The notes beneath the pieces are model-generated. The model was given only the letters and a program-made list of their open reading frames with translations. It had not been told where the DNA came from and searched no databases. Below are positions 1 through 64,000 of a stretch of 64,000 nt of DNA, one piece after another. The DNA comes from Lingula anatina (lineage: Eukaryota; Animalia; Brachiopoda): NCBI GenBank assembly GCA_051362555.1, contig CM120642.1, positions 16,368,001 through 16,432,000 of the forward strand, written 5' to 3'. How positions within the stretch are numbered: the first letter of the stretch is position 1; the number at the start of each line of letters is the position of its first letter. Position numbers and translations under genes: made by a program.

Positions 1-41
1 TACAAAAAAGATACTTTAGCATTTCAATATGGAAATCCTAC

Positions 42-3000
42 CTCCTCCTCCTCTTCATCCTCCTCACCATCTCCAACATTATACCCTCTACTCCTCCCAT
101 GCTCCTCTGGACTAGTCGACCTTGACCTTGAACTCTGACTCACAGGGGTCATCTGACCATCCTTAAGTACCCATGACCTCTTTTCACTGAATTCTTTTTA
201 AAAAATAAAAAATAAATGAAGATGTCAAGAAAAACTAATTTATTTATATCCAAATAAAACATTTCACTTAATATAAATGGCTGAATACTGTATATATAAA
301 AAAAACCTTCACAATATGATCGACTGCAAATTTGAGAAGCTCTATAAATTTCACACCATTCTACGTAGATGTTTTAAGGTGCGTTGCTGCAGTGTTTATA
401 TTTCTATTTTTACATTATTCTGCAACATGTTTATGTATATTTCTTTTATGACAATTATTATGTAAAACTTTATCCTATGGGTTGCAATTTTCTATATATT
501 ATCATGAAAAAAAAAATACTTAACATCAGACATTTTTTGGGGTTCTGAAGGTCCTGAGGATCTGCCCTACAAGAAATCTACAGGTCCTCCTAATTCTGTG
601 CAGGTCCATTAGTCAATGTTTACGTATGATTCCTATTTTATGTATTGTATTTACATATAAACCTTGCCAATCCAGAGGTCCTGCACTATCAAAAATCTTG
701 CTGGTGTACCATGAAAATCTGACTCCCCTAAAAGGCGACTCTACAGTCAGATTTTCATCATGAAACTTTGACTCCTAACACTAACCATAACCTGCAAATT
801 AACAAAAAGTGCCAATGTATCCTCCATTATGCATACTAGTCATATACTCAAATAAAATAAGATTTATGAAGTTTTGTAGGGGGAGTCAAGATTTTCATGG
901 GAGTTAGATTTTCATGTTACACCGGCTCTCCAGGCAGTTTCTCCAGGTCTGTAACATGGGGTAAGTACTGTAACATATATTACCTGCAGTCATCAGAGGT
1001 GTATTGGCTCTGGATGAGGAAGCACTGTGGGTAGCTGTCGAGTAAGAATAGCTACTCTGATTCTCAAGAAGATCCAGGTACTCTGACCTGAAGAACAATA
1101 GAACACAACTTCATTACATAGAAATGTGGTATGAGACATAGTCCTGTGATCCGACGCATCAAAAATAGCAAATCAAAATCCAAGTTTCTTGTGTGTGTTG
1201 TAACACTTACAAAGAGATGTCTGTGCTGTGCATGCGTCATAACAATAGTGAAGATTTTTACAACTTATTGTAATGCACATGTATGATTTTTATGCTGTTG
1301 ACCACGTGGGTGCAAAAAAACGTAGGGGGGCTTCCCAAATGCGTATCGATCTTCAAGGAGGCCAGTAACAGTGAAGATGGATTGATACTTGATATTTACC
1401 TTGCATTTCTTTTTTCAATACCTAATAATATTGTTAAATCATTTTTTTGCAAATGGTGTGTTTACCCCCCCCCCCCCCATCTCCTCTCTCTCTCAAAATT
1501 ACGAAGTTCAAAAGTCATAAATATGATATCCCAAGACAAGCCCAATCACAAACCTTGCTATTTCATCTCTTGTGATAACAAGTTGTACTGTGCTGGTAGC
1601 CGAGGCACTTCTGAGTACAGAGACAGCCCTGGGAACATACAAACACCCATTTCACTGATACATGATCTTTTGAGTTATTTTTATAATTGATTCGTTTACT
1701 TTAATTAAAAATTTATCATATTTACAAGCCTGAATAAAATCTTTACAGCATGTTTTTTGTATATATTTGAAAATAAGTTATATGGATTGTAAAAACTAAA
1801 AAAAAAATAGAAATTTGTCATCTTTCTTTCTTTTTCTTTTATTTTTTTGACTATTTCTTTTTAATGTAAAGATCAACTAAGATGTCATAACATAACCAAG
1901 AATTTAATCTGAAGCAACAGATTGAATCATGGCTAAATATTAATTGAGACTGATTATAAACTGCTATGATAAATTTCTATTTGTTTCTATTTTCTATACA
2001 TCATACAAATTTGAAATTGATGACATAATCTTTGTTGCTACAGTGCACTTATACAAAGTATATTTTGGTTTGGTGGTGCTTGCTTTCATTTTCATGTGAA
2101 CATTTGAATTTTGCTAAACTTTTTATTTTGATAATCATAATTGATTTTGGCATATTTCTTATGAATGTTTTCATTTCAAATTTTACAATGTACCCAGTAC
2201 AAGGACTCTTAGGAGTTACCTTTCATTTGTAGTTCGTCTCCCAAATGACTGCCCATTGACTTCTAAAATCTCATCACCTTCACAAAGGCGGCCTGTGAAA
2301 GACATGGTACAGGGTCATTGGTGATTCCTAATAAATTATTTTTCAAACCACGCATGTGCATCTTAATATCATAAATAATCCGACACTCAGATAATCAATG
2401 ATTAAATGGCAACTTTGATCAGGAATGCTGACTAAATCGTAATTCTGACAATGTGACACAAGGTCCTGCTTCCAATGTACTCCCATAATTTACATGTATA
2501 ATGACAAGCTGTTCTTTATTTACTTAGTGCCAAGAGGAGGCGTGTCATTTAGTTCAGCTGTTTGCAGTCAGCGAGAGTCCCTGCAGAGCTGGTATGATCC
2601 ACGTACAACAATGGTGACAGTGGGAATGGGACCTAACTGTTAACTTATATTTATTTCAAAACCCTTTAAAGAAGTTTGAAAAGCTGCAGGTGTTCTGAAA
2701 ACAGTTTTCTTAAAATTACCATCTCTGGCTGCCAATCCACCAATCAAGATCCTTCTAACAAATATACCATGGCCCCTATTTTCCTCAGAGTTGCATCCCC
2801 CTATTATTTTAATACCTGAAACAAGAAGAAGTGTAGCACTGAAATGAATTTTCAAATAGGCCTTCATCTTTAATTGCTGACATATGACCAAAAATTATTT
2901 AAATTCAATTTGGAGCCCATGCTTCAACATTCTATCATATTGTATGGATTAAAATGTCCTTTTAGTTAAACCTGCAGTCTGCCAGTTTAACCAATGTTGT

Positions 3001-3955
3001 AAGACAGTAGAAATCACCTGAGATAGCCAAAAATCTGGCAAATGAGCTTAGAATCTAGTGGGGTCATAAATAGTGGTAGATTAGTGAGTGGGTGCAAAAA
3101 AAAAAGCTGACAAAGTTTAGCCAGTGATATTTTTCTGTTATTTTTTTTCTTAAGTTCTTTAAAATTACAGTTTATATTCCACAACAGTACAAATCTATTA
3201 TCTTTTGCATAACAGTTTTATATTGGTCAACAAAGACACTGGTCACCAGCCAACTATCCTGGACTGTGCTATACTTTATTACCCACCTAAACCTTTGGCA
3301 CAGTCAGTATAGGTGATGATTTGGGGCTGTCTTGCAGGAGAGCCCCTAGAGGAAGACCTGCTAAGCCTGAAACCAGAGATCATTTGCTAAGTCAATGGAT
3401 GTAGCAGTACATAGCTTTTTATTAGTGATATTTATAAAAGTCATACAAACAAGTTTATTTCAAGAAATTGGAACTGCCATATTTTAATCATTTCCTGCCA
3501 AACCAAATTTTCTTTGCACAATATGTAATTTTCTATCATGTATACTGAAGAATCATTACTGGACTCGCCCCTGCACCTGCATAGATTGCTTTAGTGATGC
3601 TTTATGCCACTTCTCATTATATGCTTTACAGTAATTACAAATGACTGGCCAGTCATTTGGTCTATCATATGTCTTCCATTTCAGAAGAAAATATTGGCAG
3701 GTTTACAGTAAGTGAAGACAAAGAAAATCACTTTCAAATGAAGATCTATATAAGTATGCTTTTAAAGACAAGGAAACTTTTCTTTAGATCTTTTAAGATA
3801 TGCTTACTTGTAATCTTTGCGTTTTATTAAATCTTTCAATTTTTATCTTGCTCTTTACATTTATATACTGAAGTATATGTACATGTAGTAGTAGGTGAAT
3901 TTCTCATACAATACCTTTCATGATTAGACTCTGTAAGCACGAGTGTTGATGCCAT
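42..3955 (-). CDS. PDZ-domain protein, STXBP4/Synip-like, N-terminal part (gene continues beyond the left edge)
   Basis: Phase-compatible GT-AG exons 3915-3955, 3287-3366, 2720-2815, 2220-2292, 1554-1628, 984-1087 and 42-193 give MASTLVLTESNHER...IITYTDCAKGLGIKIIGGCNSEENRGHGIFVRRILIGGLAARDGRLCEGDEILEVNGQSFGRRTTNERAVSVLRSASATSTVQLVITRD..., a complete PDZ domain (GLGI loop, GRL.EGD.ILEVNG). The STXBP4 assignment rests on recalled resemblance only. Confidence 0.85.
701..925. mobile_element. MITE with C(C/T)GGTG-type terminal inverted repeats
   Basis: Left end ctggtgtaccatgaaaatct and right end agattttcatgttacaccgg are imperfect inverted repeats. Internal catgaaa/tttcatg sub-repeats and a ctaacactaaccataac tract are present. 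Confidence 0.7.
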
Positions 3956-4544
3956 TATTGGAATCTAACAGTCATGCTTCCACCTGAAACTGAGAGAATC
4001 ATGTTTGACAAAGTAGTTTACAATAAAATGGCAAAGAGCAGCCACTGACTATAGCTAGTGACATGAGATAACAAGTGCACGTAGGCAAAAGGTTGATCAT
4101 ATGTTTCCAAAGGCATTACCCCCCCCCCCCCCCCCCAATACTCCAGAGAGCAATTTCTACACAGTACTGTATTCTAAGATTCCTACATGTTGTCTCGTTT
4201 AGTTCTAACACTAAAATAAACAATACTTTGAAAGCAGCAACAAAGCCCTAAAAATGACTATGAGTTGTCACTACAAATAAAATAATTCTCGCACTGGTAG
4301 TGTACATGCAAAATAACTTAGCCTAGACAGTGAGATGCACCATGAAATATACGAGAAGGGACAGAGAATTCATCATAATTGCAATTACAGAAGCCATTCG
4401 AAGGCTCTGGTGATACTTTCCCCAGTTCTCCTTTATCACGTGTTGTGAACCTCTTTTTAAATTTTTGTTTAGAACGCTACATTTTTGTGCTGATTGGGTT
4501 AAATTTACAATGAGCTTACCTTTATTCAAACTGTAATCAGCCAT

Positions 4545-4920
4545 GCCCTCTGGTGTTTTGTTTACAGCGTGACGTCAGGGAAATTTACCCATAATCCCAC
4601 TAGGAATCCGCCATTAAGGAATTTTAACTCGGGGAATTAGTATCAAGAATATTTTCTCTTAAATCTACCTTGGAACTACATTCACGTGGATTCTTTTTGC
4701 CTAGGAAGATAGATTGGATTCTTAAGTGTATATTTTTATCAGACACATTGCCCGAAGATGGAGCACGATCGTTGAAAATGACGACTCTCCCCTGCGTTTT
4801 GTGAACAACTGGGCTGAGCCAAAGGCGACTTGTCACCGATGATAGTGACTTTGTTAAACGATCATTCATAAAAGGGAATTCATTCAACAGCATTCGGTTA
4901 GATAAGTAATCAAGACTGAT
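4545..4920. promoter_or_regulatory. Bidirectional promoter/5'UTR region between the PDZ gene and UBL3
   Basis: Divergent first exons <400 bp apart with relative CpG enrichment. Motifs: perfect CRE TGACGTCA 4570-4577, ZNF143/SBS-like tacccataatccc 4586-4598, actacattc 4676-4684, YY1-like ccgccatt 4608-4615. Confidence 0.7.
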
Positions 4921-6684
4921 ATGAAGGGCGAAAAAATGTCTGTTCCATCAGATAAGGTGAGTGGGACGTATATTGATTGGCAATGTTAGAGATTTCCTTT
5001 TTCATCCACTGACAGTGACACTGTCTGACACTTGCTTTATTTCATTTCAGGAATCATCCAATGAGTGTGATACATTTTGATAATTTGCTTAAGAAAGAAA
5101 TTGCATTTATAACTTTAATATCGCCTTTGATACATGTAGCTGATTGTCTGTTGCATTGATTGAACTCCAGGTCACTGGTGTTCTGCATTTTTCACATCTA
5201 AACACTAGTAGTACATTGTTCATTTCATAATCCATATGAACAATCTTAGATTTATCAACACATGATAAAAATGACACATTGCCTGAAGTAATTGTCTTCA
5301 TCATCATCATCATCATAATCATTATTGAATTTGTTACTTGGTTTGTTCATCTAAACAGTCAAGCTAACTCATAATAAATGCTTATCTCTTTCTGGCCTGT
5401 CATTTATAACTAAATCATTAAATTAAAATTTGAATAAAACATCGAATCAAAGTGCATTGGAATTTTAAGCAATGATTTCTTATTGGGAGAAATGAATGAA
5501 ACTGCATTTTGAAATCTAAAATAGATATGACATTATTTTCTCTTATTCTAAAAAAAAAAAAAAAAAAAAAAATTGACACTAGCCCTTGGATAAAATATTT
5601 ATTGCCACTTAAACAATTTTATGCTAAAATTAAGATTATGAACTGCATGACACATGTAGTTTTAAATTTAATTGCACTCATCAATAAACAGTACACATTA
5701 AGTTGGATTTTAGTTTAGTTGTAAATAGTTTTTTTAGACAAATATTCTTGTGATGTATTGAATATTTTTATTTTCCCTATTACATATGAATGCTTGGCTT
5801 GATGATATTGTAAAAATGTTTTTGTTGATTTCTTCTGCCTTGCCAAATGTTTTGATAAATAAAATCTGTATCAAATTGTATTTGTTGTTAAATCACTGAT
5901 AGACTATCAAACAAAAATGTTTTTATTGTTTGTAATATCCATCTTGAAATATTTTAATATATTAATTAAAATGAATACACCAAGTATAATTTAAGGTTTA
6001 ATAACATTTGGATAAAAACAGGTTTTAGAAATTTTGTTGGCTTTGTGTGGATAGGGTTAGACAGTGTCCTCTTTTAAACTTGTTTTCAATCTGATTCCTA
6101 GACAAGTCTGTTGAAATAATCTCTATGATGGAAACTAATCTACCTCCTGTGTCCAGCCTCAGTGTGTGAACTATTGATTTATAAAGACAAACATTCAGTT
6201 CTTCATGCTGTTCAACATGCTAGGCTCGGTTATCTAAATGTTGAATCTTGGTTCTTGCTTTCTGTAGATTCATAATATGTGGTGATGTGGATTTGCTTAA
6301 GTAATCAGGTACTGTCTCCCCCTCCCCATACACACACACGCACACACACACACACACACACGCATACACAAGGACGCGCAGGCATATGTGAATAGAGCAG
6401 CTCAGATACAGGATGTAACTAAAGGATATGAAGGGTGATGTTTTGTGGTAATAAGTCATTTAATATAAGCAGTTAGTATTTTTTAAGCAGACTTTGTGGA
6501 ATTTTTTTACTCACTTTGTGTCTTTCTGTACAGAAGAGCCCTGGCTTTATTATTACTAGTAATGTATTAAAAAAAAACATTGTCTGTTTTGAAATTATCA
6601 GAAGGTTATTTAACACATTCCCTAAGAAAGCGACTCGGTATCTTACAACCATGATTCAGCATTTTTCATTATTTTCACCAGTTA

Positions 6685-6730
<46 letters not shown>

Positions 6731-9007
6731 TTTTTAACAAGGGAATATTAAAAATAGGTATTAAATTGAGACCTCTCTTTTTCTATCGATTACTTGTCAC
6801 ATGCAAGACATACAGAAGAATCCAATTATGTCTTGGCTTTCTTTAGTTTATATGGCTGCTTTGTGTGCACTGACAGTGCCTCCCCTGTTCTTTTGTTATC
6901 ACGTAGTCACTGAAACATTTAAAATGCTTAGCAAAAGTGTGAATTTTCCTAGAATCAAATGTAATATTGACGAAAACATGAAATTAGTTTGAGGAAAGGG
7001 TTTCCTTGACTCTGAGAAGAGAAGAGTGGAGCAAAGCACATCAATGAAGATTTGTCAAAATAACACTTATTTTTAAATGCACACATTAAATGTTGCAATT
7101 AATATCATAAAAGAAAGACAAACTTGTCATTAAGAGCCTGTGTTCAAAATCAAGATCAGGGTCTGGATTAATAAGAACCTATGGCAGATATATCTCAATG
7201 TGTAAATTGTTATGAGAAAATTATATCTATGACGTGAAGACGTGTTTGACTAAGGTTTAAAAAAAAGGTTCAGAAAATAGAAACCAGCATCAGTTGGAAA
7301 CTAAACAGGTTGTTGATCAGTCATAAGAAAGCCAGTAGTCTGATAAAAAAAGTGTTTATCTCATTTTACCAACGCAGAAGTGGTCTTGTTTTGACTACAA
7401 CAAAATATAAATAGGTATTATGCAATCATGCTAGCTGATAACAACCGAAAGGATGATAATGTTTGAGTGTTGACAGTTTGAAATACATCAGGGAACAGTA
7501 AATGGAGCATTTAATGTTCTAGCTACTAAGAGATGAAGCTGTTTACTTGTTGTATTGCTTTTGGTACATTTGCACATGTTCTAACACAAGTTTAACTCAT
7601 GTGGGATTTTTTTGTACTTTAATCTGATATTGAATTGATTGGCATTAGACTATTTAAACCTTAATTCGTATCACCCTTCCTGTCATTTTAAAACCATTTT
7701 ATGGAGTGATCCAAATTGGTAGAGAGTCTTTTTTTTTTGAGGGTGTTGGATAAGTTAAAGACTGTCTGATATCATCTAAGTGATATCTGTATCTTTTTTC
7801 CTTGGCACAAAGTAGATGGTGTGGCCAGGAAATCCGACAGCACAGTGCATTGTTTTATGAACCTGTGCTCAAAGAGGTTAGGTAAGTTTTTAAAGCCTGA
7901 AGATGAGAACAAGGAAATGTTTCATCAACCTGAGACTGGTTTACAGATGAAATAGTGGTTAACCTGTGCCATTTCAACTGTCAGGTCTGCTCTTTTTGAA
8001 CCCGTGTCCCCATGTATTAAACTTGGCTTAAAACAATAAACTGAATGTCGTTGGAATGCTCTATATGGTCCTTTAATTTGGTGATGTCATTTGGGCAATA
8101 TCTAGTCAAAATTAAATGAGTTGTGAATACCACCAGTATCATTCTGACTGCCAGCTCTCCGAATTCTTCAGCTGTGAACGTGACCAGTGTCATTCTGACT
8201 GCCAGCTCTCCCATTTCTTCAGCTGAGAACATGACCAGTGTCATTCTGACTGCCAGCTCTCCCATTACTTCAGCTGAGAACATGACCAGTGTCATTCTGA
8301 CTGCCAGCTCTCCCATTTCTTCAGCTGAGAACATGACCAGTGTCAGTCTGGCTGTCAGCTCTCCTATTTCTACAGCCTTACAGTCTTTAACCTGTTCATT
8401 GATTCATGTGCTCCAATTTAGAGCCATAAATTTAAACCCAAATACATGATATACTCAATCTGAATAATTGAAAGGAAATGAAAAGATATTTTGAAATATG
8501 TTATTGCATTTTTTCATTGCTTTAACTTTTCTTGATTTTATAATATTGTGATAGTGTATAGATAGTGTTTTGTTGATCAGTATTTATGAAATGTTCAGCT
8601 GGAAAACGTCATCCAATTAATGTAGAGAGAACTAGGCAGATAGATTGAATATATTGATCACCTTGTATGACCTCTGCTTTGTTTGCGGAGGTTTACATCC
8701 TGTCTCAGTTCATTCAAGTTGAAAAATTATCTCATCACTTGATGTTTCACAGTTTGTGCCAGGAAATTGTTATGACGGAATGAGAAAATAACTTAGTGAG
8801 ATCTGTAAAAAGTGAAGAATAAAAATGAAAATTAGATGACAGTTTCATCTGATCCATACTTTTTAAAATTTAAAATGAAATATGACTATAAGAGAAATAT
8901 CAGAGTTAAAAAAAAAAGTATAAAAAGGATGCAAGATTTCTGAGTATCTCTGTGTTCGTTTTATCTTGGTAGTTGTTGATTATTCTGCTGTGGATTGTTG
9001 GTAGTAC

Positions 9008-9048
<41 letters not shown>

Positions 9049-12000
9049 GTCTCCAACGTACTTGTCTAATCACCAGTTTCCTTGTATTCTGCTCAATGCC
9101 AGGAATTGGTGTGTTAATCATTATCTGTTTGCATTCAGCGAGAGTCCTGCAGAGTTGGACAAATCTACATAGAATGATAGTTTCACTGGGAAAGAGCCCT
9201 TATGTACAAAGTCACTGGATGAAGTGAAGAACATTAAAGACCCTTTTTACAAGAATCTCTTTATCTAAATATCCTGTCACTGCATAAGCAGTGGTAAACT
9301 CTGGCTGCAGTTTTATACTGACATCATGCCTCCCTTAAAGACCCATTTAACCTTAGCATCTCTTTACATTATGGCCTGTTAATGAAGTTTCTGTGATGCA
9401 AATTGCCATTTGATAGACTCACTGGGAGTTATCGGATAGCCTGGCACTGATGTATTGCTGAAAGAAATATCTTTGTTAGTAGTTTTATAAGAAAGTGATA
9501 TACTACAGTTATTATTTGGTAGGGACTTGGGAGGGGTAATGTAAAGACAGTAAATCAGCAAGTGTGGGCCATGTGGTAACATTTCATCGACTCAAAAGCA
9601 AAACAAGTAAGATATGGAATAAGCCTGAATGAATTCATCAGCAGTCATGACTTTGATAATGCATACTAGTAGGGACCAAACAGAAATAATTTAAAGATTC
9701 TATTTTATAGTTAACAATATCAATATCTGTTGTACTTGGTACACCTTTCCTTTGTGAGAAAACTGTAATGGAGATCATGTGATTTATCACCAGGAGTTCA
9801 GACTGCTGGTTTCAGCCCATTTCCTACCTAGCTGTGGTGCTTCTCTGTATGTGTCTGTTGAATTTTATATTTAATCATGTAGTTATATTACATATATCAG
9901 ATATATATGTTTTAGCTTATGTTAGCTATGCATTTTTTTTTGTCTTGATTGGTTCAATAATCTTTATTAAAGATCTTAACTTCTTCTTAACTTCTTCCTC
10001 ATCTAGTGTAAAACATGTTTACTAACATGTTTTTGCTTTTCGATGTTTATTTAATCATTTGCATGGACAAGAAGTCTAGTAAAAGTATCACCATTATCAA
10101 TACAAAATAGTATTGTAATTTGGAGTCATTTATCACCTGTTGTCATTAGCATTAGACATTCCCTAGTGATATGCCTGCACTTATAAAGTGACTCATGTTT
10201 TCACACAACACAGGCAGAAAATTGTTTTGGTGTACAACATATTGATCAATTTTCTTCAAATTTTATTTTCCAGATCAGCCTCAAGCTAATCCTAGTGAGT
10301 GGTAAAACAAATGAGTTCCTGTTCACCCCCAACAGTTCAGCGGCAGAGATCACACAATATGTCTACGATAACTGGCCACAAGGTAAGATCCCCCCCCCTC
10401 TTAATTTTATTCTTTACATTTTATGAAATAAATTCTTTTTTTTTTCACTTAGTTATCTTCTTCTTTGAGCATTGTCATAAGAACCATAGATTTTGTGTCT
10501 TCCACAGTTAAAGAAATCAATAATGTTATCTGTTCTCAAAGAGAGACAGACTACTAGTACCTAGGATTTAATGAATGTACCTTTCTGAAGCTACATAAAG
10601 GTGATTAACTAGAATATAATAAGATGGGCATGTGTGTACATTGTGCAGCAGGAATTTATAAGTCTTGGGATCCATGGGGCCTCTCTGTGATACCATTCCC
10701 ATATTGTGTGTTTAAGGATACACAAACCATGTGTACATGGTATTCAGACAGAAAGCTTCTTCTGGTTTTGTCATTTCGGTACTTTTTAAAGCCTGTTGCA
10801 TGGTTTGATGAAATTGATGTTCTAGCTTTACACTGTGAACCATGTACTTTTACTATCTATTTTGAAGTCTGGGCCGCCTCACCTTTCTCTTAATTTATGT
10901 CATACTATACCCACCAGGCAGATTAGATTGTTCACTCGTAATTTGGTAAGCAAAAGGTCAATAGCATGTTCTTGCAGATCACTTCCATACAGCTTCATTA
11001 CCTATCACATGTTCTGTAATAAAGGAATGCCTATCATTTGTTGTTTGTTAATATTTTTCTCCTGCTTTTCCCCAGGTTGGGCAGATGAGCAGCTGCCCCC
11101 CACAAATATCCTGCGCCTCATATATCAAGGAAGATTTTTACATGGAAACGTGACATTGGGGGGTAAGTAGTTTATTGAAATTAAACATTTGGGGGTGACT
11201 AGTTCATGGAAACGTGACACAGTTAGGGGGTGGGTTAAGTAATCCACTGAAATATAACATTGAGTGAGTTGTCTTGGGGTTAAGTAGTTCCAGGAAGAAT
11301 CGCATTTGTGGGTAAGTAGTCCATAGAAACATATCAATGAGTAGTTCATGTAAACAGAGAATTTAGTGCAAGTTCTAGTAGATCAAGCACAACTAACTCA
11401 TTATGGGTTTAGTAGGTCATGGACACCTGTCACAATTTGCAAGACGGCCTTGGATGATGATGTAGCACTAGTACAGCATGGTGAACATTCAGTGCAGTAT
11501 ATATTAATATTTAGATCACTACAGAGAGAAAAACTATTATCCAATAGAATGTAACAACTTGAAATATAACTTTGTAATAGCTTCTTCTTCTCTCTCTCTC
11601 TCTCTCTCTCATTATTTCTTGTAATCTAATCTCGACACTCCTTCCATTGTTTCAGCACTTCAGTTGCCAGTGGGCAAGATGACTGTGATGCACTTGGTTG
11701 CTAGGGAGCATTTACCTGAGCCCAATAATCAAGGTAGGTACCTATGTAACAGTGGCAGATTTAGAGGAGGGGAAGGGGTTTCCTGCCCCCCCCCCCCCCC
11801 CCCCCCCTTTGGTTTCTGAAAAATATATTACACCAATATTCCCCTCTTGAAATTAGAATTTTGACTAGCTAAATCATTGTTCTAAACCATACCAAAGGGC
11901 ACTAAGTAATACGTGACGGGAGATTGGTATTTTAAATGTAGAATTTACAGTGGATGTCACATACACTTTTATTTCATGAAAGAGTGGAATACTCGGAGCT

Positions 12001-12078
12001 GAAGGTAACAGGTACTTGAGGCAAGTCCTGGCATTTTGTGTGTATGCTCAAAATAATAGATGCATGGAATGACTACCA

Positions 12079-12128
<50 letters not shown>

Positions 12129-12319
12129 CATCCCAAATATTTCCATAAGATATGGCCCAGATGATGAACCACTGAATGGACCAATTATTTGTGTGCATTT
12201 ACTTAGCTTTTTGGTGCCAGTTCAACTTACTAATACTGTTCCATTTGTTGTTTACAGGACAGATCAAGAAAGATAAAGGAGGGGAGAGTGCATGCAGTAA
12301 CTGTTGCACAATATTATGA
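4921..12319 (+). CDS. UBL3: Ubiquitin-like protein 3 (membrane-anchored ubiquitin-fold protein)
   Basis: Exons 4921-4956, 10274-10382, 11076-11162, 11656-11733 and 12258-12319 translate to MKGEKMSVPSDK-ISLKLILVSGKTNEFLF...YDNWPQGWADEQLPPTNILRLIYQGRFLHGNVTLGALQLPVGKMTVMHLVAREHLPEPNNQGQ...SNCCTIL*. This is the UBL3 signature sequence with a C-terminal CAAX. Alternative in-frame start at 4936. Confidence 0.97.
8125..8372. repeat. 51-bp minisatellite, ~4.7 copies, in UBL3 intron 1
   Basis: accagt(g/a)tcattctgactgccagctctc... recurs at 8132, 8183, 8234, 8285 and 8336. Confidence 0.95.
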
Positions 12320-15300
12320 TCTGGCACAAGATAGAGCACCTTGACCTCTGTGTTAACCTGGAGCAATGGATACTTAATCAACTTTCTATAGGTCAATACT
12401 TATGTGTACAGCTTTCTCAGATATCATTAAAGATGTAAATCGCAGTACGAAAATGTTCAGAGGCAGAGGTGGGAACGAGTACAATAATAATGACTACCTC
12501 TTGGGGACACACTGGCCTTTTTATCAAGAGAAAATGGTTTGAATTATAACATGCATTAACTTTTTATTGGAAGTATGCAATATTATGGAAATTCTGCCTG
12601 TGTAAAGAGTGATACATGTGTTCTCATCCTCAATTTTGTGTGCATTAATAAGCAATGGATATACAGTAATCAGTAAAGTCTTCACACAGCTCTGATTCAC
12701 AGAACCATTTCATCGATTTGACTGTATAATTATAGTGTTTTGAATTTTGAACCTGGCATATAGTGGATGTGGAACTGGAACAACAGAGAAAGAAAAAACT
12801 CAAGAGCATGAAGGGTATTTTCCTCGTGTAAAGGAGGAGGTGGAGTTCCCTTAATTGTAACATAGCCCCAAAGGAGAGCCAGCATATTATGTGTGTGTTT
12901 GTGTGTATGTACAGTAACTTGTGCAGTTGACCTTAGTCATATACAAGTTCATTCACCGAGTGGACGCACGTTGTCTGTAGTATTCACCATTGGTATTGTT
13001 ATCATAACAGCACATTTGTTTTTAATCTGAGAAAATATGTGTCTAGAGTAACAGCAAATCTGAAGACAGCAAAACTATTGAAGAACTAAGAAGTGAATTT
13101 ATCTGAGAACTCACTATTAAAATGCAGGAATATAAAGATTATGCAAGTTCTTATTCAGTGCTCTGGTAGTAAGGAATTACTTGTATAAAAAAACTTGAGT
13201 TTTCCCGTTTAGCGTTTATGTCACCAATCTGTAGAGGCTCCCTTTATGAAGTGAAAAAAAGTCATTAACGAGGGGTCTGTGTACCTCATTATGGACAATG
13301 TAATACAAGGCCAATTAAGGAAGGAACTTGTGAAGAAGTTACCTATGCAGTAGTCATACGGAGTGAAGATGCCTACTAGGACTGAAAGAGGATATTTGAA
13401 ACAAGCACTTCATTTAGAACTGACTTGCGAGATGATAGTAGTGGCTGGGGTAGCTGTGTGAAGGTCAGACCTTGAAATTATGCAGAAAGTCTAAACTGAT
13501 CACTCTGATATGCCCTTTGACTTTATGAATACATATAAAGTATTTACTGGACAATGGTCAACATAGAACAAATCTGTCAATATTATTTGGACAGGGTGGG
13601 ACGTTTTCAGGCAGTAGAGCTACACCTGTTATGGTTCTTAACGTAAGCTGTTTTGTGTAGTGAGATGATGTTTGAAGCGGAAGACTCAGTCATATGAAAT
13701 GAAAGTTAAACATGGTACTGATGCCAGCAATGATGGTACAGTGGGCAAGAGCGAGTCTTACATCAATGACAGTAATGGTGACATTGCATGATTGCAGGTG
13801 ACAGTGATAACATGGCCTTTGTTATTATGTTGAGTATATTGTTGCCCATATGTCTTCTTTACCACATTATAGATCCCAGACTGAAGTGTAGCATGCATAA
13901 ACTTGTGCAATCATGCATAAATACACACACATTCACATTCAATCCACCACATTGGCACATAGCTAACTTACAGATTACATGGGTATTTGTACGTTCTTTC
14001 CTTGCTAACCTGCAACTGGGAGGCTCAATTACAGTGCGATCCCTCTTGATATATATTTAATATTGCTTGTCTGGTAACTTGAGAGGTTCAGTTTGACCTA
14101 TATGTTACCTGATTTATTCTTATGTAAAATCGGAGCTCTACCTACCCCCCCCCCCCACCCCCACCCCCCTCCAGTCCCCACGGCTACCTTATTATAATGT
14201 AGCAGACTTGCAGCAAAGGTTGGTGAATGCACGCTTGAAGCAACGGTTGAGGCACCAAAAACAAAAAAGAAAAAGAGAATATCTGTGGAGTTTCAAACTT
14301 AGTCATTTTAATATTTATAATTAAGCATGACTTGAAAGAAGAGGGACTTATACAAGGTCATTAATGATGATGATGTGTTAGTCTGGGTGTAGGAAGAGAT
14401 TCAGTTAAGTTCATTCATTTTAATCTGGTATTTTGAACCAAAATATCTAAATGAGTCAAAAAAAAAAGAGTTAAGGAGCGTGAGGCACAAATTTGAAATG
14501 AGTATCTTTCATATGTATGCCAGTGTGTATGTAATTAAGGTGCAATGGGATAGACAGAGCCTCAGTTCAGAAAATTCATTGAAAATTTTGTGGAGTAGTA
14601 TAAACTGCTATTTCAATTCAGAATTGATGCTACATTCTACAATAGTTGAGTTGACTGAACTTCACATTTTATAGTGTAAAAATATTGTACAAAGGCACAT
14701 TGTTGTGCTCACCGAGTCATGTGACAGAATCTGTGTATATGTAATATATTCATCATATTTTTACAGGCTGTGCACAGCTAGTGACCTTTTATTAATGTGA
14801 CTAGGTTTCTAGCTGTGTAACAGGCAGGAATGCAAAGGCGGACATTGTTTAGTCAATGGAAAATTTGAGATTGATTGCATATTAATATAACATTGAGGAT
14901 TATTGTATTTATATATGTACAAATTAGTTGAATGCTGCACCAAGGATTCATGTTTTAACTTGACTATCCATAAGATTATAGATATTAATTATGAACCACC
15001 CCTTATTGCTTCATTATAAATTTTAAGATAAAATATTACTATTTAGGATGCTAAAAAGTTATGTCGGGGATTCTTTCTAAAGAATTTAAGGAATGATAAC
15101 TTCAACAAAGGGACTTATACTGAAAAGGACTTATTTATTTTATTTTATTAATTTGAAAAGAAAAATGTGCATAGGCAGGCCTGAAAATGGATCAACTCAA
15201 ACACATTTTATCCAACAGCAGTGGATGTTTTAGAAATTGTTGAGTTTCTGGGGAAAAAATGGATCTTGTCTACTGAATGTAATGGTCGATCAGGAAAGAG

Positions 15301-16590
15301 GTGTGTTACTTACACTGTCAAGTCGTGGTTCCAGTCAACTTTTTCCACCCAACTGAGCATAGCTGAATTCATTTTATTAGGAAAAGTTCAGAGTTAGTTT
15401 ATAAAATAAACATTTTACCGGCTAAGGTCTGTTGTAATGGGTTATGTCTGCCCAAATTGACTTGAAACATGACTTGGCTGTGTATGAAGAGCCGGTGTAA
15501 TATGGTACTGATACAAGACGATGACAAGTTAATTGTATCAAATGCATTTCACTTTCCTATTGACAGTAATGTAACATACCTAGGGATGTATTGTCTGGTA
15601 TAAGGCATAAAGTGTGAAGACTTGAGAGTGAGGTACATACTGGGTCACCTGGATAGAAACCTAGGTAATCTGTCTGTAGGTGACATGTTAGAGAGGCCCC
15701 ACCACTGTGGTGGGTGCATTATACGGGTTGTACACAGGCTCTTTTGGTTAATCTTGATTTTAAGTGTGTTCCCAGGCCAGTTGTGACAGCCTAATTTAGT
15801 GCACCACTATGGGCACATTCCCAGCGTAACTATCTGTTTATGTAGATCGATCCAACTCCACTGTTTATGTAGATCGATCCAACTCCACAGGGACTCTCAT
15901 GTAGTCAGTTTAACAGATAAACACACTCCCTTCTATCTGGCATTGAGCAGAATACAAAAAGCTGGTGATTCTATGACTACACTGGAAAAAGAGGTGTGTT
16001 CATATGTTTAAATTGCTTGAATTCAGTGAGAGTCCCCGCTACGTAGACCGATAGTTTCATTGGGAATGAGCCCTATATCAGTAAGTGAAAGATTTACGAT
16101 ATTTGAACACATAAAGCCAATAAAACCCCTCTACTGCTACACCCAGTGCAATTCTACATTGAAGTTGCATTTTTTTGCCAAGTGGAGAGATTTATTACAA
16201 AACATAATTATTTGCCATTATGGTTTGCTGAGACATTAGCCTCAGTTGCCACCGAAATGATCATCTCATCTTCGGTGTAGTTGCACCTTAAATTAGGTTG
16301 TCAAAATTTGGCTTTAAACATTTGGGCAGTCCGGGATCCGAAACCAGTTTTAATTAGGCCAGTTACAAACACGTTATACAAGCTAATATGCGACTGGGTT
16401 GAAGTGCACTTTAATTTGTTTTATATCACACCTATTTCTTTATTGCATGAACTGTGGAAAAATTACGTTGATTTTACACTAAACATGAACAGATTCTATA
16501 TATAAATATTATTATATACATATGCATACTATCAGAAATACAGCATTCACTTAAAAAAAGGGTTTTGAGTTTTTGATTGTCTGTGTTAAG

Positions 16591-16622
<32 letters not shown>

Positions 16623-17103
16623 AAATAAAAGGCATCCTGCCTGCCCGCCTTTGAAAATTTTACTAAGTGATATCTTTATCCTCTAGAGCTTCGAACCTTA
16701 AAGGCGATTAATGGTACGAAAAACGTATTGAACTAAATTACTTATTTTAAAATGTTATAAATAGTATGCAGTTGCAATACTAAACGGAAGGAAGTCGGAT
16801 TCATTGAGCACAACATGTGTACCTCTTAATTTGTTTAATATAAAACATCACTAAGATCAAAGACGTGATTAGTGCACCGCGTGGAAGAAATAGGTAAATG
16901 TTGTCGGGAATCGTTAGGGAGTTGACCGTTATACAATTGTATCTTTACCGTGTTCATACCGTAAAGAACTATAAAGCTATGTCTGCAGGCAATGTATCCT
17001 TTGAAATTATTTTTTTATGCATTGACCGGTTGGTGTTAAGGAGTCCAATGCTCTGCATGATGAAAACGTCATAAACTTTGCACCCATACCCAATACAAAC
17101 TTT

Positions 17104-17742
17104 AAGCTAGATTACATATGCCACGGTTGTCGTTCGATGAAATCGTATACGATTTTCCATGCGATTTTTTTTTCATCTTTGACATCGTAAATAGTTACAT
17201 GTTACGACGAGTTGCCTGCAGACACAGCGGGTGCCGTGGCCTTGAGGTCACAGGGAAAAATCGGTTGTCGGTTAAAAAGTGCTCTATTGACGATCGATAC
17301 GTTGTCGCTACAGCCCCCACGATTTTAAGCACCCATTTGGCCATAGCAAGGAAACGCACAATTTTAAATTCATAAAAGTGAATTACTCTAAGTTTTAAAC
17401 ATCTTTATTATCGTTATGGCTCCGAAAACTATCAAAGGTGAAAAGGAAAGACACAAGTAACTCGTTCAACCGTTATCACGATCGCCGCAAGTCCACCTAA
17501 CGATGCCCGTTATGGGAACTGTGCAGTGCCATCGCCGATACTGTTACGGCCTACGGGCCAACGATTTTCAAATTTTGCCCAAGGTTTAACCTTAACAAAA
17601 TCGTAGAGGCTACGGAGGCCGTGAATCCGTACGATTTTGCACGGACACTGGCTGCTTACGTACAGACGCCACACGGAAAAGGATTTACGGGCTGTATACA
17701 AGCACTGTACCGACATCGCATAGGGAATGTAATGTGGGCTTT
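17104..17742. mobile_element. Degenerate non-autonomous DNA transposon (PIF/Harbinger-like MITE)
   Basis: CpG-rich block with imperfect inverted ends (taagctagattacat / atgtaatgtgggcttta), TTA/TAA flanks and repeated cgtacgattt/aaatcgta motifs. Confidence 0.45.
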
Positions 17743-18680
17743 AAAGATAAAATAATTTCGTCGAGTACAAAACGTATGGAGATAGGCCAAACTCTTGACA
17801 GAGAAGAACTCCCGGTCAATCTGCGGATTATCGCAACACCGCTACAATGACTTCTCTGCAAAACTGATACCTTGGTGATTGAGTAGTAACTTTCTTGCTT
17901 TTTGCTTTTAAAAACATATAAATATATTGTTTAACAAGTATTGCAGCACATTCGAAGAGGACTTAATTATTTTTTCTCTGCTATTTAGGGGTGGAAATGT
18001 AAAATCCACACAATGTGAGCCACATGGAAGATTAAAACAACAGCAATGAGATTTTCCATGGTTCATCTGTAAATCCTCCATAACCAAACCACTATATTTA
18101 ATGCGTATTTTTTAAGGAAAGGTGCTAAAATAATTCTGATTTTCTCAAAATGAAGGTCTTTCCATCTTGTTGACCATGCTATCAATTTTGCTTGACCTAA
18201 CTATATTCTGAAAAGAAATCTCAGCGGGTATCCCATTTTGTTGACCATTCCATCAATTTTGCTTGACCGAACTTTATTTTGAAAAACAAACTCAGCGGGT
18301 GTCCTTGTTGACAACAAGCCACCTGGGTGCATACCGGTCCATGCGGTTAGTGTAATTAAGTTTGTTCCTCGTGCCTTATATGGTAATAAATCTCGTTCTG
18401 CTGTCACCTTGATGAGTAAATGAATTTCAAATCGCGTAAACTGACTTAAGTTTATTACACTAGTATATCATTAAGAGAATAAAAAACCAAAAGAATCTGA
18501 TTAGTAATTTTGAGCAAGTAAATATGGGGATTCATTAATGGTATTTAACTTTTTTTTAAGTGAGAGAGTCGTGAGGCGATTGTTTATTTACACATATTTT
18601 AATACAATCACTTGAATGACATAGACTCATATACCTTTTAAATATGGTTTGAGTCGCACGTGTTACAGCACCAGTGAAAG

Positions 18681-19832
18681 CTATAGTTTTGAGATCAATT
18701 TTGTCCAACAAGTATTCAGCGATAATCGAAGCAACTGTGACAGCCCCCTCTGGTTCTGGAGCACTTGGGAAGTGTTCAGCGTTTTATATTCTGCAGAATA
18801 TAGATCATTATTCAGAGTTAATACATCGGTTTCCCGGTACCTGGACACTAAATCGCCCTCGGACATTAAATCACCTGCGCTAAACTGTCCCCAGGTTTCA
18901 GTTATATTAAAACGATAGGCCGATATGGTTTTAGAAGTCAGGTATTCATCCAGAAGCCGTTTGAAACTGTTTGTCACGAGAGCGTCCCATGTAAAGTTAT
19001 CCTTTCCCTTCGAGAGAAATTCTTGATTTTCAGTGGTATCGAACATGTCGAACAACTCTTTCATCCATGTCATGGTAAGGGGGGTTAAGGCGCGGATGGG
19101 GCCTAGAGGGGTGATGTAAATGAACCAGTAATCATCCCCGCCGAAAATGAAATCGTAGTCCGACAGCATGTTTAACTTCGCCTTCAAGCTGCCAAAGCTA
19201 AGGGTATCCGCGTCCATGTATATGCCGCCATATTGGTTCAGCATGGCGGCACGAAAATAATCGGCTTGATGAACGGGGGTTAGAGACGTAAAAGCTGGGT
19301 GGGTGTAGGGAACGCTTTTTTGAAATTCTGTTGCATTTAGCAAATATAATTGAAAATCTTCAAAGTTATGACACAACGCCGTCAATATACACAGTTCGAT
19401 ATACGAGGGCATGGTCGATCCATTCCAATACGTGAACATCAAAGCTTTCCCCTTTCTCTCATAAATTTTCTTCCTAGCGTTGAAAGTTAACTCACTGAGG
19501 GTAATGGAATTAGTGTGAAGATACGGCCAAAGCACTGATCGAATCTCATCGACTTTATCTCCGATGCCTAAAATAGAACCGCCATCGTCATTAGGAGCTG
19601 TCAGCAGATTTTGTAATCCTTTCCAAATTTGTCTTGAAGAAGAAAATATATTACCCGCTTTTATTTCTTTGTCCACGAATGGTTTCGTCTGCCTCACAGT
19701 CTGGTAGCTATTCAGTTTAACATACTCCATTGCCATGAGTAGCGTGATTATTGAAAATACGACGACATTAAAGAAAAGTAGAAAATAAACACCGCACACG
19801 GGTCTTTGGTTTTTAACTAATGCTACTTCCAT
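18681..19832 (-). CDS. Type II membrane glycosyltransferase, DXD motif (GT32 / capsular polysaccharide synthesis-like), single exon
   Basis: 383-aa ORF with an N-terminal TM helix (VYFLLFFNVVVFSIITLLMAM) and motifs FTYWNG..PSYIELC and HQADYFRAAMLNQYGGIYMDAD. TATAAAA on the - strand at ~19964-19970. Confidence 0.9.
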   Translation of the reverse strand: MEVALVKNQRPVCGVYFLLFFNVVVFSIITLLMAMEYVKLNSYQTVRQTKPFVDKEIKAGNIFSSSRQIWKGLQNLLTAPNDDGGSILGIGDKVDEIRSVLWPYLHTNSITLSELTFNARKKIYERKGKALMFTYWNGSTMPSYIELCILTALCHNFEDFQLYLLNATEFQKSVPYTHPAFTSLTPVHQADYFRAAMLNQYGGIYMDADTLSFGSLKAKLNMLSDYDFIFGGDDYWFIYITPLGPIRALTPLTMTWMKELFDMFDTTENQEFLSKGKDNFTWDALVTNSFKRLLDEYLTSKTISAYRFNITETWGQFSAGDLMSEGDLVSRYRETDVLTLNNDLYSAEYKTLNTSQVLQNQRGLSQLLRLSLNTCWTKLISKL

Positions 19833-20921
19833 GTCTTATACTCTCCTCTCTACTTCTCAAGCGTTTTGTTAACTGACGCAGAACTTCGGTCACGTACTGT
19901 TAACCAACCTTAATGGACTCCATCAAACGTTACCATGGCAGCAAAACTATCCCCCTTAACCACCTTTTATATCGCATTTCAAATTAAGAACCTGTTTTAC
20001 TTTGTACTTCAGGTACTGGCTAATCGCAGCAACTTTCTCCTTGTAAACCACAGCACTGTGGATTTATTCTCAATAACAGTAAATCAACATTTTGGTCTTT
20101 TAAGTCTTTTCTTTTGTTGTTGTTGTCACCTTAGGTGCTTAAAGGTGCGTTGGATTTTCACAATATCAACGCCCGTAGTATGGCTTAAAAGATCGTGTGT
20201 AAACTGCGTCTCAGTTGACCGCGTTTTGCGCCCTGCTGTGAGAGGACACTGTATGTTGTGGATGGCACTTTATTTACCGTACAAACGTAGAATCATACCA
20301 CTACTCTGTAACACCACCACTATATACACCTTCGTGGTAAAGAAAAGTACAGTTCGGGCACCGATATGCATCCCCATGATTAGGTCGAAATCTGTCAGTT
20401 TGGAAAATTCCAAAACAATAAACTGTTGAGCTTATGAGAAAAAAAATCACCGGATTGTTTAATTAAATCACAATTGGATTGAAAAAAAGAGCCCATTAAT
20501 TAACGAATAAAAGGTAAAAATCCTACATGAAATCGTTGTGGGTCTAATAAAACATAACTGAAAACACTGGTCATCAGCGGTGACCCTAAGGCACGTTATT
20601 TCGGGTCTATATCCGTTTTGGTATGCATGACAACTCTTCTGTCTTGTATATGGAGCTGACCCTATTCGTTCATCTACAATATGATACAGCCTGAAAGGAA
20701 AAGACGGTAGTAAGACAGTAACAACAGGAAAAGTTGACTTCATAGGCCACACATTCTTCGTGATTTCTACATAGAATTATCAAAACACTTGAACCGTTCG
20801 TTTCTCCATTACGAAATAACGCATGGACATAAAATACTAGTCAGACTAGTACATTACAATTAAGCTGCACAAAAGCAACTGAAAAGTCAAATTAAAAACC
20901 AATCAAACAGTACTACATAAT

Positions 20922-22365
20922 TCAGTTAGGAAATAGTGATATAATATTTTTAAATTGCTTACGTTCGTCGCTTTCATTCTCCTGAATACGTTCTAATTGA
21001 TCTTCTAATCTCAGGTTTTGTCGCTGGAGCATCTCTGCCCTTTCTGTTAAATATCTTGCGGTTTGGTTTTGATACTGATTGCGTTCTTTCAGCATTTCTA
21101 GATCGTGCTGAAGGTGCTGGTTGGTACGTTGCATTTCCATAGCCTGACTCTTGGCTTCTCTTATAATTCGACTTATTTCTTTTTCGTGTTTCACACGCAA
21201 AGCTCCATTTTCAGTTTTCAGTTCTTTGAATTGGCGGCAATATCTCTCGTCTTTACGACGTACTTGGGTTTTAAATTCTTCGAAATTTCTCTCCAAAATT
21301 TTACGCTGCTCCCTTTGTTGATCCACCCTTTGTCGCTGTTCATCAATTTCTTGATTTTTCCTGGTAATTTCCGTCGCGTTTACTTCGATGGTCGTTCTGA
21401 GATCCCCGATTTCAGACTTATATTCCTCTAATGCTGCCATGATAATTTTTGGTGGGCCTTTATGGGGGCATCTTCCAAACAAACTGATAACCTTTTCCAC
21501 ATCCTTATCAAAACGCTCAAGTCCATCTTCGTCAGTATACGGGTTTTCCTCTAAATTGGTCAGAACATAAGCCTCGTGCAGTGTTTTGATTATCCGTTGG
21601 CAAAGTGTTCTTGAATCCTCCTCATTAATTTTTTGGAGAAATTTGTAATCCTTGTCGATGGCCTCCTGATGAAACAAACAGTTTGTCAGTTTTACAATCA
21701 AAGCAGTGAGTTATCTATTGAGAACAAATAAAATTTAGATTGTCTGGACAAAATTTCTTGATAAAAATCAAACGAACACCACGGAGGTTATACACTCTAG
21801 GTCAAATAGGCTGTAGTAAGGTAATATAGGTAGTAGTAAGTATATCTGTAGTAAGTAAATACTGGACAGTGAAGCAATAAATATGCTTATATCATAATAA
21901 AACTGTTGTTTTTACAGCTAGGATTTGGCATATTGTAAAACTGTAATAACCTTAAATTTACCTTTAATTTTCTAAACCCGTCTGCCTTGTCGTCGAAAAC
22001 TACGTATTTATCAAACTCTGGTTTTACGATTGTTTTAAATGTCTGGTCGTGGTGTTTGTCCAGCTGTCTTTCTGTCACAGGGAAATCCTCCTTCAACACG
22101 TTCATTGAGAGCCTGTACATTTCTAGTGCGGCTTCTATACCTTTGCTACATTCAGTTTTGGAAAGAGCCTCCAGTGTACTCAGGGCTGTTGGAATATAAC
22201 CGCTTTCAAATGCCTTGAGGCAGTCTCGTATCAGCGTGCCGAGCACTGAAATGGAACAAGTGAATAACTTCATATAAAATCAGTTTTCTACAGGTATAGG
22301 CCTAAACGGATATATTTTAACAACTATCGTATTTTAATCATATTGTTAAACTGAATATGGACAAA

Positions 22366-22406
<41 letters not shown>

Positions 22407-23246
22407 CTTGCACATCTACTTTTGTCGATTGTGATATTTGGATTCATGATCATTGTCTTTCACGTAACTGACAAAAATTGACATGTAATTAAAGGTCCAC
22501 TGCCATGAAATAGGCCACTTCTTTAATTGTCTCAGTACATAATTCAATTAACAAATGAACAAACAGATGAAAGCCTTAATAACAAAAACTATATTGTGCG
22601 TATGAAGTGAAAACGAGTGCATGAATGAACAGATAAAAACAACAAACAAAGTAAAAACTTAAAATGTTATCTAAATTTTTTCAAGCAATACCCACCTCTA
22701 CCAATGAACACCTTTCCTTGAATAGATTTCGGTTTCACCTCTTTGTGGATCCTGTCGCATATATCGTTGACCCCCTTGACGAAATTTGGTTTCAAATCCT
22801 CCTCTCCCAGTTCCTCTAAAGCGCTCAGCTTTTCCTCTTCGGTCGGGCGGGGCAAAACGAAACACGCTCTGTTTGGAAAATAGGATTTCACGGCGTCTTT
22901 GGTGGCATTGCGGGTTCTTGTTTCCTTGTTGTGGCCAAATTTTGTCTTCAGGCAGCGTTCCAGGTACTCATCAGGACTGCAACGTTCCCCGTCCATGACA
23001 AGCTCGAGCGTGAAGTCTCGCACAACGATGTACAGCGCTGGAAACAATTGCAGCACGTCTGTGTCTCGGCCAGAACCCATCTTTTCCACCATGTGCTGCG
23101 ACAGGTTTGCGATAAGTCTTAAAGTGCGTTAAGGCAATGAAACTTTCAACAGGCTGGCAATAACGTTCAATATCTACAAAAAGTGTGACATAAATAAAAC
23201 ACATTTGTTCAGTTAGTAAATTGGTAGAAATAGAGTAGACAAGTGC

Positions 23247-23284
<38 letters not shown>

Positions 23285-23895
23285 ATTTTCCCACATATGT
23301 TATCAAATTGTAAAATCAGAAAAGGATACTCCAATTTGTCCACCTTTTCCGCATCAAACACCCCTTGACAGTTATACAGCAGGCACCCGCTGATCAGAAC
23401 AGTCAGAACAAATATACAGTTGTCTCTATCACAGCATCCGTCCGCTGCGTGGGCCAGACCCTCTGTATCCAACAGTAACAAAGACAAATTTGCATCTTTT
23501 GGGTGTGGTACCAGCCAGGCCCATATCCCCTTAGTCTTGGAGTCGAGAGTCGACCCTAAATCAAAACCTGACTGCCGTCCGAGAAGACGGTTCATCAGCA
23601 ACGATTTCCCGGTGCGGGCGGGTCCGATAACCCCCACGCACACCACCGGCTGAGTGCAGTTTTCTATGGTCCTCATGGTGTCCTCGTTTAGCTGCAATTT
23701 TCCGTTACTATCTACAGTCAGCAGCGGTTGCGGCTCTGTCATATACTGCTTCAGCTCCACAGGCGATGACGGCTCTTGGCGTGTGGTGGCTATAGGGTAA
23801 CTAGAAGCTCCCTGGGTCGTGTCATCACTTGGGTATCTGGATGCCCCATATGGGGATACCCTCAAAGGAATACCTTCACTCTTAGGTCGAAACAT
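20922..23895 (-). CDS. GBP: Guanylate-binding protein (GB1/RHD3-type large GTPase) with C-terminal coiled coil
   Basis: Exons 23330-23895, 22696-23117, 21962-22245 and 20922-21665 join in frame. Motifs: G1 GPARTGKS, G2 SKTKGIW, G3 LLDTEG, G4 VVRDF, FPNRACFVLPRP. Long heptad-rich tail, no CAAX. Confidence 0.93.
23118..23329 (-). other. U12-type (minor spliceosome) GT-AG intron in GBP
   Basis: 5' splice site GTATCCTTTT at 23329. Branch site gCCTTAAC at 23128-23134, ~10 nt from the AG at 23118, with no polypyrimidine tract. Splicing restores the frame (DKLE|LIANLSQH). Confidence 0.9.
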
Positions 23896-24428
23896 CTAGT
23901 GAAGACATAGATAAGACAAGAAATCTTTGTGTTAAGTAAATATAGAATCTGAATTGTAATAGCAACAGTCTTGAACTAGTAACTATTGTGACTCACATAT
24001 CAGTAGTTTAAGTAATAGTATTTTTTTTTTATTTACATTTTCGCGATTGTACATGTATAAACTTAGATACAATGCACTTTCAGATTCGTCAGTTAACTAC
24101 ACAACGACTCTTGTCGCGAAAACAATTCCTTTTCAATGCCATTTAACTTTTAGATTACACATTTTAGGTAAGATAAACAGAGGATTGTAGGTTATATTGT
24201 CAGCCATGCTGTTACCTACAACAGTACATGTATTGTAAACAATTCACTTCGGTTTAAGTAAGAAAAAGAAACAGCGGCATTCTGTAAGCCAGTAAAAACA
24301 CCTGACTAAGTCCAATTTTTGCGTCAAATTTGAACGATTGAAAAATCCCTATTGTTAGATCTACCAGAAAACCAATGTATGGAAAATAGCATTAAGCGAT
24401 CGATATAACTAGAGCTATACACTATGTA

Positions 24429-24496
24429 TTTTTATGTACAGACACAGATGTGTCTGTACATATAGCCATCATCTGCATCTGTCGTCGCCGTCGCCG

Positions 24497-24527
<31 letters not shown>

Positions 24528-27500
24528 GCACTTTTACCGATAACACGATAAGTGGAAAACCATTTTACCTTTTGACTTGAAACTTGCAGAACTGATGAAT
24601 ATTCATAATACGCAGGTCAAGTTCGAAAATCAGCATGATCGGGTCACTTTTAGGGAATTTATGCTGTTTTTTCACTTTTTTCAGCATATATGCAGCACCG
24701 ATAACACGATAAGTGGAAAACCATTTTACCTTTTGACTTGAAACTTACAGAACTGATGAAAATTCATAATACGCAGGTCAAGTTCGAAAATCAGCATGAT
24801 GGGGTCACTTTTAGGGAATTTATGCTGTTTTTTCACTTTTTTCAGCATATATGCAGCACCGATAACACGATAAGTGGAAAACCATTTTACCTTTTGACTT
24901 GAAACTTACAGAACTGATGAATATTCATAATACGCAGGTCAAGTTCGAAAATCAGCATGATCGGGTCACTTTTAGGTAATTTATGCTGTTTTTTTCACTA
25001 TTTTCAATATAAATGCAACACTGATAACACAATATAAGAAAAACGGATTGGCCAATTGTAATTATACTCACAGGAGTGGTCAATCTTACTAAAACGCAGG
25101 TTGAGTTCGAAAATAAGCATAATCGGGCCATTACTTAAGAAGTTATACTGTTTTTTCACATTTCCTCAGATTCAATTATTAGGCATGTTAACAGTCTCAT
25201 TATTTAACTAATAAGATGCCTAAAAGTGTTTGTTTGATATTTCCTGCATCTTTACAACATTGTTAGTTGATTATGTAAAAAACATGGTAAACTTGTTATC
25301 ATGTATTGTGTAATAAAGTGTCAAAAATGGAAATAAACTCATATCATTGCAGTTTGTCAGATTCAATCATCCACTATGTTCAGAAACTCAGAATGGAGGA
25401 AATTGGACATTTAACACTGTTCTATTGATACTTTTCCCATCTCATCAATTTTCTTAGTTGGACATATAAAAATGGCAGTAAAATGTTTATTTTGTTTTAT
25501 GTTAAAAAAGTGTTAAAAATGGAAATAAACCCATTTCAGAACAGTGCTGTCTTGTTTACATTTTGGCATTATCAAGGCGTGACTTTGAAGTTCCATGGGC
25601 CTGAAGACCTTTGCTAGTCACATTTTCTGAATATCTGTGATACAAATATTTTATAATTAAAAATTGATGGTCATTTAGCTGTTAAACATTATGTAATATT
25701 GCATCAAAATTTGAAGAAACCCCCATTTCGGGCACTGCTTCCATGATGACCATTTAAGGAAAATCATGTCACTTACTGTTCTCAAACTTACAGGATAGAA
25801 ACATGGGACTAAAATACAGCTTCAGTAGGCAATGCAGTCTGTTTGGTATTTTTTTTTTTTTTTTTTTTTTTTTTTGGCAGTTAAACAGTTTTTTGTGAAA
25901 ATTAAATTTTTCACATATTGGCATTTTCAAGGTGTGACTTTAAAGTTCCATGATACTGAAGACTTTTGCTTGTCACATTTTCTGAATGTCTATGTTACTA
26001 ATATTTTATTAATAACATTTGATTGTCATTATGCTATTAAACATTATGTAATGTTGCATCAAAATTTGAAGAAACCCCTATTTTGGGCACTGCTCCTATG
26101 ATGACCATTTAAGGGAAATCATGTCACTTACTGTTCTCAAACTTACAGGAAAGAAACATGGGTCTAACATACAGCTTCAATAGGCAACGCAGTCTGTTTG
26201 GTAAAATTTTCTGGCAATTTAACAGTTTTTTGTGAAAATTTAATTTTTCACTTATTTGCATCTTTATTTCACTTTTCTCAGCATATATGCAGCACCGATA
26301 ACACGATATGTGAAATACCATTTTACCTTTTGGCTTGAAACTTACAGAACTGATGAATATTCATAATACGCAGGTCAAGTTTGAAAAACAGCATGATAGA
26401 GCCACTTTTATAGAAGTTATGCTGTTTTTTCATTTTTTTAGCATATATACAACACTGATAATACAATATAAGAAAAACAGATAGGCAAATTGTCATTTTA
26501 CTCACAAGAGTGGTCAATCTTACTAAAACATAGGTTGAGTATGAAAATCAGCATAATCGGTCCATTATTTTAGAAGTTATTCTTTTTTTTTACATTTCCT
26601 CAGATTCAATTCTTAGGCATGTTAATAGTCTCATTATTGAACTAATAAGATACATAAAAGTGTTTGTTTGACATTTCCTGCATCTTTACAACATTGTCAG
26701 TTGATTATGTAAAAATGATGGTAAATTGTGTATCATGTATTGTGTAATGAAGTGTCAAAACTGGAAATAAACACATATCATTGCAATTTGTCATATTCAA
26801 TCATCCACTATGTTCAGAATCTTAGATGGAGGAAATTGGACATTTAACACTGTTCTATTGATATTTTCCCCATCTCATCAATTTTATTAGTTGGTCATAT
26901 AAAAATGGCAGTTAATTGTTAATTTTGTTTTATGTTAAAAAAGTGTTAAAAATGGAAATAAACCCATTTCAGAAAAGTGCTGTCTTGTTTACATTTTGGC
27001 ATTTTCAAGATGTGACTTTGAAGTTCCATGGTCCTGAAGACCTTTGCTGGTCACATTTTCTGAATATCCATGATACTAATATTTTATTATTAAAAATTGA
27101 TGGTCATTATGCTGTTAAACATTATGTAATATTGCATCAAAATTTGAAGAAACCCCTATTTTGGGCACTGTTCCCATGATGATCATTTAAGGAAAATCAT
27201 ATCACTCACTGTTCTCAAACTTACAGGAAAGAAACATGGGACTAAAATATAGCTTCAGTAGGCAATGCAGTCTGTTTGGTAAATTTTTCTGGCAATTAAA
27301 CAGTTTTTTGTGAAAATTTAATTATTCATTTATTGGCATTTTCAAGGTGTGACTTAGAACCTCCACGGGCTTGAAGACCTTTGCTAGTCACATTTTCTGA
27401 ATATCCATGATACTAATATTTTATTATTAAAAATTGATGGTCATTATGCTGTTAAACATTATGTAATGTTGCATCAAAATAGAAGAAAACATAATTTTTG

Positions 27501-28947
27501 GTGTTGCTGCCATGATGACCATTATGGGAAAATCATGTTACTTACGACTCAATCTTTCAAAAAAAGTTGGAAAAGCAGTCTAATTGGCTTCTTTTTCTGG
27601 AATTTATACATTTTAGTGAAATATTCATTATTATCTTTTTGGCATATTCATTGTGGGACTCAGAACTCCCATGGACATGAAGCTGAATGGTAATCAAATT
27701 TTCTACATGTCCTTGCTATTCATAGTCAATAATAAAAAATTGGTGATCATTATTCTATAAATTATTATGTAATGTTACATCAAAATTGACAAAAATATTT
27801 TTGTACTGCTTCTGCAAACATTATGGAAAGAAAACTGTGTTACCTATTATTGTGTTTAACTTACAAGTATGATTTTTAGGATTGGCATGCAGTTCAAATT
27901 AGAAAGCCAGCTCAATTGGGTTATCATTTATTATTGAATTTATGCAATTTTGTGTTAAATTTTCATTTTTCTCATTCTGGCTCTTTCTAATTGTAAATTT
28001 GAACTTTGATGGACCTGAAGCCTTATGCTTTTACTTTCGTCGTTGTTACCTGTTCTGCATAATTAAAATTTGATATTGACTGTGCAGTTAAACATAATGT
28101 ACTATTGCATCAGAATTGGCAGTCTCCTATTTTTGTGCATTATTGTTTTGTGCTTTTCTTAAGCTGTGTCTTATGGGACAAATTTGTGTGGTCAGTCTGT
28201 AAATTCCCCTTGGGTATTCACTAGGCTAAGTTTAGTGCTATAAACTCATTTGCCTGATTAAGTGGCCATTAAATGAGATTTCATAAATCACACTTGTTGA
28301 TATTTCCCTGTAAACTCCCAAAGGTTAAGCTCTCTGCTAGATAACAGTGTCCATAATAAGGAAGCACTGAATAGCAGCTTCATTAGATTATATTTTTGTT
28401 GTTTTCTTTTTAATTTCTTCTCCAACACTGGCATTTTTAAGATGTGACTTTCCCATCCACCTGAGGCTCTGCACAATTTCTGTATTTCCACGTAAGCAGT
28501 TGTATTGGTATTCATGTCTTTAAACACTGGTAATATTATTTTATGCACTGTCATCATTTTTCTTATATTGGGACTTTCATCATGTGAATTTTAACTCTCA
28601 TGGTCATGAAACTATAATCTTATTGAAGGGGTGGATTGAGACCATCTTCTGGGTCTCCTGGAAGACAGTTAGATTTTTTATATTGATGGGTATCTATTTT
28701 TTTCTTTTGGAAGACCATCAAAATGGAAGATGGATCAATAAAGATACTTTAGAATACTGTCAAAAATATTTCTGGATCTGCTCCTGTTATTGACCATGTT
28801 ACCTGTTGTGCATAATGAAAAATCAGTGTTGACTGACTGCTATTATAAGCATTATTTATTGTTGCATCAAAATTGACAAAATGACCTCTTTTGCATCTTT
28901 TTTTTCTGTTTTTTGTCTGTACATTTGACAGCTTTGCTGCCTTGTTT
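24429..28947 (+). mobile_element. Complete non-autonomous Helentron (HINE/DINE-1-like) element, ~4.5 kb
   Basis: 5' end TTTTTATGtacagacac-agat-gtgtctgtaCATATAG (subTIR plus inverted repeat), then a (cgtcgc)n microsatellite and ~161-bp tandem monomers (24539, 24700, 24861...). 3' end tgtctgtacat + hairpin gacagc-ttt-gctgcc + ttgttt. T-rich flanks. Confidence 0.85.
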
Positions 28948-29108
28948 ACTTGGTTGCCATAAGTTATTTAGGTAATTTTTAATTATTATTTTTATCAAAT
29001 ATGTGAACAAAACATGTGCATTCATACATTTAAAATCTGTAATTAAAATGAACGAATACAATAAATACGACACGACTAAAATTAGTTGTTAGCAGGAAAG
29101 TAAACATT

Positions 29109-30390
29109 GGAAATTCCCAAAGCACCTGAACACCTACGTCATCAACACAGTTAAATATAGGTTTCGTTTCAATTCATCCTTTTCCTTCGATCGCTATGTT
29201 GCACTTTCTCAACACAATTGTTTCTCTATAATGCCAAATGTTTGTGGCTGTTCCCCAACTAAATGTTTTATGCAGGGATGAGAATTTCAGCGGATTTCCA
29301 ACTTTTTGGGAGTCAAAAATATCATTGGCCTAGGCGGCCCCTTGGACCTCACGCCATATTGTCCGACCTTTATCACTAAATGACAGTCTCATCCCTATTT
29401 TATGCCGTTTTCAAGGTAGAATACAGTGACAGAACTAAACACATTACAGACTATGTATTAGAGTAGAAAGTAGCCGAATTTCTTGAAACTTGAGTTCAAC
29501 CAGAGTGAAGAATTGTTTTTTTTTTCCACCTGGGGCCCGTCTCGCAAAGGAATTTCATAGTTAAATTAAACAAAGATTTTAATCTTTAAAATGTCTTTTT
29601 TGGCCCAAGATAGATCAGAAGTAGTCTAGTTACACGTGCAATGTAAGTGAAATATCTTACCTACTTTACTATTACAAAAAGAAAGACATACCATATGTTT
29701 CAGATCAATAATTATTTCATTTAAATGGACTGCTATGAACTTACCTTGAACGGAAGTAAACCAAATTTCTGGTTTAAAACTAAGCTTAGACTGTTTTTGG
29801 GGACTTAAGATGGTTTGAGGAACCTCCCCCTAGGATCCAATACACGTAGGGGCCTACATGTATGTCAGTATGAAACATGCAGTTTCGTGCGTTAACACTT
29901 CTATTTCCTGCCTCTGATATGTGCTCATCAGTACATTGGTATATAGAGCCCGGATCTCACCGCCAACAGTGGCCGAACCACTGCTCCAAGACAACAGATT
30001 CGCAGCCGTCTGTATCCTTTAACTTACCTTACCTGAGAATACAAAAAAGTTTTTAAAGTGTACATACCTTTAATCTTTGCTACTACTGATGCAGTTTTCA
30101 GATGGTCCCTCAAAGGTCGAACCGGCGTAAACGGTCAGGATCCAGTCAAATTTATCCACCTGACTTTAGCGCTTAACACCCGTCCACGATCTATTAAATT
30201 CGGCAAGTCAAAGTCTCCTTACTAGAATGAAAGTTGACTAAAACTGCGCAAGTGTTTTCTGTCCACAATAACAAATGTATTTATAGGTGGAAAAAATAAC
30301 TGGTTACGTAGGTATGCTAAAAAGAGAGGGGGAATCCCCAGGCTTAATTTAGATTATAAAATCCCTGTTGAATGCTGCGCGAGGGAATCC
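29109..30390 (-). promoter_or_regulatory. Putative immune-inducible promoter/first non-coding exon of GBP
   Basis: NF-kB-like GGAAATTCCC 29109-29118, GGGGAATCCCC 30329-30339 and GGGAATCC 30383-30390; IRF-like GTTTCGTTTC 29161-29170; TATAAAT at ~30279-30285 (-). Donor AAG|GTATGT at 30068; the GBP ATG sits directly after an acceptor AG at 23896. Confidence 0.5.
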
Positions 30391-30805
30391 ACGGAATCAC
30401 TTAGTTCTAAACTTTAAAACATGGATCTTTTTCAAAAGGGACAAATCTTTGCACAATATTTACTGCCGTAATCTATTCATCTTATTATGACAAGACGTAT
30501 TTATTTATTTTTGTATTTATATATTTAATACACTTGTCTTATACGTGCGTATGCATTGTGATTGTCTACTATAGCGTGGCCCAGTACTTATACATATTAA
30601 AAGTTTAAGAGAACATGGCTGTTTAATATCCATCTTAGCAATTCTTCCATACAAAATGGACGTCTGAATGATTTCAATAGGTCTGCATGTAAGGTTGCAC
30701 TTATTATCAGTTTAATATCTTTTTTTCTAAATTAGACAACAGCCCCACATACAGTTTGGAAGAAATTTGAATCTTGGCGTAGGTATACCCAAATGCATGT
30801 AATTA

Positions 30806-31663
30806 TCAATATTCAAATATCTGACATCTTGCAGCACATGCCAGTCGTCTAGACATTCTATCCGCTATAATTAACTGTCCGTTTTGATTCATGGCAATTG
30901 CAGTTGGTAAACTGAGATGACATTTTTCCGGCACATGCGACCTCAACAGCCAATCAGGTCCTAAAACCGCCACTCGACTGTTTAACCAATCAGCGACAAG
31001 TATTTCCCCAAATGCGTTGGAACATATTCCCCATGGGGAATTAAGTTGGCCATCTCCACATCCTGCCACGTTTGAAACCCCGTATTTAAAGATGGTATCG
31101 CCCTGGGGTGTCACCCCATAAACGCAATGTGTCCCATGGTCCGTCACAGCTAGAATACCACCGTGTAAGCCCTGAATGGCAATATGTTTGGGAGTTTTAC
31201 AAACCGCAATGCTGATTCGATCAACCAAACGGGCCGTCTCGACATCGTACACGCAAACTAGTTTTTTGACTTCGTCGCAGACAAAGACTTGTCCTCGCGC
31301 GTTGGTTGTCACACTGACAGGGAAAACCATGTCTCCCTGGGCAAACCTGTGCACCGCCCCGGGTCTACTTGGGATTACCCAACAGCCATCCGAACAGGAC
31401 ACAATGGTTTTGCCATTACCTATGGAACAAACTGCTGTTGGTTCGGGTAATGCCGTTTCAGCTATCAACTCATGACTTTCGGAATAGTGCTTCAATTTTT
31501 TGTTGTCATTATCTATAAAGAACTGATCCCCTTGTTCATTGCAGGTCAAGTCGCTGATCCAAGGGTCGTCTGTGTCTGTGGGTGTCTTCAACCGAAATGA
31601 CTGGAACCACTTTGCAGTTTTTGGACGCTGACAACTTGACCTCTTCCACTTCAATTTCAGCAT
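30806..31663 (-). CDS. Stand-alone NHL-repeat beta-propeller protein (TRIM2/3/71-type NHL domain without RING/B-box), single exon
   Basis: NHL blades FPVSVTTNARGQVFVCD, GCGDGQLNSPWGICSNAFGEILVADWLNSRV and PTAIAMNQNGQLIIAD. First ATG at 31663; TATAAA at ~31786-31791 (-). Confidence 0.88.
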   Translation of the reverse strand: MLKLKWKRSSCQRPKTAKWFQSFRLKTPTDTDDPWISDLTCNEQGDQFFIDNDNKKLKHYSESHELIAETALPEPTAVCSIGNGKTIVSCSDGCWVIPSRPGAVHRFAQGDMVFPVSVTTNARGQVFVCDEVKKLVCVYDVETARLVDRISIAVCKTPKHIAIQGLHGGILAVTDHGTHCVYGVTPQGDTIFKYGVSNVAGCGDGQLNSPWGICSNAFGEILVADWLNSRVAVLGPDWLLRSHVPEKCHLSLPTAIAMNQNGQLIIADRMSRRLACAARCQIFEY

Positions 31664-32740
31664 GATGCATGTTTTAACCTTGGCGGACAACGCAAAACGT
31701 TGCCTTAAGCATTTATGATTTAAATAAACATTCTCTTGTGTACTCAATACAGACGAAATGTTTAAAAAAGCGCAAAACTGGCTGCTTTATATCCCTAGGG
31801 TTCCTTCTGCTTTTTCAAATTCGCTGAAAATCATCCGCACCTTTCCAGGTTTTCATATCTACTAGGCGACTGCGTTTTAAGTACCTTATATTGAAGTGGT
31901 TTATCAGTCCGTTTCTTCATATATATATAAACACACATATATGACCCGGGGTGTTATCTCCGTGTTGATAACGCTCACTTAATGCGCCATAACTACAACT
32001 GTAAATCATTTTATCCAATTCAAATGTTAGGTAGGAAATTAACATTCAACGTATTCTTCCGGTAGTTCTGCGAATCGACAGTCCTGTTCATTGTGAAAAT
32101 ACCTACACTTCATAATTCAACCATCGATTACAGCATTATGCTTAAAACAATTCCATCAACAATTTTAATTCACTCAAAGAAAGACCCTTTGAACATGCAA
32201 ACTAAAGACACATGACCGCTTGTAGATATTGAACAATTTTTCAATTGTTCGCATCATTTTCCTTATCGCAAGAAGATTTACCATGCGGAATGGCTGTCGT
32301 CTGCCGCTTATCTAATCGATACAGGTAACGCGTGCTATGTTTCATGGTTATGTCATCATAAAAGCTTGATATATTATCTGTTCGAGACGTAGACCGCTGT
32401 CGACGACACTTCAATGAATGTGTCCGTAATAGTCCATAAGGTCTAGTCGGAAAATTCGCGTAGAAACGTACATACTATTCCATTTTTGAGATGTAATTTT
32501 TTGAGAGTGAAAGTATCTTATGTAGGATTTTTGCGCTGATTTTGTTGGAGAAAAAAACCATTGCACCCCAGCGATGTCAGATGACTAGGTTTTGTGCCAT
32601 TTCTTAATGGACACGTTATTTCTAAATGAATTTAGATTCTTTAAGAGTCTTCTTGACATTTCTGGAAATATCGACATCGGGCACTCCTATTTGACGGGTT
32701 TCATCGTCTAGATTGGGAAAGAAGTTGGATATTAAGACAC

Positions 32741-33600
32741 AAAACAAGGCAGCAAAGCTGTCAAATGTACAGACACAAAACAGAAAATAAAGATGCAAAA
32801 TAGGTCATTTTGTCAATTTTGATTCAATAATAAATAATGCTTATAATAGCACAGTCAGTTAACACTGATTTTTAATCATGCACAACAGGTAACATGCTCA
32901 ATAACAGGAGCAGATCCAGAGATATTTTCTGACAGTATTCCAAAGTATCTTTGTTGATCCATCCTCCACTTTTGATGGTCTTCCAACAGAAAAAAATTGA
33001 TACCAGTCAATGTAAACTTAAATATCTGACCGTCATCTGAAAGACCCAGAAGACGGCCTCAATCCACCCCTGCAATAAGATTACAGTTTCTGGACCATGA
33101 GAATTCAAATTCAGATAACAAAAATCCCAATATTTAAAAAATGTTGACAGTACATAAAATAATATTACATAATGTTTAAAGACATAAAAACCTATGCAAC
33201 TGCTTATTAAATGTGGAAATATAGAAAATCTAAAGAGCTTCAGGTGGATGGGAGTTGAAAATGCCAGTGTTTAGGAAAAAAAATTAAAAAGAAAACACAC
33301 AAAAAAAAAAACAATAAAAAAATTCCAATAAAGCTGCTATTCAAACTTTTAATCTTGCTGTATTACATGATATGAATAACCCCAATGTGTTTGAGGATAA
33401 TAAGGCGCTGTTATTCATCTATAGCATTAATGTTAGCATTACACAAATTTTTTCTTTTGTAAACTTATTTGCAATATTAAACAACATTTACCTGCATAAT
33501 TATCACCAATTCCTAAATATGTGACCCAGTTAAGAGAGCTTAACCTATAGAAAATACAGAAAATGTGCAGAGCCTTAGGCGGATGAGAGTTAAAAGTCAC
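32741..33600 (-). mobile_element. 3'-terminal fragment of the HINE family
   Basis: aaacaaggcagcaaagctgtcaaatgtacagac terminus at 32741. The following ~800 bp is colinear with 50677-51484. Confidence 0.85.
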
Positions 33601-34469
33601 AAATTATAAAGGAAAACACACGTAGGAACTGCAAGTCTTCAAAATGGTTGAATAAGTTTAAATCAGTGAAAAGGGATCCAAAAAATATTTTTTCATTTTA
33701 ATACTTATCATTCATCAGCTTTTGCATTTTCCATCTATTTTATCTCAGCTGCTTATGATAAGTGTTTAAATCATCAATTAATTCTCGTAAAATATAAATA
33801 GTTTAAGTCATGAATAATCCTTAGATATACACCCAATGCATATTTTCAAAGATGCCAGTGTGTTATTGTGATGTTATACAAGTTGTTATTATTTTAACAA
33901 AAGTTAAAAGAAAATGATAAAAAAAACCCCAGACTAAGATATGGGTCCCGTGGCAATCTTCCTTCTACAATTTAAGTGTGAATTACTAGTAACTATGAAA
34001 ACAGGAACTCACAAACAATATTACAATCACCATTTACCGAATCTGTATTAATTATTACTTTCAACCTTAAAACATTTAAGTCAACCATGAAACAATCTAT
34101 AAGAGAATTGAATTGTGTTAATGGTATGGCAACTCCTGAGAACATCTTCAGTTATAATATAATGGCAGTGTTCCAAAACCACGATACATATTAAATACAG
34201 GCTTGCTTAAATCTTAAACAGAAAGGAAGTATTATCAAGTGTTGCACCTGCTCAGCAAAGCTGCAAATTTTATTTTGCAGCATCACAATTTCACTAGCAC
34301 AAATCAGTAATAATTGTTAGTATATTTGTAACATATTTAATATTCGTCATTTGCCTCTAATCATCGCTAAACATTATTTAAATATTACTACACATATTTA
34401 TGATAAATGTATGCATATTTGTAATAACTAAATTTTGTCATTTGCTACGGGAATGGGGGGGGGGGGTCT

Positions 34470-34980
34470 TAAAAATAAAAATTTTGGGCCGCAATTCCCA
34501 CAGCAAATATGAAGGAGTACCAGTAGATAAGGCCGGTGCCATGAAAGTGAGGGTCCGTGTGACAGAAAGTCCGTCCTCCATATAGTTAGGGTTAGTTTGA
34601 CCTAAGTAGGTCAAAATCTAGGGCGAGGCTCACTTGTACAAATGAATGGGAAGCGGACTCTCTGTCATGGGGGACTTTCTGGTACATGTCACCGGTGATG
34701 GCACAGAAATGGGAAAATTCTTGGTTTTGTCTAGTTTTGCTTGCATTATACATTTATATAAAATCTGATTCTCAAAATAAATGCAATCGGCAAGTATTAT
34801 GCTACAGGGATGGGAGTGAGGTGTTCTTAAGAATAAAAAAATTGGGCCTTAATTCCCTCAGCAAATATAAAATAGTGCCAGTAGATAAGGACAATAATGG
34901 CACAAGGATGGAAAAAATCTTGGTTTTGTCTAGTTTTGCTTGCTATATGCATTTATATAAAAAATTGGGCCTCAATTCCC

Positions 34981-35020
<40 letters not shown>

Positions 35021-35070
35021 GTGCCAGTAGATAAGGATAACAATGGCACAGGAATGGGAAAAAAACTAGT
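34470..35070. repeat. Three degenerate direct repeats, the first interrupted by a CCGGTG-ended MITE (34533-34695)
   Basis: ttgggcc.caattccc.cagcaaa...ccagtagataagg...atggcaca.gaatgg.aaa recurs three times. The insert ccggtgccatgaaagt...ttagggttag...actttctggtacatgtcaccgg resembles the 701-925 MITE. Confidence 0.7.
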
Positions 35071-38000
35071 TTTTTTCTCGTTTTACTTGTGTTATACCCC
35101 TGTAGTCAAGAACATATACATTTATACACAATGTACCCCTTCGTTAACATTAAGAGGTGTTGGGTTCTTAAATCTACAGTGGGATTTATTTAAGTAAGAT
35201 AGTTACTTAATTTGACTCAGGAAAGTCTAGGTAACGGCTCGAGTTCCTGGGGCTCCGTAACTTAAAAGCATCGCGTATTGCGAACGGCGATATCACATAG
35301 AGGCTACAGTGTATTACATGGGGCGAGCATGGGCAAGTAATGGAATCGAGACGCTTGCGCTCGGTCGCAATGCGCGCTGCTTTCGAGTTACGGGGCCCGG
35401 GAGAGCAAAGTAACGCAGCACCACAGCTTTGTATCCAAAAACCAAAATTCAACTCATTACCTGGACATCGGCTAGTTTTATGGAAGAAATTGGAGTGACA
35501 GAAATAGTGACGAGATTGTAAAAGTTTAAGTGAGAGGCGAAAGAGGATTATTTCTACTAATGATTAAACAAGCATACATGCGAGTCCATTTAAATTTATT
35601 TGCAAGTCTCGCTTTTTTTTAGCGATCTGTACACGACCACTTTTTTTACAAAAAAAAAAAAAAAAAAAAAAAGAAAATTATAGAATATTTTTTATTCAAC
35701 TATTATGTACAATTTTGAATATTTACAGCTGATTTAAAAAGGACTAATAATCAGTAATGCACTACGTAAACGCAATGAATTATTACATAGCAGTATTATC
35801 AAAAGTTCTAAGATTTTCCACCGTCTTCATCTAGCGTCGGAACGCACACAGTCCGATAATGCAGGTCTTGTGGTCGGAAACTGGTACCAGATGCTCTCGG
35901 GCCGTGGGGAAAAACCCGTCTAAACCCTTCGTGGGGAATGCCGGGAAAGTGCCCACGCCCGGATAATTCGGTCCTTATAACATGACGAAATCGGTTTCTA
36001 TTGGCACGGCGCTGCGTACAGTTCAAGAATCGTCCCGTTTTAGACAGCATTGTGAGATGGAATAACCTTTGTCTTGACTAACTATTCTCTATATATACCC
36101 CGGTACTATACACGAGGTGAAGCATAAAAACTTATTGAAGTAATTCTTACAGAAAAAGGCACTGAAGCCAATAAAAAACTAACAAGAGACATAACAATTA
36201 AACAATCATTTTGACTTTATCTTGGAGAATTAAAACCATAAATAAAGTTAATCATTTTACAACTGCAAGCATCTTTCAAAACTTGATTATAGTTCTCTTT
36301 ATGATAAAATGCAAACAGATTCAAGTAATATGATTATAACTCGGGAATATCAATGATTTCAACTAAACTTTGATATATAATTCGACTTAAAATACCAGGT
36401 TTCTAAAATGTAACTTTGCACTGAAATCGCAACTACCTGCATGATACAAGTACAGAATAAAGCAAGCTTGCTTCAAAATATTTCGGATCTCACATTACAC
36501 TGTATGACGGCCCATGTAAATTTCAATCTGAATTTTTTTGATCCGGAGAAAAGGTGCATATGTGATGAAGTGGATGTATTTGTCAACTATAACACTTGAG
36601 AAAATCTGAATATTAGTAATGTGATCTCTATCTTGAGAGATGACAGCATCTCTCAAGAAGAGCAGACTGTACAAAAAATATAATGAAATATTTTCTCACA
36701 CGTAAAATATTTCATTACAGATTTTGCACAATCTATCAATGTAAAATCTCTTCATGTAAAAGCGTTTACATGAAGTCAGATTTTACAAAGATGTGAGGGT
36801 TTGTTAGTAAGGTTAGTGTGCAGGTTAAGACCTTTTCAAATGCCATACTGACAAACAACTCCACATCATCAAAAGCACAAATTTGAAAAATGACCATCTC
36901 AGATTGAAACAAAACACAGACGACCACAAGTGGTGGGAATGTTTTTGTGAGCAAAAAACTATCTGCATTCAGAATGTGGATAAAGCAACTCTATATTCAA
37001 ATTTATTAATATAATAATTATAGCAACTGTAGAGGTAGACTTTTCCTACAGAAGCACACATCTTATTCAATTGATCTTGTATGGAATGAAGAATTATCTT
37101 GAACCTCAGTTTTCTCTTCTGTTATTGAAATAAAATGGTTCACTGCATAAGGCATAAAATACAAATGAAATTTGATGCAATTTCACCTTGACATGTTTGT
37201 GACCCATGAACCCCAAATATTCTCAGCATCCAAAAGACTGATACATTATTAGACTGTATTCCCACTACATTCAGTACTGTATATTGCCTTCATTACCATT
37301 CCACATTCTTTATATTTGTTTGCAGAACAAGCCGTGTCCTTCAACACCAAAACTCGTGGGATGTCCGAGCATCCATGAAAGTGTCCAAAGGGCTCCTTGC
37401 TAACGCTGCACAGTGTTCAACATCTTGGACATTTGGTCTTGGGTCGACGTTATCTGACATCATGCAGGCGTAATTATTGGAAAACTCCCAATTCGTAGCC
37501 TACAAATGAAATCCAACTTTTACTCAAAAGTATGAAAAGCTATATCGAAAGCTCGCAGTAACTGCAACAAAGAAAGTATATCACTGGTATTTACACACCG
37601 TTAACATTAATGAAAAGGTTGGTTCTTAAAATGATCAGAGCGTTATTTCCAAATGTACAGTGAAATATGCTTCCTTTATTGAAATATATATATTAACTTT
37701 TTAGAGTAAGTAGACAGCAGTCTTCAAAAAATAAATTATTTCAAACATTTGACAAAAAAGTAAGAAAAGATGTTGCTATATTGAATATTGTAATGTTAGC
37801 CTACATGTTAAATTGTTGACTGTCTGTGCTACTTCTAATTCTACTGTTTGTTTACATAGGATATAGTTTTTGATCACTGTCAATAATAAGAAACGCCATT
37901 ATACACCAATAATAATACTTAAAAAATTCAGAACCACTTTTCTTAAGTTGTTGATCCCCAATAACTTACAAAGTTATCTGTATAAAGATCCCTCAATCCT

Positions 38001-38728
38001 GAAGAAGTGTTTCATCTGGAGTTGCAATCTTCATTTTTAGAATCCACCACTTTTGGTAGCCTGCAAATTTAAATTATTACTTCAAAATGTAATAAAAGTC
38101 AACCATTTGTATATGGAATGTGTTTTTAAAGTTTCAGCAGTTTGATGGGAAATAAATATCAAAAGCACTTTTGTCACAAACTTGGAAAAAACATTCAAGC
38201 GAAATATTTTGACATTATATTTTGACATTATATTTTGGGTATTGCACAAATTAGTTTTAACGAAGGAAAAGGAACACTAACAGCATTTAAACGACTCTAC
38301 TCAAAGACAAGTTTAAGTAAAGCCTGAACAATCTATATCCAGCGGGAGGAGTGTACTAGTATTCCATCAAGTGTTTAATTTGTGAAGGATTTATATGGGA
38401 GAGACAAAGAGAAAGTTGAACGTTAGAGTTAAAGAACACGGGAAGGAATAAGAAAGGGTACCCGAAGAGGGAAAAATACACTACAGCCCAAGGTAGCCTT
38501 CTGCTACAACGAACCATCACAAAAAAACATTGATTGGGAGAGTGCCAATATTCTACAAAAAGAAAGTGACTGGAGAACAAGAGGCGTAAAGGGAGGCATA
38601 CAAACCAGGAAAATGCCTAACAATCTGAACAATATAGAGAGATGGAAATAAATACTCACTTCTACGGTGGCCTTTTATTACCACAACCACAGCACTGGAG
38701 GTGGGGGTGGTAGCTGCTAGTATACAAT

Positions 38729-39306
38729 TTCTGGACCAGTGACAACGTCCCGGAGTCACATTGGTGGTGGGTGTTGGGGGCGGTAGCTCCAAGTAATCTG
38801 GACCAGTAACCACGCCCTGGAGTCACATTGGTGGTGGTGGGTGGTGGGGGCGGTAGCTCCAAGTAATCTGGACCAGTGACAACGTCCCGGAGTCACATTG
38901 TTGGTGGTGGGTGTTGGGGGCGGTAGCTCCAGGTAATCTGGACCACTGACCACGCCTCGGAGTCACATTGTTGGTGGTGGGTGGTGGGGGCGGTAGCTCC
39001 AAGTAATCTGGACCACTGACCACGCCTCGGAGTCACATTGTTGGTGGTGGGTGATGGGGGCCGTAGCTCCAAGTAATCTGGACCACTGACCACGCCTCGG
39101 AGTCACATTGTTGGTGGTGGGTGGTGGGGGCGGTAGCTCCAAGTAATCTGGACCACTGACCACGCCCCGGAGTCACATTGGTGGCGGTGGGTGGTGGGGG
39201 CCGTAGCTCCAAGTAATCTGGACCAGTGACCACGCCCCGGAGTCACATTGGTGGTGGTGGGTGGTGGGGGCGGTAGCTCCAAGTAATCTGGACCATTGAC
39301 AACGTC
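38729..39306. repeat. 67-70-bp GC-rich tandem repeat, ~8 copies
   Basis: ggagtcacattg(ttg)gtggtgggtggtgggggcggtagctccaagtaatctggaccactgaccacgcc repeated; the ORF track shows a 70-nt stagger. Confidence 0.97.
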
Positions 39307-40764
39307 CTGCAGAATATTGAGACTGTTGAGGATCTGAAAGGTGACGAATGGCATGTCAAAATATTTTGTATGAATGATAAGGTTTTTCCACATCTGTGAC
39401 AAATTAAAAGAGCTTTTTACCTGTGAAAAATGAGCACTGAATTTGCTAGAGTAAATTGTAAATAGAAAACAAATGCCTGCACCGAGTGACAGGTCCCAAA
39501 CATTCTTAAAACAATTGTCTAAGACCTTGCACAAAATGCTCAGTTTGTTGGAGTTGCACTGATAAAAGATTTGTATTATCTATACAATGAATGACAATCT
39601 AGTTCATTTACCCTTATCCTGCCCCATAACTTACCTTGAATGCTCTCTAATCACAACTATTGAAGGGCTCTTGAAACACTATATGATATAGCTGACATGG
39701 CTTTCTCCATTTTAGCCTTGTTAACCTTGTTAAAAGGGACCGTCATCAGGACAGGCGCTCGCCAATGCTATCTGCCTCAACTACAAAATAAAAAATTATA
39801 AGTCAAAAGTTTCCCTCTTTACTTCTCCCACCCAAATCCAATCTACTAACCATAAATATCTTAATCCTAGGAGTGGGTCATGGGTAAAAGACATTGCCTT
39901 CTGAATGTGAGCTGTCAAATTAATGTGGCTAACGGTTTTTAGTTTTTCAAGGTATGAAAAATCACTTAAGTGTTTTGTTTTCCCCCAAAAACATGAGTGA
40001 TATGTACCTTTTAAGGCTTGATAGGTTTCCATCTCTGTGAAACGCCATATGCTTCTGATGCTCCCCCATGCAGCCCCCTAACATAGAGACCATGGCAGGA
40101 CTCAACCATGCACCAAGGATTGAATGTGACCCTCTTCTTGCACCTCTTTCAAAAAAGCGGGACTTTATCAAGAATTGCCCTAATTGAGTTCTGTAAATAG
40201 AAAGGAAAATTTGATTAGTTTTCAAAAATTGTATATCAAAAGCAGTCTGCAGCCAGAAAAATTGTTGGAATCGGTAGATTTTCAGAATGTGTCAATTTGG
40301 TGACATGGCTGTTAGATTTTTTCTATAAGTATGAAAAAGAGCTTTTGATTTATTTTAAATGTAACTGTTACATCATGATTCAAGAAAAATGTCAAGGTCT
40401 TGTTAATACAAATATTAATGCAATCCAGTCTAGTCCTATTGAACTTTGTATTCGAACCAGTGAATCAAGATTCAGACATCTATATCTAGTTTTTAGGAAA
40501 GAAGGTGGACTGAATGGCCAGTAGGGTGAAAAGTTTATGGCACAGACTGCTGCTGAAAAATTAATTTTAGTGTATTGTTCTCGCCAGTAACACGGGTTAC
40601 CTTGCAGGTTTTTCCGCCTCTGAGACACCATATGCTTCAGACGCTTCTCCAATGCAGCCTCTTCAACAGACCGTGGCAGGACTCACTGGCACCAAGGATT
40701 GAGGGATGTATCGGAAGTGTGCACGTGGCCCTCTTCTCCTTGCAGTTGCCATGAAACATTGGAC

Positions 40765-41138
40765 AGGACTCGCTGGACGCTTCCTAGTGCAGCCACCTCG
40801 TAGACAGACCATGGCAGGACTCGCTGGACGCTTCCTAGTGCAGCCACCTCGTAGACGGACCATGGCAGGACTCGCTGGACGCTTCCCCAGTGCAGCCACC
40901 TCGTAGACGGACCATGGCAGGGCTCGCTGGACGCTTCCCCAGTGCAGCCACCTCGTAGACGGACCATGGCAGGACTCGCTGGACGCTTCCCAAGTGCAGC
41001 CACCTCGCAGATAGACCATGGCACGACTCGCCGGACACTTCCTTAATGCAGCCACCTCGTAGACAGGCCATGACAGGACTCGCTGGACGCTTCCCCAGTG
41101 CCGCCACCTCGTAGAGAGACCATGGCAGGACTCGCTGG
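40765..41138. repeat. 52-bp GC-rich tandem repeat, ~7 copies
   Basis: c(a/c)gccacctc at 40790, 40841, 40893, 40945, 40997, 41049 and 41101. Confidence 0.97.
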
Positions 41139-41196
41139 CTCCAAGGGATGGTCGAAGTAGCTTAAGTGTAGATGTGGGGTGTCTCCTTGCAGTTGT

Positions 41197-42108
41197 GTCC
41201 TGTAAACAGAAATAAAAACGAGATTAGATTTCTTTCATTTCTCAAACTCCCCTTCCAAAAAGAAAAAAAGATTACATACCTTAAGGAGTGTAGTCGAAGT
41301 CCCACAGGTGGTGCCCATCATCTTCTACGTCCTGTAAACAAAAAATAAAAATGAGATTAGATTTCTTTCATTTCTCAAACCCCCCTTCCAAAAAGAAAAA
41401 AGATTACATACCTTAAGGAGTGTAGTCGAAGTCCCACAGGTGGCGCCCATCATCTTCTATGTCCTGTAAACAGAAATAAAAACGAGATTAGATTTCTTTC
41501 ATTTCTCAAACCCCCCTTCCAAAAAGAAAAAAAGATTACATACCTTAAGGAGTGTAGTCGAAGTCCCACAGGTGGTGCCCATCATCTTCTATGTCCTGTA
41601 AACAGAAATAAAAACGAGATTAGATTTCTTTCATTTCTCAAACTCCCCTTCCAAAAAGAAAAAAGATTACATACCTTAAGGAGTGTAGTCGAAGTCCCAC
41701 AGGTGGCGCCCATCATCTTCTATGTCCTGTAAACAGAAATAAAAACGAGATTAGATTTCTTTCATTTCTCAAACCCCCCTTCCAAAAAGAAAAAAAGATT
41801 ACATACCTTAAGGAGTGTAGTCGAAGTCCCACAGGTGGCGCCCATCATCTTCTATGTCCTGTAAACAGAAATAAAAACGAGATTAGATTTCTTTCATTTC
41901 TCAAACCCCCCTTCCAAAAAGAAAAAAAGATTACATACCTTAAGGAGTGTAGTCGAAGTCCCACAGGTGGCGCCCATCATCTTCTATGTCCTGTTAACAG
42001 AAATAAAAATGAGATTAGATTTCTTTCATTTCTCAAACCCCCCTTCCAAAAAGAAAAAAAGATTACATACCTTAAGGAGTGTAGTCGAAGTCCCACAGGT
42101 GGCGCCCA
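41197..42108. repeat. 132-bp tandem repeat x7; each unit is an ~80-nt intron plus a 52-nt exon on the - strand
   Basis: gtcctgt at 41197, 41329, 41461, 41593, 41724, 41856 and 41988. On the - strand each unit reads AG|GTATGT...CTAAT...tttttatttctgtttacAG|GAC. Confidence 0.95.
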
Positions 42109-45100
42109 CCAGTTTGCAGTCTGCTTCCTGGACCTGTAATAAAAAGAAACCTGGAAAGCATGGGAATATGCAATGACACTACGACTCCAGCCCACGACAG
42201 CAAAAAGGTGAAGTATCCTGCGAAGATGACCGAGCGACGATTCCTCGTGGGGAGAAGCGAAGATTTTAGCTGGCCAGCTAAGAGCAACGCCGAATCCACC
42301 GTCTAGACGTCTGCGTGTGCAGGGAACAATATGTCGAAGAGCGATGCGTTGACGTAGGATGAGTAGAAGATTCGGAGAAATGGGAGTCGACTCCCGTGTC
42401 CTTTGTGCTTGATACAGGGCGCAGCACATGGCATCCGTCCTGTTGCTCTAGATCTGTCCGCTGTTGAGTGAACGCACTTTTAAAATTTTGCGCTTTTATA
42501 CCTTTGTTGACGTATAGTCACATGTTGGCGTTCTTGTTGTCACCAATGGTCAACTTGTTCAAAGGGGATGGCCTTTGATAGTGATGCGCAAAGTTGGTAA
42601 TAATATCTTATCAACATATACATTTTCTTTTATATTTTATATTTTGATTATTCTGCCTGTCAGTTTGTTTATAATAAGAGTAATAAGTTCTAAGCAATGT
42701 CTGTGAAATGTGCAGGCAAATTTGATGAAAATTTCTGAGCAACATACCTTCTCCCTAAAATTTTTATAGGTACGATGTCCGTTAAGCTGGTAGCTGTGAA
42801 CTTCTCGCAGGCTACTTTAGTGTGCGTGTATTTGAACACTGATCCAAAATGTGGATAATGTAATTTGGCGTAGGGTGACTGCATTTTTGAGGCAGCCTGA
42901 GGGAGTATGGTTGTTCTGATTGTAGTGAATTGTAGAGAGACAATTGGAAGTACACTGGACTTAGCATGTTCAGTCACCCAAGTACTCTGAAACACATTTT
43001 GTAATCAGCTGACTTGTTATTCTGAAAAATGAAAAAACAAATTATATTGATTTACAAAACTGGAAGATAGAAGCAGTGGATCATATTACTTATGCCAGGC
43101 AGAAGAAACGACTGAATGTATATTTTTATATTCAAAACGTCTACTGATTTAGGTAATAATTAACAACTGACGTCTCCCTTCATGGCGTCGGGTTATCAGT
43201 ACTCCCACACCAGTAACATGAGTTATGAGTTGAGCAGAAACAGAAAAAGATTTTTTATAAAGTTAATGCAAGTACACTGTATATGTGTAGGCCCATTTAT
43301 CTTTTTTTATATTACTAAACGTAAGAATTGTTTGTCCAAGTGAAACTTTACTTACAACAGCCTAGCAACTAAATCTGACGTTTTAACGTCTCCGAAAATA
43401 ACTAGAATTTTTTGAATAACGCAATAATGCGGCCACCTTCGAGGTGTCGCCCGGTTTTTAAAAATTGAAAAAAGAAACTTTTCGGGGCGTCTTTTGTCGC
43501 GGGTCATTATTTTCAGTTGTTTGATTTTTTTGTAATATTTTAGCCATTGATAGAATCTTTAATTCAGTTACATCCACGATTAGCTAGACGAAATGGTGAC
43601 AGGGAAAAGTCAAATTTTTTAAACGGCAAAAACTGCATTCTCTTAGAAAGCAATTAGCAAACATTCATTACCAGGCACTGTGAAAAATTCAACAAAATTG
43701 TCAAAAATAAACGTGCATGTAGTAATAGCTATTTAAAGTAGTCTAATTTTTGTTAGTATTAAAAACGTGTAAATATTATCCACATAGGATATTTTTAGAG
43801 CCTTCGATATTTAAAATATTTAAACTTCCCATACTTTGAGGCATGCATGAGTCGGAAAATGTTTGCATAATTTCATAAAAAAACTAGAATTATCTCTTTA
43901 TGTGACCACAGTTTACTCATGTGCCTTACATCATTCCCTTAAACCCTTTCCCAATATCGATTTCAGATATTTTTGACACATTTTGTCTTCATCTGAATCA
44001 CGTAAACGTTATCAAGTGTCATAAGGCGTACATTATGAAAATATTTAGGTCTTGGAACGTGATTTGATGACTTTTTTAAATGCATATATATACAATTATA
44101 AATTTATAATTAAGTTATTTAATATCAAATTATAAGTTCTGACCGAGTTTTAAAATTTATTTTAGGAGGGGTAAAAAAACCCAACTCCATCTAATATATA
44201 TTGGATACATCCGTAGGCTTATGTCCTTAGAACTAGGCGTACAAAATGTGTCTTCTAGCTAAAGTTATTATTATGGTGTATGTGTAATTAAAAAAAAAAC
44301 TACGTAAGAGTGACAAAAGGTCATGTGTTTCGAATGCACCCCCACTCTCCGATCAGACATTACTTTTGTATAATTCACAGTCCATCTTCGTTGTAGTTTG
44401 TGACTTTACATCATTTCTTAGTGAAGCGGTGTTGTCCTCAATTTAACTTAAATGTCCAAATTACTAAGAAGAAACCACTTGCAAGAATTATAAGGCTTTT
44501 TATACTGCTAGGTCTATAGACGTGATACACACGATATTTTGCAACCCCACAAAATCTGTTTCTTAAAATTTTGGTTCCACCACAAAGCTTAGCACTATCA
44601 TTCTTTTTTGCTTTATTGATATATTTTCAGTACATAAATAACCATTGTCTGTTGCCCAATTTTGCACAAAATTAAGATAATCCCCAAAACCTCATTAATT
44701 GTGTTTCCTCCATCCCAAAAAATATTAAAAATTTCTCCTCATAATTTAGTAGTGCACTGGCATCTACACAGTACATAAATGTATCATTATAATAACATCT
44801 TGTTCTTACTGATAACATAATTAGCTTAATTCCATAACAATTCTAAAATGTTAATAACAATGAAAATTCAAAGTAGATGGCAAGATTCTTATTGTGCTGA
44901 TAAAGATAAAATATGTAAATTCAATACTGATTAGGTACTGTATACTGGCTCATTGAAAAAAGGGAACCGTTTCACAAAAAAATTAAGCTTAGACTGCTAA
45001 ATCTGGATAGCCAACTATACAAAGCCAACTTTGCGATATTGTCTTACAACTACAATTTTTTAAGAACGATTGGTCCACAGTTGATGAGTAGAATATACAT

Positions 45101-46353
45101 AAATGGGCTACTGACACCACTGCAAGTAAAAGACTTGCCAAGACAATCAAAATGTAAATCAAAGGAAAGTGAAAAGAAAGTAAAAAGACTGGAAAAAATG
45201 AGGCAAAATTGATAACTTGGTTAATGAGCGAACAATACTCTAGTTTTGATTAAATCAGAACTTTTCTTGCACCTATTTTTATTTTTGCCATTTTGTAAGT
45301 GAAAAAAGGGGAATAGGGGATTGGTGTAGTGAAAGCCCAACCTTAACCTTTGGATGCTATTCTCATTAAACATATGCATAAAAGACAAAATTTAGACCAC
45401 AAATAGATTCATGCAATCTACCAACCTTTTTTACAGTAAGTCATTGCAACTTATCAGTTATTTCTGACCTAGGCTATCTGTAAGATTCTTACAACTGTGA
45501 AGTGCAACTTAGCCAGCTAAGTCTTTATAGGCTCAGATTTTAGACTACAAACCAACTTCAAACATTTAGTAAAGCAAGTGCAAGGAATAGTTAGTTTGAA
45601 GGCTCTGCCTCCCCATAGGGTGAGAACAAACACACTCACACTGTATGATACATTACAGAAAACATTGGTTAAAAATATACTCTGGAATTTTACATTTTCA
45701 CTAGTATAGAATCAATTTGATTTCTAAAACTGACTTATTATAAAAATACTCCTGTCAATTTAAAACTTTTTCATAAAGCATATCTGAAATATACTGATAA
45801 AATGTTATTAAAAATATTAAAATTTGATATTCACAGATAAAATAGGCTCAAGTCAAAATGATTAAGACAATTATTGAAGCATTATTCAAACCCCAATTTT
45901 GATTATTTTCATACAATTAGTGATTCACAAGTTCTTTAACAGAGTTGCACCTAATCTGACTACATGATATCTATCAAAATCTCTCTAAAATCAAGTGACA
46001 AAAAATGCCCACAGTTTCAAGCACCATAAAATATGGCTTAAGTAAGTAATATCCTCAATTGTTTCATAATAAACGTCATGTCACTTGAATGTACCTTTCT
46101 CCAGAAAAAAAGATGAACTTGCAAGGTTTGATAAGTCTGCGTTTACAGGTAGATGTCATAGTTTAATATACATGAGGCAGCTTTATATCGTGGTCAACAA
46201 TATTATATTATATCAGTTTCTCTAGCCTCCATGTCTTATTCGTCATAATATTTTGATTTTCAAATTCAGGGTCCCCTAGTAAAAGATCTTGCATTTCCTC
46301 TTGATCACAGAAGAATCTGAGTTGAGAATACAGTTGAGAATACAGAGTTGAAA

Positions 46354-46459
46354 TTAGGCCTCTCCTCTCCACTCGGGGTCCTCTTGCAACTGAACCTGAC
46401 TGACATCCATGGTTACATCTTGAAAAATAATATATTCCCAAAAAAGTTTAAATGGTGCA

Positions 46460-46506
<47 letters not shown>

Positions 46507-48265
46507 TAAAATCAATAAATCTTGGACACATTACTTGTGGTACGTCTGAATAACACGACAGACAAGAAGAAAATAGTTGCTCTTGAAAATGGACTTTAAG
46601 TAATGAAAATGCAAGATGACAGCTAGTAGATAGTACATGTGCATGCAATTTATTTGAAATTCTGACTTTTCAGTCCTAATGATTTAGATTATTTATAGCC
46701 AATAATCTGAGAAAATAAAATATTCAACAGAGAAATTGATTGCAATAAATCCTGCTCGTACCTGACTGCTTAATATTCACTGCAGCAAACCTCTCTACGA
46801 CATCGTCGAGCTGATCAGTTGGGTCATCGTAATCACACGTGTACGCTTTATTCTCGAGGCAGTACTTAAATAAACTACACCAAAGAGAAGTTGAAAATAA
46901 AGAAAGAATTGCCTACTTTCTTTTGTCTTTCTGTATGGACTTTCATTCACAATAAAAGAAAGAATTGCCTAGTAGACACTATTTTGTCTGTCAGTTTGGA
47001 GTTTAATTTACATGTTTTTTAACTTTCCTTTTTTTTTTTCTATTTTTTTTCATTTAACAGTCTGTCTGAACTAAAACATGATATCTTTCTCTTTTTAATC
47101 TTTCTATCCTCTTTGTTTTTTTTTTTTGCTTTTTTTGTCAGTCTGTCTGAACAAACATTAAAAATTTAATTTATGAACTTTATTAAATCCTTAACATTTC
47201 TTTTTTTGTTGGTTTGTCTGTCTGTCTGAACAAGAGTTCTTAGAAACAATGAGATTAAATAAAGATTAAATAAAGGAAAAAAAATTTTGAACCTAACATG
47301 GCTGATTTGTGTTTGGTTTGAAAAAGTCTTATAATTTGATTGAACTTTTTTTGCTTACTGCTCAAATAAATTAAAATAATTCACTTCACCTGTTCCAATG
47401 TTCATCTTGCGAAAGAAGAAACGGATTCCCTACAACAATCAATAGGGCCTTTGCTCTTGTGATCGACACATTAAACCTCTGAAAAAAAAAATTAATCCCA
47501 CATGTAACTGTATGTGCGGGTGAACACTGAAGACAGTATAGTCTGAGACTAACTGTTCATATCTCTTCTGTGAATTCCGCATCACATGGCATAGTCTCTG
47601 CAGTGCCATAGTGGAAAGAAATGGTGATGAAAATAGTATGGACTATAGCTGTTTAAATAACCTTACATTTCAAAATATGTGTGTGCACATCCATATGTAC
47701 AAAGTCTTATGAATTATGTGTTCACGCATATACACATGCCACAGCACAATCATGGTAATGACACTATCTTTTCAATGGGCAAAAATTATCAAACTTTCAA
47801 ATGTATACCTTTATAAACACATAAAGTATATAGTATTAGTGGTACTCTTACTGCACAGATTAGAACTATAGAGTAGCTTACTTTTTTATTTTGTTGTGAC
47901 CATCCAAGAGGAATTGGGTAGGAGTATTAAAATTTTAAAAATTAATGGCCTAAAAAAATACCGCATCTGTAAAGTTCACGATTTCCCCTGTATTCATCAT
48001 GGAATAAGCTCTGTCATATTTCCCTCACTTGTTTTCTGTAGGGGGAAATAATTCCAATTTCATTCTGCAAGACTCGGATGCCTCTGGCCTCCAGTAGCAG
48101 GATGTGATCTGTAGTTTTTGAGGAGTTTTGTGAGGAGGAATGGGTTGTAATGGCCTTGACGTTGGTACAGTACATCTTGATCGTCGTCATCTGAGCCAGG
48201 ACTCGAACCACCCCTCTTCTTGTACACATCACAGTAGGTCATGTATCTTTCTAAAAGTGAGAGTC
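46354..48265 (-). pseudogene. MOV10: 5'-truncated, internally deleted MOV10 RNA helicase fragment (unprocessed)
   Basis: Exon 48029-48265 reads GLSLLERYMT...LLTKLLKNYRSHPA, fused out of frame to EIGIISPYRKQ. Then 47390-47478 (RFNVSITRAKALLIVVGNPFLLSQDEHW), 46762-46874 (LFKYCLENKAYT...) and 46354-46418 (...QEDPEWRGEA*, the MOV10-type tail). No upstream exons were seen before the HINE cluster and the IK 3' end. Confidence 0.88.
46461..46505. repeat. (TAA)n microsatellite; others include (CA)n 6330-6361, (GT)n 9011-9046, (CA)n 23250-23283 and (GA)n 58547-58582
   Basis: Directly visible simple repeats. Confidence 0.97.
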
Positions 48266-49020
48266 CTGTAAGACATTAAAATGATGAGACATTTCATATA
48301 CATGTATAAATATATAAATGAAGTTATTCTTTATCAAAGAAACTAAATAACTATGAGGTTCAAAAGGTTTTAATTTCACCATTATATGTACAAAAGAGAT
48401 GAAAGAGACATTTTGTCAATGCTTAAGTACAAAATCTCTACTACCACATGTAAAAGTATTTCAGTGTTTGCAATTTTACCAGAGCTTATAGAACTACCAA
48501 AAAAAAAAAAAAAAAAAAAAAATGACCCTTGTCAAAACCTAGTCCTAGTCAAAAGAAAGACTTTCTTTTGTCAAATTAAAAATTATTGAAGGAATAATTC
48601 TGGGCACATCCATAGCAGTAAAAATGTTTCATTAATTGCATTACTTTTTATTTTACTTAAATCTTAGAAGCAGAAATCACTGGTCAATAAAAAGCTTTTA
48701 GAATAAGACCTACATGTATATAATTTTACCAGACTCTCAAACACCTTTGTAAATATTATAGTTAATCATAGTACTTTTGTCCACAATTTTCAACTTCACT
48801 TTTCTTTTAGTCATAGTCTTATTTCATTTTTATTTAAGCCCGAGGTAGTAATGTTACTTCCCCTTTTAATGCATTTCATAACACATACACTCACACACAC
48901 TGGCAGATTAAAACTTTACTATTACTCATATTATCATTTTTATTATAATGGCTGTTGGGGGCATATTATTATAATTAAATATATTAAAAACTATTATAAT
49001 TATAATTATATATATTAAAA

Positions 49021-52000
49021 ACTTATTTGCAATATAAAACAAAATTTACCTGCATAATTATCACTGCTTCCTTATTATTAATCCAGCAGAGAGCTTAACC
49101 TTTGGGAGTTTACAGGAAAATATCAACAAGTGTGCTTTATGTAATCTCATTTAATGGCCTATTAATTAGGCAAATGACTTTATAACTTTATAACTTAGCC
49201 TAGTGAGACCTAAGGGAAATTTACAGACTGACCCTCTCAAAGGTCTTCAGGCCCATAAGTCACACCCTTAAGAAATGCACAAAACAATAATGCACAAAAT
49301 AGGAGACTATCAATTCTGATACAATAATACATTATGTTTAACTGCACAGTCAACATCAAATGTTTTAAAATTATGCACAACAGGTAACACCGACGAAAGT
49401 AAAAGCATAAGGCTTCAGGCCCATCAGAGTTCAAGTTTATACTTAGAAAGTGCCAAAATGAGAAAAATGAAAATTTCACAAAAAATGCATAAATTTAATA
49501 AAAGTGATAATCTAATAGAGCTGGTTTTCTAATATGAGCTGTATGTCAATCCTAAGAATCATTCTTGTAAGACTAGTTGAAAAAATAGAAAGTAACAGTT
49601 TTCTTTCTATAATGTTAATGGTGGCAGTGTACAAAAGAGGTTTCTTGTCAATTTTGATGCAACATTACATAATGATTAACTATATAAATACCACCAATTT
49701 TTAAATATCTACTATTAAAAACATGGACATTAAAAAAAGGTGATTACCAAGGGAGCTCTAAGTCCCACATTGAAAATTCCAGTATGTGAAAGATAAAAAT
49801 TTTCACAAAAAACCTCTATAACTTCCAGAAAATTAACTAATGAGACAGATTTTCCAACTGAAGCTGTATTTCAGTCCTATGTTTCTTTCCTTTAAGTGTA
49901 AAAAGAGCAAGTGACATGGTTTTCCTTTCACGGTCACTAAGAAGGCAGTGCCTAAAATAGGGTTTTGTTCAATTTTGATGCAATATTACATAATGCTTAA
50001 CAGCATAATAACCATCAGTTTTTTAATGATAAAATAAAACTATCATGGATATTCACAAAATGTGCCTAGCCCATAGAGTTCAGAAACACTTTGAAAATCC
50101 CAAAATCTAAACAAGAGAAACTGTATTAAAAAGAGTTTATTTCCATTTTCAATACCTTTTTTACATGAAAAAAAATAATCGATTTACTGTCATTTTTATG
50201 TGATCAATTAAAATATGTTGTCAAAGGAAAAATATCAATAGAACAAATTTAAATGTCCAACTTGCTCCATTCTGAGATTCTAAACTTAGTGAATGATTGA
50301 ATCTGACGAACTTCAATGATATGAGTTCCCTTCCATTTTTGATACTTTATTACACAATGCACAATAAAAGGTGTACTGTCATTTTTATATAATCAACTAA
50401 CAATATTTTTAAGAAGCAGAAATGTCAAAACAACACTTTTACATATCTAATTTGTTCCATATTGAGACTGTTAACATGCCTAAGAATTAAATCTGAAGAA
50501 AAGCCACTTATATGCAAAAAGGCTAATAACTTCATCAAAACTTAACTGATCAAGCTTATTTTCAAACTTGATCTGTATATTAGTCAGACTGATCACTCCT
50601 GTAAGTTTCAAGACAAAAGGCTGATTGGTTTTCCTTAAAATGTGTTATCAGTGTTGCATATATGCTGAATAATGGAAAACAAGGCAGCAAAGCTGTCAAA
50701 TGTGCAGACAAAAAACAGAAAATAAAGATACAAAATACATGTAGGTCATTTTGTCAATTTTGATGCAATAATAAATAATGCTTATAATAACACAGTCAGT
50801 TAACACTGAATTTTAATCATGCACAACAGGTAACATGCTCAATAACAGGAGCAGATCCAGAGGTATTTTCTGACAGTATTCCAAATTATATTTGTTGATC
50901 CATCCTCCACTTTTGATGGTCTTCCAACAGAAAAAAAAATTGATAGCAGTCAATGTAAACTTTAAAATCTGACCATCATCTAAAAGACCCAGAAGACGGC
51001 CTCAATCCACCCCTGCAATAAGATTATAGTTTCTGGACCATGAGAGTTCAAATTCACATAATGAAAATCCCAATATTTGTTGACAGTGCATAAAATAATA
51101 TTACATATTGTTTAAAGACATATAAACCTATGCAACTGCTTATGTGGAAATACAGAAAATCTGAAGAGCTTCAGGTGGATGGGAGTTGAAAATGCCAGTG
51201 TTTAGAAAAAAAATTAAAAAGAAAACACAACAAAAAAAAAAAAAAAAGAAAAAAAATTCCAATAAAGCTGCTATTCAAACTTTTAATCTTGCTGTATTAA
51301 CATGATATGAACAATCCCAATGTGTTTGAGGATAATAAGGCACTGTTATCCATCTAAAGCATTAATGTTGGCATTACACAATTTTTTTCTTTTGTAAACT
51401 TATTTGCAATATTAAACAACATTTACCTGCATAATTATCACCAATTCCTAATTATGTGACACAGTTAAGAGAGCTTAACCTATAGGACTTGAATGGGAAA
51501 TCTCAACGTGTGTTTTATGTAATCTTATTTAATGGGCACTTGAAAATCAATTAGGCAAGTAATTTTATAGCTCTGAATTTAGCTAGTGATTATCCCAAGG
51601 GACAATTACCACCATCCATAAACAGTAGCCCCATATACTGTAACACTCCATAGAGCTGCATTGCTTCCAAAACAGAAAACAATCACACTGATTTCCAACA
51701 CAAGCTACACTTCAGTCCTATGAAACTTTTCAGTAAGTTAGAATATCATAAGTAAAATGGTTTTTCCTTAATGGTCATCCCAGCAGCGATGTCCAAAAAA
51801 GTTTTTTTTTCATCTTTTATGCAATTTAACATAATGCTTAACAGCACAATGGCCATCAATTTTTAATAATAAAGTAAATGTATCATAGCTATTCAAAAGA
51901 TGTGACTAGCAATGGTATTCAAGCCAATTGAAGTTCAAAGACTAAGTCACACCTTGAAAATGTCCATATGTGAAAATTTTAATTGTAACAAAAAACTATA

Positions 52001-55000
52001 TAATTTCCAAGAAAGTTAACCAATATAACAGGTTTTCCAACTGAAGCTATAATTTAGTGCTATGCTACATTTCTGTAAGTTTGAGAAGAGTGAGTGACTT
52101 GGTTTTCCTTTAATGGTCACTATGGAGGCATTGTCTAAAATGGGGTTGTCTTCAATTTTGATGCAATATTACATTATGCTTAACAGCATAATGACCATCA
52201 ATTTTTAATAATAAAATAAAAGTATCATGGATATTCAGAAAATTTGATATGGAAAGGTCTTCAGGTCCATGGAAGTTCAGAGTCACAACTTCAAAATGCC
52301 AAAATGTACACAAGAGATAACTGTACTGAAATTAATTTCTTTCAACTTTCAACACTTTTTTTACATATATCAAAATAATCAATTTACTGTCGTTTTTAAA
52401 TGATCACTTAAGAAAGTTGTTGACATAGGAAAAATATCAATAGAACAATTTTAAATGTCCAATTTGTTCCATTCTGAGATTCTGAACATGGTGAATGATT
52501 GAATCTGACAAACTGTAAAGATATGAGTTTATTTCCATTTTTGATACTTTATTACACAATGCACAATAACAGGTTTACCATCATTTTTATATAATCAACT
52601 AACAATATTGTTAAGATGCAGAAAATGTCAAAAGAACACCTTTACATTACTAATTAGTTCACAAATGTGATTGTTAACATGGCTAAGAATTAAATCCGAG
52701 GAAAAAAGACTTATATACAAAAAAAGGCACAATTTCACCAAAACTGAACCGATCAAGCTTATTTTCGAACCTCATCTGTATTTTAGTAAATCTGATCACC
52801 CCTGTGAATTTCAAGATGATTGGCCAATTGATTTTCCTTGAAATGTGTTATCGGTGTTGCACATATGCTGAAATAGTGAAAAAACAGCATAACTTCCATA
52901 AAAATGTCCCGATCAGGCTGATTTTCGAACCTGACCTGCGTATTATGAATATTCATCATTTCAGTAACTTATAAGCCAAAAAGTAAAACAATTTTTCGCT
53001 TATCGTGTTATCGGTGTTGCATTTATGCTGAGAAAAATGAAACAAGGCAGCAAAGCTGTCAAATGTACAGACAAAAAACAGAAAAAAAAAGATGCAAAAT
53101 AGGTCATTTTGTCAATTTTGATGCAATAATAAATGCTTATAATAGCACAGTCAGTCAACGCTGATTTTTAATCTTGCACAACAGGTAACATGGTCAATAA
53201 CAGGAGCAGATCCAGAGATATTTTCTGACAGTATTCCAAAGTATCTTTGTTGATCCATCTTCCATTTTGATGGTCTTCCAACAGAAACTCGTTAATATAA
53301 ACTTTAAAATCTGACTGTCTTCCAGGAGACCCAGAAGATGGTCTCATTCCACCCCTTCAATAAGATTACAGTTTCAGGACCATGAGAGTTAAAATTCACA
53401 TGATAAAAGTCCCAATATATGAAAAATGATGACAATGCATAAAATAATATTACAGCATGTTTAAAGACATAAATACCAATACAACTGCTTATGTGGAAAT
53501 ACTGAAAATGTGCATGCAGAGCCTCAGGTGGATGGGAGTTAAAAATCACATCTTAAAAATGCCAGTGTTGGAGAAAAAATTAAAAAGAAAACAACAAAAA
53601 TATAATTCCAATGAATCTGCTATTCACTGCTTCCTTATTATGGACACTATGTTATCTAGCAGAGAGCTTAACCTTTGGGAGTTTACAGGGAAATATCAAC
53701 AAGTGTGCTTTATGAAATTTCATTTAATGGCCGCTTAATTAGGCAAATTAGTTTATAGCACTGAAATTAGCCAAGTGAATACCCAAGGGGAATTTACAGA
53801 CTGACCACACAAATTTGTCTATTAAAGGTCTTCAGGCCCATAAGTCACACCTTAAGAAAAGCAGAAAACAATAATGCACAAAATAAAACAGGAGACTGCC
53901 AATTCTGATGCAATAATACATTATGTTTAACTGCACAGCCAACATCAAATTTTAATTATGCACAACAGGTAACACTGATGAAAGTAAAATGCTGAAAATT
54001 TTGAAAAAAAAACATCATAACTTCCCTAAAATTGGCCGGATTATGCTGAATTTCGAACTTGACCTGCGTATTATGAATATTTATCAGTTCTGTAAGTTTC
54101 AAGCCAAAAAGTAAAACAGTATTTCACTTATCGTGTTATCGGTGCTACATAAATGCTGAAAAAAGTGAAACAAGACAGCACTGCTCTGAAATGGGTTTGT
54201 TTCCATTTTTAAGACTTTTTTAACATAAAACAAAATAAACAGTTTACTGCCATTTTTATATGACCAACTAAGAAAATTGATGAGATGGAAAAAATATCAA
54301 TAAGACAGTGTTATATGTCCAATTTCCTCCATTATGAGATTCTGAACATAGTGGATGATTGAATCTGACAAACTGCAATAATATATGTTTATTTCCATTT
54401 TTGACACTTTATTACACAATACATGATAACAAGTTTACCATCATTTTTACAAAATCAACTAACAATGTTGTAAAGATGCAGGAAATGCCAAACAAACACA
54501 TTTAAGTATCTTATTAGTTCAATAATGAGACTGTTAACATGCCTAAGAATTGAATGTGAGGAAATGTGAAAAAACAGCATAACTTCTAAAATAATGGACC
54601 GATTATGCTGATTTTCCAACTCAACCTGCGTTTTAGTAAGATTTGCCACTCCTGTGAGTATAATGACAATTGGCCTATCTGTTTTTCTTATATTGTGTTA
54701 TCAGTGTTGCATATATGCTGAAAAAAAGTGAAAAAATAGCCTAAATTCACTAAAAATGACCCAATCATGCTGATTTTCAAACTTGACCTGCGTATTATAA
54801 ATATTCATCAGTTCTGTAAGTTTCAAGCCAAAGGGTAAAACAGCTTTTCATTTATTGTGCTATCGGTGCTGCATATATGCTGAAAAAAGAGAAAAAATAG
54901 CCTAAATTCACTAAAAATCACCTAATCACGCTGATTTTCGAACTTGACCTGCATATTATGAATATTCATCAGTTCTGTAAGTTTCAAGCCAAAAGGTAAA

Positions 55001-58000
55001 ATGGTTTTTTTACTTATCGTGTTATCGGTGATGCCTATATGCTGAAAAAAGTGAAAAACAGCATAAATTCCCTATAAGTGACCCGATCATGCTGATTTTC
55101 GAACTTGACCTGCGTATTATGAATATTTATCAGTTCTGTAAGTTTCAAGCCAAAAGAAAAAACAGTTTTCCACTTATCCTGTTATCGGTAAAAGTGCACG
55201 GCGACGACGGCAACGACGGCGACGGCGACGACAGACGCAGATGACGGCTATATGTACAGACACATCTGTGTCTGTACATAAAAATAGCATAACTTCCACA
55301 AATATGGCCCGATCATGCTGATTTTCAAACTTGACCTGCGTATTATGAATATTCATCAGTTTTGTAAGTTTCAAGCCAAAAAGTAAAATGGTTTTCCACT
55401 TATCATGTTATCGGTGCTGCATATATGCTGAAAAAAGTGAAAAAACAGCATAACTTCCACAAATATGGCCCGATCATGCTGATATTCGAACTTGACCTGT
55501 GTATTAAGCATATTCATCGGTTCAACACAAAAGGTAATACGGTTTTTCACTTATCGTGTTATCGGTGTTGCATTTATGCTGAGAAAAATGAAAAAAAAGC
55601 ATAACTTCCACAAATATGGCCCGATCATGCTGATTTTCAACTTGACCTGCGTATTATGAATATTCATCAGTTTTGTAAGTTTCAAGCCAAAAAGTAAAAT
55701 GGTTTTCCACTTATTGTGTTATCGGTGCTGCATATATGCTGAAAAAAGTGAAAAAACAGCATAACTTCCCTACAAGTGACCCGATCATGCTGCTTTTCAA
55801 ACTTGACCTGCGTATTATAAATTTTTATTAATTCTGTAAGTTTCAAGCTGAAATGAAAAACAGTTTTCCACTTATCGTGTTATCGGTAAAAGTGCACGGC
55901 AACGACGGCGATGGCGACGACGGCGACGACAGACGCAGGTGATGGCTATATGTACAGACACATCTGTGTCTGTACATAAAAACAGCATAACTTTAAATTT
56001 GTAAAAATAGTCCAATCAAGCCAATTTTCGAACTTGACCTAAGTATTATGAATATTCATCAGTTCTGTAAGTTTCAAGCCAAAAGGTAAAATGGTTTTCC
56101 ACTTATCGTGTTATCAGTGCTGCATATATGCTGAGAAAATGCAGAAAATGGTTCATTTTGTTAATTTTGATGCAATAATAAATCATGCCTACAATAGCAC
56201 TGTCAATCAACACTGAATTTTAATCATGCACAACAGGTGACATCGTCAATAGCAGGAGCGGATCCAGAGATATTTTCTGACAGTATTCCAAATTATCTTT
56301 GTTGATCCATCCTACATTTTTGATGGTCTTCCAACAGAAAAAAACAGACACCCATCAATATGAACTTTAAAATCTGAAAGACCCAGAAGACGGCCTCAAT
56401 CCACCCCTGCAATAAGATTACAGTTTCAGGACCAAATTCACATAATGAAAATCCCAATATTTGAATAATGATGACAATGCATAAAATAATATTACATAAT
56501 GTTTAAAGACATAAAAACCAATGCAACTGTTTATGTGGAAATACAGAGAATGTGAAGAGCTTCAGGTGGATGGGAGCTGAAAATGCCAGTGTTTGAATAA
56601 TAAATTAAAAAGAAAACACAACAAAAATATCCCATTAAAGCTGCTATTTAAACTTTTAATCTTGCTGTAATAACATGATATGAATAACCCCAATGTGTTT
56701 GAGGATAATAAGGCACTGTTATTCAAATATATTTTTTTTTCTTTTGTTAACTCATTTGCAATACTAAACAACATTTACCTGCATAATTATCACAGATTCC
56801 TAATTATGTGACACAGTTAAGAGAGCTTAACCTATGGGACTTTACTGGGAAATCTCAACGTGTGTTATATGTAATCTTATTTAATGGGCACTTGGAAATT
56901 AATTAGGCAAATGATTTTATAGCTCTTAATTTAGCTTGTGACTACCCCAAGGGACAATTACCACCATCCATAAACAGTAGCCCCATATAGCACTCTATAG
57001 AGCTGCATTGCTTCCAGAACAGAAAACAATCACTCTGATTTTCCAACACAAACTGCACGTCAGTCTTACAAAACTTTTCAGTAAGTTTGAGTATCATAAG
57101 TAACATGGTTTTTCCTTAATGGTCATTCCGGCAGCCATTTCCAAAATAGGGTTTTCTTCAACTTTTATGCAATATAACATAATGACCATCAATTTTTAAT
57201 AATAAAATAAAAGTATCATGGATATACAGAAAATGTGACATGGAAAGGTCTTCAAGGCCATGGAAGTTCAGAGTCACACTTTCAAAATGCCAAAATGTAC
57301 CTGTATACAAGAGATAACTGTATTGAATTGATTTTCTTCCATTTTCAACACCTTTTTTTCATATAACAAAGTAATCAATTTACTGTCATTTTTAAATGAA
57401 CTACTGAGAAAATTGTTGACATAGGAAAAATATCAATAGAACAATTTTAAATGTCCAGTTTGCTCCATTCTGAGATTCTGAACATGGTGAATGATTGAAT
57501 TTGACAAACTGTAAAGATATGAGTTTATTATTATTTCTATTTTTTGACACTTTATTACACAATTACAGGTTTACCATCTTTTTTATATAATCAACTAACA
57601 ATATTGTTAAGATGCAGAAAATGTCAAAAGAACACCTTTACATATCTAATTAGTTCACAGATGAGATTGTTAACATGCCTAAGAATTAAATCAAAGGAAA
57701 AAACACTTATATACAAAAAAGGCATAACTTCACCAGAACTGAACCAATAGAGCTAATTTTCGAACTCCATCTGTATTTCAGTAAGACTGATCACCCCTGT
57801 AAATTTCAAGACAATTGGCCAATTGATTTTCCTTGAAATGCGTTATCGGTATTGCATACATGCTAAAAAAAGTAAAAAAAAAACAGCATAACTTCCATAA
57901 AATTGGTCCAATCACGCTGATTTTCAAACTTGACCTGTGTATTATGAATAGTCATCAGTTCTGTAAGTTTCAAGCCAAAAGGTAAAACGGTTTTTCACTT

Positions 58001-58414
58001 ATCGTGTTATCAGTGTTGCATATATGCTTAAAAAAAATGAAAAAAGAGCATAACTTCCATAAAAATGCCCCGATCATGCTGATTTTCGAACTTGACCTGC
58101 GTATTATGTATATTCATTAGTTCCATAAGTTTCAAGCCAAAAGGTAAAACGGTTTTTCACTTATCGTGTTATCGGTGTTGCATATATGCTGAAAAAAGTG
58201 AAAAAACAGCATAACTTCCATATAGATGGCCATATCATGCTGATTTTCGAACTTGACCTGCATATTATGAAAGCTCATCAGTTCTGTAAGTTTCAAGCCA
58301 AAAGGTAAAACGGTTTTTCACTTATCATGTTATCGGTGGTCAAAGTGCACGGCGACGACGACAGACGCAGGTGATGGCTATATGTACAGACACATCTGTG
58401 TCTGTACATAAAAA
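49021..58414 (-). mobile_element. Cluster of nested HINE elements of the same family
   Basis: 3' termini at 50677 and 53040; 5' termini (tatgtacagacacatctgtgtctgtacataaaaa plus (gacggc)n) ending at 55284, 55982 and 58414. Many ~161-bp monomers; reverse complement of 24429-28947. Confidence 0.88.
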
Positions 58415-58545
58415 GAGATTTTGAAATATTTTCAAATACGCACGATATTCCTGTAAGAACGAGCTAAGCGATTTGTCAGATTTAAAGTAGAGACAACACT
58501 AAAAAACGCACTCTTCTTTATTACCAAACTGTCTCTTGGCATATT

Positions 58546-58583
<38 letters not shown>

Positions 58584-59390
58584 AAGTGCAAATTTCCCTG
58601 AAATTTTCCTTTTTTGCCCCAAAAGTTCACTCCTCGTGTTCATATTTGCAGGGCCACCCAATTAAATACTGGATACTATCAAAGTTTTCAAGTGAATATA
58701 GACCCGCCACCTGCCCCGGCAATCTCTTTTGAATTCTTTATTTTAAATGCCCACGTCTTACGCTTCAAATTAAATTTTTTTCTCACGTTGATACACCTAT
58801 TTCAGATTCCAATTAGCAATAAACATGGTAGTTGCTCAATCAAATAAAGGCACATATTTCTTCTAGCACTTTTTTGATAGTGCATCAATTCCTGAGTTGC
58901 CACAGACCAACAAAGACAATGCAACTTCATATTGAATGTTACATTTATTGTCGAATTGTATACATATTCTCGATGATCAACCTCTAAAATCACCGTTATG
59001 ATATCATTTCGGGATAATGGACATGAAAAATCTAAACACAAAAATATAAAAGGACTCTTCCAATGATTCGTTAAGTATGATGTATGTACACTCTAGGTGA
59101 AAGTCCTTCATCAAGAAAAGAGGTAGAAGAGTTTCATTTCTTTTTTTTAAACTTTTTAAAGAAAGAGTATGATCGCTTAGTTAAACATTGTATTGTATTG
59201 TATTTACAACAACGCCCTTTATCCAAGATCACCTTCTAATTTGAGAACAACTGGTGGTTGATATACATACAAAGATCTGAAAAAAATATCCTTTACAAAA
59301 ATGGCAAGCCTATTTTATACAGGCTTGACACGAAACTTCTCAGTAAGTTTTATTTGTAATATTTTACTTTCAACCAAGTCCTCTTTCTAT

Positions 59391-62300
59391 TCAATATTTC
59401 CCTCTTTTACTTCTAGAATCTCCCTCTTCACCCATTTTCTTTCTCTTCTGGATAATATTTTGAATTTTCTGCCATTCACGATCTAATTCTGCTTTCTCAT
59501 CCTTGGGCCCGGCGCGTCTTGTCTTCCTGCCGTCTGCCATTTTGACTCCATATTGGAAAGCAGCCCTGGAGTTGAAACGATTACCAATGTTCACAAAACC
59601 AGACCACAGAATCACACTTATATTCAAACAAATGTTTCATAACACTATTTAAGAAAGCAAGTGATTTAATCAATTATTAAAAAGACCAAAAAAGCAATTA
59701 ATAAAAGAACTTGAGACGATCACCAATGTTCACAAAACCAGACCACAGAGTCACACTTTTATTCAAACAAATGTTTCATAACACCATTTGAGAAAGCAAA
59801 TGATTTAATCAATTATTAAAAAGACCAAAAATGCAATTAATAAAAGAACTTGAGACGATCACTAATGTTCACAAAACCAGACCACGAAATCAAACTTAAA
59901 TTCCAACTAATGTGAGTGATTTAATCAATGAGTATAAAAAAGCATTCAGAAAATTAAAAACTTACTTTGGAAGAGCCTCCTTGTTAGCCATGTAGTCACT
60001 GTACTCCTCCTGTGTGTCAAAGTCCCAGCGTCCCACTGGCCCCTTCTTGTTACCCATGTCCATCTTGGTGTAGTCTACTTCATCATCAGAGTCAGCAATG
60101 GCATCGTCTGCTTCCTCCATACTACAATAGATCATAGATAATTTGGCACATTTCTTCCAAATTGTGGAAATGTACTGTAAACAAAATTTCAAGGAGAAAG
60201 CTTTCTGTGCAATAACATCTACATTTATGACTCTTATAACATATACCCATCGAACTGTTAGGATTTAGTAATGCAGTATCAAAAACATTCTTGAGTAATA
60301 TCGATTAACATTTGTATTTTTGAGAATGAAATTAAGACAGAGACTGAGTAAGAGATGTCAAGAGACAGCAAAACAAAGAGAGAAAGAGAGAGCGAGTGAG
60401 CTTGTACATCCGTCTTACCCTGGATAACATTCAGCATAACTATCAATTTCTGTCTTCCTTTTCAGTTTTTTCAGCAACTCTCCTCCTTGTTTCACCCTGA
60501 AACAAAACGAAGTCCCTCGGTCCATAAAAGTCATAATGCAGAAAGAAGTATGTGTAAAAACAGCTTGCTTATCAAAAGTTTAACATTTGATATTGTCATT
60601 GTTGACCTTTCTACACCTTGACAGATGATGGCTGCATGAAACATTATGAGCAGGCGATGTATACATGTATAAATACACAGAAATTTAACAAGCAACTACA
60701 AACAAACAAAAATAATATTTAAATAATAACAAATAAATAAATTATTAAATAATAAAAGTATCAAAAAAGAATTTGTCTTACGGTTTTGTATCTGGACCCA
60801 GTCCTGCAGTTCTCCCCAGTCCAGCCTCACGCTCCAGGTCTGCAGGAGCCCAACCCTGAATACAGTAATAAAACCACATTAAGGCAATGCTAATTTGTCC
60901 CACTTATGTTTGGGGTAGGGCTAACACTCGACAATTTAGCCAAAATGCTAAAACCTACCTAAATTGGCTAAACAAAAAGGGCTCGATTTGACTTGTTTTA
61001 GTCAAATTATAACCATTTGGACAACAGATAAACAACAAAGTAGCAATTTGGCTAAGGGAAAAAAATGCTAGCACTACAACAGTATGTGAATATACAAGTT
61101 CTGCAAAGAGTCATATATGTTTCATCTAATAAAAAAGTCATTACGCAAAATTTGATTTAGTAAGATAAACAATTGGTAACTGTAGTTAGCTGAGCTGTGA
61201 AACTAGCCTTTTGTTATGTGAAAAGATGTTATACCTTCGAGAATTTCTCATTTATTGATTTCACCAGTTCTTTTGCTGATTCTGGACCCTTTTCTCTTTC
61301 CTCTTCCTGTAAGGACAAAACAAATGTTTTACTACCAAGTACCGAGGTTAAGTACATCAATAATAAATTGAAAGTCTGTGAGCTTTGAAACTGTCATTAA
61401 CTGTATATCATATGCATATGAAGCAATAATCTTGTCTGAGTTCTTCACAGAAAATCTTACAAAGCCTAGGCAACTTTTAGTTGAATCAGAGAAAAATCCC
61501 TGACCACTACACAAATTTGTACAATAAACTCACTTCTTCAAGTGGTTTCTCAAAGTAATTTCTCTTCTTGTCTCTGTCCCTTCCTCTGTCTCTGTCATGT
61601 CCTCTATCTCGGTCTCCGCGGTCTCTGCCACGCTCGCGGTCACGGTCGTGATCTCTGTCTCTGCGTTCTCTACAAAATGTACACAGGGTTTTCATCATAG
61701 TACAGTAAGACAACTGCTGACATGAAAATCAGCCTCATAACACATTTTTGTTGATAAATTTATTCTTGCATCTCTGTATAAAACCAGCAGTATCTGTAAT
61801 AGTCATGGTAAAATTCATTCAAAACTTTGGCTGTGTAAAATAAAACAAATTTGAAAAGTGTATTTTCTTTGCCATTCGAACAGATTTGCTAGTTATACTG
61901 TGACACTCAACATTCAAAAGCAAACAAGACCCAAGTAAGTGGTTTTTCTGCCATGAGTAATTAACAGCCAATGCTTTAAAAAGTAAACAGTTTTATTTTT
62001 CTCTACCTGTCTCTATCTCTATCCCGATCTCTATCCCGGTCTCTATCCCTGTCCCTGTCTCTGTCCCGTCTATCACGTTCTTTCTTTTCCTTTGCTGAGG
62101 TATAAGCTGGATTGTAATCACCAATGTCTCCATAGATACTGTAAAGGAGTAAAAGTATTTTGAAGATCTGAAGATTACAAATGTTATCTCCTAAATAATA
62201 TGATATTATTGAAAACTTATAATTTATGTGCCTTATTTTCTTTTAACATTAGCATGCAATGGTTGAAAAGCAACATAAAAGACTCAAATCCTTTAAGCAT

Positions 62301-63882
62301 ATTCAAAATAATGAATGGAATGAACATATCTATAAAAAGAAGGAAACTTAACTAAAGAATTCTTTTATTTTGTCAAAATATATTACTTTAATGATGCAAT
62401 CATCTGAATAATATGCTTACTTATCATCAGCACCTTGCAGCTTCTCCTTTACCTTCTCCTCCTTAATTTTTCCTGCAAAAATATCAATGTGTGCATGTCA
62501 ACCAATAATCACAAACAATAAGGATGTGGGATGACCTCCTCTCTCTCTCTGCATCATAAGAAATGGAACAATTGATACAGAAAATACCTAGTGCATTACG
62601 ATCAAACAGATCTCCTTTATTATTAATTCAGTGATTGTCTTTGGTTTGTCAGTACATGGTTCTATAAGACATAACTAAGCTTCTTCATTAAATATTGCCT
62701 TTACATCACTTTCACCTTTTTCTTTCAGTTTCTTTTTCTTGTCCCTCCTTCCTTGCCTCAAATAGGACAGAATCTGAGTTAGTTTGTTGATGACAATGTC
62801 ATTGGTGGTCAGAGTAGTGGTGGACTGAAACATAATACAAAATGTCTCAAGGTTTATATAAGTAAAAAAAAAACAAACAAACTGAGATAACAGTTATGTT
62901 TGGCTGAGGCGTGGGCATACATTGCCAAAGGAGGAAAGTATGTCACTGTGTCAGAAAATAATGAAGAGGTGGGGAGGGGGGGGGGGGATTTTTCATTGAA
63001 ATAGTCCATGCCTCCCAACCATGACCCTGGGGAGAGGAGGGGGGGGAGAGGTTAGTGGAAAGAAAACCATTTTTAAAATCCCTGCTGTCGAAGGATACCC
63101 TGTTACCTCTACATTGGGGCAGTCAGCTTTGCTCCTGATGAGGGTGGTGGGGATGTCTGTCTCTGCATACTCGTCCTCAACGTCTACAACATATGCCATA
63201 CGCTTGGGACCAAACAATTCATTCCTCTCTGGGGCTTTCTGCTTGAACAGGACTCGGAAAATATTTCTGGCTGAAAATATGAAAACATATCATAAGTGCA
63301 TAGTTTAATCTTTGAAGACTTTCAAGAAAATATCATACTGGGTTGGTAAAGAATATTTTAGTCCAGTTTAAGATCGGTGTTAAATATGTCTTACCTATTG
63401 GTGTCTTCAGCTCCACTTTTTCCTCTTCAGATGTCTCTTCCCTGTGAAAACATTAGAATAAATGGCGTTACACAAGGCATTCATGTGGACCTATCACCAA
63501 TATCTTCTTTATACTGAACAAGGAGAGTCTGAGTAACCTTGACTTCTTCCACAAATATAACTTCAGTTGGGGAACTAGACAGTGTTAATACATTACAATG
63601 CCAACAATACAATGCCAACAATATATACAATTTTCATGGGTAAAGTATTCCAACCCGAACCCATTCCAACCAGAATGCCAGTATTAATATCATTTTAAGA
63701 AGTTGCAACAATGAAACTAAACTCTAGTGCAATTTTATTTATTCCTTATTCTTCTCCACTGTCAACTAGGCAAGAAGACAGTCTATAGAACAAAGAACAA
63801 TCTGCCCTTACTTTGCCTGCACCAACATGTCGTCCAGCACTGCTTCATCTTCTTGTTCTTTGCTGGAAATCTCTGCTCGCAC
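59391..63882 (-). CDS. IK: Protein RED / IK spliceosomal factor, C-terminal part (5' exons beyond the right edge)
   Basis: Phase-consistent exons 63812-63882, 63395-63441, 63107-63270, 62716-62824, 62421-62472, 62007-62138, 61534-61669, 61235-61306, 60782-60855, 60419-60496, 59966-60121 and 59391-59565. Motifs DIPTTLIRSKADCP, RD/RE repeat, DSYAECYPG, GNKKGPVGRWDFDTQEEYSDYM, AAFQYGVKM. Confidence 0.97.
59575..59930. repeat. 139-bp tandem repeat, ~2.5 copies, in the last IK intron
   Basis: ac(c/t)aatgttcacaaaaccagaccac at 59583, 59722 and 59861. Confidence 0.9.
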
Positions 63883-64000
63883 CTGTATTTATATACAAAC
63901 ATCTCATCATCATAGCACTCGGAATCATTGCCACCTGTTTACAACTTGTCTCAGGTTACAGATAATTGGAATGGTGTTTGAAATAACCACTGACCTACAA

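Follow-up and report, generated by a model that had tools for sequence, protein, structure and literature searches.

The window analysed here, a stretch of 64,000 nucleotides from Lingula anatina, contains on its minus strand a 25,674-bp insertion (32741..58414; 20,368 bp without a block nested in it) placed in a T-run target. Its outer parts are pieces of HINEs, which are non-autonomous Helentrons, and between them lies a multi-copy cargo of 15.4 kb (33611..49020), recognized by contig mapping and depth, that carries a repeat-RNA unit, a smaller transcribed unit and a 3' fragment of MOV10, a host gene restraining mobile DNA and viruses.

The MOV10 fragment (44894..49020, minus strand) comprises an upstream intron and four exons, together with the 3' UTR, whose end would be marked by RNA pile-ups at 46007 and 44894. 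It lies on the HINE strand and begins right after a truncated HINE body. The first exon (48029..48265) fuses residues 813-869 out of frame to residues 942-968; the second (47390..47478, residues ~1023-1052) is preceded by the absent residues 969-1022, and it is followed by a third (46762..46874, residues ~1053-1091) and by the last coding exon (46354..46418, residues 1092-1112 and the stop), all on the minus strand. The fragment, covering residues 813-1112 of MOV10, matches the Pfam family AAA_12, keeps GT-AG introns and has two deletions and no intact frame, as a sequence-only reading of this DNA had described it (multiply deleted and intron-retaining). The exons are 95-97% identical to P0001, an intact 1112-aa Lingula anatina MOV10 located elsewhere, except for one of 88% where the alignment enters an intron. 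Since introns are kept, the piece was captured at the DNA level, and its parent gene is intact elsewhere. The best 120 of 1569 entries contain no annotated short Lingula MOV10 copy that is near-identical, and 226 RNA reads splice into a MOV10 exon absent from the fragment. Over the exons of MOV10 there are faint antisense poly(A) reads, at depths of 3.4 and 2.1 where the sense strand has 19 and 37, and at 48236 they make up 3 of 22 reads; in the UTR bins and in three bins of IK the antisense depth is 0-0.2. MOV10 acts on RNA and is, thus, no obvious enemy of a rolling-circle element. Most likely, the piece is carried along by chance.

The predicted multi-exon repeat-RNA unit (36985..42500, minus strand) has a TATA box at 42500, an AATAAA signal at 37007 and no long frame. 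It is transcribed from some copy in spliced-looking form, and poly(A) reads show a strand bias in 37100-38700 as well as in 42115-42761. Two of its tandem arrays lie in predicted exons, one of 70 bp with 8.3 copies (38730..39304) and one of 52 bp with 7.2 copies (40764..41138), the latter being related, in diverged form, to sequence at two other Lingula loci. The third array (41196..42108) consists of about 7 copies of a 132-bp repeat, each formed by an exon of 52 nt in which all three frames have a stop and by a GT-AG intron of ~80 nt. The unit is likely non-coding: a protein-coding reading was discarded, as no spliced form predicted with 0-6 of the repeat exons exceeds 192 codons when read from an ATG. 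Besides AAA_12, Pfam gives weak matches on repeats and short frames of the cargo, and Rfam gives none in 32-59 kb. Two of the 10 phmmer matches on the cargo are real and correspond to uncharacterised Lingula models, with homology that switches frames; the other eight are low-complexity or repeat sequence and were dropped. A separate TIR element around the repeat unit was likewise rejected, the longest exact inverted match being 12 nt against 11-14 nt in 30 shuffles. The cargo also holds a small unit running from TATA to AATAAA (35696..36100, minus strand), with an 80-codon ORF without a family match, for which some copy gives transcripts (in run X12 the depths of the two mate strands are 33 and 1.6), a small MITE-like palindromic repeat (34534..34694) with very high depth and an opposite-strand joint, and a second MITE-like repeat (35250..35398).

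Three 5' and three 3' HINE termini had been recorded on the minus strand, and all six were recovered by matching to terminus references of 36 nt (5') and 33 nt (3'): those at 58414, 55982 and 55284 with no mismatch and those at 32741, 50677 and 53040 with 0-1. The sole further matches at that level belong to a plus-strand copy (24429-28947), and the last 20 nt are identical in four of four 3' termini. The 5' hairpin has a 13-bp stem (-11.8 kcal/mol, z -7.1, 0 of 200 shuffles), and the predicted 3' hairpin is weak (4-bp stem, z -1.4, 23 of 200 shuffles). A perfect 12-bp subterminal inverted repeat is common to the 58414 and 32741 ends, within the 11-15 bp that characterize HINEs at both ends; the 5' palindrome lies by the 5' subterminal repeat (subTIR) and is followed by a GTCGCC-type microsatellite and arrays of 161-162 bp. 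The TT or T-rich target without duplication, also typical of HINEs, is seen in T-runs at both ends and in the empty site described below. A canonical Helitron (HLE1; 5'-TC ... CTRR-3', A-T target) was discarded, the ends being of the T-run/subTIR type. None of the 126 cargo frames of at least 45 aa matches Rep, helicase-of-Helitron or endonuclease families in Pfam, and there is no long ORF in 49-58.4 kb; the insertion encodes no transposase.

The HINE sequence is itself composed of several pieces, all on the minus strand. The 3' piece (32741..33550), of a lineage here called B, carries the 3' subterminal repeat and the predicted hairpin and is 95% identical to the 50677 copy. It is followed by a scrap of a second lineage, C (33552..33610; 80% to 28434-28487 and 53497-53559), which is probably the original 3' body of the element. 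On the other side of the cargo, a 3'-truncated body (49021..50676) that lies immediately upstream of the MOV10 intron is C-like near its break, which is real, and is the most diverged HINE copy in the window (69-83% mid-body). Then follows a 5,306-bp block (50677..55982) that was nested later and includes a HINE (53040..55284, with a junction at 54168) of the same lineage as the plus-strand copy. A variant terminus-like motif occurs at 54168. Beyond the block, a diverged 161-bp unit (55983..56139) continues into the 49021-50676 body and is fused at 56139 to a nearly full-length 5' copy of lineage B (56140..58414), which lacks a 3' terminus of its own and is the source of the 5' hairpin and the subterminal repeat. 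This fusion junction was placed at ~56140. The two inner pairs of termini are nested insertions, as had been proposed: both stand in a T-run of a 161-bp unit, lineages agree, and contigs of a depth like that of the cargo join 50677 to 55978 in X3 (2397, n=2) and X7 (1350, n=2), with short sides of 28 and 25 letters, so that a form without the nested 5.3 kb exists. Pairing 55284 with the variant end at 54168 and 58414 with 50677, leaving 32741 an orphan, was dropped in view of the lineage concordance and this joint.

The sequence-only reading had explained the outer pieces as one HINE split around the cargo, with a diverged overlap. The overlap (33461-33546) is real, with 80% identity over 101 columns, but a single split element fails, since within it the 32741 piece matches the 50677 copy at 95% but the 49021 body at only 80%, the latter resembling the 53040/28947 copies at 94-96%, and since 32741-33550 repeats sequence already present at 56145-56835. 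As judged from these sequences, the ends are a composite or mosaic of different HINE copies. As a separate observation, given no weight here, the breaks at 33550 and 49021 are close in element coordinates; a naive model would bring them so near in ~5-9% of cases. A stepwise pile-up could also produce this arrangement: the mobile or duplicated entity would be either the 49021 body with the cargo and the 33552 scrap or nothing more than the repeat-RNA unit, separate insertions and deletions would have added the outer lineage-B pieces locally, and the 25.7-kb composite would never have moved. The outer pieces are of lineage B and those adjoining the cargo are C-like, as such a history would have it; other contigs run from 33552 into natural C-type sequence, with a loose end at 33552 and the joint 33207->33552 in X3, X7, X10 and 18 RNA reads; in the 58414 copy a 3' end of its own is normal, the joint 53077->56136 representing its terminated form elsewhere; and HINEs clearly target one another here. 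Even so, its core would have HINE sequence to either side, the repeat unit is not enclosed by any other terminal repeat, and a single empty site removes everything. We, therefore, regard a pile-up as unlikely.

That empty site was found in the run of another individual (X10), in line with the suggestion that other haplotypes be searched. A contig of 3188 letters (depth 49.7) aligns with 31946-32744 by its letters 43-822 and with 58781-60991 by its letters 1157-3188; it passes from the left flank, up to the A-run at 32744, to the right flank and, thus, lacks all 25.7 kb. The left break falls exactly at the A-run preceding the HINE 3' end, and no duplication other than the T-run target is seen on this resolved side, while the right edge is placed within ~370 bp, 334 unaligned X10 letters standing against 366 in the window. 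The two pieces were paired as one contig by length, depth and strand only, and X10 is one run, ~7-10% diverged from the window. Outer parts of different subfamilies with separate empty sites had been named as the case against a single element; the lineages do differ, but one empty site serves the whole.

The cargo, which might have proved single-copy, is a young multi-copy family in X3 and X7, as near-identical contigs at 9-44 times the flank depth indicate. Mapping of the cargo covered the parts on either side of 38700-42115, and contig depth is a rough measure and gives no copy number. All 8 listed X3 cargo contigs have depths of 690-3464 (66-165 in 8 flank contigs) and all 6 listed in X7 have 1597-2435 (40-79 in 10), with 0-7 letters differing from the window in 254-900 bp and 22 further gap letters in one X3 contig; X10 has 0.5-5 times the flank depth in diverged form. 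High depth extends from 33672, 60 bp off the 3' HINE scrap, to at least 47644. In X3 it is 9-16 times the flank median in the MOV10 and 33.9-34.3 kb parts and 27-44 times in the repeat unit, so that parts of the cargo do not always travel together, an unevenness that also suits the pile-up. Alternatively, the cargo could be ancestral, a decayed MOV10 duplicate beside IK deleted in X10, with the HINEs as bystanders. The neighbourhood has further immune-type genes (GBP, NHL-repeat), and X10 is a single diverged run; nevertheless, the break exactly at a HINE 3' terminus, the near-identity and depth of the cargo and the lack of space for the MOV10 5' part between 58414 and IK make this very improbable.

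An assembly artefact, in which collapsed repeats brought a multi-copy block into the locus, might be suspected from the repetitive interior and from the fact that, among the contigs listed, no junction is bridged by 31 letters on both sides. The filled left junction, where X3 and X7 contigs link the unique left flank to the HINE 3' end as far as 32766, has 22 HINE-specific letters against this 31-letter threshold. Nevertheless, these contigs, the correct order of both flanks in the X10 contig and the intact, correctly oriented outer termini render an artefact scarcely credible. Among the contigs listed, none carries cargo plus both ends, and the 49021 and 58414 junctions do not appear in other copies among the best-supported joints listed; for dispersed copies with both ends contigs are short, and only this locus is seen whole.

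It is, thus, probable that the polymorphic 25.7-kb insertion is a copy of a giant non-autonomous HINE family with multi-copy cargo, mobilized by a rolling-circle transposase from elsewhere in the genome; we infer that exactly this composite moved as one unit. The proposal of a giant cargo-carrying Helentron stands in its empty site, multi-copy cargo, DNA-level MOV10 fragment and lack of a transposase, but not in its single split HINE. Mosaic ends are expected from composite (end-bypass) capture. A HINE within a MOV10 intron would have lost its 3' terminator (the break at 49021), replication would have passed through the last MOV10 exons and the UTR and ended where a different HINE downstream had its 3' end, and the MOV10 piece would then have been shortened by deletions. 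The repeat-RNA unit may have been carried for longer, under a promoter of its own, and a recent amplification of the family could have taken place in the X3/X7 lineage; the 5.3 kb of ordinary HINEs would have been inserted later in the 161-bp array.

HINE/DINE-1 (PMC4067079) and the oyster Cg_HINE (PMC7492417), as portrayed there, share with this element the 5' subTIR with its inverted repeat, the microsatellite, the ~160-bp central tandem repeats, the 3' subTIR (its hairpin here a weak prediction), the T-run target and clustering, but not the 20-26 kb length or the 15 kb of host-derived cargo; the Cg_HINE cargo described consists of tandem repeats only (PMC7492417). The Helitrons that have captured genes in bats, fungi and maize (PMC4224331, PMC6431247) share intron-bearing gene fragments in many copies and are described as Helitrons, whereas the ends here are of Helentron (HLE2) type with T-T targeting. 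Their reported sizes are up to 14 kb in fungi, up to 39 kb in maize and 123-5,503 bp in bats (PMC4224331, PMC6431247). The mosaic ends match the composite capture of bat HelibatN539, with ends from two elements (PMC4224331), and the HINE prediction (PMC4067079). HLE2 elements in the HELIANO survey (PMC11417382) share the ends, T-T insertion and stable captured sequence; the captured domains described there are in autonomous elements, unlike the broken fragment and non-coding unit of this non-autonomous one, and 'Lingula' does not occur in its main text. Drosophila telomeric retrotransposons with nxf2, piwi or aub fragments (PMC7785250, PMC13534243) also carry a near-identical piece of a host gene restraining mobile DNA; antisense piRNAs were measured there, whereas the present fragment lies in sense orientation in a DNA transposon and is known from DNA and poly(A) reads.

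Helitron gene capture was already known, and host capture by HINEs was, in the 2014 account (PMC4067079), a prediction only. The locus adds a concrete and large case, which has an empty site and was probably amplified recently; no description of such capture was found for Brachiopoda in the literature searched, and no paper combining 'Helitron', 'captured' and 'MOV10' was found. The insertion creates a 25-kb presence/absence variation beside a housekeeping gene and, if the interpretation is true, a Helentron would be able to mobilize ~20 kb made up of host DNA and non-coding sequence. By analogy with TART-nxf2, this ~20-kb family might be a young, expanding one that, with its own promoter and repeat RNA, makes antisense small RNAs from the near-identical MOV10 piece and dampens the gene in this way, a counter-defence that the faint antisense reads over the MOV10 exons would allow but that we hold to be improbable. 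Since the dosage of the MOV10 piece differs several-fold between runs, the locus permits a direct test of whether a DNA transposon's copy of a restriction-factor gene gives rise to small RNAs against that gene, which, if true, would represent counter-defence by a rolling-circle DNA transposon in a brachiopod.

The 25.7-kb insertion at 32741..58414 (minus strand) is real and polymorphic, is bounded by non-autonomous Helentron (HINE) ends, carries cargo (33611..49020), is unusual in size and belongs to a recently amplified family. The sequence-only reading of a giant cargo-carrying Helentron is likely right in its core, but not for a single split HINE, since the ends are a mosaic. Copy number and the empty site were probed with public runs mapped to the window, namely three DNA runs as contigs (X3, X7 and X10), and RNA with one strand-specific poly(A) data set (X12, sampled to about 6%), these being four runs used from 21 listed. 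Mapping covered 29000-38700 and 42115-61500, and the 24 contig rows per mapped interval are the longest among many thousands of pieces.

The empty site, whose search had been proposed from the sequence, is present in X10 in one contig of 3188 letters (depth 49.7), identified from two alignments matched on length, depth and strand; letters 43-822 align to 31946-32744 and letters 1157-3188 to 58781-60991. Because just 334 letters separate these parts, versus 366 bases of right flank (58415-58780, containing an AG microsatellite), this allele lacks the entire 25.7 kb, its left edge being exact at the A-run and its right edge placed only within this flank stretch. X10 differs from the window by ~7-10% in the flanks; although it carries the same species label, it therefore represents an allele or a lineage that has diverged. 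In X3 and X7, contigs cross over from the left flank and cover 22 letters of the HINE end, a length below the 31-letter bridging threshold but consistent with a filled site.

The left flank contains intronless minus-strand frames for a DXD glycosyltransferase (18681-19835, 384 codons) and an NHL-repeat protein (30806-31786, 326 codons, RNA depth 0 in X12), and a guanylate-binding protein (GBP) gene (20922-23895, minus strand; Pfam GBP and GBP_C). The IK/RED gene occupies the right flank; in its introns, at 60076-61268, X7 contains an identical allele and another ~7-10% diverged, which may reflect haplotypes that separated very deeply, pooling or cryptic lineages, and a further high-depth repeat lies at 60878-61500.

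All six claimed HINE termini, three 5' (55284, 55982 and 58414) and three 3' (32741, 50677 and 53040), proved exact. The 5' ends form a 13-bp stem (z -7.1, folding versus shuffles), and the 3' hairpin is short and no better than shuffles. The outer ends (58414 and 32741) have a perfect 12-bp subterminal inverted repeat in common, and a microsatellite followed by 161-bp arrays lies downstream of the 5' ends, a layout matching the HINE/DINE-1 anatomy described in PMC4067079 and PMC7492417. The inner pairs are indeed nested insertions, as had been proposed: both lie in the T-run of a 161-bp unit, and X3 and X7 contigs connect 50677 directly to 55978, so that the nested block of 5,306 bp (50677..55982) is missing from this form; its subtraction leaves 20,368 bp. 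The 55284 and 53040 ends cluster with a plus-strand copy (24429-28947), identity being 95% over the 5' end and 93% over the 3' body. This copy, a complete 4.5-kb HINE standing between the GBP gene and the NHL frame, contains a tandem duplication of ~1.4 kb (88.5%) and, also internally, two copies of a terminus-like motif that recurs at 54168. HINE-like poly(A) reads are plentiful over 54408-55701 and strongly favour one strand (470-560 versus 12-20 in X12), as a sum over all genomic copies.

The 32741-33550 piece had been read as the missing 3' part of the body that breaks off at 49021. Over the 101-column overlap, however, it has 80% identity to that body versus 95% to the 50677 copy, and the closer matches of the 49021 body are the 53040 and 28947 copies, at 94-96% over 50 columns. 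Moreover, the 32741 piece duplicates sequence found already at 56145-56835, the almost full 58414 copy is joined at ~56140 to a diverged unit and occurs with its own 3' end in other contigs, and 33552-33610 is a scrap of a second HINE lineage. From these comparisons, the ends are mosaic, with one HINE sequence group (lineage B) on the outside and pieces resembling another (lineage C) abutting the cargo. An internal hairpin at 33529-33546 (z -3.2) coincides with the point where the 32741 piece is broken at its 5' side; in element coordinates, it is ~70 bp away from the break of the 49021 body, and it is a possible breakage hot spot.

The element reads as a 5' end, a body without terminator, the downstream half of a gene in like orientation and the 3' end of another copy. 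Such an order is expected from end bypass or from composite transposition (PMC6431247 and PMC4224331), and such capture is predicted for HINEs (PMC4067079, section 15); the composite may have arisen by either route. The outer lineage-B pieces may travel with the core or may have been added to it at this locus. Mobilisation would be by Helentron Rep/Hel in trans, given the known biology of the family and the lack of an encoded transposase.

The cargo is multi-copy in X3 and X7. Depth is 690-3464 in 8/8 listed cargo contigs of X3 (flanks 66-165), 1597-2435 in 6/6 of X7 (flanks 40-79) and 24-207 in the 8 listed for X10 (flanks 38-50). Relative to the median of the flanks, the contigs listed reach 9-44x, 25-38x and 0.5-5x, ratios to be divided by two if flank contigs are single alleles. 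As contig depth is not copy number, the estimate of roughly 5-20 copies of the MOV10 part per haploid genome gives no more than the order of magnitude. Depth over the repeat unit in X3 exceeds that over the MOV10 part 2-4 times and, thus, the family has variants. Over lengths of 254-900 letters, listed cargo contigs of X3 and X7 show 0-7 differences from the window, which points to recent amplification; those of X10 differ by ~5-9%.

The repeat-RNA unit (36985..42500, minus strand) contains a TATA box, canonical splice sites and AATAAA, and its 52-nt exon has stops in all frames. Predicted spliced forms reach at most 192 codons from ATG, in line with a putative lncRNA. Poly(A) reads are strongly skewed to the minus-strand transcript (42115-42761 and most of 35.8-38.7 kb in X12); they could derive from any copy, and splicing is not seen among the RNA joints listed. 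The unit has no convincing Pfam match and no Rfam match; gene models at two further Lingula loci show 66-73% identity to it with switching frames, so it is an older, probably non-coding family. At 42762-43408, opposite-strand reads (7.6 versus 1.7 in X12) suggest divergent transcription from the promoter at 42.5 kb, and an exon-like stretch lies on the minus strand at 42748-43021.

The multiply deleted, intron-retaining MOV10 fragment (44894..49020, minus strand) was correctly recognised. It starts in an intron immediately behind the truncated HINE body, whose strand it shares, and represents residues 813-1112 of P0001, the intact 1112-aa Lingula anatina MOV10, in four GT-AG exons; one of these (48063-48275) has 95% identity to the MOV-10 of this brachiopod. 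Residues 870-941 are missing through an out-of-frame fusion within an exon, apparently at a 4-nt microhomology, and residues ~969-1022 are also absent. A separate Mov10l1-like Lingula model has just 53% identity to the captured region, so MOV10 proper is the source. In X12, 226 RNA reads exit the window at 48027 into sequence coding the next P0001 residues; thus, the intact gene accounts for all or most of the MOV10 RNA here. MOV10 acts on RNA to restrict retrotransposons and RNA viruses. Drosophila telomeric elements with nxf2, piwi or aub fragments give antisense piRNAs against those genes (PMC7785250 and PMC13534243), and maize captures reportedly cause cross-silencing (bioRxiv 10.1101/777037). 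The sole hint of this kind here is that antisense poly(A) reads cover the MOV10 exons at low depth, in bins that contain other repeats too, and capture of MOV10 by chance is more likely than a silencing role.

What the first reader, a model, noticed from the sequence alone, without database searches (positions are those of the whole stretch)
41197..42133. Tandem array in which every 132-bp unit is a complete intron plus a 52-nt micro-exon
Seen: each of seven near-identical units carries a strong donor (AAG|GTATGT), a branch-like CTAAT, a pyrimidine tract and a CAG acceptor. These define six 52-nt exons (41939-41990, 41807-41858, 41675-41726, 41544-41595, 41412-41463, 41280-41331). The exon consensus has stops in all frames (frame 0 DIEDDGRHLWDFDYTP*) and is not a multiple of 3. 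Inference: splicing would build an RNA with a tunable number of a 52-nt module, with many exon-junction complexes and identical lariats. This is loosely analogous to repeat-exon architectures such as EBV EBNA-LP W exons or Firre, but apparently non-coding.
Basis: partly seen in the sequence, partly recalled or inferred. Interest (0 to 1): 0.78.

Follow-up and report, generated by a model that had tools for sequence, protein, structure and literature searches.

The report
Minisatellite that copies a whole intron
In what is likely a lamp shell genome, a 132-base repeat holds seven copies of one short intron with six tiny exons between them at the front of a spliced RNA that likely makes no protein; RNA reads show the copied introns can be cut out but mostly stay in, so it is likely a tolerated copying accident rather than a tunable module factory.

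Summary
The anatomy is exact: seven 79-80-nt GT-AG introns and six 52-nt exons on the minus strand, stops in all three exon frames. RNA reads show a minus-strand poly(A) transcript, starting about 0.1-0.4 kb upstream of the array and separate from the helicase gene before it, whose three tested downstream introns are 71-100% spliced. The array's own sites are used at the predicted bases, but weakly: 5, 18 and 10 exon-exon joints against intron depths of 128, 177 and 19 in three runs, about 6%, 15% and 50% splicing per intron (rough; third run few molecules). So most molecules keep the introns; a clean exon concatemer is a minority product at best. No conserved ORF; three Lingula anatina paralogous loci share the downstream module. 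Best reading: a splice-junction minisatellite, of a kind known from lancelets ('mirages'), whose unit happens to span a whole short intron, tolerated in a likely non-coding RNA. It differs from mirages in that the copies end up in the RNA and are partly spliced. New variant of a known kind; function not shown; sample-dependent splicing is the one open lead.

The parts
42071..42520 (-). First exon of the host RNA (5' end diffuse, about 42200-42520; CpG-rich). Its last 37-38 nt equal the 3' part of the 52-nt exon
   Evidence: Depth on the minus-strand RNA 10/8 at 42231-42376, 5/5 at 42377-42522, 1-3 beyond, no joint listed at the 42134 acceptor-like site; 8-9 CpG per 100 nt at 42200-42400. Start site inferred from depth.
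41991..42070 (-). Array intron 1 (80 nt)
   Evidence: reads of all units pile here
41939..41990 (-). 52-nt exon 1
   Evidence: exon-exon joints
41859..41938 (-). Array intron 2 (80 nt)
41807..41858 (-). 52-nt exon 2
41727..41806 (-). Array intron 3 (80 nt)
41675..41726 (-). 52-nt exon 3
41596..41674 (-). Array intron 4 (79 nt)
41544..41595 (-). 52-nt exon 4
41464..41543 (-). Array intron 5 (80 nt)
41412..41463 (-). 52-nt exon 5
41332..41411 (-). Array intron 6 (80 nt)
41280..41331 (-). 52-nt exon 6; its AUG would open a 192-codon frame into the next exon if intron 7 were removed
   Evidence: that joint lay outside the stretches laid
41200..41279 (-). Array intron 7 (80 nt)
   Evidence: retained in 3 (X1) and 5 (X2) reads that run on into the next exon (loose ends at 41987)
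40601..41199 (-). 599-nt exon holding a separate 52-bp x 7.2 minisatellite (40764-41138)
   Evidence: 3' border by joint 40190->40601, 26 and 19 reads
40008..40190 (-). 183-nt exon, diverged copy of the module at the end of the previous exon
   Evidence: joints; 78% identity over 90 nt
39635..39780 (-). 146-nt exon
   Evidence: joint 39780->40008 (3 and 15 reads) and loose ends at 39635 (9 and 7 reads)
38660..39333 (-). Exon holding a 70-bp x 8.3 minisatellite; 5' border seen in RNA, 3' border predicted
37970..38060 (-). Predicted exon (not tested with reads)
   Evidence: GT/AG borders only
36980..37561 (-). Predicted last exon, AATAAA-type signal near 37007 (not tested with reads)
42815..43154 (+). 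Divergent plus-strand RNA ending at a donor near 43153; next exons not found in the window
   Evidence: depth up to 15 with first mate on minus, loose ends at 43154/43155; 0 matches in the window

Best explanation
The array is a recent head-to-tail amplification of one short intron plus one 52-nt exon at the front of a spliced, likely non-coding RNA; its splice sites work but are mostly left unused, likely because the introns are very short, tightly packed and promoter-proximal, and it is likely tolerated without a function of its own. Shown: the anatomy, minus-strand poly(A) transcription, efficient splicing of downstream introns, weak and sample-dependent splicing of the array introns, lack of a conserved ORF. 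Inferred: (1) origin by slippage or unequal crossover between two acceptors that are identical over their last 19 intron bases and first 4 exon bases, which would put exactly one exon plus one intron in each unit; (2) survival because the RNA has no reading frame to break, whereas a 52-nt exon would shift the frame of a coding gene; (3) retention caused by 80-nt introns between 52-nt exons and by a purine-rich stretch predicted to pair with the pyrimidine tract; (4) the product is a mosaic of partly spliced RNAs.
For: Anatomy. Retention: intron depth 128 (X1), 177 (X2), 19 (X7) at 41995 versus 5, 18, 10 exon-exon joint reads; simulation converts this to about 6%, 15%, 50% per intron if introns are independent, about 10-12%, 20%, 60% of molecules if all-or-none. 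Downstream introns of the same RNA: 0.98/0.92, 0.71/0.81, 1.0/0.96 spliced in X1/X2. Pile depth over unique exon depth is 5.4 (X1) and 10.1 (X2), against about 6-6.5 expected for 7 mostly retained introns and 0.7 for 90% splicing. Signals are not weak: 7 of 9 matches to the U1 consensus and 12-13 of 15 pyrimidines, at the top of 19 control introns (3-8 and 8-13); the array introns are shorter than all 19 controls (124-550 nt, median 297); predicted unpaired fraction of the tract 0.22-0.36 versus 0.19-0.69, with 1 of 19 controls below 0.34. No frame: longest AUG frames 150 (retained) and 192 (spliced) codons, no Pfam hit for the frames tested (proteins 10, 12, 13), all frames closed within 80 codons downstream of 40601, 2-nt insertion at 40620 in 24 of 32 and 10 of 23 reads; RefSeq paralog ORFs use shifting frames of the same module. 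Two more arrays with units of 52 and 70 nt sit in exons of the same RNA. Published kind: mirages (PMC3087553 section 16); retained short first introns of lncRNAs (PMC8477579 abstract).
Against: X7 splices about half of these introns (10 joint reads from about 5 start places, plus 4 loose-end reads not counted), so retention is not fixed and may be regulated. The unit is present and transcribed in X7, whose reads are otherwise mostly 90-95% alike to the window (127 of 193). A homologue of the intron seems to lie inside a paralog's RefSeq ORF, so the intron is old and kept. The intron's folding energy is not unusual against shuffles (z -0.4 to -0.9), so the masking step is only compositional. 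The 19 control introns come from four genes of one window, 16 of them placed by eye without reads. Absence of function was not tested.
Confidence: 0.63

Rival explanations
1. Regulated retention switch: the array is a bank of detained introns and upstream AUGs that holds the RNA in the nucleus or silences it, and tissue-dependent splicing releases it; copy number would set the threshold.
For: Splicing differs about 6% / 15% / 50% between runs while downstream introns are spliced. Each unit carries an AUG pair giving a short frame of 28 (retained, unit tested) or 30 (spliced) codons; only the last would reach a 192-codon frame. Strong but unused splice sites.
Against: X7 is a diverged population or allele with few molecules, and only 6 partly fitting reads downstream, so the difference may be genetic or come from a paralog. 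No localisation data. No conserved ORF to be regulated.
Confidence: 0.15
2. One reading: a fully spliced non-coding RNA built from a tunable number of 52-nt modules, with identical lariats as a possible product.
For: Exact joints in 3 of 3 informative runs; non-coding.
Against: Upper bound for fully spliced molecules about 10-12% (X1) and 20% (X2); reads with one intron removed between retained ones; no Rfam match at E<=1 in 35000-48000; exon, intron and unit fold no better than shuffles.
Confidence: 0.08
3. Decaying orphan protein gene: the 52-nt exon was the first coding exon (AUG, 14 codons, phase-0 donor) of a small Lingula-specific protein, and its amplification created decoy start exons.
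For: AUG to donor is 42 nt in frame with a 178-codon frame in the next exon; three Lingula RefSeq models resemble that frame, two of them keep one frame over the last module where the window has a stop.
Against: None of the 3 paralog ORFs matches the 52-nt exon; their starts and frames differ; the match is to a 52-nt repeat read in rotating frames; no relative outside Lingula beyond repetitive or low-complexity hits (8 of 11; 5 of the 8 sequences not inspected); the stop lies 62 nt before a junction with at least three verified junctions behind it, a decay signal by the recalled 50-55 nt rule.
Confidence: 0.1
4. The exon-exon joints are not splicing but come from DNA alleles or paralogs in which a unit lacks the intron; the array is simply an unspliced minisatellite in a first exon.
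For: No DNA run was laid; loose ends at 41988 and 42115 in X2 show other alleles or paralogs not found in the window; joined-form counts in DNA runs were not given.
Against: The joint removes exactly the GT-AG interval in three runs of two studies.
Confidence: 0.04

Closest known systems
Amphioxus 'mirage' minisatellites (Adh3, globins BflGb6/BflGb9, troponin C, PGBD5; PMC3087553 section 16 read; PMC3902484 one passage)
   Same: Head-to-tail minisatellite (units 10-160 bp there, 132 bp here) that spans exon-intron borders and carries spare splice signals, with near-identical units and diverged ends.
   Different: Mirages copy one border and lie in an intron of a coding gene without changing the mRNA. 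Here the unit holds a whole intron with both sites, the host seems non-coding, and the copies enter the RNA, retained or spliced.
Retained short first introns of human lncRNAs (PMC8477579, abstract only)
   Same: Short, promoter-proximal introns retained in a spliced, apparently non-coding RNA.
   Different: Single introns averaging 354 bp there; seven identical 80-nt copies here; chromatin marks not testable.
EBV W repeats / EBNA-LP and ebv-sisRNA-1 (PMC3751371, passages)
   Same: 5-8 repeats at the 5' end of a transcript, each with short exons and a short intron (81 nt there, 80 nt here).
   Different: W1+W2 (66+132 nt) are coding and in frame, the unit is about 3 kb, and the excised intron is an abundant stable RNA; here the exon is 52 nt with stops and the intron mostly stays in.
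Firre RRD local repeats (PMC4820808, passages)
   Same: Local repeat inside a spliced non-coding RNA.
   Different: RRD is purely exonic and was shown to keep RNA in the nucleus and bind hnRNPU; nothing of that is tested here and the unit includes an intron.
Schistosoma SmPoMuc / micro-exon genes (PMC4015677 review, passages); variable internal tandem repeats of human duplicated genes (PMC2812944, section 5 read)
   Same: Tandemly repeated small exons or repeats at exon-intron borders that change transcript structure, in paralog families.
   Different: SmPoMuc exons are 27 nt and coding; the human cases read do not describe a unit made of one whole intron plus one exon.

Membership tests
Mirage minisatellite | Head-to-tail near-identical units of minisatellite size | tested here: met
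   132 bp x 6.9, 97% matches
Mirage minisatellite | Unit spans an exon-intron border and carries splice signals | tested here: met
   both borders of one intron
Mirage minisatellite | Only one border is copied, so the copies lie inside an intron | tested here: not met
   whole intron in each unit
Mirage minisatellite | Copies do not enter or alter the mature RNA | tested here: not met
   copies are in poly(A) RNA, retained or spliced
Mirage minisatellite | Copy number differs between haplotypes | tested here: inconclusive
   pile/exon depth 5.4 versus 10.1 and variant 5' border reads; no DNA reads
lncRNA with retained short first intron | Short intron at the 5' end, retained while later introns are spliced | tested here: met
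lncRNA with retained short first intron | No translated protein | tested here: inconclusive
   no conserved ORF or Pfam hit but frames of 150 and 192 codons exist; no ribosome data; the 150-codon frame was not searched for homologues
lncRNA with retained short first intron | H3K4me3 cluster over the intron | not testable with these tools
   no chromatin data
EBV W-repeat / EBNA-LP type | Repeated exons join in frame to encode a repeat protein | tested here: not met
   52 nt, stop in every frame
EBV W-repeat / EBNA-LP type | Excised short intron accumulates as a stable RNA | not testable with these tools
   only long-fragment RNA-seq runs were listed
Firre RRD type | Repeat is exclusively exonic | tested here: not met
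   80 of 132 nt are a spliceable intron
Firre RRD type | Repeat confers nuclear retention and binds hnRNPU | not testable with these tools
   needs fractionation and binding assays
SmPoMuc / micro-exon genes | Frame-keeping small coding exons | tested here: not met
   52 is not a multiple of 3; stops in all frames

The most novel reading that the evidence does not exclude
A minisatellite that manufactures working exons: each added unit brings a spliceable 80-nt intron and a 52-nt exon with its own AUG, and the RNA switches by tissue or stage from a retained, nuclear form to a spliced form, so that repeat number is a heritable dial on the release or translation of a Lingula-specific RNA family.
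Probability: 0.12. Interest if true: 0.7.

Novelty: new variant of a known kind. Interest (0 to 1): 0.36.

Why it matters
It is a caught-in-the-act example of exon and intron multiplication by tandem duplication, with RNA evidence of what the spliceosome does with seven identical, strong but crowded sites: it mostly ignores them. That makes it a ready natural minigene for asking why short packed introns are retained, and it links the silent 'mirage' repeats to real gain of exons. Without a shown function its interest is evolutionary and modest; if splicing proved regulated and copy number mattered, it would be a new kind of regulatory repeat.

Tried and rejected
No indexed RNA holder was listed, only 9 raw-read runs by species label (no evidence either way); 5 of 9 were laid (X1, X2, X4, X7, X8). 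X4 gave depth 2 in the array and was left out of the estimates; X8 was laid only downstream. Of 9 joint rows, 3 were counted as spliced, 3 as unspliced, 2 (3 reads each, X2) were left unassigned and 1 lies elsewhere. Read-through from the upstream helicase gene: rejected, its RNA ends near 44654 and depth is 0-0.5 at 43545-44128. My by-eye upstream exons (donors at 42747 and about 42502, acceptor 42134): no joints listed. Known structured RNA: no Rfam hit. Special fold of exon, intron or unit: z from -0.94 to +0.77. Pairing of the exon with the neighbouring 52-bp repeat: only 7 nt, rejected. Homology of the 52-nt exon to other modules: 3 of 1000 shuffles reached the score for 40690-40762, but 138, 687 and 920 of 1000 for three other stretches, so only suggestive. 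Excised stable introns as the source of intron depth: rejected, reads run from intron into exon and on to the next unit (46, 67 and 2 unit-to-unit joints). Four read-derived 20-mers had no match in the window. Searches with neighbouring proteins did not name the organism. Earlier-findings look-ups near the site and by sequence were empty. Paper searches listed no report of a non-coding array with one whole intron plus one exon per unit; the library lacks most subscription papers, and the original mirage paper (PMC117041) was not held. No supplements were read; those of PMC4595640 may hold Lingula intron-length data that bear on the length argument. One search had three unverified downstream borders off by one base; one search repeats it corrected with the same result.

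Full report
Observation. The array is as described. Tandem Repeats Finder gives period 132, 6.9 copies, 97% matches at 41196-42108. The upstream flank shares only the last 37-38 nt of the exon; the downstream flank shares the acceptor and four exon bases. A splice-signal pattern found the 7 array units and 1 other site in 64 kb; since the seven are one event copied, sequence alone could not prove use.

Organism and setting. The window is most likely Lingula anatina: the only clear relatives of a frame from the exon behind the array are three RefSeq models of that species, LOC106164805, LOC106153014 and LOC106173768, and earlier unchecked notes on this genome say the same. Upstream on the same strand lie the last exons of a UPF1-like helicase gene (AAA_12 and UPF1 matches; the label MOV10 is recalled). 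Its RNA ends near 44654 and coverage falls to 0-0.5 at 43545-44128, so the array RNA is not a read-through.

Transcription. Nine raw RNA runs were listed by species label; five were laid. The first stretch (41939-46300) held one unit, so reads of all units pile on it. X1 and X2 are stranded and give the same orientation for the array as for the helicase 3' end, that is minus-strand RNA. Unique upstream depth is 10 and 8 at 42231-42376 and fades by 42520, over a CpG-rich stretch; a plus-strand RNA starts just beyond (42815-43154). The array therefore sits at the very front of its transcript (inferred from depth). The second stretch (39315-40762) shows three downstream introns of 410, 227 and 301 nt, with CT..AC joints for the first two and loose ends for the third; spliced fractions are 0.98/0.92, 0.71/0.81 and 1.0/0.96 in X1/X2, exon depth about 24 and 18. 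X7 and X8 had only 6 and 8 partly fitting reads there.

Splicing of the array. Exon-to-exon joints at the predicted bases occur in X1 (5 reads), X2 (18) and X7 (10), against intron depth 128, 177 and 19 at 41995: raw shares 0.04, 0.09 and 0.34, 95% intervals 0.01-0.08, 0.06-0.14, 0.19-0.53 (reads, not independent molecules). A structure-only simulation with 142-nt reads and an assumed 20-nt anchor turns these into about 6%, 15% and 50% per intron, or about 10-12%, 20% and 60% of molecules if splicing were all-or-none. The pile over unique exon depth is 5.4 and 10.1, near the 6-6.5 expected for seven mostly retained introns and far from 0.7 for efficient splicing; the X2 excess may mean more units, 3' bias or paralog reads. 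Some joints have arms long enough to include intron on the far side, showing one intron removed beside retained ones (side 59-67). X4 had depth 2 and was not used. The joint from the last small exon to the large exon and skipping of the whole array were not directly visible; no loose end pointing to whole-array skipping was among those shown, but 11 were hidden.

Why retained. Not weak signals: the donor matches U1 at 7 of 9 bases and the tract has 12-13 pyrimidines in 15, at the top of 19 control introns. The array introns are shorter than all controls (124-550 nt) and flank 52-nt exons. The tract is predicted to pair with a purine-rich stretch just upstream (unpaired fraction 0.22-0.36; 18 of 19 controls at 0.34 or more; 0.58-0.71 for the three verified host introns), but the fold is no stronger than shuffles. 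Length, packing, 5' position and masking are thus candidate causes, not shown ones.

Coding potential. Joined models give longest AUG frames of 150 codons (retained) and 192 codons (spliced, from the AUG of the last small exon); all frames close within 80 codons behind 40601. No Pfam hit for the frames tested. A 2-nt insertion at 40620 is common in reads (24 of 32, 10 of 23). Two further arrays with 52- and 70-nt units lie in exons of the same RNA. The three paralog models read the same module in shifting frames and none matches the 52-nt exon. The RNA is therefore likely non-coding, a member of a small Lingula family; a decaying orphan protein gene is not excluded. One paralog ORF (P0003, residues 42-69) back-translates to a likeness of the array intron: score 39.5 versus at most 27 in 200 shuffles and at most 30.5 in 19 control intron ends (segment chosen after seeing the likeness). 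This suggests that the intron is older than the array and is also read through in that gene model.

Mechanism. Inferred: the acceptor before the small exon and the acceptor before the large exon are identical over 19 intron and 4 exon bases; mispairing between such sites would duplicate exactly one exon plus one intron, and further slippage would give seven. In a coding gene a 52-nt exon would shift the frame; in this RNA it is tolerated. The spliceosome recognises the copies only some of the time, which yields a mosaic of partly spliced RNAs.

Comparison. Closest are the amphioxus mirages, minisatellites of exon-intron borders that leave the mRNA unchanged (PMC3087553 section 16; PMC3902484 passage); earlier unchecked notes report many in this genome. 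This array works like them in origin but fails two defining features: it copies a whole intron and it enters the RNA. Retention of short first introns is common in human lncRNAs (PMC8477579 abstract). EBNA-LP W repeats share the 5' position, copy number and an 81-nt intron but are coding (PMC3751371 passages); Firre RRD is purely exonic with a tested nuclear role (PMC4820808 passages); SmPoMuc exons keep frame (PMC4015677 passages). Six paper searches listed no description of this exact layout, but this scan's own notes hold look-alikes in other genomes, so the layout recurs. Lingula is highly heterozygous (1.6%; PMC4595640 passage), which limits allele-versus-paralog calls from short reads.

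Verdict. Real feature, first reading partly supported, new variant of a known kind, interest 0.36. The open lead is the six- to eight-fold difference in splicing between samples, which long reads from single animals would settle.

Noticed in passing
window 46355-48263 (-): Last exons of a UPF1-like (recalled: MOV10-like) helicase gene. One exon joins two helicase motifs out of frame and exons between AAA_12 positions 121 and 176 are missing, so this copy or the assembly has internal deletions, yet the 3' end is well covered by RNA (depth up to about 250). No upstream helicase motif found in 48275-59500.
   Followed up: partly
window 42815-43544 (+): Divergent plus-strand RNA with a donor near 43153 and two different next exons not found in the window; it would run antisense into the helicase gene.
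   Followed up: partly
window 42115 and 41988: In run X2, 5 and 4 reads leave the window sequence at the 5' border of the array and at the start of the small exon: another allele or paralog with a different arrangement.
   Followed up: partly
window 40764-41138 and 38730-39304: Two further exonic minisatellites (52 bp x 7.2, 70 bp x 8.3) in the same RNA; all three exonic units (52, 52, 70) leave remainder 1 when divided by 3, possibly chance.
   Followed up: no
window 59572-59913: 139-bp x 2.5 repeat in the last intron of a RED/IK gene that ends just before the acceptor, mirage-like but without the AG.
   Followed up: no
window 18681-19835 (-): Single-exon glycosyltransferase (Gly_transf_sug / Caps_synth) with only 1 relative found among 2194 candidates of similar length.
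   Followed up: partly
window 20922-23895 (-) and 30806-31786 (-): Guanylate-binding protein gene and a single-frame NHL-repeat ORF; the latter had no relative of similar length.
   Followed up: no
window 24500-28350 and 49800-58450: A composite element with 161-bp tandem units occurs in several copies in opposite orientations (arms up to 848 nt, 91% complementary).
   Followed up: no
window 8132-8376: 51-bp x 4.8 repeat with open frames on both strands (17-residue unit), no Pfam hit.
   Followed up: no
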